Positions 1-64,000 of a DNA stretch of 64,000 nucleotides are shown here, piece by piece. The notes under the pieces were generated by a model. The model was not told the origin of the DNA. It saw only the letters and a program-made list of their open reading frames with translations, and made no database searches. The first letter of the stretch is position 1; each line of letters opens with the position of its first letter. The stretch comes from Candidatus Latescibacterota bacterium (lineage in GTDB: Bacteria; Latescibacterota; UBA2968; UBA8231), in contig OZ244561.1 in NCBI GenBank assembly GCA_965217585.1, positions 6,752,001-6,816,000 on the forward strand, read 5' to 3'. Both the position numbers and the translations under genes were made by a program.

Positions 1-474
1 GATGCCCTACTGCGGGCGCGTGACGCCGGCAAGGTGCGCTACCTAGGCTATAGCGGCGACGATGAAGATGCCATGCAGGCGATTTCGCTGGGGATTTTCG
101 ACGCGCTCCAGGTGACCTTCAACATCCTCAATCAGGATGCTCTCGATGAGGTGCTGCCGGCAGCCGCAGGCACCGGCATGGGCGTGGTGGCCAAACGCCC
201 TATTGCCAACGCTAGGCTGCTGCCCAAGGACTCGCCGCACTACCACGCTGGTCCTTACTGGGATCCCGTGCGCTCCTTGCTGACGGACGAAGGGACATGG
301 GACGATCCGCTGGCGTGTTCTTTGCGCTTTACCTTGTCACATCCGGTAATCACTTCGGCCATCATCGGTACAACCGACCCAGTGCACGCGCGGGAGAACG
401 CCAAACGAGCCCAGGCCGAACCGCTCTCGCCGCTGTTGCTAGAGGCGCTCCACAAGCTGCGTCCGGGAGACTAA
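1..474 (+). CDS. Aldo/keto reductase, 5'-truncated by the window edge
   Basis: GKVRYLGYS, MGVVAKRPIA and LRFTLSHP..SAIIGT..H..EN are typical AKR C-terminal motifs; the frame is open from base 1. Confidence 0.8.
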   Translation, partial: DALLRARDAGKVRYLGYSGDDEDAMQAISLGIFDALQVTFNILNQDALDEVLPAAAGTGMGVVAKRPIANARLLPKDSPHYHAGPYWDPVRSLLTDEGTWDDPLACSLRFTLSHPVITSAIIGTTDPVHARENAKRAQAEPLSPLLLEALHKLRPGD

Positions 475-478
475 CTCA

Positions 479-2065
479 ATGCCGGTTCCCCCCGCCTATC
501 GAATCATCTACAACTGGGATGGCGCGCCCCATGGATATTCTCCGGTGCCGCAGTCGCTGGAGGATTTTCTCGAAAAGGTGTATGCCCCCCTCGAAGACAC
601 CCAAGTCGGCGCCCTGTTCTGGAGCGCGGGCGGCCGGGGTTCACGCTGGCCCAGCGAGGTGGTGGAATTTATCGGCGACGCTCGGGAGCGTCCCTACTCC
701 AGTGCCGCAGCGTACAACGGTACTGAGAACATCCTGCAGATGTACGACCGCGGCGAAGATCCTCAGAAGGCCTTGATCGCGCGGGGGCACGAGCTCGGTC
801 TCGATGTTTACGCCTCCGTGCGCATGAACGACAACCATTTTGGCGGTGCCCAGGTCGCCGACTTGAACGCGCTGTACAAAGCACACCGCGTCGAAGCCTT
901 GCGGCATGAGCACCCGGAGTGGGTGCTGGGGGAACGCACCTCGGAGTGGTTTGCCCTGTCCTGGAACATGGCCGTGCCCGAAATCAGACAGCGTCGCTTC
1001 AACCACGTCGAAGAGATCTGCCGGCGTTATGACTGGGATGGCGTCGAGCTCGACTGGCAGCGTCACGCCTTCCACTTCCCCGACGACGAAGGATACCGGC
1101 TGCGCTACCTGCTTACCGATTTGCAGCGAGCCATCCGCCAGATGACCGAGGCTCTAGGACGAGAACGAGGCCGCCCCGTTTTCCTAGCGGCGCGAGTCTC
1201 TGGATCACTCGAGATGTGCCGCCGCATCGGTTACGATATCCCTACCTGGATCGAGGAGGGACTCGTCGATCTCCTCATTCCGGCGGGTAACGCCGTCACG
1301 GACGCCAGCATCGACGTCGCGGGGTTCGCAAAGCTGTGCGAGGGAACGGACGTCGCCGTCTATCCCGGCTTGGACAGCAATCTTCCCGATCCCTTCGTCG
1401 GCCCGGAAGAGCAGGATGAGAAGGATCGCCTGCGCACGCGCGCCATCGCCAGCCGCTATCACCGTGCGGGTGCTTCGGGCATATACGTCTTCAACTGGCA
1501 CGCCAACCGCGACTCGAAGCGGCCGCTGCTGACGACGATAGGATCCCTTGAGACCTTGGCCGCTACGGACAAGATCTACGCGGCCACCCATCGCTACATA
1601 CAGCGAGAGGGGGCCTGGCGCGGTGCCTTCCGCAGCGACCGGATCTACGGTCAGGTGCCGGTCGACCTCGTCAGGACGCTGACCGGGGAGGGGCCCACTG
1701 TCGCGCTCGAGATCGCCGAGGATTTCGCGGCCCACATGCCAGCTTCGCTGCAGCTGCGACTGCGCGTGAACGAGTGGACGAACGGGGACTCAGTGCAGGT
1801 ATGGTGGGACGGAGTGGAGCTCGAGCCGCCGCAGATCGACTATTGCAGGCTCGAGGATCCCTCGCCCCCTGGCGGAGCCTTTCAACCATTGCCGCGCTGG
1901 CGAGACCTAGCTGAAGTGAGCAGTGCGGTTTGGCTTAGCTGGAACTTCAGCGAGAGCGGAGTGTCGGCGGGTGAGCACGCGGTCCGACTCGCGGTTCAGG
2001 AACGCAATCCGCAAGTCGCAGCAGGCCTGACCCTCACTGACGTCGAATTCGTCGTGCGGTACTAG
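479..2065 (+). CDS. Glycoside-hydrolase-like TIM-barrel protein (GHL10-like) with C-terminal beta domain
   Basis: IIYNWDG, YASVRMND, RYDWDGVELDW and GIYVFNW motifs; 528 aa. Confidence 0.6.
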   Translation: MPVPPAYRIIYNWDGAPHGYSPVPQSLEDFLEKVYAPLEDTQVGALFWSAGGRGSRWPSEVVEFIGDARERPYSSAAAYNGTENILQMYDRGEDPQKALIARGHELGLDVYASVRMNDNHFGGAQVADLNALYKAHRVEALRHEHPEWVLGERTSEWFALSWNMAVPEIRQRRFNHVEEICRRYDWDGVELDWQRHAFHFPDDEGYRLRYLLTDLQRAIRQMTEALGRERGRPVFLAARVSGSLEMCRRIGYDIPTWIEEGLVDLLIPAGNAVTDASIDVAGFAKLCEGTDVAVYPGLDSNLPDPFVGPEEQDEKDRLRTRAIASRYHRAGASGIYVFNWHANRDSKRPLLTTIGSLETLAATDKIYAATHRYIQREGAWRGAFRSDRIYGQVPVDLVRTLTGEGPTVALEIAEDFAAHMPASLQLRLRVNEWTNGDSVQVWWDGVELEPPQIDYCRLEDPSPPGGAFQPLPRWRDLAEVSSAVWLSWNFSESGVSAGEHAVRLAVQERNPQVAAGLTLTDVEFVVRY

Positions 2066-2115
2066 AATTTCGCAACCGCAAAGAGCCATTTCAACGGAGA
2101 GGGGGCGATCAGACT

Positions 2116-3393
2116 TTGAAGGTCACCGACATCGACATCCACCGGGTAACGCTGCAGTACGACGAGGCCAGGGCCTATGAGCTCATTCACTACCACGACC
2201 TGACTCAGCGCACCATTTACGTCGCCCACACCGACAGCGGCCTGACTGGCCTGGGGGAGTCGGAGGGGGTCGAAAAACAGGAGGTGCTGGACCAGTACAT
2301 CGGCTCGAATCCATTCGACTGGTTAGGCGACGAGACCTCCCTCGGTTTGGGGACGGCGATGTACGACCTCATGGGTAAAGCCGCCGGCGTTCCCGTGTAC
2401 AAGCTCTTCGGCCAGAAGTATCGCTCCTGGGTTCCTGTCGCGGCGTGGACGGTGAGCACGCATCCCGACCGCATGGCCAGAGCCGTGTTGGCCTACGCTA
2501 GGCAGGGCCACACGTGGATGAAGTTCCATCTGTCCCCTTTCGAAAACGTGATCGATCAGACCGAGGCCATGCAGGAGGTGGCACCCAAGGGGTTCAAGCT
2601 GCACTACGATTTCACCATGCACGGCACCGAAGACTACATGCCGGGTTTGCTCGACAAACTGTCCGAATACGAGATCGCCGGCTGCTTCGAGGATCCTCTG
2701 CCCGGCGAGAACGTTGACGGTTACATAGAGCTGCGCCAGCGCTCGCGCCGGCCCATCGTACTGCACCACTTCCCGACCGGGGCCACCTATGAAGTCTATC
2801 GCCGACCTGCTGACGCCTACATGCTGGGCCATTTGAAAATCGGCGACGCGGTGCGCAAGGCCGGCCTGTTCGCGGCCAGCGACAGCCCTTTCATGCTGCA
2901 GAACACGGGTAGCGACATCATCCGCGCTATGAACGTCCACATGATGGCGGCCTTCCCCACAGCGAACTTCCACTTCGTCAACGCCACCACCGAAGTATCG
3001 AGCGAACGTTTCGTCACCGAACCCCTGAATCCGCTCAACGGCTCCATTCGCGTGCCCGAGCAACCAGGTCTCGGAGTCGAGTTGGACATGAATGAGGTGA
3101 AGCGCCTCGAGCAGATCCGGCCAAGGTCGAAACCGAAGTTCATCATCGTGTGCAAGTACGACAGTGGGGCGACCCTCTACACCCGCCCCGACCCTGAAAA
3201 CCCGCATTTCATGGTCCGGCCGGACTGGAGCCGCACGTTGATGCCGGTGAGCTTCGTGGCACCGTTGCAGACCGAGTACTGGGATGACGACGGCTCAGCG
3301 GACTTCAACGCCATGATGGCGCGTCTCGAGCGAGATGGGGCCGTTTTGGAAGGTTCACGGGCTGTCCAAGCTTTTGCGGACGCACCCCTTTGA
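2116..3393 (+). CDS. Mandelate racemase/muconate lactonizing enzyme family protein
   Basis: MKVTDI start, TDSGLTGLGE, AMYDLMGKAAGVPVYKLFG, FEDP, PGLGVELD; extra C-terminal extension of about 90 aa. Confidence 0.85.
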   Translation: MKVTDIDIHRVTLQYDEARAYELIHYHDLTQRTIYVAHTDSGLTGLGESEGVEKQEVLDQYIGSNPFDWLGDETSLGLGTAMYDLMGKAAGVPVYKLFGQKYRSWVPVAAWTVSTHPDRMARAVLAYARQGHTWMKFHLSPFENVIDQTEAMQEVAPKGFKLHYDFTMHGTEDYMPGLLDKLSEYEIAGCFEDPLPGENVDGYIELRQRSRRPIVLHHFPTGATYEVYRRPADAYMLGHLKIGDAVRKAGLFAASDSPFMLQNTGSDIIRAMNVHMMAAFPTANFHFVNATTEVSSERFVTEPLNPLNGSIRVPEQPGLGVELDMNEVKRLEQIRPRSKPKFIIVCKYDSGATLYTRPDPENPHFMVRPDWSRTLMPVSFVAPLQTEYWDDDGSADFNAMMARLERDGAVLEGSRAVQAFADAPL

Positions 3394-4363
3394 ACATGCG
3401 ATCATCGGTGTCGCTGCCATTGTGCTGGGCAAGCCGCTTGTACGGGTTTGTGCCTGTCGCCATCAGTTCGAGTCCGAACAACTGCCTTCGTTCGGGGGTA
3501 TTCAATTGGCCCGCGGCTTCCAATGCCACCGCTGCCTCGATCGTCACCCCCGGCTGCTTCTGGTAAAAGGGACAGTAGAGCGTGAGCACGCACCAGCGGT
3601 CCCGGTCACCGGTATTGGGCAGGGTGGTGTGCCACAGCCGGGTGTTGAAGAGAAAAGCGCTGCCCGCCTTTGCTTCAGCGGCTACCATATCCGGCATATC
3701 CCTCTGATCCCGAACCTTGGTCGCCTGATCCGCGCCTCCACCCATGCCCTTGAACGCGAGGTGGTCCGGCTCGTGTTCCCACAGGTGTGAGCCTGGCACG
3801 CATGCCGTGCAACCATCATCGGAACCGACGTCCGTCAGATAGACGAGAACCTTGGTGTTGAGTGGCCGCCCCATGAAGCGCCATGCTTCATCGTTTCTGT
3901 GATCCCGATGCCAGTTGACGTAGCCGCCTTCCTCCTGCGCGTCTTGTGAGCTCTGCGGCTCTAGGACGCGGACCTGTATGGTCGCGGTCTGCACGTCTTC
4001 CCCGACGGTGGCGCTGAGGAAGGGGAAGAGGCGTGGATGCGCGATCATTTCCACGCAGGCGTCATCTTGTTCGAGCAGATGAAGCGGATAGATGTCGAAA
4101 TACTTCCTTCCGTGGAAAGTGCCGGAAGCGTAATACTCGCCGTTTTCCGAAACCCCCCGGCCTTTGGCCCGGCCCTCTTCCCAGTCGACCCGGGTGACCG
4201 CCTGCACCCGGTCGAAAGCGGCCTGTACGCGGATCAACTCATCGCCCTGCAACACGTCCTCGATTATGATAAAACCGTCGCGCTTGTAGGCCTCCACCTG
4301 ATTTTCGAGAGCAGTGAGCGAAGCCGATTCATGAGTGCGTCGGGTGTCAGTAAATGCCGTCAT
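3305..4363 (-). CDS. Phytanoyl-CoA dioxygenase (PhyH) family Fe/2OG oxygenase
   Basis: YKRDGFIIIEDVL, WHRD, VYLTDV..DG.T..VPGSH, distal LWH. Confidence 0.9.
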   Translation of the reverse strand: MTAFTDTRRTHESASLTALENQVEAYKRDGFIIIEDVLQGDELIRVQAAFDRVQAVTRVDWEEGRAKGRGVSENGEYYASGTFHGRKYFDIYPLHLLEQDDACVEMIAHPRLFPFLSATVGEDVQTATIQVRVLEPQSSQDAQEEGGYVNWHRDHRNDEAWRFMGRPLNTKVLVYLTDVGSDDGCTACVPGSHLWEHEPDHLAFKGMGGGADQATKVRDQRDMPDMVAAEAKAGSAFLFNTRLWHTTLPNTGDRDRWCVLTLYCPFYQKQPGVTIEAAVALEAAGQLNTPERRQLFGLELMATGTNPYKRLAQHNGSDTDDRMFKGVRPQKLGQPVNLPKRPHLARDAPSWR

Positions 4364-4588
4364 GACCGCTGTCCTCTCTCATTCCGGATGTTCCGCATGC
4401 ACAGTGGAGACCTGCTACAAGGGGGTGGGTCCACGGTGGAGCGAAGGCTTGGGGCAAGTCAATCTCGCAGTTATTCGGTGTTTTCCGGACTATTATAACC
4501 AAATAGTGAAGCACGAGGGACCTTCATCCCTTTCCAGTCTCTCGGCCTTCAGCCGCCCGACCCGTGGGCAGACAGGCATGGATCGCCC

Positions 4589-6649
4589 TTACCATTTGCT
4601 TTGCAAATGCAGGACGCTCATGCCGTAGACGATGAGGCGCGGAATGGTGAAGCGGACGTTTGATCCGCTCTTTTCGTGCTCGAGCGCAACCGGCTCTCGC
4701 ATCTCCGGATAGTGCCATTCAACCCGCTCTACCTGCAAGCCGTCGGGCATTTCACACTCTGCCTGGAGCGGCCCGACCGGAAGCGGTATTTCGATTGCGG
4801 CCTCCTCATCCTGCTGGTAGTTGATCCAGTGAATGACCACCGCGTCTACATCCTGTGGGTGCCATGCCCGCACCCGCACGAACCAAGGGGCATCGGTGAC
4901 CAGCCGGGGCCGGCCGACGAACTGTTCCAGCTCCAACAGAAACCGTTGACCGAAGGTATCGTCTTCGAGCTTGGGAAAAATCGGCATCTCTTGCGGGATT
5001 CCCTTGATCGGCATCGTCTCCGGAGTCCAGGGTCCGTCGGGAATGTACATCCCCCCTCCCATGCGGCCGGCGATCGATCCTGCGGCCGGCGATGCTCTCA
5101 GAGCTTGAAGCAGCGGCTCCTCGTGCGGCGACCCATCGACGTCGAGACGGCCACTATTGCCTGTAAACACCAGACGGCCTCCTGCGCGGACGAACGCTGC
5201 TATCCTCTCGCCTTCCGCCGCACCCAGTCTCTGTATTTCCGGTAAAACGAGAACATCGTAGTCACCGGCGCGCTCCATCAACTGCTCATCGAGGATGATG
5301 TCGAAGAACCAGTGGCCGTCCTCCAGATGTTGTCCGAGTCGCTTGAGCGCGTCGAGACAATCCATCTCCGCTTGCATCTCGGCTCTCTTGGGATAGACGA
5401 GGGCGATCTGAGACCACGGGGTCGCCGGGTGAAGCAGCTTTTCGTGGTGGAACATGAATCGCTGGTAGCGAATGACGGGGCCGTAATAATCCTCCGGCGC
5501 AACATTGACGCTTTCTTCCTGATCCAGGCGCGGTGGTCCGGCGTGAAAGGCCAGCGCCGTGCCGTGATGGGCCAGCGCCTCGGCAGCCCAGATGCGCCAG
5601 CGCTTGTAGTCGTACTTGTTTATGACGAAGGGTCTGCCACCCCCGGCGGCGTACATGAAACGGGATGGCAAACCCATGTCAGCGAGATACCCCTGAGCGA
5701 GCGAGCTGATCGCCTTGGATGGCCCCTGGCTGTACCAGATATAGTCCTCCCCCCTCGCCCACAACGCCTGCGGCAGCAGACAGCGCTCGTCGTGCGGTCG
5801 GAAATCGTATTTGTGATTCCACTGCGCTAGGAGCAGGTCCGGTTTGAGCGACCGCCCGTATTCAATGAAAACTTCGTCAAAGGACTCTTTGCGTTTCAGG
5901 TCGGACCCTTGGGCCAAGACGAACTGCAAACGGGCTGCCAGCTCTTCCGAGCAGTCGGAACTCGCCGTGAACACGTCGGGCACTTCCCCTAGGTCGGCGA
6001 TTCCGAAAATCCCCTGAATCTCCTCTGTGGTCAGTCGCGTGCCCAGAAAACGGCGCGCATAGTCGGAGCAGTATTGGCAGTGGCAGAGGGACTCGTAGTG
6101 ATGGGTGGCATTGAAGCCGTCGAGACCAAGCTCGATGCCCTTGTGCACCATCGCCTTAAGGACCGCCAACCACTTTGGATTGCTCATGCAGCCGCGATAG
6201 GTGCGATAGGGTCGGCCCGGTATGGTGCGCCACTTGAGCGATCCATCGGCATTGCGCTGCAGGCCCTCTTCAGCGGCAGCGCACGGCGGCGGGCCCAGCA
6301 GATCGTCGGTCCACATGCGCGCCCACTTCTCGCCGAACAGGCCGAGTCGCTTCTCGTGATCCCCGAAGTGCATGGTTGTCGACAACTGGCCGGTGACGAG
6401 TGCGCCGGCTTCCTGTATTTGAGGAATGACCTCGGCGGCCAAGTCCAGGTTGGCCTTCGCACTCCGCAAGGGCATGCCCGACCACGACGGTTCGATATTC
6501 TCATCGCCGACAAGCGAATAGAAATCGACTCCAAAGTTCCCCACCTGCACCAACTGGATCCTAGCTCGGCGCACGTGATCGACGACCTGAGACGCGGCGG
6601 GCAGGGTCCAATGCTCGATGATGCGGCTTATGCGGCGATGTGCATCCAT
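4589..6649 (-). CDS. Hypothetical GH42-like protein (barrel with CxCxxC, trimerisation/GATase-like domain)
   Basis: GLDGF, LCHCQYC, YDVLVLP...FVRAGGRLVFTG. Confidence 0.55.
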   Translation of the reverse strand: MDAHRRISRIIEHWTLPAASQVVDHVRRARIQLVQVGNFGVDFYSLVGDENIEPSWSGMPLRSAKANLDLAAEVIPQIQEAGALVTGQLSTTMHFGDHEKRLGLFGEKWARMWTDDLLGPPPCAAAEEGLQRNADGSLKWRTIPGRPYRTYRGCMSNPKWLAVLKAMVHKGIELGLDGFNATHHYESLCHCQYCSDYARRFLGTRLTTEEIQGIFGIADLGEVPDVFTASSDCSEELAARLQFVLAQGSDLKRKESFDEVFIEYGRSLKPDLLLAQWNHKYDFRPHDERCLLPQALWARGEDYIWYSQGPSKAISSLAQGYLADMGLPSRFMYAAGGGRPFVINKYDYKRWRIWAAEALAHHGTALAFHAGPPRLDQEESVNVAPEDYYGPVIRYQRFMFHHEKLLHPATPWSQIALVYPKRAEMQAEMDCLDALKRLGQHLEDGHWFFDIILDEQLMERAGDYDVLVLPEIQRLGAAEGERIAAFVRAGGRLVFTGNSGRLDVDGSPHEEPLLQALRASPAAGSIAGRMGGGMYIPDGPWTPETMPIKGIPQEMPIFPKLEDDTFGQRFLLELEQFVGRPRLVTDAPWFVRVRAWHPQDVDAVVIHWINYQQDEEAAIEIPLPVGPLQAECEMPDGLQVERVEWHYPEMREPVALEHEKSGSNVRFTIPRLIVYGMSVLHLQSKW

Positions 6650-6744
6650 TTTCCACCTCGCTTGATTTCACATTGAGATGCCCACAGTTTACGGTGCGCT
6701 CGACGATTCACAAAATGCTGCAATTGCCTTAGGGAGACAGGTAT

Positions 6745-7749
6745 ATGATTAAACTGGGTATGATCGGCTGTGGCGGCATGGGGGGTGCCCACATGCGGCG
6801 GTTTCACACCCTGAGTGATCGGGTCGCATTGGCCGCGGCGGTCGATGTTGTTGCCGAACGCGCAGCAGCCGTCGCGCAGCAATTTCCAGGAGCCTGTGTG
6901 GCGACGGACTATCGCGAGATTTTAGACTCGGTAGATGCCGTATTGCTCGCGCTACCCCACCATCTGCACTCTTCCGTCGGACAGGCGTGTCTCAATGCCG
7001 GCGTGCATGTCTTGCTCGAAAAACCCATGGCCAATGACGAAGTCGCCTGCCAAGAACTGATTGCGGCATCTGCAACCTCGGGTAAAGTGCTGATGATTGC
7101 TTATTGCATGCGCTTTCATCCAATTGTCCAGCGTCTGCAAGCATTGTTAGATGAAGGCGCGTACGGCGATGTATTTCAAGTGTCGATCTGGACCGAGCAA
7201 CTCACTCGCTATCCCTCCGATCACTGGGCTGCGAGCCAAGAGCGCTTGGGCGGGGGGCAGTTGTTTAGTCACGGCTGTCACTACATCGATTTGCTGCTCT
7301 GGTTTTTGGGGCGACCCGTGCGCGGCATACACATGGGCACCAATTTTGGTACGCCGTGGATGGAGCGCGAAGGCACCAGCAATGTGACGATGGAATTTGC
7401 CGATGGACGCCTGGGATATCACTTTGGCACCTGGGGGGCGCGGGGCACTCGGTTGCGTTACTCAATCCACGCGCATTGCACAGAAGGTTTGCTCGATGCC
7501 GATATCTCAGGCGGCAAACTCGTGCATATCCTACGCGGTCAAGAGCAAGTTTTGTGCGAAGCAGAGCCGGGCAAACACACGGAAAACGAGATGGCCCATT
7601 TCCTCGATTGCATTGCAACCGGGCAAACGCCGCTGACCGATGGCAAAAGCAGCTTGCAGGGCTTGCGCGTGATCTGGCAGCTATATGAAGCCGAGCAAGC
7701 AGGGCATATTGCAGATTTGACGGGCTTGGGTTTGGACGAGGCCGAATGA
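6745..7749 (+). CDS. Gfo/Idh/MocA family oxidoreductase
   Basis: GMIGCGGMG Rossmann motif, HVLLEKPMA, GGG.L..GCHYIDL. Confidence 0.92.
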   Translation: MIKLGMIGCGGMGGAHMRRFHTLSDRVALAAAVDVVAERAAAVAQQFPGACVATDYREILDSVDAVLLALPHHLHSSVGQACLNAGVHVLLEKPMANDEVACQELIAASATSGKVLMIAYCMRFHPIVQRLQALLDEGAYGDVFQVSIWTEQLTRYPSDHWAASQERLGGGQLFSHGCHYIDLLLWFLGRPVRGIHMGTNFGTPWMEREGTSNVTMEFADGRLGYHFGTWGARGTRLRYSIHAHCTEGLLDADISGGKLVHILRGQEQVLCEAEPGKHTENEMAHFLDCIATGQTPLTDGKSSLQGLRVIWQLYEAEQAGHIADLTGLGLDEAE

Positions 7750-7758
7750 ATTAGACGC

Positions 7759-8826
7759 CTACGAACTGTATTGCTCAATCTTCGCTTCGTCTACTTCAAC
7801 GCCCAGTCCTGGCCCCAACGGCAAGCGGATTTTCCCATTTTCAAACTGCAACGGTTCAGCCAGCACATCATCCGTCAGGCCGTGATAGCAGGTGTCGTTC
7901 GGCCCGGAAAAATTGGGGGTTGCTGCCGCAATGTGCGTGATGGCGGCGGTCTTGAGTCCGAGGTCGTGCGAACAGTGCATCAGGCACGGCACGTCATACG
8001 CCTCGGCGACGGTAGCGACTTTCTTGACGCGTAGCATACCGCCCGCCGCCGGGGTGTCTGGCATCAGCATATCAGCAACCTCGTTGGCGAGCAGGGTCAC
8101 AACGGTGTCCGCCGTGCCAACGCCCATGTTCACCAAGATACCCATGCCGATTTCCGCGCGGAACCGGATCAGCGCGTCGAGGTACTCGGGCGAGCACGGG
8201 TCTTCAAAATAGCGAATCCCGAGGTCTTTCATTTTTCGCAGTGTGGCTTCTGCATCTTCGGGGGAATACCCGCTATTTGCGTCTGGGCGGAGTATGGCTT
8301 TGTCGCCCACAGCGGCCTGTATCGCCTCGGCAATCTGCAGGTCCTGTTCTGGGTCGTCCCCCGCTTTTGTTTTCAAGAAGCGAAACCCCCATCGGTCCAT
8401 GTACTCGCGGGCGGTTGCGGCAGACTCCGATGGTGCCTTGAGTCCCATGCAGGCGCAGAAGTCCACTTCCTCCCGCACCACGCCGCCGAGCAGTTTACAG
8501 ACCGGCAAATCCGCGCCCTTGCCCATGGCGTCCCAAAGTGCCATCTCAATACCAGACATCGGGCCTTTGCTGATGCCCCCTGCTTCCAGCGCTGTAATGG
8601 CCCCTTCGATGTTGGCCACATCTTTGCCAGCCAGAATTGCGTTTGGGTCCGTTTCAAACCTACCCGTTCCTTCGCCCCAACCCACTACATCCGTGTCTGT
8701 CTCAACTTTCACGATAAGTCCCGCTGCGCCCAAAGTGCCACTACTACCACCACGCCCAACGTAAGGTCCAACAGGCGCAGCGTATGGGATTGCGACGTTG
8801 GTTCCTGTGATTCGCTTGATTTTCAT
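7759..8826 (-). CDS. Mandelate racemase/muconate cycloisomerase family protein
   Basis: Start moved to ATG 8826 (MKIKRI); GWGE, IEMALWD, KTK, RPDAN, FEDP, PGLGVEVD. Confidence 0.88.
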   Translation of the reverse strand: MKIKRITGTNVAIPYAAPVGPYVGRGGSSGTLGAAGLIVKVETDTDVVGWGEGTGRFETDPNAILAGKDVANIEGAITALEAGGISKGPMSGIEMALWDAMGKGADLPVCKLLGGVVREEVDFCACMGLKAPSESAATAREYMDRWGFRFLKTKAGDDPEQDLQIAEAIQAAVGDKAILRPDANSGYSPEDAEATLRKMKDLGIRYFEDPCSPEYLDALIRFRAEIGMGILVNMGVGTADTVVTLLANEVADMLMPDTPAAGGMLRVKKVATVAEAYDVPCLMHCSHDLGLKTAAITHIAAATPNFSGPNDTCYHGLTDDVLAEPLQFENGKIRLPLGPGLGVEVDEAKIEQYSS

Positions 8827-9002
8827 TTTGGTACCTCTGAATGAGATTTGTGATTTCCACTTGGCGTAGCCTAACTCCCTTTGTGCCTTGTTGTCAATAT
8901 AATAGATAACGCGCCTTTGGCAGGCTGTTGACGAGTATGCGGGGGGCGTTACCTTACGGCAGGCTCGCAACCAACCTTCTTACGGAGGTCAATCCGCCGG
9001 TT

Positions 9003-9818
9003 ATGATGATCTCGGAAAAAGACAAAGAGACGTACGCCACGCAGGGGTTTCTCATTCTGCGGCAGGCCTTTGCGAAAACCCGCATCGAGGCGCTGCTCAA
9101 AGGGATCGAACGCCTGATTGACAAGGGGCTTGCGGGAGAGTGCGAGATAGGCTGGATCGACCGCGAGCGCCGTCTGCCGGGACGCACCGGCCACCTGCTC
9201 GACCCCGACAAGTACCACCCCGCCTTTGCCGACTGGATCGACGAGGATCTCGCACCTCATCTCGAGGCCCTGGTCTGCGGCCCGGGGGTGCGCCACAGCC
9301 TGTTCGGCATGCTCGCCAGCGGCGGAGAGAAGCCGTACACCCAGAAGTGGCACCGCGACCTCTGCCGACCGGGAGACGCGGAGGAAACCGCGTACTTGCG
9401 TCGGCACGAGGGCCGCTTCGTGCAGTTCAACACCCCGCTCGTTCCCGGAGACCGCTTCCTCCAAATCGTCCCCGAGAGTCACCGGCGGGCGTCGACGGCA
9501 GCGGAGATCGAAGCGTCCCGTAGCGAATCGGGGGAAATGCCGAACGCCCACATCGTCGACCTCGAACCGGGAGACATCGCCTACTACAACGCCAACCTCT
9601 GGCACCGGGGCTGGAACCCGGAGGGGCGCAAGCGCTGGACCATGCACTGCGCCTTCTGGAACGCTGGGGCGACGGTGATGGCTCACGAGTACGGACAGCG
9701 CAAGCAACTGACTCAGCAAGGGCATCTTGAGCAGATGCCCCCCGTTACGCGGAAGTACATCCAGAGATACCTCGACAACTATCCCGCAGGGAACCCGTCC
9801 TCCCTGTTCGACCTGTAG
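9003..9818 (+). CDS. PhyH family dioxygenase
   Basis: YATQGFLIL, WHRD, IVPESH, LEPGDI...LWHRG; start moved to ATG 9003. Confidence 0.88.
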   Translation: MMISEKDKETYATQGFLILRQAFAKTRIEALLKGIERLIDKGLAGECEIGWIDRERRLPGRTGHLLDPDKYHPAFADWIDEDLAPHLEALVCGPGVRHSLFGMLASGGEKPYTQKWHRDLCRPGDAEETAYLRRHEGRFVQFNTPLVPGDRFLQIVPESHRRASTAAEIEASRSESGEMPNAHIVDLEPGDIAYYNANLWHRGWNPEGRKRWTMHCAFWNAGATVMAHEYGQRKQLTQQGHLEQMPPVTRKYIQRYLDNYPAGNPSSLFDL

Positions 9819-9849
9819 CCATGCATAACTCGAAAGTCTTCGGAGATGA

Positions 9850-10797
9850 ATGGTGATGAACGCAAAATACGAATGGTCCTGCGTCACTGAAAAAGCTGCA
9901 TTCGCGGCTCGCGATGGCGCTGGCGCGCTAGTGTTCAAGGATAGAATGTGGCTGCTGGGCGGCTGGAATCCCGGGGATAAAGTCCACTTCCCGCTGATCT
10001 GCAACAGTGAGGTCTGGTCATCGGCCGATGGCATCGCCTGGACGCTTGAGAACCCTCATGCGCCCTGGGAGGGGCGGCATACGGCCGGATATGTGGTGCA
10101 TGACGGCCGGATGTGGATCGTCGGCGGCGATTGCAATCAAGGCCATTATCAGAACGATGTCTGGAGCAGTGCGGACGGCATTCATTGGGAGCTGGCGCAT
10201 GATAGCGTGCCGTGGGCTCCCCGAGCGCTCCATTATACCCTAACCTTCGACGGCCGGATCTGGGTGATGGGCGGGCAGACGCTGCCCGAATTTGCCGGCG
10301 CTGATGAGGTCTTCCACAACGATGTGTGGAGTTCGGAAGATGGGATTAACTGGACTCGGGTTATCGACAGCGCTCCGTGGGTGCCCAGAGGGATGATCGG
10401 GGGAGCCGTTGTGCACGACAACAGGATGTGGATTCTGGGTGGGGGCACATACGATACGCCTACAACTCCTATCCGCAAATTCTACAATGATGTGTGGAGT
10501 TCGGAAGATGGGGTGAATTGGGAACAGCACACGACTCACGCTCCGTGGACACCCAGGCAATACCACGAGGTGGCCGCGTTCGATGACCATATGTGGGTGT
10601 TAGAAGGCTATGCGGCAGAGAGCGGGAATCGCCGCGACGTGTGGTATTCACCCGATGGCGTGGACTGGACCGAATTGCCCGATACCCCCTGGGCACCCCG
10701 ACATGCCGGGAGCGTGTTCGTGTACGACGGGTCGCTGTGGATGGTGGCGGGGAATAATATGGAGCCGGATGCTTGGCGGCTTTCGCGCAAGGAATAG
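9850..10797 (+). CDS. Kelch-like beta-propeller protein
   Basis: Five to six repeats of RMW(I/V)xGG...NDVWSSxDGxxW...APWxPR; no signal peptide. Confidence 0.8.
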   Translation: MVMNAKYEWSCVTEKAAFAARDGAGALVFKDRMWLLGGWNPGDKVHFPLICNSEVWSSADGIAWTLENPHAPWEGRHTAGYVVHDGRMWIVGGDCNQGHYQNDVWSSADGIHWELAHDSVPWAPRALHYTLTFDGRIWVMGGQTLPEFAGADEVFHNDVWSSEDGINWTRVIDSAPWVPRGMIGGAVVHDNRMWILGGGTYDTPTTPIRKFYNDVWSSEDGVNWEQHTTHAPWTPRQYHEVAAFDDHMWVLEGYAAESGNRRDVWYSPDGVDWTELPDTPWAPRHAGSVFVYDGSLWMVAGNNMEPDAWRLSRKE

Positions 10798-10804
10798 ATG
10801 TCTT

Positions 10805-11650
10805 ATGGACCGAAGAATGGCAGAATACCGCGCTCAAGGTTATACAGTATTCGAGGGGCTGTACGACGAAACCACCATGCAGACCTGGCGCGATGAGCAG
10901 GATCGGCTGCAAGCCCTCTCCACGAAGGGACCCGATGTACGAGAACCGACCACTTGGTTCGGCAATATGCTCGAACGAGCGCCGGAGCTGATGTGGCCAG
11001 CAGTGGCTCATCCAGTCATTCTCGACTTTGCCGAGCAGGTGGTGGGGCCTCTCGTGCAGCTCGACAACCTAACCTTAGCCGCCTTCCCCTCCATGGATCC
11101 AGAAGAAGCCGCCGGCAAGGCCAGTGCTTGGCACCGAGACCGCTGGGCTCGCATGCCCAGCGGCGCGTACGAACGCCCTCTGGCCTTTAATGCCATCTGC
11201 TATCTACAGGATCTGGACGACGAGTACGGCCCGCTCAGGGTGCTGCCCAGTTCTCACGTCGAACCCATTGCCTTAGCCGAGGAGGAGATCAGCAAGCCGC
11301 ACCAAGACGAGCTGTTGATCTACATGAAAGCCGGCGATGTGGTTTTGACCCACAATGGCCTGCTGCACTCGGGGACGCCCAATACCTCGGGACGCAAGCG
11401 CTACTTCTTCAGTGTGTACTACAATATCTCCTGGCTCAAACACACGGATACATTCACCGGTCCCAACGGCCAACAACTCATCAATTGGGCCCGGAGCCGA
11501 CAGGACCACCGGGCCCTGCGCCTGTTGGGTCAGGACGAGCACTTGCAAGGCCGCGCCAACAGCGGTTTCCTGCAGCCCGACGAAGTGTGCTGGCATCAGT
11601 GGACCCAAGCCGACCAGCGCGCTCTGGAAGAGGCCGCCAGACGGGAATAG
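10805..11650 (+). CDS. PhyH family dioxygenase
   Basis: YRAQGY, WHRD, YLQDL..GPL.VLPSSH, KAGDV...LLHSG; start moved to ATG 10805. Confidence 0.88.
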   Translation: MDRRMAEYRAQGYTVFEGLYDETTMQTWRDEQDRLQALSTKGPDVREPTTWFGNMLERAPELMWPAVAHPVILDFAEQVVGPLVQLDNLTLAAFPSMDPEEAAGKASAWHRDRWARMPSGAYERPLAFNAICYLQDLDDEYGPLRVLPSSHVEPIALAEEEISKPHQDELLIYMKAGDVVLTHNGLLHSGTPNTSGRKRYFFSVYYNISWLKHTDTFTGPNGQQLINWARSRQDHRALRLLGQDEHLQGRANSGFLQPDEVCWHQWTQADQRALEEAARRE

Positions 11651-12006
11651 TGCCCACGTGGACAGCGCGGCGGTTGTCGACGAGAGCGGAAACGCGGCGG
11701 TGGAGTAGGAAGGAAATGTAATGTATAAGGAGCTTTGTAGGAGATCGGATCAAGCAGTGGCCATCATGGCGCTGGCACTTGGGATGACCATGTGAAGCCT
11801 TTCCCTCGCCGATCTCTTTCCCCCAGCCGTGGTCTGGTGGTCGGCCCCGGTCCTGCCCGGAGAGATCACCGTCCTGCACGGGGGGACTGAGGCGACGACC
11901 CCAAGGTGGAGGTGGCATTGATCCGCAACTCCGAGCCGGAAGAGGTAGAGGATATAGTTGAACTGTCAGCGGATTTGGCTCGCCAGCCAATGCCCCTTCA
12001 TCTCCC

Positions 12007-13341
12007 TCATCTTGACGAGTACGTTTTAATCGCATTTCGGAAAGCAGCACCACAAAGCCATATCCAAACCAACCGAAAAATACCTATTACGCTCAATCCC
12101 ACCTCACCGAACAAAAACTCTCTCTTAAGGTTAGCATACGCACAATTGCCAAGAACATCCCTTAAGTTATCTGCATAAAGAAATATCTTGGCAGGTGTAT
12201 ATACACAGAAATCCCAATACTTCCCAGAAGACACCTCCTTTATCTCATCAAATTCGGCCCAAATGAATGGTATAGCATTGAGAAGAAAATATCCCAAAAG
12301 TAACAAACTAATAGGTCGAATCCAAGACGTATAAAAACGAGAAGATATCCAACGCCATCCCAATAAAAGCCAATCTTGCCACCCTCGCCAACTCTTATAC
12401 CACTTACTATTTTTTACTCCTGCATATTCAATTATAGAAATATAACTAGAGATAATATTTTCTTGTCCTATATCACCTCTCACATGTGCTAAATTTTTTA
12501 ATCTAACAAATAAATCCTTCATATCACGAAGTATTTCAATATATCTTTTGACATAACGAGTATTCAACCATCCCCATCCAATCTTTTCACTACGCTCAAA
12601 AGATATACTTAACAAATTATACTCATGAACATCATCATATTTTACAATCTTACCAAGATGACCAAATTTTCTACGGTCAACTAATTGATTCCACTTCAAA
12701 ATATCTATCTCATTACCGCCAACAAAATGGCAATTTATTGAGTACTCAAACGGGAAGGGGAAATCTAAATCTAATTCCCTAAATTTATTTCTCTTAAACT
12801 CCAAATAAATACATTTCATTTTATTACTATCATTACCATCATTTCTTCTAATAATAATATCGGTGAAATTATTTTGATCAAAAACTACACTACTCCCACT
12901 CGGAAAAGAAAACGAACATCCTCCTGTATTCTTATTCCCTACAAAATACAATGATTCTCTATGATAAGAATCATCAGATACAGGAAAAAATTTTATGCCA
13001 TCCTCATCAATATTGCTACTCATAAGAAAATGACAATTCTCGAAATGCAAATTCGCTGGCATACTTGAAAGTCCATATCTTACATCAACCTCACTATTAG
13101 AATGATTTTTATCACTATTATCAGTAATTTCGATTTCAAGATTTTTTAAATAAAATATTATAATATCCCAACCTCCCTTATCATCGAAACTAGTTGCAGA
13201 ATACCATTGAATGCACCCCTCCAATGCATTTCCCTCACTCTGCGTTCTCGCACTCTCTTCTACACCCTCAAAACACAAAATACGCGATAACTCATCACAA
13301 GACACCTTTTTTCTTTTCTTAACAGGTTTTTGTTTCAACAT
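12007..13341 (-). CDS. AT-rich hypothetical protein with C-terminal membrane helices
   Basis: 444-aa ORF in a sharply AT-rich block; F-x-x-N/C-x-F solenoid-like N-half and hydrophobic C-terminal segments. Confidence 0.75.
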   Translation of the reverse strand: MLKQKPVKKRKKVSCDELSRILCFEGVEESARTQSEGNALEGCIQWYSATSFDDKGGWDIIIFYLKNLEIEITDNSDKNHSNSEVDVRYGLSSMPANLHFENCHFLMSSNIDEDGIKFFPVSDDSYHRESLYFVGNKNTGGCSFSFPSGSSVVFDQNNFTDIIIRRNDGNDSNKMKCIYLEFKRNKFRELDLDFPFPFEYSINCHFVGGNEIDILKWNQLVDRRKFGHLGKIVKYDDVHEYNLLSISFERSEKIGWGWLNTRYVKRYIEILRDMKDLFVRLKNLAHVRGDIGQENIISSYISIIEYAGVKNSKWYKSWRGWQDWLLLGWRWISSRFYTSWIRPISLLLLGYFLLNAIPFIWAEFDEIKEVSSGKYWDFCVYTPAKIFLYADNLRDVLGNCAYANLKREFLFGEVGLSVIGIFRLVWIWLCGAAFRNAIKTYSSR

Positions 13342-13659
13342 ATCGTAATTCCCCTATGAAAAATACTGATAACACCCATCCTATAATCATGTGCTCAAAA
13401 CCGTGAAAACTGTGCCCCCAAATTTGGTGAACCACCCATTTGTGATGACTCACCGAGCCAAAAGCCTTATCTTCTAAACCAAAATACCGCCTCATGTAAA
13501 TGCACAATCAACTCCTCTCGCGCTCAGTCAATCCACCTCAACTCGCCTCTAGGAGCATCGGCAAAGACCGAAGTTCTTGTCTCAGAGTATCCAGAACATA
13601 ATCCAAGTCTTCAAGAGTTACAACGTCTAGAAGATTGCTATCGCCGGGTTCACCAAAAA

Positions 13660-13772
13660 CCCGATACCCCTACCCCGACATGCGGTGAGCGTGTTCGTGT
13701 ACGACGGGCCGTTGTGGGTGGTAGCGGGAAATAATATGGAGCCGGATGTCTGGGGCTTTCGCTAGGGAGTAG
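13660..13772 (+). repeat. Degenerate copy of the 3' end of the Kelch-like gene (10678-10797)
   Basis: Direct match GAGCGTGTTCGTGTACGACGG...AATAATATGGAGCCGGATG...TAG, with indels. Confidence 0.9.
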
Positions 13773-13826
13773 CGGGAATTTTTATAGCCGTTGCGATCAC
13801 GCATTGCGCATCGAGCTCAACTCAGC

Positions 13827-14195
13827 TTAAGACATCTCCAAGGCGCGCTTGACCGCTTTGGGGTCACGGGCGATTACGCGCAGGAGCGTACGGGCCGCCT
13901 GATCCGGCTGGTAGCGCCCCTGTTCCCAGTCTCGCACCGTCGCCAAAGAGAGCTGAAATGTAGTGGCGAATTCGCGCTGAGTTAAACGCAAGGCTTTGCG
14001 GATCGCCTTAGTGTCAGGAACGCGCTCGAATGCTTCGAGTTCCTCATCCGTCAAAGGCGGATTGTCGGGATCGGACAACGCGGCCTGCTCAATCTCCTCG
14101 TCACGCATGGAATCAAGACGTTGCGCCTGGGACTTGCTCAGACGCGGTAGGTTCTTTTCGTCCAGCCTAAATTTCGTGGTATTTTCTTCGCTCAT
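13827..14195 (-). CDS. XRE-type HTH antitoxin with BrnA/HigA-like N-terminal acidic segment
   Basis: [16 protein letters not shown] followed by [13 protein letters not shown]...TVRDWEQGR; overlaps the toxin 3' end. Confidence 0.85.
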
Positions 14196-14436
14196 GACGC
14201 GTTGCTTTCCGGGCAGAGATGATTCGAGTTCGTGGAAAACGTTCTGTGTAGACTACGAGCAATACGCGATCATCGACCATGCCAATGACGCGACGGCGCA
14301 CTTCCTCCTCGTATTCTATCAGCTCCTCTTCTTCTAATCGGTAGGGATCGAGGAACACTCGCGCGGCGTATTCAAACGGAATCCCATGTTTGGCCAGATT
14401 CGTCGCCGCTTTGTTCTCATCCCATTCGAATTCCAT
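14167..14436 (-). CDS. brnT: BrnT family toxin
   Basis: [21 protein letters not shown]...RIISARKAT. Confidence 0.93.
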
Positions 14437-14442
14437 AAGACG

Positions 14443-14471
14443 AATATACGGGATTCCCGTAGTTATATCAA
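14443..14471 (-). promoter_or_regulatory. Sigma-70 promoter of the TA pair with an operator palindrome in the spacer
   Basis: TTGATA-17 nt-TATATT ending 6 nt before the ATG; TACGGGA-T-TCCCGTA at 14447-14461. Confidence 0.7.
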
Positions 14472-14500
14472 TGAAGGCTCGGGCTACCGACCCGGCCCTC

Positions 14501-14579
14501 GCCGGTTACCTTGACATCGGCGACGAGCGCTAGCTACTTTCCCTCCTGCACTCATAAGATTGTCCATGCCCTTCCAAAC
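14501..14579 (+). repeat. Duplicated promoter plus first codons of the alcohol dehydrogenase gene (other copy 15847-15925)
   Basis: TTGACA-18-TACTTT...GATTGTCC ATG CCC TTC CAA AC present in both places. Confidence 0.88.
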
Positions 14580-14589
14580 ATAGGACGCG

Positions 14590-15807
14590 ATGTTAGCTTT
14601 CAAACCACCTAAACCGAGTGTGGCAACGATTCAAATTATACAAGCCCTGATACCGCTTGCGAATCGCTTGTATCTGAAAGGGTTAACGCTGGATGTTGAT
14701 GCAGAGTCCATTGCTCGGTTGGAGGCGATACGTGGGCATTCTACAGTCTTAGCCCCTAACCATCCGGCGCATGAAGATCCTATGGTTATGTTTCTCTTGT
14801 CAAAGCGGTTATCGCAACCGTACTACTATATGGCAGCTCGGGAAGCCTTCGACAGGGGTAGATTCGGGGCTATCCGATGCTATCTGATGCAGCGGGTCGG
14901 TGTGTATTCGGTGGTGCGCGGCACTGTAGATAGAGATGCCTTCCGCATGACGCGGGAGCTTTTGTTTAAGGGCGACTGGCCGATTGTCATCTTTGGCGAA
15001 GGGGAAATTTCGCGCCAAAATGATACCGTCATGCGTTTTGAGAGAGGCATTGTCCAGATGTGCTTCTGGGCGTTGGACGATATGGAAAAAGCGCAAGTTA
15101 GCAAATCGCTCTACGCTGTGCCCGTCGGCATCAAATATCATTATCCGCGCGACATGTGGAATTCTATTGATGCTGCTCTCACGAGGTTAGAACGGTATAT
15201 CCTCCCGCCTGCCGAACAGACGCCAGTAGAACGCTACGATCGGTTGCGCCGCATCGGTGTCGCGATAGTCAGGACACTTGCAGCGGAATATCAGTATGAG
15301 ATGGACGAAACTGTGTCTCTTGATGTACATATCGAAAGGTTGAAAGATGCGATCCTGTCCCATGCCGAAGGGATTATGGGTATCCACCCTGAAGCCGACA
15401 TACTCACAAGGACACGTGCGTTGAAAAACATAGTCGATGCCGAAATCTATAAGGATATTGAGCAGATGACGGAGTACGAACAGAAAATACATGGAGAGCA
15501 GCTCCAGAAGTTCCAACAATTCTATCCCGATCTGGAGCGGTTGATCAATTTTATATCAATTTCTGACGGGTATGTTGCTGAAGAACCATCGCCAGAGCGG
15601 TTTCTCGATGTGATTCTCCGTCTTGAAAGAGAAGTCTTTGGTAGGTCAGAAATGCGAGGGCCGCGGGTGGCATCAGTCCGCGTCGGTGAACCGAAAGATC
15701 TCCGGGAATATTACGACACCTACAGAACTCAAAAAAGAGAAACGGTAGAACAGATAACCCATGAACTTGAAACATCGGTTCAGAGTTTGGTCGGTGGATT
15801 ATCCTAA
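14590..15807 (+). CDS. PlsC-type phospholipid/glycerol acyltransferase
   Basis: NHPAHED (HX4D), IFGEG (FPEG-like), VPVGIKY. Confidence 0.85.
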   Translation: MLAFKPPKPSVATIQIIQALIPLANRLYLKGLTLDVDAESIARLEAIRGHSTVLAPNHPAHEDPMVMFLLSKRLSQPYYYMAAREAFDRGRFGAIRCYLMQRVGVYSVVRGTVDRDAFRMTRELLFKGDWPIVIFGEGEISRQNDTVMRFERGIVQMCFWALDDMEKAQVSKSLYAVPVGIKYHYPRDMWNSIDAALTRLERYILPPAEQTPVERYDRLRRIGVAIVRTLAAEYQYEMDETVSLDVHIERLKDAILSHAEGIMGIHPEADILTRTRALKNIVDAEIYKDIEQMTEYEQKIHGEQLQKFQQFYPDLERLINFISISDGYVAEEPSPERFLDVILRLEREVFGRSEMRGPRVASVRVGEPKDLREYYDTYRTQKRETVEQITHELETSVQSLVGGLS

Positions 15808-15856
15808 CTCTATGCAGGTAGGTCCTCCGGTTTTCGTAGCGCCCCCGCCGGCCATC

Positions 15857-15886
15857 TTGACATCAACGACGAGCGCTAGCTACTTT
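15857..15886 (+). promoter_or_regulatory. Putative sigma-70 promoter
   Basis: TTGACA-18 nt-TACTTT, conserved in the duplicate at 14511-14540. Confidence 0.55.
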
Positions 15887-15911
15887 CCCTCCTGTACACA
15901 GAGGATTGTCC

Positions 15912-17063
15912 ATGCCCTTCCAAACCCACTTCGACTTCCGCCATCCCACCCGCATCGTCCACGGCCCCGGGTCTATCGCCTGCTTGGCGGATTGTTTCTC
16001 GCCGGCTGACAAGGTGCTGATCGTCTCCGACCAGGTCTTAGGGGAAATCGGCACGGTGGAAGCGGTCGTCGCCGCCCTCGGCGACATCCCCCATGCCGTC
16101 TATCTCAAAGACGGTTCGAGTGAGCCGACCGAAGAATCTGTCGAGGCCGGTGCCCAGACTTACCAACGAGAACGCTCCACCGCCATCATCGGCCTCGGCG
16201 GCGGCTCGCCCATGGACGTGGCCAAGATGATCGGCGTCCTCGCGTCCAACGACGGCCGCATCACCGAGTATCTAGGCAGCGGAAAAGTCGCCAACGACCT
16301 GCCCTACCTCGCCTGCGTCCCCACGACCTACGGCACCGCCAGCGAAGTCACGCCCTTCGCCGTGCTGGACAATCCCGCCAGCGGCAACAAAGATCCGGTT
16401 ATTAGCTGGAAGATCGCGCCCCAACTCGGCGTCCTCGATCCCGACCTGTCGGTCGCCCTGCCCGCCCCCATCGGCGCGGCTACCGGCATGGACGCCCTGA
16501 CCCACGCGCTCGAATCCTATATCAACTTAGCGGCCACGCCCATCACCGAAGGCATCGCGCTGCACGCCATCCGCCTCATCGGCGACAACTTGCGCCTAGC
16601 CTGCGCCAACGACCACGCGCTAGCTGCCACCGAAAACATGCTCATCGCCAGTATGCTGGCCGGCGTCGCCTTTTCGCAAACGCGCCTCGGCAATGTCCAC
16701 GCCATGTCCCACCCAGTCGGCGCACATTACCACGTGCATCACGGGCTGCTCAACGCCATCTTGCTGCCCTATGTCATGGAGTTCAACTGGTTCGCCTGTC
16801 CCGGCAAATTTGCCGCCATCGCCGAGGCGCTCGGCGCGCACATTTCCGGGTTAGATCAACGCCAAGCCGCGCAAGCCGCCATCGCCGCGGTGCGACATAT
16901 CAACGCCGACTTAGGCATCCCTGCCAAGCTAGGGGATGTCGGCGTCGATACGGCCCGCATTCGCACTATGGCACACACCGCCATGCAGAGCGGCAACATC
17001 GCCGTCAACCCGCGCAAGACCAGCCAGCGCGATCTCGAAGCTCTATTCCAACAAGCCATTTAG
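15912..17063 (+). CDS. Iron-containing alcohol dehydrogenase
   Basis: GLGGGSPMD, VPTTYGTASEVT, GMDALTHALE, HAMSH, HHGLLNA. Confidence 0.93.
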   Translation: MPFQTHFDFRHPTRIVHGPGSIACLADCFSPADKVLIVSDQVLGEIGTVEAVVAALGDIPHAVYLKDGSSEPTEESVEAGAQTYQRERSTAIIGLGGGSPMDVAKMIGVLASNDGRITEYLGSGKVANDLPYLACVPTTYGTASEVTPFAVLDNPASGNKDPVISWKIAPQLGVLDPDLSVALPAPIGAATGMDALTHALESYINLAATPITEGIALHAIRLIGDNLRLACANDHALAATENMLIASMLAGVAFSQTRLGNVHAMSHPVGAHYHVHHGLLNAILLPYVMEFNWFACPGKFAAIAEALGAHISGLDQRQAAQAAIAAVRHINADLGIPAKLGDVGVDTARIRTMAHTAMQSGNIAVNPRKTSQRDLEALFQQAI

Positions 17064-17073
17064 GAGGTCCACC

Positions 17074-18333
17074 ATGTCCCTACCCCGCATGCTCCGCGTC
17101 CGCCAGCATTTCTCCGCACCCACGGTCGATGACATTCCCGCGGCCGTGCGCGCCGAGGTCCAGCGCCTCGACTTAGGCCCCAAAATCAATCCCGGCGAGA
17201 CCATCGCCATCTCCGTCGGCAGCCGCGGCATTGCCAACATCGCGCTGGTGATCAAAAGCCTCGTGGCCGAGTTCAAGGCCCTCGGCCTCCAGCCCTTCCT
17301 CGTCCCCGCCATGGGCAGCCACGGCGGCGGCATTGCCGAGGCACAACAGGAAATCATCGAAGGCTACGGCGTCACCGAGGAGTACGCCGGCGCACCCATT
17401 AAGTCGTCTATGGAAACCGTACAAGTGGGCGCGACCGAGGACGGCGTCCCCGTCTTTTTCGACAAATACGCCTTTGAAGCCGACCACGTAGCCGTCGTCG
17501 GCCGCGTTAAGCCGCACACTAACTTTGTCGGCGAAATCGAAAGTGGCCTGCACAAGATGATGCTCATCGGCTTGGGCAAGCACAAAGGCGCGGCCCTGTA
17601 CCACCAAGCCATTGTCCACTACAGCTTCGACCGCATCATCCGCTCGGTCGGCCAAGCCGTCATCGACCAGTGCGGCGTGCTCATGGGACTGGGCTTAGTC
17701 GAAAACCAGTACGACCGAACCGCGCTCATCAAGGGCGTGGGGGCCGACGAGTTCGTGGAACGCGAAAAAGAACTGCTAGTCCTCGCCAAGCAATGGATGC
17801 CGCGCCTGCCCTTCGACGAAGTCGATTTGCTCATCGTCGATGCGATCGGCAAAAATATCTCCGGCGCTGGCATGGACACCAACGTCGTCGGCCGCAAGTT
17901 CCACGACAACCACGCCGCCGACAAGGAGTACCCCAAGGTCACCCGCATCCTAGTCCGCGGCCTGACCGAGGAGACCCACGGCAACGCCTCGGGCATCGGC
18001 ACGGCCGAATACGCCCACAAGCGCGCCATCGAGCAGATGGACCGCGAGATCACCTACATCAACTGCATGACCGGCAATCACCCCTCGGGCGCACACATTC
18101 CGCTCTACTTCGATACGGACCGCATCTGCATTGAAAAGGCCCTGGAGACCGTCGGCCTAGTCGAGCCTGAAAAAGCCAAGGTCCTGCGCATCCACAACAC
18201 CCTAGAGCTAGGCGAGCTCCTCGTCTCAGAAACCTTTCGGCCCGAAGTCGAACAGCGCGAGGACTTGGAAATCATCGCCGAGCCCGAGGAAATGCCCTTC
18301 GACGAAAACGGCGATTTGCCGCTTGCGTTCTGA
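17074..18333 (+). CDS. Lactate racemase (LarA/DUF2088)-like domain protein
   Basis: GSRGIANI, PAMGSHGG, RVKPHT, ESGLHKM.LIGLGK, GKNISGAGMDTNV; AGGAGG RBS before ATG 17074. Confidence 0.75.
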   Translation: MSLPRMLRVRQHFSAPTVDDIPAAVRAEVQRLDLGPKINPGETIAISVGSRGIANIALVIKSLVAEFKALGLQPFLVPAMGSHGGGIAEAQQEIIEGYGVTEEYAGAPIKSSMETVQVGATEDGVPVFFDKYAFEADHVAVVGRVKPHTNFVGEIESGLHKMMLIGLGKHKGAALYHQAIVHYSFDRIIRSVGQAVIDQCGVLMGLGLVENQYDRTALIKGVGADEFVEREKELLVLAKQWMPRLPFDEVDLLIVDAIGKNISGAGMDTNVVGRKFHDNHAADKEYPKVTRILVRGLTEETHGNASGIGTAEYAHKRAIEQMDREITYINCMTGNHPSGAHIPLYFDTDRICIEKALETVGLVEPEKAKVLRIHNTLELGELLVSETFRPEVEQREDLEIIAEPEEMPFDENGDLPLAF

Positions 18334-18385
18334 TTGGGATACTGGCGTACTGGGCTGAAGAAAGCCTTGAAAAGGAGAGAGCATT

Positions 18386-18619
18386 GTGATCCAAGAAAAT
18401 TTCAACCTCGAAAAATCGCAACTGCAATTTCTCGACGAATGCCGCTCGTATGGATTTGAAGATAAAAGTGCCGTTGTGCGGATGGCCCTTGATCTTCTGC
18501 GCCGAGAGATCGCTCAGCAACGGTTGCAAGAGTCGGCAGACCTGTACTCAGAAAGCTACGCAGAAGACGAAGAAACCCAAGAACTGACGGTAACCGCGCT
18601 GTCGGAGTGGCCAAAGTGA
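18386..18619 (+). CDS. Putative RHH-type antitoxin
   Basis: 77 aa, DKSAVVRMALD, acidic tail; GTGA overlap with the toxin start. Confidence 0.7.
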   Translation: MIQENFNLEKSQLQFLDECRSYGFEDKSAVVRMALDLLRREIAQQRLQESADLYSESYAEDEETQELTVTALSEWPK

Positions 18620-18972
18620 GCCAATTAAAGCGAGGAATGGTCATTGACGTTAATCTTGATCCCACGAAAGGATCGGAAACGGGAAGGATTCGCCCCTGTG
18701 TTGTCGTCACCAACAATACATACAACGAGCGAGTTCCTGTGATCCAAGTTGTTCCGATTACTGCCTGGAGTGCAAAAAAAGCAAGAATCACTACCAATGT
18801 CGTCATTGATCCGTCCCCACAGAATGGTTTGACTAAGAGGTCGGTTGCTGATTGCCTCCAAACACGTCCTATAGACCACCGATCTCGCTTGGTCCGAGTA
18901 CGGGGGAATCTCGGAGAGCCACTTATGACTGCAATTGACCGTGCCTTAAAAATCGTCTTTGCTCTTCTCTAG
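18616..18972 (+). CDS. PemK/MazF family endoribonuclease toxin
   Basis: LDPTKGSETGRIRPCVVV, NGL..SVADC.Q.R.ID. Confidence 0.92.
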   Translation: MSQLKRGMVIDVNLDPTKGSETGRIRPCVVVTNNTYNERVPVIQVVPITAWSAKKARITTNVVIDPSPQNGLTKRSVADCLQTRPIDHRSRLVRVRGNLGEPLMTAIDRALKIVFALL

Positions 18973-18975
18973 CAC

Positions 18976-19884
18976 ATGACCAAAAAATCGCGGGGCGTGT
19001 CCCCCATTTTCTTGGACGAGAAGCCGCAGCGTTCGGCTACCGTAGGCTATACGCGCCGCCGCATTGTGTTCGGCTGGTACGGAGGGAAGTTCTCTCACCT
19101 CGACTGGCTGTTACCCCTGCTGCCGGAGTGTCACCATTACTGCGAGCCGTTTGCTGGTTCCGGGGCCGTACTCATCAACCGAGCACCCGCTCCTGTCGAG
19201 ACCTATAACGATCTCGACGGTGAGATAGTAAACTTCTTTCGAGTACTGCGCGATCAGCACCAAGAGTTGATCCGCGCTATCGCCCTGACGCCGTTCTCAC
19301 GCGAGGAATACTACTATGCCATCTACGGCAACACGGAGGACATCAGTGCCTTAGAACGCGCCCGACGTTTTTACATTAGAGCACGGCAGACCCGCACTGG
19401 GCTAGCGCAAACGGCCTCCCTCGGCCGTTGGGCCAATTGCAAGAATACGAGCCGTGCTGGTATGTCTGGCGTGGTCTCGCGCTGGTTGGGGGGTGTAGAT
19501 GCGCTCGACGAGATTGCACAGCGTCTGATCCGAGTTCAGATCGAAAACCGACCCGCTGTCGATGTGCTTCAACTCTATGACAGCCGCAAAACCTTGTTCT
19601 ACTGCGACCCCCCCTACTTACACGCTACTCGTGGCGATGCCAAAGCATACGGCTTTGAAATGGACGAAGCCGAGCACCGCACGCTGGCGGAAGTCGTCAA
19701 TGCGTGCGAGGGCAAGGTGGCCGTGTCTGGCTACCGTCATCCCTTAATGGACGAGCTGTTCCCACCCGATCGCTGGTTCAAGACAGAGGGACCGGATAAG
19801 ACCATCCATTCTACCAAGGACAGCCGGCGCGAAGTGCTGTGGACTAACTATGAGCCGGAAGTACAAAAAGAGTTATTTGGATGA
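18976..19884 (+). CDS. Dam/D12-class N6-adenine DNA methyltransferase
   Basis: WYGGK, EPFAGSG, YNDLD, FYCDPPY, EVLWTNY. Confidence 0.92.
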   Translation: MTKKSRGVSPIFLDEKPQRSATVGYTRRRIVFGWYGGKFSHLDWLLPLLPECHHYCEPFAGSGAVLINRAPAPVETYNDLDGEIVNFFRVLRDQHQELIRAIALTPFSREEYYYAIYGNTEDISALERARRFYIRARQTRTGLAQTASLGRWANCKNTSRAGMSGVVSRWLGGVDALDEIAQRLIRVQIENRPAVDVLQLYDSRKTLFYCDPPYLHATRGDAKAYGFEMDEAEHRTLAEVVNACEGKVAVSGYRHPLMDELFPPDRWFKTEGPDKTIHSTKDSRREVLWTNYEPEVQKELFG

Positions 19885-21005
19885 AACTAGAGGACATCCT
19901 GCGTGGCATTTACGAGCGTGCTGAGGCTGCCTTAGTAGATAAGTCCGTTATCCCTGATATATACATCAGGGAACGCGCTGCTTATGTCTGCCACTGCACG
20001 AGCAACCGCGCCGGGGTGCGCCTGCTTATGTCGTGCCTGCTAGGAAAGCTAGACAAGCCCAACGTTGATCCACGCAAACCCTATACTGAAATTGGCGACT
20101 CAGACAGTTTTTCTGGCCGCACCTATGATGAACAACACCTAGCCCCATTCATCAATGAACACCGCTTGCCCGTCAATCAGACGACAGCCTTCCTCACACC
20201 AACACTGAGAAACATCGATCATCCGCTGACCACGGATCGCGAGCTTGTTGGCAGGCCGCGCGACCTGTATAAAAAGACCCTTGAACTACTCGAAGATGTG
20301 GCCGAACAGCGAGTAGCCGCTGATGTACTATTTGTCGAAATCGTTCGTCTTTTTCTTCAGATGCGCGACGAGAAATTGGCTCGTATAAATTCACTGCTCA
20401 AAGGATTGGAACAAACCGAAGGGGCCTTGCCCCTATCGTCAGAGGCCATCGTCACCCTGCTCAAGCAGCACTTGTCGTGCAAACATGCAAGCCGCTTGCC
20501 AGTCCTCGTCGTAGCAGCGGCCTATCAGGCAGCCGGAACGCGGCTTGCCGAACGCATATTGCCGCTAAACCCACACAATGCCGCCGATCTGCAAACCGGC
20601 TCATTGGGAGATGTGGAAATTTGCCTCGTTGGAGAAGATTCTGTTGTAACGGCTTACGAAATGAAGGCGAAGCGAGTCGATTACACCGACATCAACGCAG
20701 CACTAGCCAAGATCATCGGAGCGTCGCATAGGATCGACAATTATCTATTCGTCACCACGGATGTAATCGATCCAAGAGTAGCCGAATACGCAGCCGGATT
20801 TTACGAACAGACCGACGGAGTCGAGATTGCTATTTTGGACTGCATCGGATTTCTGCGACACTTCTTGCATCTGTTCCACCGCATCCGCGCTGACTATTTG
20901 AACGCCTACCAAGAACTGGTTTTAAACGAGCCGGATTCAGCCGTAAGTCAAACACTCAAGGAGGCTTTCCTAGCCCTGCGCCAAGCGGCTGAAAGCGACG
21001 AATAA
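19881..21005 (+). CDS. Type II restriction endonuclease, SacI-like PD-(D/E)XK
   Basis: SGRTYDE, NAAD.QTGS.GDVE...YEMK; ATGA-coupled to the methylase. Confidence 0.7.
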   Translation: MKLEDILRGIYERAEAALVDKSVIPDIYIRERAAYVCHCTSNRAGVRLLMSCLLGKLDKPNVDPRKPYTEIGDSDSFSGRTYDEQHLAPFINEHRLPVNQTTAFLTPTLRNIDHPLTTDRELVGRPRDLYKKTLELLEDVAEQRVAADVLFVEIVRLFLQMRDEKLARINSLLKGLEQTEGALPLSSEAIVTLLKQHLSCKHASRLPVLVVAAAYQAAGTRLAERILPLNPHNAADLQTGSLGDVEICLVGEDSVVTAYEMKAKRVDYTDINAALAKIIGASHRIDNYLFVTTDVIDPRVAEYAAGFYEQTDGVEIAILDCIGFLRHFLHLFHRIRADYLNAYQELVLNEPDSAVSQTLKEAFLALRQAAESDE

Positions 21006-21859
21006 TGGACGACCGAGTCCAAGACTACCTATTTGACCTCCAAGGTTATCTAGTCTTAAAAAATGCCATCTCGGCGGCAGACTTGCGCGAGATAAACCAG
21101 TGGATAGACGACCACGAATCGCATGTAGCAGATCCATGGTCAACCGATGGTGATTCAAAGAAAAAAGGCCGCTGGATCGGTCATGTAGAAACGCATACCT
21201 ACAATGAAGAAAATGGCGTCAACTTCCAAAGCATCATCGAGGGTGGCCCTGTTTTTGAGCGCTTGATAGATCATCCCGCTTGGATCGACTTGGTCAAAAA
21301 GTACATTCACTCTTCAGTAAATGGCCTTTCCATTCACGAGAACTTTCTCAACGTCCGCGGTCCGGGTGGTTACATCCACATTCACTGCGGCGGCCACGTT
21401 CCGCTCAGTTATCTGACATTTCGCCAGAACAACACCGGAGAATGGATGGTCGGGCAGATTAACGTACTAATGGCCCTCAACGACATCGGCGAGGGCGATG
21501 GCCCACCTGTCCTTATTCCAGGCAGCCACAAATGCACCGAAATTCACCCTCGGCTAGCAGTGGATGGTCGGGGCTTAGTTTACGACGGCGTGAGCGGCAA
21601 ACCCGCCGGGACCGCCATCGCCGTGCAGGAAATGTACCTGAAGGCAGGGGACGTCTTGTTATTCACGGATGCGATAACACACGGCTCGGCGGAACGCACC
21701 AATCCCGGCTATCGGCGGACGATTGTCTATCGCTATTCCCCAAGATATGTGCGCGAGCGATTCAACTATCAGATTTCGCAAGGACTGTTACAACGTTTGA
21801 CCCCAGAAAGACGGGCAATTATTGAGCCCATTGCGCCGCGGCAACCGTCATCCTCATAG
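21005..21859 (+). CDS. PhyH family Fe/2OG enzyme with HxG instead of HxD
   Basis: YLFDLQGYLVL, IHCGG, LIPGSHK, KAGDVLLF...THGS. Confidence 0.85.
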   Translation: MDDRVQDYLFDLQGYLVLKNAISAADLREINQWIDDHESHVADPWSTDGDSKKKGRWIGHVETHTYNEENGVNFQSIIEGGPVFERLIDHPAWIDLVKKYIHSSVNGLSIHENFLNVRGPGGYIHIHCGGHVPLSYLTFRQNNTGEWMVGQINVLMALNDIGEGDGPPVLIPGSHKCTEIHPRLAVDGRGLVYDGVSGKPAGTAIAVQEMYLKAGDVLLFTDAITHGSAERTNPGYRRTIVYRYSPRYVRERFNYQISQGLLQRLTPERRAIIEPIAPRQPSSS

Positions 21860-21876
21860 CGTTCAAGAGCTGCTCA

Positions 21877-22290
21877 TTAGTAAACCACCGCTACGCACGC
21901 CATCCGCTCCTCGCGCTGCCGATTCGTCTCCACCGCCACCCTGACCAAATACAAACCCGGCCCGACCAACCGGCCCGATTGATCGCGGCCATCCCATAGC
22001 ACGGCGTGGCGACCGGCCTCCCGTCCACTTGGGCCGGAGCGCCATAGGCAACGGCCGCGCAGGTCAAACACCTCCACTACCACCTCGGGTGCGCCCAGCA
22101 CCTTCAGCAGTGTATAGCCGATCCGCACCTCGTCGTTCACCGCGTCTCCCTGCGGCGTAAAAGCATTCGGCTCTACTTCCATTGCGGCCAACACCGACCC
22201 CTGAGCTGTGGCCACGATCCGCAACTGATTGGTGCCCATTTCCTCGCTCACATCCCCGGCCACTACCAACTGGGGAAAACCCGCTTGGCC
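21877..22290 (-). pseudogene. 3' remnant of a secreted protein (FlgD-Ig/CTD only)
   Basis: PNAFTPQGD, VFDLRGR, WDGRDQSGRLVGPGLY, terminal VVY; the 5' part is replaced by cas6e DNA. Confidence 0.75.
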
Positions 22291-22383
22291 GCGCTGCTGG
22301 CGCGGGGCGTGGGGCGTCACCGGGCCTATGGCTATGGTATGTTGCTGCTGCGCTCGCCAAACCAACCTGCACCCGAGCGTTAA
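22291..22383 (+). pseudogene. cas6e: C-terminal fragment of type I-E Cas6e
   Basis: Translates ALLARGVGRHRAYGYGMLLLRSPNQPAPER*, the Cas6 glycine-rich loop. Confidence 0.8.
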
Positions 22384-22394
22384 ATGCTTCTAGA

Positions 22395-22478
22395 GGACCG
22401 GACCTGTCAATGGGTGTCCGGACGCGAGTGTGGGATGTGCTGTCAGAGTGGTGGTCAGCATTGGGGAACGGGTCAATC
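22395..22478 (+). pseudogene. cas2: Internal fragment of type I-E Cas2
   Basis: Translates GPDLSMGVRTRVWDVLSEWWSALGNGSI, matching the I-E Cas2 S.GVR.R.W..L.EW....GSI segment. Confidence 0.7.
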
Positions 22479-22479
22479 T

Positions 22480-22508
22480 GGTTTCCCCTGCACGGGCGGG
22501 GATAGACC
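22480..22508 (+). CRISPR. Single degenerate type I-E CRISPR repeat (no array)
   Basis: GGTTTCCCCTGCACGGGCGGGGATAGACC: CCCC/GGGG hairpin with GATAGACC tail, directly after the cas2 fragment. Confidence 0.72.
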
Positions 22509-22590
22509 GACATAGGTCTGGTCCGTACATTCCATGACCCGGCTTGGGCTTGGCCGGAAATCACCCTCCGAGATGAAGTAGAGACCTACC

Positions 22591-24171
22591 ATGCGTTTCT
22601 TTTGTACCGCCGGCCCCGTCCGCAGCGAAGATCACTATTGTTTGCCGCCTCTTGGACGTCTAGAACTCAATGAGGTGCTGGCACTTATAGACCAACAGAA
22701 GTACTTCGTGCTACACGCGCCGCGGCAGACGGGAAAGACGACTTGCCTGCTGGCGCTGGCGGAACACCTCAATCGCGCCGGAAAGTACCATGCGCTCTAT
22801 TGCAATGTGGAGCTGGCGCAGACGGCTCGCGAGGATGTTCAACGGGGGATGCAAGCGATTTTCGGCGAAATGGCTTCGCGCGCTCGCGATTTTCTCGACG
22901 ATACCTTCTTGTTTGAGCAACAGCGCACCTTGTTTGAACAGTTTGGTGCCGACGGCGTCCTCAACGCCGCCATTACCGAGTGGTCGAAAGCAAGCACCAA
23001 GCCGATTATCCTGTTGATTGATGAGATAGACGCGCTCGTCGGCGATATGCTGATTTCAGTGCTGAGACAGTTGCGCGCCGGATACGACAAGCGTCCGCGA
23101 CACTTTCCCCAAAGTATCATTCTCTGCGGTGTGCGCGATGTCAGGGATTATCGCATCCACTCCACGCAAGAAAAGGCCGTCATCACCGGCGGCAGCGCAT
23201 TCAACATCAAAGCCGAATCCCTGCGCTTAGGTAATTTCCAGCGACGGGAAATTGCCACGCTACTACACCAACATACGGATGCGACAGGCCAAGGCTTTGG
23301 CGACGACGCCTTGGAACGGATTTGGGACCTCACCCGCGGTCAGCCGTGGTTGGTCAACGCACTCTGTTACGAAGTCTGCTTCAAGGCCGCAGAAAGCCGC
23401 GACCACACTCAGCCAATTACCTCTGCAATGATTGAGACGGCCAAGGAACAGATCGTGCTGCGCCGCGAGACCCACATTGACCAATTAGTAGATAAACTTG
23501 CTGAACGCCGAGTGCAAAACGTGATTGAGCCGATCTTGGCGGGCATTGAAAGCACGGCACTAATTCCGACCGATGACATTCTCTACGTCCGCGACCTAGG
23601 ACTGATTCAAACGGACGAAGGTCAATTGAATATCGCCAATCGCATCTACCAAGAAGTGATTCCACGCGAACTGACCTTCAGCACCCAGTTGACCTTTGCC
23701 CATCAACCCGCGTGGTATATCCAAGCCGATGGTCGGCTCGACATGGATGGACTCATCGCCGCCTTTCAACAATTCTTCCGCGAACACTCGGCCGGTTGGC
23801 TAGAGCGCTTCGATTACAAAGAAGCGGGGCCTCACCTGTTGATGCAGGCATTCTTGCAGCGGATTATCAACAGCGGCGGCCGGGTCGAGCGAGAATACGG
23901 GCTGGGGCGCAAACGAACGGATTTGCTGGTCATTTGGCCTTACAAAGGTCGCCTCCAAAAGGTGGTAATTGAACTGAAAATTCTGTATGGTTCCCTGCAA
24001 AAAACGGTCGCTGAAGGTCTGGGGCAAACCCTTAACTACATGGATCTGTGCGCGACTAACGAAGGGCATTTGCTCATTTTTGACCGCGATGTGAACAAAG
24101 CGTGGTCGGAGAAAGTGTTCCGGCGTCCCGAACTCTGTCGCGGCGAAACCATAACCGTTTGGGGGATGTGA
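22591..24171 (+). CDS. AAA-like ATPase with C-terminal PD-(D/E)XK nuclease domain
   Basis: APRQTGKT, LLIDEID, REYGLGRKRTDL...VIELK. Confidence 0.85.
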   Translation: MRFFCTAGPVRSEDHYCLPPLGRLELNEVLALIDQQKYFVLHAPRQTGKTTCLLALAEHLNRAGKYHALYCNVELAQTAREDVQRGMQAIFGEMASRARDFLDDTFLFEQQRTLFEQFGADGVLNAAITEWSKASTKPIILLIDEIDALVGDMLISVLRQLRAGYDKRPRHFPQSIILCGVRDVRDYRIHSTQEKAVITGGSAFNIKAESLRLGNFQRREIATLLHQHTDATGQGFGDDALERIWDLTRGQPWLVNALCYEVCFKAAESRDHTQPITSAMIETAKEQIVLRRETHIDQLVDKLAERRVQNVIEPILAGIESTALIPTDDILYVRDLGLIQTDEGQLNIANRIYQEVIPRELTFSTQLTFAHQPAWYIQADGRLDMDGLIAAFQQFFREHSAGWLERFDYKEAGPHLLMQAFLQRIINSGGRVEREYGLGRKRTDLLVIWPYKGRLQKVVIELKILYGSLQKTVAEGLGQTLNYMDLCATNEGHLLIFDRDVNKAWSEKVFRRPELCRGETITVWGM

Positions 24172-24179
24172 AACCTGCT

Positions 24180-25280
24180 ATGACCAACGCTACCGAATAC
24201 ATCGGCATGACCCGCGACGCCATCGACACCCCCGTCCTCTTGGTCGATCTCGACGCGCTCGAATACAATATCGCCCAGCTCGCCGAGCACTTCCGCACGG
24301 TGGGCAAAAACCTCCGGCCGCACACCAAGTCGCACAAAACCCCGGCCATCGCCCACCTCCAGCTCACAGCCGGCGCGCAGGGGATCACCTGCGCCAAGGT
24401 CGGGGAGGCCGAGGTCATGGCCGACGCCGGCATCCAAGACATCCTCATCGCCAACGAAGTCGTCGGCCGCCGCAAGATCGAGCGCCTCATGGCATTGGCC
24501 GCTCGTTGCGACATCATGGTCGCGGTCGACGACCCACAAAACCTCGCCGACCTCAACGAGGCCGCCCACGCCTACAAGGTCTGTCCCCGCGTACTCGTGG
24601 AGGTCAACATCGGCCACAACCGCTGCGGCGTCGCGCCCACCGCGGTCGTCGATCTCGCCCGCGCGGCCTCCCAAGCACCGCGCCTGCGCTTCTGCGGCCT
24701 GATGGGCTACGAAGGCCACGTCATCGACCTCGAAGACAAAACCGCCCGCGACGACGGTGCCCACACCTGCCTCCAGCGCCTAGTCGATGCCCGCGACGCC
24801 GTGGAACGCGCCGGTCTCGACTGCTCGATTTGCAGTGCCTCGGGCACGGGCGATTACTACATCAGTACCTCCTTCGACGGCATCACGGAGGTTCAAGCCG
24901 GCTCGTACGCGCTGATGGACGCGGCGTACGCCAAGCTGGACTTGGGCTTCAAAAACGCCCTCAGCGTGCTGACCACCGTTACCAGCCGCCCCGCGCCCGA
25001 GCAGGTCATCACCGATGCCGGCCTAAAAAGCCTGACGCCCGAGCACGGCTTCCCCCTCGTCAAAGGCCGCTCCGACTTGGAATGCCATGCTCTCTCCGAA
25101 GAGCACGGCCGCCTCAAGACCCTAGCCGGCCCTTGCACCGACCTCCACCCCGGCGACCTGCTCGAATTTATCCCCGGCCACGGCTGCACCACCGTCAATC
25201 TCCACGACCACCTCTACGCGCTACGCGCAGGTCGCTTAGAGGCGATTTGGGAAATTGCTGGCCGCGGCAAAGTCCGCTAA
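24180..25280 (+). CDS. DSD1-family PLP enzyme (D-serine dehydratase/D-threonine aldolase-like)
   Basis: IDTP.L.VD, RPHTKSHK, GLMGYEGH, SEEHG, PGHGCTTVN. Confidence 0.88.
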   Translation: MTNATEYIGMTRDAIDTPVLLVDLDALEYNIAQLAEHFRTVGKNLRPHTKSHKTPAIAHLQLTAGAQGITCAKVGEAEVMADAGIQDILIANEVVGRRKIERLMALAARCDIMVAVDDPQNLADLNEAAHAYKVCPRVLVEVNIGHNRCGVAPTAVVDLARAASQAPRLRFCGLMGYEGHVIDLEDKTARDDGAHTCLQRLVDARDAVERAGLDCSICSASGTGDYYISTSFDGITEVQAGSYALMDAAYAKLDLGFKNALSVLTTVTSRPAPEQVITDAGLKSLTPEHGFPLVKGRSDLECHALSEEHGRLKTLAGPCTDLHPGDLLEFIPGHGCTTVNLHDHLYALRAGRLEAIWEIAGRGKVR

Positions 25281-25302
25281 CCACCCAAGAAGCTGCTGTT
25301 GT

Positions 25303-26832
25303 TCATCGTCTCTTCCTAGCCACCGCAGATTCCCAGCTAAGGTTGCGGGACCGATACTGCATCAGCACGCTGCGCCGGTCCTGCTCGCCCATCCACGGAT
25401 AGGCACCATGAGTCTGAGCACCGGCGAGAAAAATAAGCAGGTCCCCCGCTTCCATGCCGATGTGTCGAATCATGTCCATATCGCGATCGGCGGACAGCAC
25501 CCCTTTGGGTATGGGATAGACCCCCTTGTGGCTGCCCGGAATACAACAGAAACCGCCGTCGGCCGCCGTCACATCCCGCAACTGCCAGGCGACGTTGATA
25601 TACTCGCTATAACAGCGGCCATTGCAAAAAGTGTAGTGATTGGTCTCGGACGGGGTGACGCCGCTGGCATGCAGGTGGACCCCCGCCCCGCCGCGCTTAC
25701 TGCAGAGGACTTCGCACTTCGTCACCTCGTAGCCGCTGCCCATCATCCAGTTGAGGCGTTTGATAATCTCCGGATGGGCAATCATCCGCCGAAACGGTTC
25801 GCCGTGAGGCTGGGGCAGACTCCACGCATCCTCGAGCTTCGACCGATGCGTCCCCCGCAGACGAACGCAATCCGGCTCCCCCTCCGTCGATACCGTATCG
25901 ATCCAATCCGCGTTGGCGTCGATCGCCTCGTTGGCCGCGGCCAGCCACGCGGCGTCCATCGCTCCCTTGACCACCAGATGGCCACACAGATCCCAGTAGT
26001 AAAACTCCTTATCGTCAATCGACGGATCGGGATTGCGAATATAGATTGAGGGGTGATGGATAGCCGGCTCCGGTTCCAGACGGCTGGTCTCATCGTCCGC
26101 CCGCACGACTACCGGAGCGCCGCTGCGTTGGGGATCGTGCAGTACTGCTCGTTCCGCCGCCGGCAGATCCCCCGCCCACTCGTAGCAGTCGTCCGCGTCC
26201 AAATTGGACCAGTCGTGGGGCCTAACGTGCTTGTTGACGAATCCGTACGCCAGCGTCCGCTGCGGTTCGGTTCCGCGCCACGTCCGCACCCCGCGCACCA
26301 AGGCATCGGCGCAGAGCAAGAGGTCGCCAGCCTGTAGCCTCGGCTGCTCCGGCAGGTCCATATCGTCGGCACCGGTCAGCACCTCCTGCGGTGTTTCCAC
26401 CTCACTGTTATGGCTGGCCGGAATCAGCACTAGGCCGCCATCGCCCGGGCCGCCATCGTGCAGCACCCACAACGCGGCCAGCCCCTGACAGTGGCGGACG
26501 CCGTTGCGGTGAAAATAGGCCCGCGACCAGTCCATCCACTCGCTGCCACCGCTCAGCCGCTCATCGGTCTTCCCGCCCGCCCCCAGCAACGTCGGTCCCG
26601 CGTCCGGTCGATAGCCCTCCCCGCACAAGGCCTCCGCATAGCCGGCCAGGACCGGGTGGTCGCGCAGTTGCAGCAACGGGTCGCAGGATCCGGCCATAGG
26701 CAACTGGTCGCCGTCGCCGTCGAGCATCTGGTCAATCGCTTTGTTGTAGGTGGCCAATTCACCCGGCGACAGGACGCCGCGCACGACGATGAAGCCGGAA
26801 ATATCGAATCGGTAGCTTTCTTCGTCGTTCAT
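25303..26832 (-). CDS. Tandem two-domain PhyH family protein
   Basis: Two copies of Y.(F/W)D..G...V.G / GG...IP.SH / AGDLL. Confidence 0.85.
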   Translation of the reverse strand: MNDEESYRFDISGFIVVRGVLSPGELATYNKAIDQMLDGDGDQLPMAGSCDPLLQLRDHPVLAGYAEALCGEGYRPDAGPTLLGAGGKTDERLSGGSEWMDWSRAYFHRNGVRHCQGLAALWVLHDGGPGDGGLVLIPASHNSEVETPQEVLTGADDMDLPEQPRLQAGDLLLCADALVRGVRTWRGTEPQRTLAYGFVNKHVRPHDWSNLDADDCYEWAGDLPAAERAVLHDPQRSGAPVVVRADDETSRLEPEPAIHHPSIYIRNPDPSIDDKEFYYWDLCGHLVVKGAMDAAWLAAANEAIDANADWIDTVSTEGEPDCVRLRGTHRSKLEDAWSLPQPHGEPFRRMIAHPEIIKRLNWMMGSGYEVTKCEVLCSKRGGAGVHLHASGVTPSETNHYTFCNGRCYSEYINVAWQLRDVTAADGGFCCIPGSHKGVYPIPKGVLSADRDMDMIRHIGMEAGDLLIFLAGAQTHGAYPWMGEQDRRSVLMQYRSRNLSWESAVARKRR

Positions 26833-26919
26833 AAGGCATGTCTCCGGGTCCTGGGTCGGTGGTGATCTTACTGCCGCTTGCTCTTCGGTATGTGAAGCTA
26901 CGGTTGGCCGCCCTCAACC

Positions 26920-27675
26920 TCAAGGAACGGACAATACTGGCGGCACTGGGGCGATCTCATGCGTCACCGAAAGCGCAAACGAGGCGCTCGTCACCTCCTT
27001 GGGGCGGTCAAAAGCATCTACCCGCAAGACCATATCCTCGATTTCGACGGTGATCGCTCGCACCTTGGCATGCAGCGGCGCAAATACCACCTTGCCGCTA
27101 TAGGCGTCCCCCTTAAACACAAAGGTGTGCCGCCTGAACAACGCCTCCCGCACCAAGCCCATGCGTTCCTGATAGTAGTAGTCTTCATTGCCGCCCTTGC
27201 CGCGCCGCTCCATGTAGTAGCGCTCAAAACTGTTGTCCGCGTCGCGCTTGAGCACGCCCCAGTATCTGTACTCGCCGCCTCGGTCGGTATGTAGCACCAT
27301 CTTCGCCGGATCGACCATCACCTTGGGATAGCTCTGATTGACCACCGTCATCTCAAAGACGGTAAAGCGCAGCGGCGCATAGCCCCGATCCAAGTCGCGG
27401 TCCTCTCCGTAGGTAAAGGGATTCAGATTCGGCTCGCGGAAGGTAAAACGGGCGTACTCCCGATTCAGGGCCTGATCGCTCAGGTGCCGCAGCTTGAGGC
27501 GGAATCCTTCCTGCTCGAAGACTGTGGTACTATCCTCCGGGTCGAAGTAATAGCGACCATCCTCCAGCAGGCTCTCCTGCGGCACAACCCACAGCGCGTA
27601 GCGCAAATCCGGCGGGAACCGAATGCAGCCGGCCGCCACAAGCAGCGCCAGCATACTCCATCCCCACCTCTTCAT
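26920..27675 (-). CDS. Hypothetical lipoprotein
   Basis: MKRWGWSMLALLVAAG-C lipobox; ATGA-coupled to the TPR gene. Confidence 0.8.
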   Translation of the reverse strand: MKRWGWSMLALLVAAGCIRFPPDLRYALWVVPQESLLEDGRYYFDPEDSTTVFEQEGFRLKLRHLSDQALNREYARFTFREPNLNPFTYGEDRDLDRGYAPLRFTVFEMTVVNQSYPKVMVDPAKMVLHTDRGGEYRYWGVLKRDADNSFERYYMERRGKGGNEDYYYQERMGLVREALFRRHTFVFKGDAYSGKVVFAPLHAKVRAITVEIEDMVLRVDAFDRPKEVTSASFALSVTHEIAPVPPVLSVP

Positions 27676-30600
27676 TCCGCCGCCACCTCGCCTAAGTACG
27701 TGCGGCCGATCACCTCCCGATTGCTGCGGGCAAACTCCAAGGCGCGCCATTCTTCCTCTCTTCCCTCTAACGCCGCGACAGCCTCCTCATAGGCTAGAGC
27801 GGCCAAGCGCCAGTTGTCCATCTGGTAATAGGAAACCCCGATATTGCACCGCGCCGCGGCCTCGCTGGGCGTGTTGGGGTAGCGCACGATCACCTCCTCC
27901 AACACCGCGATGGCCCGCACAAACTCGCCCTCGTCGTAGAGCGCCATGCCCTCGCTGTAGAGCGAGTCGGCCTCCGCGTCTGCCAGATAGGCCAACAACT
28001 GGCGCGCTTGTAACGCCTCCGCCGTCTCGGGGAAGCGCTCCACCACTTGCGCGTAGAGCCGCGACGCCTTGAGGAATTGGTGGCCGTTGTAGTAGTAATC
28101 GCCGATGTGCATAAGCCCCTGATGGGCGCGTTCGTGCTGGGGATAATCGCGCGCCAAGCGCAAAAAGAGGTCGCGCATCGGCTCGATCTGTTCAAGCTCC
28201 AACTGACACCAAGCCGCCCCGTACAGGGCCTCGGGCGCGTCCTTGCTGTCCGGGTAGGTGCCCAAGACTCGCTCGTAGGACGACAACGCCCGCTCGTACT
28301 CGGCCTCCCCGTAGTGCAGTTCCCCGATCAGCAACTCGGCCTCAGACGCCTGCGGCTGATCGGGATAGGCCGCGACCAACTCCTCAAAGGCGATCTGCGC
28401 TGCCGCCTTCTCACCCCGCGCCTGGAGACTGTGCCCCAAGTAGAACAGGGCAGCAGCCCGCATCGCACGGCGCGGTGCCACCTCCAAGACCGCGCCAAAC
28501 GCCCTCTCCGCAGCCTCGTAATCACGCTCGCCTAAGGCCACGCTGCCTAGCTCAAAATGGAATTCGGCGGCCTGAGCCGGCACTGATATCCGCGCCAGCC
28601 CCTCTTCCAAGACCGCCCGCGCTGCGGCCAAGCTATCCTGAGCCACCAACGCCCGGCCCAGCAAAAGCCACGCGCGGTCTTCGTGCGCCAGCAAGGGCCG
28701 AACTTGGGCCGCGGCCTGCGCCGCCTCACCTTGATCCAAATACCACTGCCCCAGCCCCAACAAGCCCTCGACGCGGGTGGCTTCACTCGCGGCCATGGCG
28801 CGATAGACTGCTTCCATGCGCTGGCTATCCTCCAAGGTCTGGGCACACGCGCTCATGGCCTGCAACAGGGCGCGCCGCTGGTCGCCAGCCAACACACCCA
28901 CCTGCCAAGCCGCCTCCCACTCCTTCCACGCAGCCTCGTAATGCCCAGTCTTGTACAAGCTCCAGCCCAACCCTACCTGCGCCGCAGCCGCCGTAGCTCC
29001 CTCCAACTGTGGCAGGGCCTCGCGCAACAACGGCAGGGCCTGCTCGTGCTCGCCGCGCCGCTGGTGCAACAACCCCAACTGCGCGGTAAGCTCGGCATTC
29101 GGGGTCTGCGCGACCTGCCGCGCAATCAGATCTATGGCCTCATCGGTCTTTCCCTCCTCGACGTGCAGTTGCGCCAGTTCCAACTGGGCGTACGCGTACT
29201 GGGGCTGGGTCGGGGCGATGGACTCCAGTACCCGACGCGCTTCCTCGCCGCGCCCGGCCTGGCGGTAGCGGCGACCCAACACCAGCGCGGCCAATCCACG
29301 TACATCTTCGTCCGCACATTGGACCAAAATCTGTTCGTAGAGTGCGTCGCTCTGCTCGTGGCGCAGGCGGGCGACCTGCAACAGGGCGCGGCAAGCCAGC
29401 TCCGGGGCGGCCTCCCCGGCCACGACCTGCTCAAACTGCGCTACGGCCGCGGCCGAGTCGCTGAGGGCCTGATGGATCGTCCCCTGCCAAAACAGGGCCT
29501 CCGGTGCCAAGTACGTTCCCACTTCGCCGTACAGGGCCAGCGCCTCGGCAAACCACACTTCGGCACTGTCGGCGACCGCACTCTCCTCCCCCATCAACCG
29601 CAGACACTCCGCCTGGCGGAACACGGCCTCGTCAACGGACACCCCGGCTACATTCGCAAACGCCCTGTAAGCCGTCAGGTAAAGTCGATGCGCCGCCAGC
29701 GCCTCCTCGTAGCGACCCTCGTCAAACAGCAGGCTCATCAACCCGGCCTGCATCCGCGCCCTAAAAGCCGGTCGCTCGGCCTGCTCGGCCGCATAGCGAT
29801 ACACATCCAAGCTGGCATCCACCCCGTGCGTCGTCTGGGCTAAAAGGGCCTGCCGTACCCAAGCCTGCTCGGCAAGGTGCGGCTCCTGCGGAAAGTCCCG
29901 GCTGACCTTCTTGTACGCCGCCAGTGCCTCCGCATAGCGGCCCAGCGCCTTTAGCACATCCCCGCGCTTAATCCACGCTTTGGCCGCCAGCGAACGCCGC
30001 GACTGTCCTTCGCGCAATCCGGCCAAAGCCACCGCCCGCTTTTCCGCATCGGCCATATTCGCCGGATCATACGCATCGGCCAACGCCCCAAACGCCGCTA
30101 GGGCCTCCTCATAGCGCCCCAACGCCTCCAGCGCCAACCCCATCTGCAACCGCGCCCGATCCGCCCGCATCCCCGCTGGTGGGTCCTGCAAATATGCCCG
30201 AAAGGACTCCACCGCCTGCGCGTATTCCTCCTGATAAAACCACGCCCATCCCAAGGTATAGCGCGTCCGCTCGGCATAGCGCCCCTTGGGAAACAAGCGC
30301 AACAACACCTGACCGGCCGCGGCTGCCTGCGCGTACTCCTCGGCCTCAAAAAAGCACTCCACCACGAGGTACGCCGCGGTCTCGCGCAATTCAAAGCCAT
30401 CCTCATCGCGCAGCACAGCAAACCGATCCGCGGCCGCCTGCAAGGACGCCGTGGCCAGTCCCCTCAGCGAATCCGCCTCCACGGAATCGGCTAACGACGC
30501 CTCCTGCCGCCACAACTGCGCCTGCTTGCGGCCCATGTTGGCCAACTGATAGCGCGCGGCCGCTTGGACGCCCACTGCGTGCTCATCCACGACCACGCGC

Positions 30601-30794
30601 ACCGCCGAGGCGCGCATCAGCGCCCCATCCTGCACGGCCAACACGCCCTCGTACACCTGTCGCGCCCCGGCAAAATCGCCGGTGGCCAGCAGCTTTTGCG
30701 CCCGCACAAAGCGCTTGCCCAAGTCCTCTGGATTGGTCACGAACTGGCTGCCGGCCACCAAGCCGGCCAGCACCAAGGGAAGCCAAATAGCCAT
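27672..30794 (-). CDS. Large exported tetratricopeptide-repeat protein (BamD/YbgF-like repeats)
   Basis: Signal-like N-terminus; many A.Y.LG...Y..A...Y..V...YP repeats. Confidence 0.88.
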   Translation of the reverse strand: MAIWLPLVLAGLVAGSQFVTNPEDLGKRFVRAQKLLATGDFAGARQVYEGVLAVQDGALMRASAVRVVVDEHAVGVQAAARYQLANMGRKQAQLWRQEASLADSVEADSLRGLATASLQAAADRFAVLRDEDGFELRETAAYLVVECFFEAEEYAQAAAAGQVLLRLFPKGRYAERTRYTLGWAWFYQEEYAQAVESFRAYLQDPPAGMRADRARLQMGLALEALGRYEEALAAFGALADAYDPANMADAEKRAVALAGLREGQSRRSLAAKAWIKRGDVLKALGRYAEALAAYKKVSRDFPQEPHLAEQAWVRQALLAQTTHGVDASLDVYRYAAEQAERPAFRARMQAGLMSLLFDEGRYEEALAAHRLYLTAYRAFANVAGVSVDEAVFRQAECLRLMGEESAVADSAEVWFAEALALYGEVGTYLAPEALFWQGTIHQALSDSAAAVAQFEQVVAGEAAPELACRALLQVARLRHEQSDALYEQILVQCADEDVRGLAALVLGRRYRQAGRGEEARRVLESIAPTQPQYAYAQLELAQLHVEEGKTDEAIDLIARQVAQTPNAELTAQLGLLHQRRGEHEQALPLLREALPQLEGATAAAAQVGLGWSLYKTGHYEAAWKEWEAAWQVGVLAGDQRRALLQAMSACAQTLEDSQRMEAVYRAMAASEATRVEGLLGLGQWYLDQGEAAQAAAQVRPLLAHEDRAWLLLGRALVAQDSLAAARAVLEEGLARISVPAQAAEFHFELGSVALGERDYEAAERAFGAVLEVAPRRAMRAAALFYLGHSLQARGEKAAAQIAFEELVAAYPDQPQASEAELLIGELHYGEAEYERALSSYERVLGTYPDSKDAPEALYGAAWCQLELEQIEPMRDLFLRLARDYPQHERAHQGLMHIGDYYYNGHQFLKASRLYAQVVERFPETAEALQARQLLAYLADAEADSLYSEGMALYDEGEFVRAIAVLEEVIVRYPNTPSEAAARCNIGVSYYQMDNWRLAALAYEEAVAALEGREEEWRALEFARSNREVIGRTYLGEVAAE

Positions 30795-33415
30795 TAGCGA
30801 TCGTATCCGGCGATGACCGAGATGAAAAACCGCGACACCCCGCCGTCGCGCGTCCGCGACACCGCCGGGTCGGCAAATTCCTCGTGGCGCAACTCAATCC
30901 CGGTGTTGGAAACAATGGTGTAGCCGATGTACGTGCCCCGCACCGTGAACATCAGCACCGAACTCGCCGAGCGCAGTTCGCGCTCCCGATCCACCCGGTC
31001 AATAAAGCGGAAGGCCAGCACGGGCAACAACGTGCGCGTAAACGGCACCCCCATCCCCTGCTGGCCAAATTGCACCAACGTATTCTCCGTCAGCGTCCAA
31101 TCCACGCGCAAGATGGGCGCGATCTGGTTCCACGACTCCACCGCCCGCCGTCGGTCGCTGGCAGTGACGTGCTTGTACAGATGCTTAATCATGGCTTGGA
31201 CGCGCAGACGGGCCAACTCATAGGTGTAGTCGGCCTTGTTGACCATCGTGAGGGTCTGCACGCGGGCATCCGCCGCCAACTGCCGGTTCAAGATCCACTG
31301 GGCGTTGTTTTCAAGGTGGAGCTGGTCCAGCCGCGCCAAGCGGGTGCCGACAAACGAGGTGTGCACCCACGAGTCGGCCATCAGCAAGGCATCGGGCGTG
31401 GGGGGCTGGTTCGGGTTATTGTTCTCACCGGCGCGGAACACATACACCGAATCCGGCACCGTGTCCTCGACCCGCTTGCTGTCGTGGTCGAGCTGGACTT
31501 GCCCCCAACGCGGCACGTCAAAGCCATAGGACACTCGCCCGTAGCGCGACACGGCCCGCCCCGGCCCGGCGATCTCGTCCTGGCGATAGTAGCCCAGCCC
31601 AGCCGATAGGCCGCGCCAACCCGGCAGGGCGACAAACCCGTGCAGGCCGCGCCGGTCGCGGTCGTAGGGGTAGTCGGGCTTGTTGTCGTTTTCGCGCTCG
31701 TCAATGACGCCGTTGTTGTTCAGGTCAATGCCATAGACAAACTCCTGCGGGTCGGAGTAGTAGAGCAAAAACGGCTCCTCAAAATCGGGCACCCCATTGG
31801 CGTTTTTGTCGTCGTCGGGGATGTTGTCGTTGTCCTCGTCTAGCCCGGGAAATACGCCAGACTCGGTCTCCGAGCCGTTGGGATAATCGCGCAAGTTGTC
31901 GTCGGCGTAGCGGTCGTTGTCGTCGTTGTCATCGACCAAGGGAAACTCGGACAACATCTGCTGGTCTTGGCTTTCCCCGCCCAAGTCCGTGTAGAGCCGC
32001 ACCCCGCCGCGCCGACTGTCGTACCCGCCGCCGTAGCGCGGCCCCATGCGGAAGAGTTCCCCACCCACTTCCCAGCGACCGACGTCCTTGAGCGCGTTGA
32101 CGTACCACGCGACCGCCCGCCGTTGGTCGCGCTGGCCGCGCAGCACCGGGAAGCTGCGGTAGAGCAGGTTGCGCTGGTATTCGGCGCGCACCTTCAAGCC
32201 GACAAACGTGGCCTCCGCGTCAAAGCCGAAAATCGTCTGGCCGGTGGAAAAGCCATGCTCAAATTCCACGGCCCGCCGATTGGAAAAATCCCGCACCTCG
32301 CCCGTCGCCCGCGCCCGCGTCTCAAAGGGTGTGTTGCGCGGCGTGAACTGATTGCGCAGCGCGTCGAAAAAGGGGTGCTGTTGCGCCACCTCAATGCGGT
32401 AATCGTTGGCCACCAGCGCCCGCACCCGCGCCCGGCGCGGCGCGAAATCCTCTGGTACCACAAACAGGTATTCCACCGCCTCCTCGCCGCGCACCTCCCG
32501 GAAGCCATCGCCGCGCCGCCCGCCCAACACTTGCGGTTGCAAACCCGGCGCAAAGTGGTCGTCGGCCGGGTCGCTGCTGATTGTCACCTCTCCCTCCGGC
32601 CCTTCCCCTTCCAACTCAAGGACAATGTCGTACACAATGGCCCCGGCCTCATCGCTTTGCGGCGAGTCGTCGCGCACGCGCACGGTAATCTCGCTCGGCG
32701 GCTGCATCGCCGGATAAGGGATACCACCGCTCAAAAAGCCGCCGGAGCTGCCCCGAGCCGTGTTGGCCTGATGTTGGTTGACAAAGGTCGTGCCAAAGCG
32801 TAGCACATCGCCCAGCCGGGTCTGCCAGTGGCCGGCGATATTGTACACCGGGTTTTCCTCTGTCCGCTCCAAGTAGTCAATGAGCGATCCCCGTCCTTGG
32901 GCCACCGGATCGGAAAAGCTGTTGAGCGTGGGGAACAGCGAAGAGTCAAAGCCGCGCGTGGTCAGCAAGGTGATCTTGTTAGCCGGAAAGATCACATCCC
33001 AGCGCAAGCCATTAAAGCCGGCCTGCCGCAACGTCAACGGCGTAAACTCCGTGCGCACCTCGTCGCCCACGGTCAAAGACCAGTGCCACGGGCCGTAGCT
33101 GTCGTGGGCGACGATCAGGTTGTTGAGCGAGCGGTAGAGCCGGTCCTTGCGGATGCGGCTGCCGCCAGGACGCTGCTCATCCAATTCATAGACGAGGAAG
33201 CCCTCGGCGAGGAAGCGGCCGAGAAAGTCGTAGCGCGGGGCCAAGCGGATCTCGCGGCGATAGGGCCGGTACAGATCTTCGCCGTAATTGGTGTACGCGC
33301 TCAGGGGCGGGCGGCGCAAAAAGTGACGCGAGGGTTGGGCGTCGGGCAGATCGGCCGCTAGCGGATGCCCGGACAACAGCAAGGCGAGCAAAAGAATCCA
33401 GCATCGGATGTTCAT
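30794..33415 (-). CDS. Putative outer-membrane beta-barrel protein with acidic Ca-binding insert
   Basis: Signal peptide, amphipathic strands, DDNDDND/DEDNDNIPD/DLNNNGVID repeats, C-terminal FISVIAGY. Confidence 0.6.
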   Translation of the reverse strand: MNIRCWILLLALLLSGHPLAADLPDAQPSRHFLRRPPLSAYTNYGEDLYRPYRREIRLAPRYDFLGRFLAEGFLVYELDEQRPGGSRIRKDRLYRSLNNLIVAHDSYGPWHWSLTVGDEVRTEFTPLTLRQAGFNGLRWDVIFPANKITLLTTRGFDSSLFPTLNSFSDPVAQGRGSLIDYLERTEENPVYNIAGHWQTRLGDVLRFGTTFVNQHQANTARGSSGGFLSGGIPYPAMQPPSEITVRVRDDSPQSDEAGAIVYDIVLELEGEGPEGEVTISSDPADDHFAPGLQPQVLGGRRGDGFREVRGEEAVEYLFVVPEDFAPRRARVRALVANDYRIEVAQQHPFFDALRNQFTPRNTPFETRARATGEVRDFSNRRAVEFEHGFSTGQTIFGFDAEATFVGLKVRAEYQRNLLYRSFPVLRGQRDQRRAVAWYVNALKDVGRWEVGGELFRMGPRYGGGYDSRRGGVRLYTDLGGESQDQQMLSEFPLVDDNDDNDRYADDNLRDYPNGSETESGVFPGLDEDNDNIPDDDKNANGVPDFEEPFLLYYSDPQEFVYGIDLNNNGVIDERENDNKPDYPYDRDRRGLHGFVALPGWRGLSAGLGYYRQDEIAGPGRAVSRYGRVSYGFDVPRWGQVQLDHDSKRVEDTVPDSVYVFRAGENNNPNQPPTPDALLMADSWVHTSFVGTRLARLDQLHLENNAQWILNRQLAADARVQTLTMVNKADYTYELARLRVQAMIKHLYKHVTASDRRRAVESWNQIAPILRVDWTLTENTLVQFGQQGMGVPFTRTLLPVLAFRFIDRVDRERELRSASSVLMFTVRGTYIGYTIVSNTGIELRHEEFADPAVSRTRDGGVSRFFISVIAGYDR

Positions 33416-33427
33416 AAGAATCTCCTT

Positions 33428-33457
33428 CGTAGGGGCGACCGGCCGGTCGCCCCTACG
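33428..33457. repeat. REP-like perfect 30-bp palindrome (GTAG class)
   Basis: CGTAGGGGCGACCGG|CCGGTCGCCCCTACG fills most of the 45-bp intergenic gap. Confidence 0.75.
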
Positions 33458-33460
33458 GCA

Positions 33461-35113
33461 TCAATACACCACCCCGACCAAACCCGTCCACACATCCCCG
33501 CGATCGGCGTCAATTTCAACGCGCAGCAAATAATGCCCAGGCGCGACCAGCCGCCCGCTGTCGTCGCGGCCATCCCACGCCAAGCGCTTGCGCCCCGCCG
33601 CCGCCTGCCCGTCCCACAGCACCCGCCGCTGCCGTCCCGCCAAGTCGTACAGGGCCACCGTCAACGCCTGCGGGTGCTGCACCTTGGCCAAGTCGATCTG
33701 AATTTGAGCCGCACCCGAGGCCGCGTTGAAGGGATTGGGCCGCACCGACACGCCAGCGCGCGGCAGGGCGCGGGAGACCACCCCCTCTCCTACCAAAGTC
33801 CAAGCATCTTCCTCCACCGGCCGTGCGTTCTGCCAATCCACGCTATCGCCCAAGGCCACCGCCGCCCGCACCGCCAGCGTCGGCCGCAACAGCACCGACG
33901 CAAACTCCACTTCGAGCCGCCCCGACCGACTCACCTCGTGCTCGGCCCCCAACACCAACCGGATGCCTTCGTCGTTCCACACCGCCTCATACCCATCCTC
34001 CGGCAGCACCAACCCATCGAACCTCACCTCCTGCACCACGCCCGGCAGGCCGATATGCACTCGATCAAAGCCGAGATCCTCCGGGCCGATTTCCACGTCG
34101 AAGGTATAGGTGAACACGGTCTCCTCACCCAATATCGGTCGCAGCGGCGTAATGGCCCCTGCCACCGCACGGGCAAAAAGCTGTTCCCCAAAGGCGACTG
34201 CCACCTGCATGAGCCTCGGCGCACTAAGCGGATCGCGCGTTTCCATAACCGCCCGATACTGCAAAAATCGCGCTGGCTCCGGCTCGGTCAGAGCCACGCC
34301 ATCGCCGACTTCCGCTAAGTCCCAAGCTGGCACCCGGTGCCACTCGGGCCACGCCTCTCCATCGCCCGACGTGCGGAACTGCACCTGCAAAACCGTGCCC
34401 GGCGGTGTCTGTCCTGCAAACCACGCCTTGCCAAAGTTGGCTGGCTGCCCCGCGTCGAACACCTCCGACTCAAACGTCCCCTCGGCGCGGAAGCCCTCGC
34501 CGAACACTTCCACCTCGCCGATGGAGACCCAGTTGGGCGGGTCTTCCCGCGTCAGCCGCAAGCGCACAAAGCGACCCAACACCGGCAGCGCCCCCCCGTC
34601 GGCGCTGGTCTCGATCCACGTTGAATCCACCGACGTATCGACTGTCGGACGGGTGTTCTCCGCCTGTTGCGCCACCAATATCCAATCGTCAGGCGTGGCC
34701 TCCCGAGCTACTTCAAGGCGATAGCCTTTGACGAAAAACAGTGGCCGTTGGGTCACGGTCTTGCCCGGCAGAAGGCGCACTTGGCTGACGCCGCGATCAC
34801 CGCCCAAGTCGAGCCGAATCCACTTGCCCAACACTTCGACCTCGTTTTCAAAGCGCCACTCGGTGTCGGTATTGCCGTCGGTAACGCTGCGGCGACCGCT
34901 CAAGGTGTTCGGCCCGGACGAAGCCACCGCATCCAAGGCGAGGTTGACCCCGCGAAAGGAGGCCAGCGACACCCGCCCCAAGCTGTCTATCTCCGTGCCA
35001 GCAAAACGTCCAGCCGAGAAACTGTCGGCCCCCTTTTGTACCCACTCTCCAGCCATTGCTGGAGCGCAGCTCAGTACGACCATGCCGAGCCAATAACGCA
35101 TCCTACTCATCAT
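33461..35113 (-). CDS. Secreted discoidin/F5-8-like domain protein with FlgD-Ig/CTD
   Basis: Signal APAMA; NLAL...TDGNTDTEW...WIRLDLG...IGEVEVFG; PNPFN...WDGRD..G. Confidence 0.8.
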   Translation of the reverse strand: MMSRMRYWLGMVVLSCAPAMAGEWVQKGADSFSAGRFAGTEIDSLGRVSLASFRGVNLALDAVASSGPNTLSGRRSVTDGNTDTEWRFENEVEVLGKWIRLDLGGDRGVSQVRLLPGKTVTQRPLFFVKGYRLEVAREATPDDWILVAQQAENTRPTVDTSVDSTWIETSADGGALPVLGRFVRLRLTREDPPNWVSIGEVEVFGEGFRAEGTFESEVFDAGQPANFGKAWFAGQTPPGTVLQVQFRTSGDGEAWPEWHRVPAWDLAEVGDGVALTEPEPARFLQYRAVMETRDPLSAPRLMQVAVAFGEQLFARAVAGAITPLRPILGEETVFTYTFDVEIGPEDLGFDRVHIGLPGVVQEVRFDGLVLPEDGYEAVWNDEGIRLVLGAEHEVSRSGRLEVEFASVLLRPTLAVRAAVALGDSVDWQNARPVEEDAWTLVGEGVVSRALPRAGVSVRPNPFNAASGAAQIQIDLAKVQHPQALTVALYDLAGRQRRVLWDGQAAAGRKRLAWDGRDDSGRLVAPGHYLLRVEIDADRGDVWTGLVGVVY

Positions 35114-35399
35114 CTATCCACGCCTCCAAGCCCCAAATCTCCAGCGACCTCTGTATGGAGGAAGGGAGCTGCTGAAAGCGCAACGTCAGACCCAGTTGTC
35201 CCAAACGGATCGCGTCTCGCCCAAGCAATGGATTGAGGCTCCGCACTTCGTTCGCCACGATGCAGACCTTCTCTACCCCCTCTTCGCCATACGATTTCAG
35301 GCACTCATGCAGGATGTCGAACTCCGTCTTATTGATATACCCCATGAGTTCGAGGGTTAAGGTTTTGCCACAGCGATGCAATGTATTAATGCGTATCAC
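35103..35399 (-). CDS. Small STAS-like protein
   Basis: 98 aa with TLEL.G.I and STAS-like beta/alpha pattern; AGGAGG RBS; remnants recur at three other sites. Confidence 0.55.
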   Translation of the reverse strand: MIRINTLHRCGKTLTLELMGYINKTEFDILHECLKSYGEEGVEKVCIVANEVRSLNPLLGRDAIRLGQLGLTLRFQQLPSSIQRSLEIWGLEAWIDDE

Positions 35400-35568
35400 A
35401 CTGACTCCCTCCTACACCACAATATTACCTCCAAATTATAGACCAACGGCTCCTCTGCAGTGGTGAGAAACGAGCTGTTGGCTACGTTATTCACCAAAGC
35501 CCAATCTGACTCCTGCTTGGCGATTCCCGCTCAGAAATCGGCGTAGCATCACCTCCATATTTTGTCCT

Positions 35569-36774
35569 TTACATTCGGCTGCTCGTCCTCAGTAGCTTTT
35601 CTACGAACTCAACCTTGTCGTCTAGCTGGAGTTCGCGGTATAGTTCCAGTGCTTGCCGCCACTGAAGTAAGGCATCAAAAGGAGCCTGATTCGATTCATA
35701 GACCCTTCCCAAGCTAACTCTAACGTCGGCTACGGCCTCCAAGTCCGACACTTTCTCAAACAGTTGCACCGCCTGCCGATACGCCTCCTCAGCCGCCTTA
35801 AAGTTTTCAACGTCCATATAGACATTGCCCAAAAGAGCTGCTTGTATCCCCCCGCTTTTGTTGTCCCCGATCTCGCCAAACAGTCCTCTAGCCTGCTGGA
35901 ACAACGCCGCAGCTTCTCGCGTGTCGCCTTTCTCCCCGAGCACCTGCCCCAGACCGCTCGTGGTGCGGGCTTCAAACAGTCTATTGCCCAATTTTTGTTG
36001 GGTGGCCAACGTCCGACGGTACATTTCTTCTGCCTCATCAAATCGACCCGCCTGTCTATATACGCCTCCCAAGACGCTGTAATGATGAGCCAACCCCTCG
36101 TCGCGCTGGAGTTGCTCTTCAGCCGCAATGCCTTTTTTGAGGATGGCTTCGGCCTCGGCTAAACGATTCTGTTCGAGATAGGCCATCCCCAGGCCCTGAT
36201 AGTGGCCGGAAATACCCGGCATATCGCCGAGTTCTTGGCACACGTTCAGTCCCTGCTGGAAGTAAGCTTCGGCCTCCTCTGGTTTGTTCTGCTGGAGTGC
36301 CAACTGGCCCAAGTTGCCGCATTCTTCGGCCCAATAGGCTCTATTTCCCAACGCCTCGTGGAGTTGCTGAGCGCGCATGTGGAGTTCTTGCGCCTCTGCG
36401 ACTTTTCCTTGGAGATGGGCGACAAAGCCTCTGTTGCTATAGCTGACGGCCAGACGCTCCTCATCGCGGCGATCCCTATTGATCTCAAAGGCTTTATTGA
36501 GATAGTCAACTGCCTCATCCATCTGCCCCATGACTTGGTACATAAGTCCCAAGCCGCTACACGCATCGGCTTCCATCTCCCAATCCTGCCACTGCCGTGC
36601 TTTCGCAAGGGCTCGTTGATACAGGACTTCAGCCTTGTGGAGTTCACCTTGTTCCTTGTAATAGCGGCCCAAAAGGAGACAAGCCTTCGCTTGGGTGCGT
36701 ACATCGCGATTTTGTGCGACCCGCGCCCGCTGTATCTCTATGTCTCGTTCGGGAATTAACGGAATGATTTCCAT
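35569..36774 (-). CDS. Cytoplasmic tetratricopeptide-repeat protein
   Basis: About nine 40-aa repeats A..Y..LG..Y...G...EA...Y..AL. Confidence 0.88.
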   Translation of the reverse strand: MEIIPLIPERDIEIQRARVAQNRDVRTQAKACLLLGRYYKEQGELHKAEVLYQRALAKARQWQDWEMEADACSGLGLMYQVMGQMDEAVDYLNKAFEINRDRRDEERLAVSYSNRGFVAHLQGKVAEAQELHMRAQQLHEALGNRAYWAEECGNLGQLALQQNKPEEAEAYFQQGLNVCQELGDMPGISGHYQGLGMAYLEQNRLAEAEAILKKGIAAEEQLQRDEGLAHHYSVLGGVYRQAGRFDEAEEMYRRTLATQQKLGNRLFEARTTSGLGQVLGEKGDTREAAALFQQARGLFGEIGDNKSGGIQAALLGNVYMDVENFKAAEEAYRQAVQLFEKVSDLEAVADVRVSLGRVYESNQAPFDALLQWRQALELYRELQLDDKVEFVEKLLRTSSRM

Positions 36775-36820
36775 ACCTCGCAGTGCCCTCCTCAGTTATA
36801 GTATCACGACAAAACATCTC

Positions 36821-38134
36821 TCAGTCCGCATCGACTAATTGCCGTGCCAATGATCCCTCGCGCGTCAACGCATACACCACGAGATTCACGCCGAGGTCAT
36901 AGACCGGCAACTCATCCGCCCCCGTGACAAAACGACCGCCGATAAAGCTCTCGCGGATCCGCTCGGCCTCGCCGGCGAACAGGTCCGCGTAGTTCTTTTG
37001 TGAGTAAACCCCCACGATGCGGCCATCCACCTCAATGCCCTCCAAGTAATTGGGCGACAATTCAAAGCGATACTCACTATGCCAAAACCAGATGTCCCAG
37101 AAGCCGCGCGGCAGAGAGTCCACGTCGTAGAAGCAATGGTAGAGCGGGTGCTCGGGCGGCAACCGCACAAAAGACCAATCTTTGTGTTCGGCGTAGTCAA
37201 TCTGCTGAAAGGCTTGGCGAATGAAATCGCGCAACGCCGGCAGGTCGTGCTGATAGCTGCCAGCGAGAGAGACAGGTTGGGAGATAATATCCGCATAGAG
37301 GAACCCACCCGAGATTAGATAACGGCCCAGATTTTTGGCTTCGACTTGGGTGAAGGAGACTTCGCCCCGAACCGTCAGCAGTAGAAACGGCACCTGCATC
37401 AGCAGCGGGTCATCTAAGGCGACGCCGTCGAGTACTTCGGTATGCACGCCGGTGCGCTCGCTCATTTTGTCGGCTAGGTTCTGCAGCATGCGCCGCTCGG
37501 AAATGCTGCGCGACCACCCCCCGCTGCGCTCCGAACGCGAGCTGGCGTCGGCGCGTTCGAGTGCTTCGCTGTGGATGCCCGATAAGTAGAGAAAACCCTT
37601 GAGTTTGCGCCGGTCTTTTGGATCAACCACTACCATCGCCCGGTGCCGACCCGTATCCATCGCCTCTACATCCATCAGTTCCAAGGACAAGTCAATCTCG
37701 TCAGCCCCCTGCCGCGTTCCTTGCAACGCCCCAGCGCGCAGTTGCGGCCCAATGTGCCGAGCGGGGAAATCCGGCACTGGCAGCACCAGTCGATCCGGCA
37801 GTGCCGCCGTCGGCAGCCGCAGAGCCGATGACTTGAACACCGGCAACGGACGCGACGCCGAGGGGGCCGGCCGCACGGCAGCCACCGGGGCAGCTTGAAG
37901 GGCGGGACGGCGCACCAATGGGCGTTGCATGGGCCGTTGGCGGCGGGTGAGGGTGCGCTGCGGCGGCGGACGCTTGGTAAACTTGAGCATGATCGGCGGC
38001 AGCACGGGGTATTGCGTAACCTGCTCGCGGTGCGTGATGCCGAAAATCACCAGCAGATGCAAGGCCAGCGACAACACCAAGCAGCTTTGCAGCTTTCTAT
38101 TCTTTCGGAACGGGACTTTCCACGGCCGTTTCAT
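36821..38134 (-). CDS. DUF4159-domain protein with N-terminal TM and Pro-rich linker (copy 1)
   Basis: LSLALHLLVIFG; NLGRYL.SGGFLYAD, LPPEHPLYHCFYD, LGVN.VVYALT; start moved to 38134. Confidence 0.8.
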   Translation of the reverse strand: MKRPWKVPFRKNRKLQSCLVLSLALHLLVIFGITHREQVTQYPVLPPIMLKFTKRPPPQRTLTRRQRPMQRPLVRRPALQAAPVAAVRPAPSASRPLPVFKSSALRLPTAALPDRLVLPVPDFPARHIGPQLRAGALQGTRQGADEIDLSLELMDVEAMDTGRHRAMVVVDPKDRRKLKGFLYLSGIHSEALERADASSRSERSGGWSRSISERRMLQNLADKMSERTGVHTEVLDGVALDDPLLMQVPFLLLTVRGEVSFTQVEAKNLGRYLISGGFLYADIISQPVSLAGSYQHDLPALRDFIRQAFQQIDYAEHKDWSFVRLPPEHPLYHCFYDVDSLPRGFWDIWFWHSEYRFELSPNYLEGIEVDGRIVGVYSQKNYADLFAGEAERIRESFIGGRFVTGADELPVYDLGVNLVVYALTREGSLARQLVDAD

Positions 38135-38162
38135 CTGCTTATGCCCTCTCTTTTCGGCAGAG

Positions 38163-39608
38163 TCACCCATTCAATCGTCCGTCTTTGTCTGGTTGGACAG
38201 AATCCGCCCGGTCAAAGACCACCTCACTGCCCTGTCGGACGTGTGGCAGACCGCGACTCAGGTTGCGGTGGAGCAAGGTGCGGAGCTCCTCGACGCCGAG
38301 GTTGGCCGGGGTGCTCAGGTTGAGGTAGTGGAGAAATTCGGGCTCGGGCATCCGATAGGCCGGCTCGATCTGGTGAGCGGAACGCTGGGCGACAAAAAAG
38401 GCGTCCACTGCATCGGCCGCGGCCTCGCCCCCATCCAATTCTCCAATATGTGCGGCAAGGGCTTGGCAACGCGGAGCGAATTCGTCGCTCCGAGATAGAA
38501 GATCGTCTATGGCCTCTAACAGGGGGTCCATCTGAAGAAACTCATCCCAGTTGAGCTTGCATCCCAAGCCAAGGTCGCGCACTCGGTTGAGGTGGTACTC
38601 CTCGTCCAACTTCTCGGGAGTGCCGATCACGGGCACACCTTGGCGCAAAGCATGGTAGATGGAACCAATGCCGCCCACACCAACGAAGAGAGCAGCACGT
38701 GCCAACACCCAAGCCGCCGGCACAAAGTCAACGACGCGGATATTGGGAGCCTCTATTTGTCCTGACCAACGACCGGCCGTGGTCACCAAGACGCGGTAGG
38801 GCTTGTTGGCCATGCGGTGTAGTGCCTCGTCGAGAAAGCCGAGATAAGCACCGGTGCTACCGCAATTGAAATAGACCAGCGGTAACGGATCGTCCCAATC
38901 GTCCAATTCCGCGATGGGGCGGGGCGGCGGCGACTCGATCAGTGGCCCCACATAGCAGTAGGAAGGAGTCTGTTCGCCCAGTGGATGGAATTGGGGCACA
39001 TCGGCGACCAAGTGGAGGGTATGGTGCGGCTTGAAGGTTGATATGTTGTCGCGAGCGTATTCGTCGAATGGCTCGGTGCCCAAGGAAAAGGTGGTGGGCA
39101 GGCGAATGGGAAACGGATAGTCCGGTTGGTTGTAGGCCGCCTCTATCAGGGCTATATCCATCCCCTCAAGAGAGGCGGTGAGCGGCAAGGTGGGCCGCAT
39201 GTCTGCCAGCGCGAGGGCGGGGCAAAGTTGCCGGATAAGGGTGCGTTCGGCTTGCACACAACGATCTATCCACTCCGCATTGTAATAGCCGTAGTCGCCG
39301 CGGGCCACGTACTCGTCCATGCGGCTTTGCGGCATGGTTTCTACTTCGTAAACCTGAAACCCTTCGGCGGCGATCCGGTCTGCGTGAGGCCCCACTCCCG
39401 CGAATTCCACGGGATACCCGCGCACTCGTAGAGCTCGTCCTACGACCAGAGGGCGGATGGTGTGGGCCAAGCTATAGCCGTGAAAAAAGATCAGTACTGG
39501 ACATTCGTGGCGCGGTAGGCCCTCAACCGTGCCGACCCGTTGCAGACGGACGCTCAAATGTTCCAAGCCAGCCGCTAGGTGTTGGCGCAATTTCTTCAGC
39601 ATGTCCAC
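38163..39608 (-). CDS. GT-B glycosyltransferase (GT1/MGT-like)
   Basis: GYSLAHTIR, YVGPL, VYFNCGSTG, DFVP...GGIGSIYHAL..GVP. Confidence 0.82.
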   Translation of the reverse strand: MDMLKKLRQHLAAGLEHLSVRLQRVGTVEGLPRHECPVLIFFHGYSLAHTIRPLVVGRALRVRGYPVEFAGVGPHADRIAAEGFQVYEVETMPQSRMDEYVARGDYGYYNAEWIDRCVQAERTLIRQLCPALALADMRPTLPLTASLEGMDIALIEAAYNQPDYPFPIRLPTTFSLGTEPFDEYARDNISTFKPHHTLHLVADVPQFHPLGEQTPSYCYVGPLIESPPPRPIAELDDWDDPLPLVYFNCGSTGAYLGFLDEALHRMANKPYRVLVTTAGRWSGQIEAPNIRVVDFVPAAWVLARAALFVGVGGIGSIYHALRQGVPVIGTPEKLDEEYHLNRVRDLGLGCKLNWDEFLQMDPLLEAIDDLLSRSDEFAPRCQALAAHIGELDGGEAAADAVDAFFVAQRSAHQIEPAYRMPEPEFLHYLNLSTPANLGVEELRTLLHRNLSRGLPHVRQGSEVVFDRADSVQPDKDGRLNG

Positions 39609-39623
39609 TCCAAGCTCGTGCGT

Positions 39624-41816
39624 CTATTCGAGTTTGACCATCTTGCGGATGCGCGTCTGCTCGCCTTGGTGTAGCCGCACCAGATAGACCCCAGCGGCGA
39701 CGGATTGCCCCTGTGCATCCCGACCATCCCAAGCCAGTCGGTGTTCGCCCGCCGCCAAGGGGCCATTCCACACTTGATGCACTGGCTGCCCCAAGACGTT
39801 GTAGATCGTTAAATCCACATCGCCAGCACCAGCCACCACCGATACGGGGATGGTCGTGGCCGGATTGAACGGGTTGGGATAGTTGGCACCAAGGACAAAG
39901 GCTGAGGGCGTGGTCGCCGTCTCGGCGGCGATAGCGGTAGCGGCTGGTACGCCTTGGTTGAGAAAGACGAAGGCCCCGCCATCGTCACCTTCCACACTCT
40001 GCCCCAACACCACCAAATCGGTCGCCCCATCGCCGTTGACATCGCCCGCGAGCACTTGATCGCCCATGCCCGGCAGGGGGTAGCGCCCTTCGACGACGGG
40101 CACCCCATCGCGCTGACCGACCAAGACGATCAGTGCCGGACCCGTCGCCGGGTTGATATCGACCACGGCCAAGTCCTGCAGACCATCGCCGGTCAGGTCA
40201 CTGGCAACGACCCCACCACCACCAGAATACGGATTCGACACGAGCACCTGCGGACCGAGCAGGGTGTGGCGTTCCACCTCGCCCGAGGCGTCCACCCGCC
40301 ACAGCACCAAACCGTGGTAGGTGGTGCGAAAATCAAAGTCGAAGAATAGATCGCGCTCGGACGTCCCAACCAACTCCACCGCCCCATCCCCATCCAAGTC
40401 GGTGAGCAGGCGCAGGTCACAGAGATTGACCTCGGCGTCAAAAAACAGCGGCGGTGGCTGGCTGGCCGCCCACGGCTGGGTCAGACGCCAAGCCCCCTGC
40501 TTGCACGATCGGGTCCACAACACGCGCACGGGCTCGCCCTCCGGTTGCCCTGCCAGCAGCCAAGGAAAGAGCTCTTCTTCGGTGTCGAGGTCAAACCGAT
40601 CGCTGTGGGCAAACCCAGCCGCGCCGTCATTGACCCACATAGTCACGTTGGACCATCGGTCGTCGAGGTCCTCGACGACCACCAGGTCCACATCGCCATC
40701 GCCGTCGCCATCGACTAGGCCACCGAACGAGACGTCGGATAGCTGCAGGATGGTTTCAAAGCCATTCTCGCCTCGGTTGTGCCACAATTCGAGGGCCAGA
40801 CCTTCACGAAAGGCCAGATCAAGCAGCCCATCCCCGTCCAAATCGCCCCCATCAAGCTCCCGCAACCTGCTTTCTGATAAAAGCACCTGTCGGGTGGGAA
40901 TCAAGCCGCCCAAACCGTCGCTGGACGCTACCGTCCAGCCCGATTGGCCCGTCCTCTCAAACGTCTCTTCGGTCACTTTGACGGTCGTGAAGTATAGCCA
41001 GACCACCACCAGATCGGCATCCCCATCGCCGTCCACATCGCCCAAAACACCTTGCGATAGTCCCTCACCGATACCCCGGCCCAGCACAGAAAAACGCGGG
41101 GCAGCGAACAACGCCCCGGGCAACCCGGCCGCGGCGTGTTCCCGAGGCTGCAATTCCCCCAGCAGCAACTCTTCGGCCCCCTCCAGTTGAATCCAATCCA
41201 CTTCGACAAAGGCCGGATGATCGGCCGGACTCTGTGGGTTTGAGTTTAACACGAGCTTGAGTTGCAAGTGGAAGAGGGTGTCTTGCCAAACGAGCGCGGT
41301 ATCCGCCCAGATGGTCGCAATCGGCTCTTGTCGTCTCGCTTCCAAACCGGCTTCCAAGGCGCGTATATCTATGGTGATGTTTTCCCATTCGATGGGATAG
41401 TATTGATAACGGCCCGTATAAAGCCCCGACAGGTCGGGCATTGCGCTTGGGTCCGCTTCCTGCTTGCGGCGTCTGGACTCGACATTGGACCAGTGCATCA
41501 GGAGGGTTCCCCCGGTAGGGCGATCATGGATGATGCGCAGCCGGAGGGTGACCCGGTCGAACAGGGCCGAGTCTTCCCCAATCAGCGGCGAGAGCAAGTT
41601 AATGGCCGGTCGTTGCGCGTTCGGCACCGGCGCAATGCGCCAGACGCCGTCTTCTACTTCGCTGTACACCGCGGTGGGAGTACCTCCACTGAGACTGCCT
41701 AAGTCGCTCTCGTGGGCGGTCCAGCCCCACGTGGTGCCCTCGTCAAAATCCCACGTTAAAGCCAAGGCTCCCAGCGGAGCCGACAACAATCCTATTGTAA
41801 TGAGCAAGCAGCGCAT
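39624..41816 (-). CDS. Secreted CBM-like + FG-GAP repeat + FlgD-Ig/CTD protein (A1)
   Basis: Signal peptide, WDFDEG..GW...VDWIQL domain, about six GDxDGDG.DL motifs, NYPNPFNP...WDGRD. Confidence 0.88.
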   Translation of the reverse strand: MRCLLITIGLLSAPLGALALTWDFDEGTTWGWTAHESDLGSLSGGTPTAVYSEVEDGVWRIAPVPNAQRPAINLLSPLIGEDSALFDRVTLRLRIIHDRPTGGTLLMHWSNVESRRRKQEADPSAMPDLSGLYTGRYQYYPIEWENITIDIRALEAGLEARRQEPIATIWADTALVWQDTLFHLQLKLVLNSNPQSPADHPAFVEVDWIQLEGAEELLLGELQPREHAAAGLPGALFAAPRFSVLGRGIGEGLSQGVLGDVDGDGDADLVVVWLYFTTVKVTEETFERTGQSGWTVASSDGLGGLIPTRQVLLSESRLRELDGGDLDGDGLLDLAFREGLALELWHNRGENGFETILQLSDVSFGGLVDGDGDGDVDLVVVEDLDDRWSNVTMWVNDGAAGFAHSDRFDLDTEEELFPWLLAGQPEGEPVRVLWTRSCKQGAWRLTQPWAASQPPPLFFDAEVNLCDLRLLTDLDGDGAVELVGTSERDLFFDFDFRTTYHGLVLWRVDASGEVERHTLLGPQVLVSNPYSGGGGVVASDLTGDGLQDLAVVDINPATGPALIVLVGQRDGVPVVEGRYPLPGMGDQVLAGDVNGDGATDLVVLGQSVEGDDGGAFVFLNQGVPAATAIAAETATTPSAFVLGANYPNPFNPATTIPVSVVAGAGDVDLTIYNVLGQPVHQVWNGPLAAGEHRLAWDGRDAQGQSVAAGVYLVRLHQGEQTRIRKMVKLE

Positions 41817-41904
41817 AATGCACCTCCAGAGTGAGGGGGTGGATGTAGTCGCCGGTCTAACCCCCTACTTCTATGCGCCCGACCAACGCAGTAGAACAGA
41901 AGCC

Positions 41905-41947
41905 AAAAAGCCCATGTGGTACCCGGCCCTAGAAGTGCCACATGGGC
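41905..41947 (-). terminator. Intrinsic terminator-like hairpin upstream of A1
   Basis: 13-bp stem GCCCATGTGG(C/T)AC with one mismatch, followed by TTTTT on the minus strand; perfect 15-bp homolog at 44354-44394. Confidence 0.6.
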
Positions 41948-42070
41948 CATACGTCTCAGCATGTACTACAGAACCACCCTCCTATTTGGACAGCCGCGAT
42001 ATACCCGGATGGTCCTGCGAGTATGGGATACACCTCCTTTCTGGTCGTAGGGATGATAGACTCGGGTCGT

Positions 42071-44266
42071 CTATTCAAGTTTGACCATCTTGCGGATGCG
42101 CGTCTGCTCGCCCATCTGCAACCGATATAAATAGACCCCGGCAGCGACGGATTTCCCCTGCGCGTCCCGGCCATCCCAAGCCAGCCGATGCTCACCCGCC
42201 GCCAGCGGACCATTCCACACCTGGCGCACCGGCTGCCCCAAGACGTTGTAGATAGTTAAATCCACATCGCCAGCTTCGGCAGGCACAGCAAAGGGGATCG
42301 TCGTGCCTGGATTGAATGGATTGGGATAGTTGGCACCGAGGACAAAGGCCGAGGGCGTGGCTGCTGTCTCGGCCGCGATAGCTGTGACTGCTGGAACACC
42401 TTGGTTGAGGAAGACGAAGGCCCCGCCATCGTCACCTTCCACGCTCCGCCCCAACACCACCACATCGGTCGCCCCATCGCCGTTGACATCGCCCGCGAGC
42501 ACTTGGCTACCCATGCCCGGCAGGGGGTAGCGCCCTTCGACGACGGGCACCCCATCGCGCTGACCGACCAAGACGATCAGTGCCGGACCCGTCGCCGGGT
42601 TGATATCGACCACGGCCAAATCCAGCAGACCATCGCCGGTCAGGTCACTGGCAACGACCCCACCACCACCAGAATACGGATTCGATACGAGCACCTGCGG
42701 ACCGAGTAGGGTGTGGCGTTCCACCTCGCCCGAGGCGTCCACCCGCCACAGCACCAAACCGTGGTAGGTGGTGCGAAAATCAAAGTCGAAGAATAGATCG
42801 CGCTCGGGCGTCCCAACCAACTCCACCGCCCCATCCCCATCCAAGTCGGTGAGCAGGCGCAGGTCACAGGGATTGCCCACGACGTCAAAAAACAGCGGCG
42901 GTGGCTGGCTGGCCGCCCACGGCTGGGTCAGACGCCAAGACCCCTGCTTGCACGATCGGGTCCACAACACGCGCACGGCCTCGCCCTCCGGTTGCCCTGC
43001 CAGCAGGAGACTACTGAACTCTTCTTCAGTGTCGAGGTCAAACCGATCACTGTGGGCAAACCCAGCCGCGCCGTCATTGACCCACATAGTCACGTTGGAC
43101 CATTGGGCGTCGAGGTCCTCGACAACCACCAGGTCCACATCGCCATCGCCGTCGCCATCGACTAGGCCACGGAACAAGACGTCGGATAGCTGCAGGATGG
43201 TTTCAAAGCCATTCTCGCCTCGGTTGTGCCACAATTCGAGGGCCAGACCTTCACGAAAGGCCAGATCGAGCAGCCCATCCCCGTCCAAATCGCCCCCCGC
43301 AAAATTCCGCAGCAACCCGCTTTCTGAGAAAAGCACCTGTCGGGTGGGAATCAAGCCGCCCAAACCGTCGCTGGACGCTACCGTCCAGCCCGATTGGTCC
43401 GTCATCTCAAACGTCTCTTCGGTCACTTGAACGGTCGTGAAGTATAGCCAGACCACCACCAGATCGGCATCCCCATCGCCGTCCACATCGCCCAAAACAC
43501 CTTGCGATATTGGGCCACCGATACCTTGGCCCAGCACAGAAAAACGCGGGGCAGCGAACAACGCCCCGGGCAACCCGGCCTCGACGATTTCCCGAGGCTG
43601 CAATTCCCCCAGCAGCAACTCTTCGGCCCCCTCCAGTTGAATCCAATCGACTTCGACAAAGGCCGGATGATCGGCCGGACTCTGTGGGTTTGAGTTTAAC
43701 ACGAGCTTGAGTTGCAAGTGGAAGAGGGTGTCCTGCCAAACGAGCGCGGTATCCCCCCAAATGGTCGCAATCGGCTCTTGTCGTCTCGCTTCCAAACCGG
43801 CTTCCAAGGCGCGTATATCTATGGTGATGTTTTCCCATTCGATGGGATAGTATTGATAACGGATCGTATAAAGCCCCGACAGGTCGGGCACTGCGCTTGG
43901 GTCCGCTTCCTGCTTGCGGCGTCTGGACTCGACATTGGACCAGTTCATCAGGAGGTTTCCCCCGGTAGGGCGATCATGGATGATGCGCAGCCGGAGGGTG
44001 ACCCGGTCGAACAGGGCCGAGTCTTCCCCAATCAGCGGCGAGAGCAAGTTAATGGCCGGTCGTTGCCCGTCCGGCACCGGCGCAATGCGCCAGACGCCGT
44101 CTTCTACTTCGCTGTACACCGCGGTGGGAGTACCTCCACTGAGACTGCCTAAGTCGCTCTCGTGGGCGGTCCAGCCCCACGTGGTGCCCTCGTCAAAATC
44201 CCACGTTAAAGCGAAAGCTCCAAGTGGTGCCGACAACAATCCTATTGTAATGAGCAAGTAGCGCAT
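42071..44266 (-). CDS. Secreted CBM-like + FG-GAP repeat + FlgD-Ig/CTD protein (A2), near-identical to A1
   Basis: Same architecture; start moved to ATG 44266 with GGAGG RBS. Confidence 0.88.
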   Translation of the reverse strand: MRYLLITIGLLSAPLGAFALTWDFDEGTTWGWTAHESDLGSLSGGTPTAVYSEVEDGVWRIAPVPDGQRPAINLLSPLIGEDSALFDRVTLRLRIIHDRPTGGNLLMNWSNVESRRRKQEADPSAVPDLSGLYTIRYQYYPIEWENITIDIRALEAGLEARRQEPIATIWGDTALVWQDTLFHLQLKLVLNSNPQSPADHPAFVEVDWIQLEGAEELLLGELQPREIVEAGLPGALFAAPRFSVLGQGIGGPISQGVLGDVDGDGDADLVVVWLYFTTVQVTEETFEMTDQSGWTVASSDGLGGLIPTRQVLFSESGLLRNFAGGDLDGDGLLDLAFREGLALELWHNRGENGFETILQLSDVLFRGLVDGDGDGDVDLVVVEDLDAQWSNVTMWVNDGAAGFAHSDRFDLDTEEEFSSLLLAGQPEGEAVRVLWTRSCKQGSWRLTQPWAASQPPPLFFDVVGNPCDLRLLTDLDGDGAVELVGTPERDLFFDFDFRTTYHGLVLWRVDASGEVERHTLLGPQVLVSNPYSGGGGVVASDLTGDGLLDLAVVDINPATGPALIVLVGQRDGVPVVEGRYPLPGMGSQVLAGDVNGDGATDVVVLGRSVEGDDGGAFVFLNQGVPAVTAIAAETAATPSAFVLGANYPNPFNPGTTIPFAVPAEAGDVDLTIYNVLGQPVRQVWNGPLAAGEHRLAWDGRDAQGKSVAAGVYLYRLQMGEQTRIRKMVKLE

Positions 44267-44462
44267 AATGCACCTCCAGCTGTGGGGGGAGTGTGAGCCT
44301 ATCAAACGCCCTACCTCTATTCGAGCGACAGACGCAGTAGACCAGAGGACCATTAGCCCATGTGGCACCCGGCCCTAGAGTGCCACATGGGCTATACCTC
44401 TCAGCACTTACTGCAGAACCATCCCCCTATTTGGATAGCCGCGATATCCCCCGGATGGTAGA

Positions 44463-44621
44463 TCACGGAGGACAGGTACAGGACGTATCCTTGACTACGC
44501 ATCCTTTATCAGGATGGTGGGCCCATTTCTTGTCCAACGAATTTGTAAGGATGTGATGGTGATCCCAGTCGCATATTACGTTGGAGCAGTGCCAGCCTTC
44601 GCTGCAGGGATCGGCCTGCGC
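44463..44621 (-). pseudogene. Start-less remnant of a small six-cysteine peptide gene
   Basis: Frame absent from the ORF track reads AQADPCSEGWHCSNVICDWDHHHILTNSLDKKWAHHPDKGCVVKDTSCTCPP*. Confidence 0.4.
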
Positions 44622-44624
44622 CCG

Positions 44625-45168
44625 CTCGGTGCAGCGTCGCCAGCCACGTCGTACCCGCTGAGTCGGTGGCTGCGTCGTACACCCGCCCTATGGGCTGATC
44701 CCCAATAGTCGTCGTACGCTCTACGCACCGATCCCCAACAAACCAGCCAATCCCCGCGCCGGTCAGGACCTGTATCGAGCCATCAGTCTGCGGTTGCAGG
44801 CTCAAAATGTCGTTGCAGGGCAGCCCGTGCTCGATGGTGTACACCTGAAACCCACGCGGGCCTAAGACAGCCAGTCCACCGCCGAGCGTACCGAAGAGGA
44901 GCCGTCCGTCTGTGTCCTCGGCAACGGTCATTACCGTCAGATGAGGTAGCCCCTCCCCCAAGCCAAAGGTATCGAAATGCTCCCCGTCGAACCGACTCAC
45001 CCCACCGTCGGCCGTGGCGATCCAGAGCAGCCCCCGGCGGTCCTGATAGACATCTTCCACTTGCATGCCGGCCAGCCCATCAGAAACGGTGTACCGGTGC
45101 CCCAGCACATGATTAAAGGACTTTATTTGTTTCGGGTTCTGTTCGGCTTGGCTCGTCTCGTCCACCAC
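44625..45168 (-). pseudogene. Truncated third paralog of the beta-propeller sensor
   Basis: DGLAGMQVEDVYQDRRGLLWIATADGGVSRFDG; homology to the activators stops after AGTTWLAT. Confidence 0.8.
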
Positions 45169-45265
45169 TGCCCTCTCTCTCCCTATCTATGTTTTAAAGT
45201 TCTACCGCATCGGCCTTGCTCTCTTGCTGCTGCGCTGCTGAGGAGATATAAACACATTGTAATAG

Positions 45266-45280
45266 GCACATTCCGTGCCA
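45266..45280 (-). promoter_or_regulatory. Sigma-54 (-24/-12) promoter 1
   Basis: TGGCACGGAATGTGC (GG-N10-GC) downstream of a sigma-54 activator gene. Confidence 0.8.
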
Positions 45281-45400
45281 AAAATTAGGGTGCCGACAAA
45301 AAAATCCTTTAGGACACCCTAAAGGATTGAAAAACATACGACTTAAAATATGGTACGGGTCTTTATATAATGCGTGGCCTCGCCATCAGCACAAGGCAAC

Positions 45401-45479
45401 ATACGATTTTCCGTATCCTCAATACGATTTTCCGTATCCTCAATACGATTTTCCGTATCCTCAATACGATTTTCCGTAT
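45401..45479. repeat. Tandem 21-bp repeat (4 palindromes), putative enhancer (UAS) array
   Basis: ATACGATTTTCCGTAT(CCTCA) starting at 45401, 45422, 45443 and 45464. Confidence 0.85.
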
Positions 45480-45630
45480 GCGCCGAGGCCCAGCCATCCC
45501 ATTTTCGCTCCACAGCATCGAGGCGGATAGAAGGAGCCGCGGGATAGACATAAAGTAAAGCTGTCCGCTTTGAAGACTTGGCTTTTGAGTTAGACGCGCG
45601 CTAGCTCCGGCTCCTGTAAGGAGTTGCCCT

Positions 45631-48600
45631 CTACTTGCCCGTGCTGGGCTTTTTTGGTCGTCGCAGTCCATAGTAGCGCATGCGAGAGCGCAGCTTCTCT
45701 GGGTTCATGCCCAACAAGCGCGCCGCACCCCGCTCGCCATAGATCATCCAATTGGTCGCTTGCAGCGCCTCCACAAGCTGCTGCTTTTCGTCCAAGCCTT
45801 CGCCAGCCGCTGGCGCTGGTGCCACTGCATCCCCAGCCCACCGACCAACCGACGGCAGCAGCAAATCGCCAGCGCGTATCACCCTGCCCTCGCACAGCAA
45901 AACCGCCCGATGGATCAGATGCTCCAGTTCGCGCACATTCCCCGGCCAAGCATACGCCTGCAAGTGCGCGACCACCCCGTCGTCTATCGTCGGCACCGGA
46001 CGCCGCAGGTGCTGAGCATACCGCTCGGCAAAATGCGCCGCCAAAGTCGGGATATCCTCTTGCCGCTGCCGCAGTGGCGGAAGCTCTAACGTAAAAACGC
46101 TCAAGCGGTAGAATAGGTCTTCGCGGAACGTGCCTTCCTGGATGGCCTGACGCAGATCGCGGTTGGTCGCCGCGATGACCCGCACATCCACGCGTACAGG
46201 CTGCTCGCCGCCGATGCGGGTCAGCACATTCTCCTCTAAGATGTTCAGCAACACCCGCTGAGAGTCCAACGGCAAATCGCCGATTTCATCCAGAAAGAGC
46301 GTGCCGCCATCGGCCAGTTCAAAGCGGCCGAGCTGACGGCTAGCGGCGCCGGTGAAGGCCCCCTTCTCGTGGCCGAACAACTCGCTTTCGACCAATCCAG
46401 CCGGCAGCGCCCCGCAATTGACTTGGATGAAAGGCCGCTCGCGGCGGGTGCTTGTTTCGTGGATGGTCTGCGCCAGTAAGCCCTTGCCGGTACCGGTCTC
46501 GCCTAGCACCAGCACGGTCATCGCTGTCTCGGCGACGCGCACAGTCTGTTCCAGCACTTGGCGCATAGCCCAGCTCTGACTATGCACGACGTGGTCAGTA
46601 GTTCGCAGCACGTTTTCAAGGGCGTGGATGCGTTCGGTTTTGGCGTCGGGGAGGACTCGAATCTCCACGCTGGCCACCTCGGACAGCAGACCATCGCGGT
46701 CCATCGTCCGCACCTCAAAGCGGTACTCGCCCACCGGTAGGGCGCTGTATGCGACGGTATTGGCGGCCGTAAACGCGCTCCACTGTTCCACCGGACCGTG
46801 GCCTAACAGACGATGGCTGTAGCGCATCTGCCCAGCGCCGGTGCGGAAGCTGATGCCTTGAAAGTAAATGCGGATTTCAGGGGTACTCTCTGGGCAGGAT
46901 ACGGCTTCGGGCGCGTCCAAGAGCGTGCCGGCCATCACCTCGCGGATGACCAAGCGCGGCGGCGTGTGTCCCGGCTGGTAAGCGACCAGTCCCGCCCGCG
47001 TCCCAAACCACAGCCGGCCGCGACGGTCGCACAGGACGGCTTCGACCATGTTTTCGAGAGCGGATGGTCCCAAGCGGATGCTCTGGAAGGTCTGGCCGTC
47101 GTAGCGGAGGACGCCGCCGCCGCTGGTGCCCATCCAGATATTGCCCTGCGAGTCGGCCGTCAGTGCCAAGATGCCATTGGCCGACAACCCAAACTGCTCG
47201 GCGGTAAAGTGACGCACCTTCCGCGACGCGAGATCAAGGGCGAAAAGTCCCTTGGCCGTGCCTATCCACAGGGTGTTTTGGTGCTCCCACAAGACGTTGA
47301 CATAGGCGATAGACTCTGCTTCGGCCATATCCGCCGGGCGCAAGTGCCCATCCTCGTAACAGTAGAGTGCCGGCACTTCTCCGTATGAACCGAGCCATAA
47401 TACTCCGTCTCGGTCTCGCAGCAGCGATCCGACCCAGAATACCCTGTCTTGGTCTTGTAGCAAGGTGCCGCATTCATCAAGGAGAATAAAGCGATTTTCC
47501 TCTATCCAGCCGAAGCGACCCTCGGACGTGCCGACCCAGATACGCCCTTGCCCATCTTCGCATAGCCCAGCGATTTCTTCGGGATGAGTCTCTTCGGACA
47601 CTGCGATCGCTTGTGGCATTTGGCCCTCCCACTTGTACACCTTGCCCGCATCCCCACCGCTCCAGACCTGCCCCTGGCCATCCACCACCATCGCCCAGAC
47701 GATTTCCCTTGTCTCGACCGGGTGGACTTGACCCTCTTCCATGCAGGCCATGCCCCCCATCGTGCCGATCCACATCCGTCCCTCGGAATCTTCACCCAAG
47801 TAGCGAATCTCGCGGTCGGGCAAACCGTCGGCTTCCGTGTAGCGACGGATGCTAGTCGGGTCACAAAAAATCAGTCCGCCACCCCAAAGCCCAATCCAAA
47901 TATTGCCCTCGCGATCCCCGTACGTCAGACGCGTAACCGAAAAGTCAACATCCGGCAAAGAAGCAGAAAAGGGATGCCACTCCTGCCCGTCATGCACCAC
48001 CACGCCCCGGTGGGTCAGCCAGAGCCAGCCCCTCTCGTCAGTCCGCACGTGCCGCGCCCCGCTCTGCGCCACCCCTTCGTCGCCCTTACCCACATTAATG
48101 CACGCAAAATGTTGGTCCCGTGGATCGTAGCGGCCGATCAAGACTTCGCTACCTGAGTAACTGAAGGCGATCCATAGATGGCCGGAGGGATCTTGGGCGA
48201 ACTTCCAAGGCCATTGGCCCGCCCCCTCGCCGATACCCATGCGCTGCCCATCCAAGCTGATAACGCCTCGGCTCATCGTCGCCAGCCAAGTGGTACCAGC
48301 CGCGTCGGTAGCCATATCGTACACCCGCCCCAACGGTTGGCCACCAATTTCAGTTATGCACTTTATACAGCGGCCTCGGCAAAACCAAGCTACGCCCGCG
48401 CCAGTCAGCACCAGAATCGAGCCATCCGGCTGGGCTTGCAGACCCAAAATCTCGTTAGAAGGCAGGCCGTGCTCGGTGGTGTACACCTGAAAGCCGCGCC
48501 CATCGTAGGCGGCAAGCCCCCCGCCGAACGTGCCGAACAGCAGCCGTCCGTCCGCCTCCTCGGCAATGGCCATGACCGTCAGATTGGGCAGACCGTCCTT

Positions 48601-48774
48601 GAGGCCAAACGTATCAAATCGGGCACTGTCGAACCGGCTGACGCCGCCGTCGGCCGTGGCGATCCAGAGAAAACCCTGGCGATCTTGGTAGATGTCTTCC
48701 ACGTGCATCCCAGCCAGTCCATCAAAGACCGTGTACTGGCTGCTCAACACATGCTCAAAGGATATGTCGCTCAT
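45631..48774 (-). CDS. Sigma-54 enhancer-binding protein with beta-propeller + Y_Y_Y sensor (copy 1)
   Basis: Reg_prop-type repeats (D..G.(L/I)W.GT), YSHRL...GEY.FEVR, GETGTGK, ESELFGHEKGAFTGA, DEIGD, WPGNVREL, C-terminal HTH. Confidence 0.93.
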   Translation of the reverse strand: MSDISFEHVLSSQYTVFDGLAGMHVEDIYQDRQGFLWIATADGGVSRFDSARFDTFGLKDGLPNLTVMAIAEEADGRLLFGTFGGGLAAYDGRGFQVYTTEHGLPSNEILGLQAQPDGSILVLTGAGVAWFCRGRCIKCITEIGGQPLGRVYDMATDAAGTTWLATMSRGVISLDGQRMGIGEGAGQWPWKFAQDPSGHLWIAFSYSGSEVLIGRYDPRDQHFACINVGKGDEGVAQSGARHVRTDERGWLWLTHRGVVVHDGQEWHPFSASLPDVDFSVTRLTYGDREGNIWIGLWGGGLIFCDPTSIRRYTEADGLPDREIRYLGEDSEGRMWIGTMGGMACMEEGQVHPVETREIVWAMVVDGQGQVWSGGDAGKVYKWEGQMPQAIAVSEETHPEEIAGLCEDGQGRIWVGTSEGRFGWIEENRFILLDECGTLLQDQDRVFWVGSLLRDRDGVLWLGSYGEVPALYCYEDGHLRPADMAEAESIAYVNVLWEHQNTLWIGTAKGLFALDLASRKVRHFTAEQFGLSANGILALTADSQGNIWMGTSGGGVLRYDGQTFQSIRLGPSALENMVEAVLCDRRGRLWFGTRAGLVAYQPGHTPPRLVIREVMAGTLLDAPEAVSCPESTPEIRIYFQGISFRTGAGQMRYSHRLLGHGPVEQWSAFTAANTVAYSALPVGEYRFEVRTMDRDGLLSEVASVEIRVLPDAKTERIHALENVLRTTDHVVHSQSWAMRQVLEQTVRVAETAMTVLVLGETGTGKGLLAQTIHETSTRRERPFIQVNCGALPAGLVESELFGHEKGAFTGAASRQLGRFELADGGTLFLDEIGDLPLDSQRVLLNILEENVLTRIGGEQPVRVDVRVIAATNRDLRQAIQEGTFREDLFYRLSVFTLELPPLRQRQEDIPTLAAHFAERYAQHLRRPVPTIDDGVVAHLQAYAWPGNVRELEHLIHRAVLLCEGRVIRAGDLLLPSVGRWAGDAVAPAPAAGEGLDEKQQLVEALQATNWMIYGERGAARLLGMNPEKLRSRMRYYGLRRPKKPSTGK

Positions 48775-48819
48775 ACTCGTCCTTCCGACGCTTTGGAGGT
48801 CCGGCCAAACGCCTCGGCT

Positions 48820-49720
48820 TACTCCACCGCCACCAATCGCTAGATCATGATCCCTTTCCGCGTCAAGGCGTAGGCCAAGATATTAACACCGAGGTCATAG
48901 TCGGCAACTCCTGGACCCACTCGCCAGCCATCGCTGGAGCGCAGCACAGCACGGCCAAGCCGAGCAAATAACACATCGCACTAATCATCTATCCAAGCCT
49001 CCAAACCCCATCTTTCTAACGTGCTCTGTATGGCAGGAGCCAGTTGCTGGAAGTGCAACGTCGGGCCCAGTTGTCCCAAACGGAGCGCGTCTCGCCCAAG
49101 CAATGGATTGAGACTCCGCACTTCGTTAGCCACGATGCAGACCTCTGTTACCCCCTCTTCGACATGCGATTGCAGGCACTCATACAGGATGTCGAACTCC
49201 GTCTTATTGATATATCCCATGAGTTCGAGGGATTGGATAAATAGAGAAAGCCTTTGAGGTTGCGCCGATCTTTTGGATCGACTACTACCATCGCCCGGTG
49301 CCGACCCGTGTCCAGCGCCTGCACATCCATTAACTCCAAGGACAAGTCGATCTCATCCGCGCCTTGCCGCACCCCTTCTAGCGCCCCAACCCGCAGTTGC
49401 GGGCCAATGTGCCGAGCGGGGAAATCCGGCACGGGCAACACCGGCCGTTCCGGCAGCGCCGCCGTCGGCAGCCGGGGAGCCGATGTCTGGAACATGGGTA
49501 GCGGGCGCGCCGCCGAGGGAGCGCTGCGGTGGCGGGCGCTTCGTAAACTTCACCATGATCGGCGGTAGGACGGTAAAGTGGGTGACCCGCTCGCGGGGCG
49601 TTATCCCGAAAATCACCAGCAGATGCAAGGCCAGCGATAACGCCAAGCAACTTTGGAGCTTTCTATTCTTCCAGAGCGGGACTTTCCATGGCCGTCTCAT
49701 CTGCCCACGTCCCTCCCATG
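48820..49720 (-). pseudogene. Mosaic of DUF4159 5' part, STAS gene, discoidin-gene 5' end and DUF4159 3' end
   Basis: Patches match 63212 onward, 35103-35355, 35040-35102 and 36845-36912. Confidence 0.8.
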
Positions 49721-49766
49721 CCGTCTTATCTTCGTTCGAGTTAAATAGCTCAACGAAACTTACCCA

Positions 49767-50603
49767 TTAGGGCAGCTTGGTCGTCTTCTTGGCTTCTATC
49801 AGTCCGTCCACCTCGACCTTATAGATATACACCCCGGCGGCCACCACCTTGCCCTCCTCGTCGCGGCCATTCCACATAAACCGATGGCTACCCGCCCCAA
49901 GCGGCCCATCCCACAACTGCCGCACCCGATGCCCTAACACGTCGTAGAGTGCCAAGTGGACCCGCTCCTCGTCGGTAGCTAGGTCGAGGGGAATGACCAT
50001 CTGGGGATTAAACGGATTGGGATAACTATCGCCCAGCCGATGCTGCGCCGGCCGCGCATCCGCCGACGTCAGCACGGCGGTCGCAGTCGGCTGTTCAGCC
50101 TCCGAACAAGGGGTGGAGGAGCACCAGCAATCTAACCAATAAACGTTGTCATCGTCGTCTTGGTACGTGGTGCAGTACCGGTACGGCTCGGTCGAGTTCA
50201 ACTCCGCGCAATCGTCGAAGTAGCTGCACTCAGTCTTTAGAGTGAGGTCGAGGCAAGGGACGGTCTGCATGGCAGTCGCGAACGGCTGCTCAGCCTCCGC
50301 ACAGGGCGTGGAGGAGTGCCAGCAATCTCCGGTTATGTAGAAGTTGCACTCCCAGTCCAAGCCATAGGTGCAGTAGAGGTATTTCTCCGTCGAATCCGCC
50401 GGTGCACTATCGAAGCAGGGGTTGGAACTGGGGCTACAGCCTATCCAAGTGCTCGGGCACACTATGTCGTCTTCGGATTCCCTAGCGTCGGCGAGGATCG
50501 CAAGCCCCGCGAGGACACTTACGACCCACACGAGCCCTACTAGCCCCTGCCGAGCCGGGACCAAGCCGCTGGACGAGCCAATAAATTCACGCAACCTGTT
50601 CAT
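49767..50603 (-). CDS. Exported Cys-rich two-repeat protein with FlgD-Ig/CTD
   Basis: Hydrophobic leader, two STExYxYCT...DCWxSSTPCxEAEQPxATA modules, SYPNPFNP...AKKTTKLP; AGGAG RBS. Confidence 0.8.
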   Translation of the reverse strand: MNRLREFIGSSSGLVPARQGLVGLVWVVSVLAGLAILADARESEDDIVCPSTWIGCSPSSNPCFDSAPADSTEKYLYCTYGLDWECNFYITGDCWHSSTPCAEAEQPFATAMQTVPCLDLTLKTECSYFDDCAELNSTEPYRYCTTYQDDDDNVYWLDCWCSSTPCSEAEQPTATAVLTSADARPAQHRLGDSYPNPFNPQMVIPLDLATDEERVHLALYDVLGHRVRQLWDGPLGAGSHRFMWNGRDEEGKVVAAGVYIYKVEVDGLIEAKKTTKLP

Positions 50604-50726
50604 CTCTTGGTCTCCTTAGTTGTCCAGTACACCCACGGCCCGGTGCCGCTGCGGTGCTGGGAGTGGAGGTTGGGCAACGACCGATACGAATTTGTAAGGA
50701 TGCGGATCATGCTGATACCTCTAAGC

Positions 50727-52052
50727 TCAATCCGCGGCGATTAATTGCCGTGCCAATGATCCCTCCCGCGTCAACGCGTACACCACGATATTGACGCCGA
50801 GGTCATAGACCGGCAACTCATCAGCACCCGTGACAAAACGACCTATAAAGTTGCGGGCCCGATCCGCCTCGCGGATCCGCTCGGCCTCGCCGGCCAACAG
50901 GTCCGCGTAGTTCTTTTGTGAGTAAATCCCCACTATACGGCCATCCACCTGAATGCCCTCCAAGTAATCGGGCGACGATTCGGAGCGAGGATCAAGATAC
51001 CAAAACCAGATGTCCCAAAAGCCTCGCGGCAGAGAGTCCACATCGTAGAAGCAATGGTAGAGCGGGTGCTCGGGTGGCAACCGCACAAAAGACCAATCTT
51101 TGTGTTCGGCGTAGTCAACTTGCTGAAAGGCTTGGCGAATGAAATCGCGCAACGCCGGCAGGTCGTGCTGATAGACGCCAGCGAGCGCGATAGGTCGGGA
51201 GACAATATCCGCATAGAGGAACCCACCCGACGTGAGATAACGGCCCAGATTTTTGGCTTCGGCTTGGGTGAAGGAGACTTCGCCTCCAACCGTCAGCGAC
51301 AGAAACGGCACCTGCATCAGCCGCGGGTCGTCCAAGGCGATACCATCGAGCACTTGGGTGCGCACGCTGGTGCGCTCGCTCATTTTGTCGGCTAGCCCCT
51401 GCAGCATGCGCCGCTCGGCAATGCTGCGCGACCACCCCCCGCTGCGCTCCGAACGAGAGCTGGCGTCGGCGCGTTCGAGTGCTTCACTGTGGATGCCCGA
51501 TAAGTAAAGAAAACCCTTGAGTTGACGCCGGTCTTTTGGATCAACCACTACCATTGCCCGGTGCCGACCCGTGTCCATCGCCTGCACATCCATCAGTTCC
51601 AAGGACAAGTCAATCTCGTCGGCCCCCTGCCGCGTTCCTTCCAACGCCCCAGCGCGCATTTGCGGCCCAATGTGCCGAGCCGGGAAATCCGGGACCGGCA
51701 GCACCAGTCGATCCGGCAACGACGCCGTCGGTAGTCGAAGAGCCGATGACTTGAACACCGGCAACGGACGCGACGCCGAGGGAGCGGGACGGACCGCGGC
51801 GACCGGAGCGGCTTGCAGGGCTGGGCGGCGCACCAACGGGCGTTGCATGGGCCGTTGGCGACGGGTGAGAGTGCGCTGCGGCGGCGGACGTTTGGTAAAC
51901 TTCAGCATGATCGGCGGTAGGACGGGAAATTGAGTGACCCGCTCGCGGTGCGTGATCCCGAAAATCACCAGCAGATGTAAGGCCAGCGACAACACCAAGC
52001 AACTTTGCAGTTTTCTATTTTTTCGGAACGAAACTTTCCATGGCCGTTTCAT
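50727..52052 (-). CDS. DUF4159-domain protein (copy 2)
   Basis: Close paralog of 36821-38134; start moved to 52052. Confidence 0.8.
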   Translation of the reverse strand: MKRPWKVSFRKNRKLQSCLVLSLALHLLVIFGITHRERVTQFPVLPPIMLKFTKRPPPQRTLTRRQRPMQRPLVRRPALQAAPVAAVRPAPSASRPLPVFKSSALRLPTASLPDRLVLPVPDFPARHIGPQMRAGALEGTRQGADEIDLSLELMDVQAMDTGRHRAMVVVDPKDRRQLKGFLYLSGIHSEALERADASSRSERSGGWSRSIAERRMLQGLADKMSERTSVRTQVLDGIALDDPRLMQVPFLSLTVGGEVSFTQAEAKNLGRYLTSGGFLYADIVSRPIALAGVYQHDLPALRDFIRQAFQQVDYAEHKDWSFVRLPPEHPLYHCFYDVDSLPRGFWDIWFWYLDPRSESSPDYLEGIQVDGRIVGIYSQKNYADLLAGEAERIREADRARNFIGRFVTGADELPVYDLGVNIVVYALTREGSLARQLIAAD

Positions 52053-52069
52053 CTGTTCACATCCCTTCG

Positions 52070-52200
52070 CAAAAACACAAGGCACTCACGGCGCAGCAGG
52101 CCCTCAACCGTGCCGGCCCGTTCCAGACAGACGCTCAGACGCTGCAAGCCACCCGCTAGGTGTTGGCGCAATTTCTCCAGCATGTCCGCTCCAAGCCCTA
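52070..52200 (-). pseudogene. 5' remnant of the glycosyltransferase gene
   Basis: Matches 39490-39620 (GGCCCTCAACCGTGCCG...GTTGGCGCAATTTCT.CAGCATGTCC). Confidence 0.8.
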
Positions 52201-52204
52201 TCGT

Positions 52205-54334
52205 CTATTCGAGTTTGACCATCTTGCGGATGCGCGTCTGATCGCCCACTTGCAACCGATACAAATAGACCCCGGCGGCGACGGATCGCCCTTGGGCATC
52301 CCGACCATCCCAAGCCAGCCGATGCTCACCAGCCGCCAGTGAACCCGCCCACACCTGGCGAATCGGCTGTCCTAGGACGTTGTAGATGGTTAAGTCCACA
52401 TCGCCAGCTTCGGTGGGCACGGCCAAAGGGATGGTCGTGGTGGGATTGAATGGATTGGGGTAGTTAGCACCGAGGGCAAAGGCCGAGGGCGTGGTCGCCG
52501 TCTCGGCCGCGACGGCGGTGGCTGGGACGCCTCGATTGAGAAAGACGAAGGCCCCGCCGTCGCCTTCCACATTCCGCCCCAGCACCACCAGATCGGTCGC
52601 CCCATCGCCGTTTACATCGCCCGCGAGCACCTCCCTGCCGATGCCCGGCAGCCGGTAGCGCCCTTCGACGACCGGCACCCCATCGCGCTGGCCGACCAGC
52701 ACCACCAGCGCCGGACCCGTCGCCGGGTTGATATCGACCACGGCCAAGTCCAGCAGGCCATCGCCGGTCAGGTCACTGGCAATGACCCCCCTATCAAAAT
52801 GCTGCGGAGACGGTACGAGCACCTGCGGACCGAGCAGGGTGTGGCGTTCCACCCCGCCCGAGGGATCCACCCGCCACAGCGCCAAACCGTGGTAGGTGGT
52901 CTTAAAATCAAAGTCGAAGAATAGATTCCGCTCGGGCGTCCCGACCAACTCCACCGCCCCATCCCCATCCAAGTCGGTGAGCAGGTGCAGGTCACAGGGA
53001 TTGACCGCGGCCTCAAAAAACAGCGGGGGCGGCTGGCTGGCCGCCCACGGCTGGGTCAAACGCCAAGGCCCCACCGGCTCGGAGCACCCTCGGTTCCACA
53101 ACAGGCGCACGGCCTCGCCCAACGGTTGCCCTGCCAGCAGGAAACGACCGAGCTCTTCTTCGGTGTCGAGGTCGAACCGATCACTGTGGGCAAAACCGGC
53201 CGCGCCGTCATTGACCCACATAGTCACGTTGGACCATAGGTCGTCGAGATCCTCGATCACCAACAGGTCCACATCGCCGTCGCCGTCGCCGTCGGCTAGA
53301 CCAACGATCCAGCCGACGGATAGCTGTAGGCTGGTTTCAAAGCCATCCTCGCCCCGGTTGAGCCACAATTCGATGGTCCGACCGTTACTATAGGCCAGAT
53401 CGAGCAGCCCATCCCCGTCGAAATCGCCCCCCGCAATCATGCTGAACGCCGACTCGTCTTGGCTTAGGCGAAGCACCTCTCCGGTGGGAACCAAGCCGCC
53501 CCAACCATCGCTGGCCGCTATGATCCAGCCCGCAGAGACTTTCACCACCAGATCGGCATCCCCATCGCCGTCGAAATCGCCCAAAGTATCTTGCAATCTC
53601 GATATTCCCTCACCGATACCCCGGCCCAACACAGAAAAACGCGGTTCAGCGAACAATGCGCCGGGCAACCCGGCCTCCACGGCCAGCGCCCGGGGCTGCA
53701 ATTCTCCCAGCAGCAGCTCTTCGGCCCCCGTCAGTTGAATCCAGTCTACTTCGACAAAGGCCGGATGATCGGCCGGACCCTTTAAGTTTAGGTCTAGTTG
53801 CAAGTGGAAGAGGGTGTCCTGCCAAGTGACCGCTCTCCACTTTTCTTCTGGGTTCGCTTCCGCAGCGGCTTCCAAGGCGCGTAAGTCTATCGTGATATTT
53901 TCCCATTCGATGGGATAGAGTTGAAGCCGGATCGTATAAAACCCCGACGGGTCTGGTAGGGCGCCTTGGTCCGCTTCCTTCTTGCGGCGTCTGGACTCGA
54001 CATTGGACCAGTGCATCAGGAGGTTGCCCTCGGTGGGGCGATCGTGGATGATGCGCAGCCGTAAGGTGACCCGGTCGAACAGGGCCGAGTCTTCCCCAAT
54101 CAGCGGCGAGAGCAAGCGAATGGCCGGTCGGTGCCCGCCCGGCACCGGCGCAATGCGCCAGACGCCGGCTTCGACTTCGCTGTACACCGTGGTGGGAGTA
54201 ACGTCACCCAATCTGCCTAATTCGCTCTCCCGGGCGGTCCAGCCCCAAGTCGTGCCCTCGTCAAAATCCCACGTTAAAGCGAAGGCCCCCAGCGGAGCCG
54301 CCAACAATCCAATAGCAACGAGCAAGCAGCGCAT
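52205..54334 (-). CDS. Secreted CBM-like + FG-GAP repeat + FlgD-Ig/CTD protein (A3)
   Basis: Intact paralog of A1/A2. Confidence 0.88.
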   Translation of the reverse strand: MRCLLVAIGLLAAPLGAFALTWDFDEGTTWGWTARESELGRLGDVTPTTVYSEVEAGVWRIAPVPGGHRPAIRLLSPLIGEDSALFDRVTLRLRIIHDRPTEGNLLMHWSNVESRRRKKEADQGALPDPSGFYTIRLQLYPIEWENITIDLRALEAAAEANPEEKWRAVTWQDTLFHLQLDLNLKGPADHPAFVEVDWIQLTGAEELLLGELQPRALAVEAGLPGALFAEPRFSVLGRGIGEGISRLQDTLGDFDGDGDADLVVKVSAGWIIAASDGWGGLVPTGEVLRLSQDESAFSMIAGGDFDGDGLLDLAYSNGRTIELWLNRGEDGFETSLQLSVGWIVGLADGDGDGDVDLLVIEDLDDLWSNVTMWVNDGAAGFAHSDRFDLDTEEELGRFLLAGQPLGEAVRLLWNRGCSEPVGPWRLTQPWAASQPPPLFFEAAVNPCDLHLLTDLDGDGAVELVGTPERNLFFDFDFKTTYHGLALWRVDPSGGVERHTLLGPQVLVPSPQHFDRGVIASDLTGDGLLDLAVVDINPATGPALVVLVGQRDGVPVVEGRYRLPGIGREVLAGDVNGDGATDLVVLGRNVEGDGGAFVFLNRGVPATAVAAETATTPSAFALGANYPNPFNPTTTIPLAVPTEAGDVDLTIYNVLGQPIRQVWAGSLAAGEHRLAWDGRDAQGRSVAAGVYLYRLQVGDQTRIRKMVKLE

Positions 54335-54394
54335 AATAAACCTCCAGAGCTTGTGATCGTGCGGTTTAGACCCCTCATTTCCAAGCCCTATCGT

Positions 54395-56181
54395 CTATTC
54401 GAGTTTGACCATCTTGCGGATGCGCGTCTGATCGCCCACTTGCAACCGATACAAATAGACCCCGGCGGCGACGGATTGCCCTTGGGCATCCCGACCATCC
54501 CAAGCCAGCCGATGTTCGCCAGCCACCAGTGAACCCGCCCACACTTGGCGCACTGGCTGCCCCAAGACGTTGTAGATGGTTAAGTCCACATCACCAGCTC
54601 CGGCGGGCACGGCCAAGGGGATGGTCGTGCCCGGATTGAATGGATTGGGGTAGTTGGCACCGAGGGCAAAGGCCGAGGGCGTTGCCGCCGTCTCGCTGGC
54701 AACGGCTGTGGCTGGAACGCCTTGGTTGAGGAAGACGAAGGCCCCGCCGCCCCCTTCCACACTCCGCCCCAGTACGACCAGATCGGTCGCCTCATCGCCG
54801 TTTACATCGCCAGCGAGCATCTCGTTGCCGATGCCCGGCAGCGGGTAGCGCCCTTCGACGACGGGCACCCCATCGCGCTGGCCGACCAATATTACCAGTG
54901 CCGGACCCGTCGTCGCGTTGGCATCGACCACGGCCAAGTCCAAAAGGCCATCGCCGGTCAGGTCACGGGCAATGACCTGACCATTATACACATACGGATT
55001 CCGCACAAGCACCTGCGGCCCGAGCAGGTCATGGCGTTCGACCCCGCCCGAGGCGTCCACCCGCCACAGTGCCAAACCGTGGTAGGTGTTGCGAAAAAGA
55101 AAGTCGAAGAACAGATTCCGCTCGGGCGTCCCGACCAACTCCACCGCCCCATCCCCATCCAGATCGGCGAGCAGGTGCATATCGCAGGGATTGACCGCGA
55201 TCTCAAAAAACAGCGAGGGCGGCTGGCTGGTCGCCCACGGCTGGGTCAGACGCCAAGGCCCCACCGGCTTGTAGCACGGTCGGTTCCACAACAGGCGCAC
55301 GGCCTCGCCCAACGATTGCCCTGGCAGCAGTAAATGACCGAGCTCCTCTTCGGTGTCGAGGACGAACCGATCGCTGTCGGCAAACCCGGCCGCGCCATCA
55401 TTGATCCACATAGTCACGTTGGACCATAGGTCGTCGCGATCCTCGACCACCAACAGGTCCACATCACCGTCGCCGTCGCCATCGGCTAGGCCAAGGAAAT
55501 AGCTGTCGGATAGCTGTAGGATGGTTTCAAAGCCATCCTCGCCCCGGTTGTGCCACAATTCGAGGGTGGAACCTTGATTAAAGGCCAGATCGAGCAGCCC
55601 ATCCCCGTCAAAATCGCCCCCCGCAATCTCCGGAAAAGCCTCGCTTGGGAGGAGGACCTCTCGGGTGGGGACCAAGCCGCCCACTCTTCTTCTGGGTGCG
55701 CTTCCGCAGCGGCTTCCAAGGCGCGTATATCTATGGTGATGTTTTCCCATTCGATGGGGTAAAGTTGATCACGGCCCATAGAAAACCCCAACGGTATTAT
55801 GGAGCGTTGGCTGCGTTGGCCCGCTTCCTTCTTGCGGCGTCTGGACTCGCCATTGGACCACGCCATCAGGAGGTTCCCCTCGGTGGGGCGATCGTGGATG
55901 ATGCGCAGCCGTAAGGTAACCCAGTCGAACAGGGCCGAGTCTTCCCCAATCAGCGGCGAGACCAAGCTAATGGCGGGTTCTTGCCCCGTCGGCACCGGCG
56001 CAATGCGCCAGACGCCCTCTTCGACTTCGCTGTACACTGTGGTGGGGACACCACGGTCAGTTCCTAAGAGACTCTCGTGGGCGGTCCATCCCCAAGTAGT
56101 GCCCTCGTCAAAATCCCACGTTAAAGCGAAGGCTCCAAGTGGAGCCACCAACAACAAAATTGCTAAGAGCAAGCAGCGCAT
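54395..56181 (-). pseudogene. FG-GAP paralog A4, frameshifted by an internal deletion near 55680
   Basis: N- and C-halves lie in different frames; the segment equivalent to about 53500-53835 of A3 is missing. Confidence 0.85.
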
Positions 56182-56297
56182 AATGAACCTCCAGAGTCAG
56201 GGAGGGAGTGTTAGCCGATCGAATGCCTTACATCTACTAAGTGAGGTGTGGAGCAATAATGCTGCTGTGTCCTGCCTCGCCTTCAACGACGATATAT

Positions 56298-56312
56298 GCA
56301 GGTTGCGTGCCA
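56298..56312 (-). promoter_or_regulatory. Sigma-54 (-24/-12) promoter 2
   Basis: TGGCACGCAACCTGC (GG-N10-GC) at the position equivalent to promoter 1. Confidence 0.8.
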
Positions 56313-56435
56313 ACGATCAGGCCATGCACAAAAAAATCCTTTAGGATACACCTAAAGAATTGAAAAACATGATACTTAAAATTATGGGACGAGTCTTTCT
56401 ACGAGGCACCGCCTCGCCGTCGGCGCAAGGCTTTC

Positions 56436-56489
56436 CACGATTTTTCGTGTATTTCCACGATTTTTTCGTGGGTCTCCACGACTTTCGTT
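56436..56489. repeat. Three phased CACG-N5-7-CGT(G) palindromes, putative UAS array
   Basis: CACGATTTTTCGTG at 56436, CACGATTTTTTCGTG at 56456, CACGACTTTCGTT at 56477. Confidence 0.75.
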
Positions 56490-56526
56490 GGCCGTTGGCC
56501 TCCTGTATAAGCTCTTGCGTCCTGCG

Positions 56527-59500
56527 CTACTTCTTCGGGCGTCGTAACCCGTATTTCTGCATGCGGTAACGCAGCTTCTCCGGGTGCATACCCAACAACG
56601 CGGCTGCACCGTGTACGCCATAGATCCTCCAGTGGGTCGCTTGCAGTGCCTCCACAATCTGCTGCTTTTCGTCCACATCTTTGGCCGGCGGCGTCGCTTC
56701 GTCCGCGTCTTCAGTTCGTCGTTCAGCCGACGGGAGTTCCCCATCCCCGGCGGGCGGCGCAACCGACGACAACGACAAATCCTCCACCCGCACCACGCCG
56801 TCCTTGCACAGCAAGACGGCGCGTTGAATCACGTGCTCCAGCTCGCGCACATTCCCCGGCCAAGCATACCCCTGCAAGTGCGCGACCACCCCGTCGTCTA
56901 AGGTCGGCACTGGTCGCCGTAGGTGCCGAGCATACCGCTCCGCAAAATGCGCCGCCAAAGCCGGGATATCCTCTTGCCGCTGCCGCAGTGGTGGAAGCTC
57001 TAGCGTGAAGACGCTCAGGCGATAGAATAGATCTTCGCGGAACGTGCCGTCTTGGATGGCCTGCCGCAGGTCGCGGTTGGTCGCCGCGATGACCCGCACG
57101 TCCACGCTCACAGGCTGCTGGCCGCCGACGCGGGTCAGTGTATTCTCCTCTAAGATGTGCAGCAGCACCCGCTGAGACTCCAACGGCAAATCGCCGATTT
57201 CGTCCAAAAAGAGCGTGCCACCATCGGCCAGTTCAAAGCGGCCGAGTTGACGGCTAGCCGCCCCGGTAAAGGCCCCTTTCTCGTGGCCGAATAACTCGCT
57301 TTCGACCAACCCGGCCGGCAGCGCTCCGCAGTTGACGCGGATAAAGGGCCGCTTGCGGCGAGTGCTTGTTTCGTGGATGATCTGCGCGAGTATGCCCTTG
57401 CCCGTACCGGTCTCGCCCAGCACCAGCACGGTCATCGCCGTCTCGGCGACGCGCACGGTCTGTTCCAGCACTTGGCGCATAGCCCAACTCTGGCTGTGCA
57501 CGACGTGGTCGGTAGCCCGCAAGACGCTTTCAAGGGCGTGGATGCGTTCGGTTTTGGCGTCGGGGAGGATTTGAATCTCCACGCTGGCCACCTCGGACAG
57601 CAGGCCATCGCGGTCCATCGTCCGCACCTCAAAGCAATACTCGCCCACCGGCAAAGCATTGTACGCGACGGTATCGGCGGCTGTAAACGCGCTCCATTGT
57701 TCCACCGGACCGTGCCCTAACAAGCGGTGGCTGTAGCGCATTTGTCCAGCACCCGTGCGGAAGCTGATGCCCTGGAAGTGAATACGGATTTCAGGGGTAC
57801 TCTCTGGGCAGGCTACAGCTTCGGGCGCGGCCAAGAGGGTGCCGGCCATGACCTCGCGGATGACCAAGCGCGGCGGTGTGTGTCCCGGCTGGTAGGCAAC
57901 CAGCCCCGCCCGCGTCCCAAACCATAGCCGGCCGAGATGATCGCATAGGACGGCTTCGACCTTGTTTTCGAGGGCGGATGGCCCCAAGCGGATGCTCTGG
58001 AAGGTCTCGCCGTCGTAGCGGAGGACGCCGCCACCGCTGGTGCCCATCCAGATGTTGCCCTGCGAATCGGCGGTCAGCGCCAAGATGCCATTGGCGGACA
58101 GCCCAAACTGCTCGGCAGTAAACCGGCGCACCTCTCGCGACGAGAGATCAAGGGCGAAAAGTCCCTTGGCCGTGCCTATCCACAGGGTGTTTTGATGCTC
58201 CCACAAGACGTTGACGTAGGCAATGGTTTCCGTCTCGGCCACTTCCGCTGGACGGAACTGACCGTCCTCGTAATAGTAGAGTGCCGGCACCATTCCGTAT
58301 GAACTAACCCAGAATACTCCCCTCTGGTCTTGCAGTAGGGCGCGGCATTCTTCAAACATCCAACCGGCGAGAGGGGTGAAGCGATTTTCCTCTATCCAGC
58401 CGAGGCGGCCCGTAAGCTCGGTGGCCCATATACGCCCTTGCCCATCCTCGCACAATCCCGAGATTTCCCCAGAGTGGGGATCTTCGGCCACTACGATCAT
58501 TTGCGGCGTTTGCCCCTCCCACCTGAACACTTTGCCCGCGTCCCCACCGCTCCAGACCTGCCCTTGGCTATCCACCACCATCGCCGAGACCATTTCACGA
58601 GGTCCTACCGGAAGAATCTGGTCGTCTTCCATGTAGGCCATGCCCCCCATCGTGCCGATCCACATCCGATTCTTGTGATCTTCGCCTAAGTAGCGAATCT
58701 CGTGGTCGGGCAGACCGTCGACTTCGATGTAGCGACGGATGCTGGCCGGATCGCAAAAAATTAGACCACCGCCCCAAAGCCCGATCCAGATATTGCCCTC
58801 GCGATCCTCGTAGGTCAGGCGCGTATCCGAAAAGTCAATATCCGGTAGGGTGGCGGAAAAGGGGTACCACTCTTGACCGTCGTGTACCACCACACCCCGA
58901 TGGGTCAACCAGAGCCAACCCCTAGCGTCAACTCGCATGTGCCGCGTCCCGTTCTGCGCGGCTCTGTCGGTTCCATTGCCCACGTTAATGAACGCAAACT
59001 GCTCATCTTTCGGATCGTAGCGACCGATCAAAACTTCAGTACCCGTGTAACGGAAGGCGATCCACAGATGGCCAGAAGGGTCTTGGGCGAATTTCCAAGG
59101 CCATTGGACTGCCTGGTTCCCGATACCCATGCGCCTTCCATCTAAGCTGATGACGCCTTGACCCGTAGTCGCCAGCCAAGTAGTACCGCCCGCGTCGGTA
59201 GCCATATCGTACACTCGCCCCAAAGGTTGGCCGCCAACATCGGTTATACACTTCACACAGCGGCCCTCGGCAAACCAAGCCACGCCCGCGCTGGTCATCG
59301 CCACAATCGAACCGTCCGGCTGGTCTTGTAGGCCCAAAATCTCGTTGGAAGGCAGGCCGTGATCGATGGTGTACACCTGAAAACCGCGCCCGTCGTACGC
59401 GGCAAGCCCCCCGCCTAACGTGCCAAACAGTAGCCGCCCGTCCGCATCCTCAGCAATGGCCATGACCGTCAGATTGGGCAGACCGTCTTTGAGACCAAGG

Positions 59501-59664
59501 TTATCAAAATGGGCGCTGTCGAACCGGCTGACGCCGCCGTCGGCGGTGGCAACCCAGAGAAAGCCTTGGCGGTCTTGGTAGATGTCTTCCACATGCATCC
59601 CAGCCAGTCCGTCAAAGACCGTGTACTGGCTGCTCAACACGTGCTCAAAGGATATGTCGCTCAT
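56527..59664 (-). CDS. Sigma-54 enhancer-binding protein with beta-propeller + Y_Y_Y sensor (copy 2)
   Basis: Paralog of 45631-48774 with all AAA+ motifs intact. Confidence 0.93.
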   Translation of the reverse strand: MSDISFEHVLSSQYTVFDGLAGMHVEDIYQDRQGFLWVATADGGVSRFDSAHFDNLGLKDGLPNLTVMAIAEDADGRLLFGTLGGGLAAYDGRGFQVYTIDHGLPSNEILGLQDQPDGSIVAMTSAGVAWFAEGRCVKCITDVGGQPLGRVYDMATDAGGTTWLATTGQGVISLDGRRMGIGNQAVQWPWKFAQDPSGHLWIAFRYTGTEVLIGRYDPKDEQFAFINVGNGTDRAAQNGTRHMRVDARGWLWLTHRGVVVHDGQEWYPFSATLPDIDFSDTRLTYEDREGNIWIGLWGGGLIFCDPASIRRYIEVDGLPDHEIRYLGEDHKNRMWIGTMGGMAYMEDDQILPVGPREMVSAMVVDSQGQVWSGGDAGKVFRWEGQTPQMIVVAEDPHSGEISGLCEDGQGRIWATELTGRLGWIEENRFTPLAGWMFEECRALLQDQRGVFWVSSYGMVPALYYYEDGQFRPAEVAETETIAYVNVLWEHQNTLWIGTAKGLFALDLSSREVRRFTAEQFGLSANGILALTADSQGNIWMGTSGGGVLRYDGETFQSIRLGPSALENKVEAVLCDHLGRLWFGTRAGLVAYQPGHTPPRLVIREVMAGTLLAAPEAVACPESTPEIRIHFQGISFRTGAGQMRYSHRLLGHGPVEQWSAFTAADTVAYNALPVGEYCFEVRTMDRDGLLSEVASVEIQILPDAKTERIHALESVLRATDHVVHSQSWAMRQVLEQTVRVAETAMTVLVLGETGTGKGILAQIIHETSTRRKRPFIRVNCGALPAGLVESELFGHEKGAFTGAASRQLGRFELADGGTLFLDEIGDLPLESQRVLLHILEENTLTRVGGQQPVSVDVRVIAATNRDLRQAIQDGTFREDLFYRLSVFTLELPPLRQRQEDIPALAAHFAERYARHLRRPVPTLDDGVVAHLQGYAWPGNVRELEHVIQRAVLLCKDGVVRVEDLSLSSVAPPAGDGELPSAERRTEDADEATPPAKDVDEKQQIVEALQATHWRIYGVHGAAALLGMHPEKLRYRMQKYGLRRPKK

Positions 59665-59699
59665 ACTCGTCCTTTACGACGCTTGGGAGGTCCGGCCAA

Positions 59700-60125
59700 A
59701 CGCCTCTGCTCACTTCACCGTCGTCAATCGCTGGATCATGATCCCTTTCCGCGTCAAGGCGTAGGCCAAGATATTAACGCCGCGGTCATAGCCGGCAACT
59801 CCTGCACCCACTCGCCGGCCATTGCCGGAGCGCAGCACAGCAGGACCAAGCCGAGCCAACAACGCATCGCCCTAATCATCTGCCCACGCCTCCAACCTCT
59901 GGATGGAGGAAGGGAGCTGCTGGAAGCGCAACGTCAGACCCAGTTGTCCCAAACGGAGCGCGTCTCGCCCAAGCAATGGATTGAGGCTCCGCACTTTATA
60001 GACCAACGACTCCTCGGCAGTGGTGAGAAACGAGCTGTTGGCTACGTTATTCACCAAAGCCCAATCTAGCTCCAGCCCGCATCTGCGGCCCATCTTCGTT
60101 CAAATCAAATAGCTCAACGCAATGT
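59700..60125 (-). pseudogene. Mosaic spacer: STAS upstream region, STAS 3' part, discoidin-gene 5' end, DUF4159 3' end
   Basis: Patches match 35436-35507 and 35105-35250 and translate MRCWLGLVLLCCAPAMAGEWVQ and YDRGVNILAYALTRKG. Confidence 0.8.
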
Positions 60126-60129
60126 TCTC

Positions 60130-61778
60130 TCACGGCAGCTTCGTCGTCTTTTTCGCTTCCACCCGCCCGTCGATTTCGACCTTATAGATATACACCCCGG
60201 CGGCAACTCCCTTGCCCGCCTCGTCGCGCCCATCCCAAGTAAAGCGATGTGTACCCGCCCCCAGCGGTCCGTCCCACACCTGCCGCACCCGACGACCCAA
60301 CACATCGTACACCGTCAGCGACACCCCCGCCGCGTCCATCGCCAAATCGAGGGGAATCACCACTTGGGGATTGAATGGATTCGGATAGCTGTCGCCCAGC
60401 CGATACTGCGCTGGCCGCACGGCTGCGGTCGTCAGTACCGCGGTCGCCTGCTCGCCCAACGAACTCTTGAGCACATGCACCCCACCCAAGATCGGATCCA
60501 ACGCGACCAAATCCACATCGCCGTCCCCATCCATATCCCCCGACAGCACGGTGGTCGCCCGGCCCTCCAGCCGATGCCGCTCCCCGGCTTGAGTAGGACG
60601 GACACTGCCGCCCCATTCGACAAACACCCCAAAGCCCGAGGCGCGGTCTCCCCCGATAAACACCCAGTCTTCTACCCCATCGGCATTCAGGTCGCCCATC
60701 GCCACGGGCGAACCGCGAAACAGCCGCTCATCATACAGCACCGCCGCTTCTACCCGATCCCCGGTGCGCTTTTGCTGCAAGGCCAGCCCCTTGCTGCCTT
60801 CCATTCCATCAAAGATGAACTCCGTGAGCAAATCCACCTGACCATCGCCATCAAAATCGCCCACCCCCAAGAGCCGCTTCCACTCATCGAATTCAAATAT
60901 CTCGCCGCTTTGCAGATCCTCGCCCAAGGTAGCCAGAATCAACCTGTTCGCCTGACCAGCGATCGGCAACCACAACACGTCGAGTGCGCCATCGCCGGTA
61001 AAGTCGCCGATGGTGTCGGCCGAATGCGTTTCGGTCACCCCGACCTCTTCGGCGGTCCACACGCCCTGTGCTACATCCCAGACCTCTAAAAGGCTTCCCT
61101 CCAACGTCGTCTTCCCGACAAATAATTCGACCCGGCCATCCCCATCCCAATCCGCCACATCCCTAGGCGATCTATCTTTAATCTGTACAAGCACCTCGAC
61201 TTGGAGTTCTGGATCGATAGACCAAACCTCTGTTACATGACCATTATTGATTGTAAATAGCACGATTTCGTCTTGCCCATCGCCCGTCAAATCAGCACCC
61301 AGCACCGTTAAGGCCACCCATGAAGATGCCGCTACCTCCTCTATGTGCCTAAGTTCCAAGGCCCCTTGCCCGTCATTGAGCGCCATGAGCCAGCCCGTCG
61401 TAGGCAACCTCCCTTGATAGTACTGCCAGACAGCAAACAGGTCTAAGTCGCCATCGCCATCCAAGTCCGTCAACACGCCGACCTGCTCTGGGCTTAGACC
61501 TTCTCCTAGGCCCGACGCAAGCGGATAGAACACCGGCGGGGCAAAAACGCCCGTCTCATCCCAGCGAAAATAGTCCACGTGAGGAGGGGCTAATTCCCCC
61601 TGTAAGAGCTCTTCCACGCCGGTCAACTCGATCCAGTCGATCTCAAACCACTTGACTAGCTCGCCCAACAGCGGGGCTTCCGCTCTATCCACCCTTGCGT
61701 CGTCCCATCGTCGAAATCCCACTTGATCGCCTCGGCGGAACTGCCCAATAGCACGACGCCTGCAACAACGGCACACAT
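60130..61778 (-). pseudogene. FG-GAP/CTD protein, subtype B, frameshifted by deletion of most of the N-domain
   Basis: ATG 61778 reads MCAVVAGVVLLGSSAEA-IKWDFDDGTTQGW, then the frame shifts near 61680 into FEIDWIELTG and the FG-GAP repeats. Confidence 0.8.
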
Positions 61779-61880
61779 AGCCCTAATCATCTATCCAAGC
61801 CTCCAAACCCCAGCTTTCTAACAAGCTCTGTATGGAAGGAGCGAGTTGCTGGATCATACTGATGCCCTCCAATGCAAATG

Positions 61881-63212
61881 TCAATCTGCGGCGATTAATT
61901 GCCGTGCCAAGGATCCCTCGCGCGTTAGGGCATACACCACTATATTCACCCCCAAATCATAGACCAACTCTTCTTCGGCACTGTCGCGAAACGGACTATT
62001 GATCACATTAAGCGCCATAGCCCAATCCCGCTCCTGCTTGGCGATTCCCGACCAAAAATCGGCGTAGCCCCGCATCGAGTACACCCCCACCAACTGCTCC
62101 CCTACCATTATGCCCTCCAAATAGTCAGGAGTTGGCGGCGGTTTATTTTCTGTTATAAAGTGCATATCGCGCATCCCGCGCGGGAGGCTGCCTACATCGT
62201 AGAAGCAATGATAGATCGGATGGGTTATCTCTAGGCGGGTAAACTGCCAGTCCTTCCCTTCTTGATAGCCTACCGACCGCAAGCTAGCCCGAATCAGGGA
62301 ACGCACCGCGGGGATGTCTAATTCGTCGTCGCTGTAATTGGGAATCAAAAAGCGCACAATATCCGCAAACAAGAAGCCGCCCGAAGTCAAATACGCCCCT
62401 AAATTGGCCGCCTCCGCCTCGGTAAACTCAAAGGGCGTATTCGCCGTCAGCAGTACAAAGGGGACCTGCAAAAGCTGCGGATCGTCGAGTGCCACCGCGT
62501 CGCGCACCTCGACATGGACCTGTGTACTGGCGACCATCTTATCGGCCAACCCATGCAGCATCCGCTTTTCCGCCACTTGGCGCGTCAGGTAAAACCGGCG
62601 CGCTTCAATGCCGATTTTTCCCTGTTCAGCTCGCTCGATGGAAGGGCTATGGACATTGGACAAATAGAGAAAGCCCTTGAGCTTGCGCCGATCCGCTGGA
62701 TCAACTATTACCACGGCCCGATGCCGACCCGTGTCCAACGCCTCCACATCCATTAGCTCCAAGCCCAAGTCGATCTCGTCCGCGCCCTGCCGCACCCCTT
62801 CTAGCGCCCCAACGCGCAGTTGCGGGCCGATGTGCCGAGCGGGAAAATCCGGGATGGGGAGTGCTTGCCGTTCCGGCAGCGATGCCGTAGGCAGCCGAGG
62901 GGCCGACGATTGCAATACTGGCAACGGGCGCACTGCCGAGGGAGCGGGTCGCACAGCAGCAGTCGGGACAGCCTGAAGGGCTGGACGACGCACCAAGGGG
63001 CGCTGGAGGGGGCGTTGGCGGCGGGCGAGGACGCGCGGCGGCGGCGGGCGTTTCATAAATTTTACCACGGACGGAGGTAAGACGGGAAATTGAGTAACCC
63101 GTTCGCGGGGCGTTATCCCGAAAATCACCAACAGATGTAAGGCTAGCGATAACGCCAAGCACCCTTGGAGTTTTCTATTTTTCCAGAGCGGTACTTTCCA
63201 CGGCCGTCTCAT
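61881..63212 (-). CDS. DUF4159-domain protein (copy 3, more divergent)
   Basis: Same TM/Pro-rich/DUF4159 layout; start moved to 63212. Confidence 0.8.
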   Translation of the reverse strand: MRRPWKVPLWKNRKLQGCLALSLALHLLVIFGITPRERVTQFPVLPPSVVKFMKRPPPPRVLARRQRPLQRPLVRRPALQAVPTAAVRPAPSAVRPLPVLQSSAPRLPTASLPERQALPIPDFPARHIGPQLRVGALEGVRQGADEIDLGLELMDVEALDTGRHRAVVIVDPADRRKLKGFLYLSNVHSPSIERAEQGKIGIEARRFYLTRQVAEKRMLHGLADKMVASTQVHVEVRDAVALDDPQLLQVPFVLLTANTPFEFTEAEAANLGAYLTSGGFLFADIVRFLIPNYSDDELDIPAVRSLIRASLRSVGYQEGKDWQFTRLEITHPIYHCFYDVGSLPRGMRDMHFITENKPPPTPDYLEGIMVGEQLVGVYSMRGYADFWSGIAKQERDWAMALNVINSPFRDSAEEELVYDLGVNIVVYALTREGSLARQLIAAD

Positions 63213-63229
63213 CTGCCCACGTCCCTTCC

Positions 63230-64000
63230 TCACGGCAGCTTGGTCGTCTTTTTCGCTTCCGCCCGTCCGTCCACCTCGACCTGATAGATATACACCCCAG
63301 CGGCCACCGCTTTGCCCACCTCGTCGCGGCCATCCCACACAAAACGATGCCTACCCGCCCCAAGTGGCCCCTGCCACACCTGCCGTACCCGACGACCCAA
63401 CACATCATATACCGTCAGCGACACCCCCGCCGCGTCCGTCGCCAAATCAAGGGGAAGCACGACAGCCGGATTGAACGGATTGGGATAGCTATCGCCTAGC
63501 CGATACTGTGCCGGCTGCGCTGCCGACGACGTCAGCACCGCCGTCATCTGCTCGCCCACCGAACTCTTCAACACTTGCACACCGCCCAAGATGGGATTTA
63601 ACACCACCAAGTCCACATCGCCGTCGCCATCGACATCCCCCGGCAACACCCGTACTCCCTCGCCGGCCAAACGATGTCGCTCCACCTCCTTAGCTGGATT
63701 CAAGCCCCCACCCCATTCGACAAACACCCCCAAACCCGAGGCGCGATCCCCGCCGACAAATACCCAATCATCCACCCCGTCCCCATTCAGGTCGCGCACC
63801 ACTACCGGCGAGCGTACAAACAGCCGATCATCATACAGCACCGTCTCCTCCACACCACCCGTTGGTTGGCCTCTCCATAGGAGCAGGCCCTTGTTCTGTT
63901 CGAAGAGGTTGTGTTCGACCGCCCTGAGCAGGTCCACCTGCCCATCGCCATCAAAATCGCCCACTTGGAAAAGACGAGAAAAAGGAATACTCCTCAGATC
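63230..64000 (-). CDS. FG-GAP/CTD protein subtype B, 5' part outside the window
   Basis: GDFDGDGQVDL, DLNGDGVDD, SYPNPFNP...AKKTTKLP. Confidence 0.85.
   Translation of the reverse strand, partial: DLRSIPFSRLFQVGDFDGDGQVDLLRAVEHNLFEQNKGLLLWRGQPTGGVEETVLYDDRLFVRSPVVVRDLNGDGVDDWVFVGGDRASGLGVFVEWGGGLNPAKEVERHRLAGEGVRVLPGDVDGDGDVDLVVLNPILGGVQVLKSSVGEQMTAVLTSSAAQPAQYRLGDSYPNPFNPAVVLPLDLATDAAGVSLTVYDVLGRRVRQVWQGPLGAGRHRFVWDGRDEVGKAVAAGVYIYQVEVDGRAEAKKTTKLP

Follow-up and report, generated by a model that had tools for sequence, protein, structure and literature searches.

A Sigma-54 Activator Module With Its Own Predicted Enhancer Array Ahead of Variable FG-GAP Protein Genes in a Latescibacterota Genome

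Closest Described Systems

Hybrid two-component systems (HTCS) of Bacteroides are glycan-sensing, one-protein sensor-activators which adjoin their target genes. The sigma-54 activators (bEBPs) described here share the double Reg_prop propeller and Y_Y_Y domain of HTCS, and their sensor matches the HTCS structures 3V9F, 4A2L/4A2M, and 3OTT/3VA6 (phmmer E 1e-48 to 1e-26). However, they lack the signal peptide, membrane helix, kinase, receiver, and AraC domain of HTCS. Instead, their sensor is joined to a sigma-54 AAA+/HTH portion and is predicted to be cytoplasmic; a hydropathy scan detected neither a signal peptide nor a transmembrane helix (maximum hydropathy 1.25 for bEBP1). The second group of relatives is the one-component activators of the FhlA/NorR/NifA type, which gave the best NCBIfam scores, all below cut-off. 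Shared features are the AAA+ domain with GAFTGA, the Fis-type HTH, and multiple palindromes ~90-145 nt upstream of GG-N10-GC. In contrast to these activators, a propeller replaces GAF as the sensor, the palindrome array sits right behind the activator's own stop codon with a terminator-like hairpin next, and HTH and array appear to be exchanged en bloc among paralogues.

Many of the genes behind these activators (their cargo) encode FG-GAP proteins. These resemble the integrin-alpha, PVL, PLL, and CV39L propellers and the UmbA lectins, with seven blades and six DxDxDG loops in common (Z 18-22), but add an N-terminal beta-sandwich which belongs to no Pfam family, and a secretion tail. In the part of the source covered here, UmbA lectins are described as diversified propellers that set the target range of Streptomyces umbrella particles (PMC13274773). 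No toxin partner was seen with the FG-GAP cargo.

Eukaryotic-like proteins (WD40, LRR, TPR, NHL, cadherin/FG-GAP) are found in sponge symbionts and, in the portion of the source covered, have been described from Latescibacterota MAGs of sponges (PMC12993501), a paper in whose main text the words "secretion" and "sigma" are absent. Expression of one such cadherin/FG-GAP protein in a cyanobacterium left phagocytosis unaffected (PMC13747020), which counts against the surface-binder reading proposed below. Cargo here comprises these repeat classes too, but collected downstream of dedicated sigma-54 modules. For such proteins, this locus offers a concrete, testable regulatory and export route in a lineage that is uncultured and known from sponge samples. 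A literature search covering few subscription papers returned nothing that combined Reg_prop, sigma54, and Y_Y_Y, nothing informative on DUF4159, no match for Latescibacterota or Latescibacteria with type IX secretion (T9SS), and none for Latescibacter with sponge and T9SS.

Layout of the Island

The window (the whole 64-kb stretch of DNA analysed) is part of a ~77-kb island whose genes all lie on one strand and which runs on for ~39 kb past the window edge. All genes of the studied stretch are on the minus strand. The initial annotation had missed this continuation, but its one-strand layout and gene counts were borne out. Six genes combine FG-GAP with FlgD_ig/Por_Secre_tail (three intact, two internally deleted with a frame change, and one past the window edge). 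There are three full-length DUF4159 genes (36821, 50727, 61881) and one pseudogene (49148-49700), together with a bEBP 5' fragment and two intact Reg_prop/Y_Y_Y/Sigma54_activat bEBPs. Both of the latter contain Walker A GETGTGK and the GAFTGA loop (PF00158 E ~4e-69), and bEBP2 has an HTH_8 match; a GAFTSA variant was found in 17 of 72 related bEBPs. Features are given from high to low coordinates.

63230-64000, minus: 3' portion of an FG-GAP gene extending past the window edge
61881-63338, minus: DUF4159 copy 3 (62% identity with copy 1)
60130-61790, minus: FG-GAP pseudogene of a second subfamily, internally deleted
56527-59664, minus: bEBP2, 82% identical to bEBP1, Tyr-type HTH (EKLRYRM)
56435-56471, minus: predicted C-type enhancer array 2 with two CACG-N6/7-CGTG palindromes, fitting the Tyr-type HTH
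56330-56361, minus: hairpin and T tract 2, one U-G pair
56298-56312, minus: sigma-54 -24/-12 site 2
54395-56181, minus: FG-GAP pseudogene, internal deletion and frame change
52205-54334, minus: intact FG-GAP cargo gene
50727-52085, minus: DUF4159 copy 2 (89% identity with copy 1), with a ~35-codon glycosyltransferase (GT) remnant in front
49767-50603, minus: Cys-rich secreted protein with type-A-like C-terminal domain (CTD)
48775-49700, minus: remnants, namely a DUF4159 pseudogene joined to a STAS-like fragment, a discoidin leader, and a DUF4159 tail
45631-48774, minus: bEBP1, double Reg_prop propeller, Y_Y_Y, sigma54 AAA+ (GAFTGA), Ser-type HTH (EKLRSRM)
45401-45479, minus: predicted T-type enhancer array 1 with four ATACG-N6-CGTAT palindromes at a 21-nt period, fitting the Ser-type HTH
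45298-45328, minus: 11-bp hairpin and T tract 1, predicted intrinsic terminator insulating promoter 1
45266-45280, minus: sigma-54 -24/-12 site 1 (GG-N10-GC)
44509-45168, minus: remnant, 5' fragment of another propeller-bEBP
42071-44266, minus: intact FG-GAP cargo gene (signal peptide, beta-sandwich, seven-blade propeller, type-A-like CTD)
39624-41816, minus: intact FG-GAP cargo gene, copy used for the model, 92% identical to its neighbour
38163-39608, minus: GT-B (MGT/EryCIII-like) glycosyltransferase, C-terminally truncated form of a ~830-aa GT-transglutaminase protein
36821-38170, minus: DUF4159 copy 1, N-terminal membrane helix (SxxxH), Pro/Arg-rich linker
35569-36774, minus: TPR protein, paired with the GT in distant bEBP operons
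35103-35399, minus: conserved 98-aa ORF, "STAS" by eye only
26920-35113, minus: conserved distal end, made up of the next four genes
33461-35113, minus: discoidin-CTD protein
30794-33415, minus: putative barrel, 873 aa
27672-30794, minus: giant TPR protein
26920-27750, minus: lipoprotein

The gene order proposed in the initial annotation is broken by the TPR gene and the Cys-rich CTD gene. A weaker palindrome site lies immediately upstream of array 2, and a possible IHF-like site, noted by eye, overlaps the hairpin.

The Conserved Regulatory Module

The conserved unit consists of a bEBP, a palindrome array, a hairpin with T tract, a -24/-12 site, and variable cargo, in that order. Of the longer repeated unit originally proposed, the bEBP, array, promoter, and cargo were retained. 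GT, DUF4159, and STAS do not belong to its constant components, and the conserved hairpin with T tract had been overlooked. The module stands behind 54 of 69 ingroup bEBPs. Behind the remaining 15 the search pattern of this analysis is absent, and many bEBPs from other genera have no promoter behind them. In 38 aligned promoter copies GG and GC are invariant and their spacing is fixed. The hairpin lies 43-45 nt from the promoter, and the distance from the last array site to the -24 GG clusters at 87-91, 120-126, and 142-146 nt. The genome contains 10 instances of the combined hairpin, T tract, and sigma-54 pattern, compared with 0 in an order-2 Markov control of 7.3 Mb; this control is lenient because the pattern was derived from these very sites. 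Together with the HTH-palindrome match described below and an rpoN gene in the genome (PF04552 E 1.6e-60), the promoter invariants and spacing support the suggestion that the adjacent bEBP exerts sigma-54 control. Arrays are also kept ahead of promoters without an adjacent bEBP, and both enhancer types are retained there.

In the hairpin alignment 99.1% of 342 cells are paired, with seven two-sided changes and seven G-U/U-G cells, and the hairpin survives with an unrelated stem sequence in distant relatives (e.g., L177, L186, L187, L191, and L194). The stable hairpin, U tract, and covarying pairs make a predicted intrinsic terminator the likely assignment. The stem has only four G-C pairs, and given its four invariant pairs it is possible that the hairpin is instead a DNA-binding site.

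A One-Residue Match Between HTH and Predicted Enhancer

In 53 of 54 cases, a single HTH residue goes together with a particular palindrome base. Ser occurs with T palindromes (21/21) and Tyr with non-T palindromes (32/33). This rule holds in 13 of 13 cases in five held-out genomes and fails in the distant bEBPs L184 and L185, where a Ser HTH is found with CACG sites. The number of Ser/Tyr changes depends on the tree: 11 on the sensor+AAA protein tree, 12 on AAA DNA, 10 on promoter DNA, and 3 on HTH DNA, the last tree being short and weakly supported. Between L081 and L083, identity is 91-99% up to the HTH, 76%/59% over HTH and array, and 97%/94% beyond. The conflict between trees indicates exchange of the HTH together with the array beside it, in a single block. 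Since the two lie side by side, one recombination event would exchange both and the match would be kept. A test in which 8 of 8 "independent pairs" agreed was not counted as eight origins; because HTH and array are physically linked, these represent about three mutational origins plus swaps.

This would constitute a natural one-residue HTH/enhancer code, and an operator placed right behind its own DNA-binding domain would explain how paralogous sigma-54 activators can be rewired without losing their match. The regulatory parts are all testable in E. coli, and the cytoplasmic propeller-bEBP is a candidate scaffold for new biosensors.

Proposed Mechanism

It is proposed, as a reading that we hold to be probable if only just, that the propeller-bEBP senses a ligand and switches on an adjacent row of predicted surface proteins with a variable binding face for host or neighbour molecules. 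By analogy with the homologous Bacteroides HTCS sensors, the double propeller would bind a small molecule, probably an imported sugar. The HTH would then bind palindromes located ~90-145 nt ahead of the -24 GG, where Ser would read TACG and Tyr either CACG or AACG, as the covariation suggests. The bEBP transcript would end at the hairpin and T tract, and cargo expression would therefore depend on activation. Exchange of HTH and array, to which the tree conflict points, may allow sensors, specificities, and cargo rows to recombine. Cargo is predicted to exit through Sec and a T9SS-type translocon, and the FG-GAP proteins would act as non-enzymatic binders (lectins or integrin-like adhesins) whose specificity is set by the top-face loops. 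A bolder version is possible but doubtful, namely a plug-in regulatory system for a surface-receptor repertoire. Here sensors, self-matched HTH+enhancer blocks, and rows of antibody-like variable proteins of integrin fold would be shuffled independently. Through two or three enhancer "channels", a symbiont would present a different set of receptors for each of several host-derived sugars, by way of a T9SS-type translocon without the GldLM motor.

Fold and Variation of the FG-GAP Proteins

In the FG-GAP protein model (pLDDT 81), a beta-sandwich precedes an integrin-like propeller of seven blades, and a T9SS-type tail follows. The propeller matches integrin alphaM (Z 22.0) and the bacterial lectins CV39L, BP39L, and PLL (Z 20.8, 20.1, and 19.8), although WD40 propellers score as high as the lectins. 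The top whole-model Foldseek matches are galactose oxidase and a CBM-sialidase, which would suit secreted carbohydrate-active enzymes of CBM, propeller, and Ig layout. However, these matches have an rmsd of 17-22 A at 8-12% identity, the would-be active-site face is the most variable one, and the invariant columns consist largely of residues with structural roles or in the Ca loops, making an enzymatic role extremely unlikely. The best PDB sequence match of the family profile is UmbA chain 9oee_A (E 1.6e-7), with a structural match as well. From this it could be hypothesized that the variable propellers recognize competitor bacteria or serve as phage decoys, as part of a conflict system like the Streptomyces UmbA lectins. 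The UmbA match, however, spans only ~110 residues of FG-GAP repeats, and the island showed no gene for a toxin or immunity protein and none resembling UmbB/UmbC, so this role is regarded as very improbable.

In favor of a role as surface binders, variation is concentrated on the top face of the propeller. Entropy is 1.0-1.3 in the top-face loops and 0.24-0.45 on the bottom face. With faces defined by structure (21 disjoint pairs from 53 genes), top-face dN/dS is 0.60 (95% CI 0.51-0.70), compared with 0.21; a value below 1 counts against this role. Estimates above 1 (1.2-2.1) were set aside in favor of this value, as they are biased by picking columns for their variability. A diversity-generating retroelement was also rejected, given that the single RT in the genome lies over 1 Mb from the FG-GAP arrays and variation is spread over 14 loops. 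Copy number ranges from 1 to over 20, with tandem arrays and pseudogenes, in agreement with the birth-and-death turnover suggested earlier.

The top-loop value of 0.60, the many remnants, the two broken genes among the six of the window, and the rearranged joints in DNA runs are also what a duplication-prone island under relaxed constraint might leave. In such an island the bEBP-promoter module would be copied with chance secreted genes, loop variation would be drift, and paralogues would be alike. Against this, dN/dS elsewhere (0.16-0.38) reflects purifying selection, variation is concentrated on a single face, ~20-copy arrays are kept in genome G146, and two enhancer types are maintained at promoters without an adjacent bEBP; the explanation is judged decidedly unlikely.

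Other Cargo and the Distal Cassette

The cargo was found to be broader than the FG-GAP type alone, to which it had been assigned, and includes TlpA-like, TolB-like, WD40, and Cys-rich proteins. Some cargo class lies behind 57 of 58 bEBPs. Within 10 kb downstream of the 58, FG-GAP genes follow 36, in support of co-location in relatives, while GT follows 6, DUF4159 9, and a STAS-like gene 13. The order FG>GT>DUF4159 occurs once, and the full order FG>GT>DUF4159>STAS was found in 0 of 58 (the 10-kb cut just excludes the STAS-like gene of the window itself), and thus a fixed seven-gene unit was rejected. A glycosyltransferase in each unit did not hold either: the single GT is 481 aa of a ~830-aa GT-transglutaminase protein and unit 2 keeps only the ~35-codon remnant. 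It is likely that GT and TPR were targets of this bEBP family at an earlier stage. Only the copy at 35103-35399 of the "STAS" ORF is intact, and it lies outside the 36821-64000 region first annotated. Its identity lacks HMM support, as it gave no Pfam match at E<=1 and no NCBIfam or PDB-profile STAS match; a distant homologue likewise has no Pfam match.

DUF4159 belongs with genome-wide barrel operons, and a barrel cassette forms the distal end of the island. DUF4159 was rejected as an FG-GAP partner, since 7 of the 11 distant paralogues listed adjoin giant-TPR and/or lipoprotein genes without FG-GAP. The layout of the DUF4159 protein may resemble that of TonB. The stretch does lead into the discoidin/barrel/TPR/lipoprotein operon, as first described, and this cassette is one of dozens in a genome with ~80 barrels. 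The arrangement invites comparison with PUL-like nutrient capture, where FG-GAP glycan-capture receptors would feed the cassette and DUF4159, induced by an imported sugar. Consistent with this, the sensor is homologous to the glycan-sensing HTCS (3V9F, 4A2L, 3OTT), among relatives, 10 of 14 orthologous barrel copies have a same-strand bEBP 8-30 kb upstream of them (hand count), and no strong intergenic terminator was found from promoter 1 to the barrel. Moreover, the nearest Atlas clusters of the N-domain include CBM30 and SGBP-B (0.86-0.88, lead level only). However, the barrel family is present in 24 of 24 genus members, even those without FG-GAP genes, most of the ~80 barrels have no neighboring FG-GAP gene or promoter module, and for many FG-GAP arrays the fetched stretch contains no barrel. 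In addition, Pfam/NCBIfam scans of the island proteins revealed no CAZyme domain among the cargo and no SusC/SusD pair. Nutrient capture of this kind is therefore considered unlikely, and ligand-induced surface binders remain the preferred reading.

Expression and Export

Contigs of one sponge metatranscriptome (a single study) cover FG-GAP genes; these contigs neither rank genes nor give start sites, and uncovered gene parts carry no meaning. The FG-GAP cargo has a signal peptide by hydropathy. Of the T9SS-type route first suggested, the cargo tails (TIGR04183 at 36.3, 30.1, and 24.1 bits, cut-off 23) and sprA, porU, and porV (all over cut-off) agree with the prediction, while gldM and gldN were not found in the genome by a profile search whose control was silent too. 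The signal peptide, C-terminal Ig-like tail, and sprA/porU/porV are shared with T9SS type-A cargo of Bacteroidota. In contrast to that system, the phylum is Latescibacterota and the tail scores better as FlgD_ig, with PF18962 below its cut-off. A short WGxIK tail is instead carried by 67 ORFs.

Organization of the island

The window spans positions 6,752,001-6,816,000 of a single 7.32-Mb contig. Every gene in the windowed portion of the island lies on the minus strand. The order of transcription, with bEBP1 and bEBP2 as the intact propeller activators, is:

Minus strand, starting from the right edge: FG-GAP gene, DUF4159 gene, broken FG-GAP gene, remnants, bEBP2
Minus strand, after bEBP2: palindrome array, hairpin, promoter, broken FG-GAP gene, FG-GAP gene, glycosyltransferase (GT) remnant, DUF4159 gene
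Minus strand, then: Cys-rich CTD gene, DUF4159 pseudogene, remnants, bEBP1, palindrome array, hairpin, promoter, bEBP fragment
Minus strand, then: two FG-GAP genes, truncated GT, DUF4159 gene, TPR gene, 98-aa ORF (the gene earlier called STAS-like)
Minus strand, distal end: discoidin-CTD gene, putative barrel gene, giant TPR gene, lipoprotein gene

Beyond the window the island extends to genome position ~6,855,000. This stretch adds a further two intact bEBPs, a bEBP remnant and more FG-GAP genes, together with TlpA-like, PD40, WD40, LRR and Cys-rich genes. Paralogous arrays are found elsewhere in the source genome (G000) at 0.79-0.82 Mb and 3.64-3.66 Mb. At 3305-26832 the window also contains four PhyH-family dioxygenase genes, two enolase-superfamily genes, a D12 adenine methyltransferase (18976-19884) and an AAA ATPase (22591-24171). 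GC content is low at 12-14 kb, where a 444-aa ORF lies that matches no Pfam family.

The promoter module

Among 72 full-length bEBPs examined, 69 form the ingroup, and 54 of these are followed by an array, a hairpin with T tract and a -24/-12 site. Of the other 15, some carry cargo immediately after the stop codon, and in others the hairpin pattern used overlooked an existing promoter. The GG and TGC of the -24/-12 site are invariant across 38 aligned copies. Sigma-54 control had been proposed in the initial annotation, and the rpoN gene is indeed present in the genome. The regulatory module is well supported, and our confidence in it is high. G000 contains ten copies: six follow an intact bEBP, two follow a bEBP remnant, and the last two lack a neighbouring bEBP. 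These last two (G000:C1:3655349 and 3659911; one T-type and one C-type array) share one FG-GAP row ~20 kb from sprA. In relatives, C-type arrays precede FG-GAP rows without an adjacent bEBP at 6 of 20 loci examined. In 17 of the 72 bEBPs GAFTSA replaces GAFTGA with promoter modules kept (the clade around G000:C1:820853 and 2761632), and one subclade of this clade has AAAAGTCGTTC direct repeats.

In the hairpin, nine pairs were scored and are 99.1% paired over 342 cells, with seven two-sided changes and seven G-U/U-G cells. Its five measures all lie above nearly all of the shuffles and above each slid control, with values inflated by sequence relatedness. Six distant bEBP loci (L111, L177, L186, L187, L191, and L194) also have a hairpin with T tract ahead of the promoter, although its sequence is unrelated; the combination is not clear at the distant loci L163, L182, L184, L185, L188, and L189, and L173 has the hairpin without the T tract. 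A protein-binding palindrome is a possible alternative; we read the hairpin with its T tract as a terminator.

A probable exchangeable HTH and array block

All 21 bEBPs with serine in the recognition motif of the HTH have TACG/CGTA arrays, and 32 of the 33 with tyrosine have non-T arrays (19 C and 13 A, a single T being the exception). The rule held in all 13 cases from five further genomes. It is limited to this clade, as distant Ser-type bEBPs pair with T or C arrays. On FastTree trees built from short DNA, the Ser/Tyr state changes 11 times on the sensor and AAA tree, 12 times on AAA DNA and 10 times on terminator/promoter DNA, whereas on HTH DNA, with the Ser/Tyr codon masked, it changes three times. 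This difference points to few mutational origins of the HTH state and many exchanges. The clearest exchange patch is found between the bEBP loci L081 and L083, where identity falls across the HTH and array only. The literature search found no account of this system. Its parts are of known kinds, and the search met with neither their combination nor the proposed swappable HTH and enhancer block.

Cargo genes and the barrel cassette

For 58 bEBPs, each with 8 kb or more fetched, cargo was counted by best-BLAST label over the following 10 kb, and at least one class was present behind 57. FG-GAP (36) and TlpA-like genes (35, fragments counted) predominate, followed by PD40 (19, with a second type adding 6), Cys-rich (14), other CTD (13), the 98-aa ORF (13), DUF4159 (9), TPR (7), WD40 (6), and GT (6). 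The Cys-rich secreted CTD proteins (window 49767-50603; locus L002, 14951-17951) match no known family, and their gene often stands first behind the promoter (10 of 58).

Behind distant bEBPs, those of genomes G015 and G017 among them, lies a GT-transglutaminase gene of full length (~830 aa), which GT2 and TPR genes follow in L186 and L191. We infer that GT and TPR genes are an older target of the bEBP family. Operons of a GT-B and transglutaminase fusion, GT2 and TPR headed by distant propeller-bEBPs were seen at L191, L186, L187, L185, L188, and L111; in L186 and L187 an 80-aa peptide ORF precedes the operon genes. They are possibly a peptide or surface-modification system.

The DUF4159 proteins (window 36821-38170 and paralogues) have one membrane helix, often an SxxxH motif and a long Pro/Arg/Lys linker, a layout that we take to resemble TonB. 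Their usual company is a barrel/TPR/lipoprotein cassette, which they may energise. This cassette (window 26920-35113), which also contains inner-membrane proteins, recurs at ~40 other loci in G000, where its clusters count 121 discoidin-CTD proteins and 81 of the 873-aa putative barrels. It was found in 24/24 genus members vs 0/16 other genomes, and the sole match, a faint one, is to SlpA_C (E 0.077). The island's barrel shares 92-97% identity with counterparts in 13 other genomes vs 30-43% with other barrel paralogues.

Predicted structure and variation of the FG-GAP protein

An AlphaFold2 model built on 113 sequences (pLDDT 80.9, pTM 0.75) has a beta-sandwich at residues ~19-215, followed by a propeller of seven blades at 241-620 and then an Ig-like tail. 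The modelled propeller resembles integrin alphaM (Z 22.0, rmsd 11.7 Å over 403 residues), integrin alphaL (Z 20.9, rmsd 4.2 Å, 329 residues) and the lectins CV39L, BP39L, PLL, and PVL (Z 20.8-18.4, rmsd ~4 Å); WD40 proteins score level with these matches. The whole-model Foldseek matches to galactose oxidase have an rmsd above 20 Å.

With faces assigned by strand order rather than coordinates, 14 top-face loops average 1.0-1.3 bits of variability across 98 homologues vs 0.24-0.45 for 13 bottom loops, a difference reached in 0 of 100,000 permutations. Top loops have a dN/dS of 0.60 and bottom loops one of 0.21; the values for strands (0.34) and the N-domain (0.38) lie between these, and that for the CTD is 0.16. 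The CTD dS is twice that of the remainder, a pattern that suggests tail exchange.

Diversified propeller lectins are reported to set the targets of umbrella toxins (PMC13274773). For sponge Latescibacterota, eukaryotic-like proteins (ELPs) of the WD40, LRR, TPR, and NHL classes are reported in a paper whose main text has neither "secretion" nor "sigma" (PMC12993501). ELPs are reported to affect sponge phagocytosis, with no effect seen for the cadherin/FG-GAP protein (PMC13747020). Host or neighbour binding by the cargo is a candidate role, plausible but unproven. Regulation, export and such binding taken jointly are the best overall explanation, which we favour with moderate confidence.

Export and expression

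The FG-GAP tail passes TIGR04183. The initial annotation likened such tails to those of T9SS type A; sprA, porU, and porV are present, and gldM and gldN were not found in searches whose controls were silent too. G000 ORFs carry 83 PNPFN-type C-terminal tails and 67 short WGxIK tails, the latter possibly another signal for export. Cargo export is predicted and probable.

Part of the region occurs in an RNA run labelled as sponge metagenome, whose contigs cover parts of both intact unit-1 FG-GAP genes and short stretches of other genes; these contigs come from one study, lack start sites and may include DNA or paralogues. Joints in DNA runs skip the GT or connect different units, consistent with rearranged strains.

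Distribution among genomes

Full-length FG-GAP relatives (65-79% identity) lie at 14 public loci, 13 under a Ca. Latescibacterota/Latescibacteria title and one under Gemmatimonadota. Searches of same-genus genomes found the FG-GAP family in 19/24 and the sensor in 20/24, vs 0/16 genomes from other families for both. At the thresholds of this search G015, G016, G018, and G023 had neither, and G017 had a distant bEBP only. The FG-GAP N-domain occurs in 35/75 genomes of the family vs 0/92 others in the phylum, with a few to 45 first-look candidates per genome. Weak sensor matches reach further (89/168 genomes) and may be other propeller proteins. In one compared genome (G146:C13:3149197-3202095), ~20 FG-GAP genes stand in tandem downstream of one bEBP.
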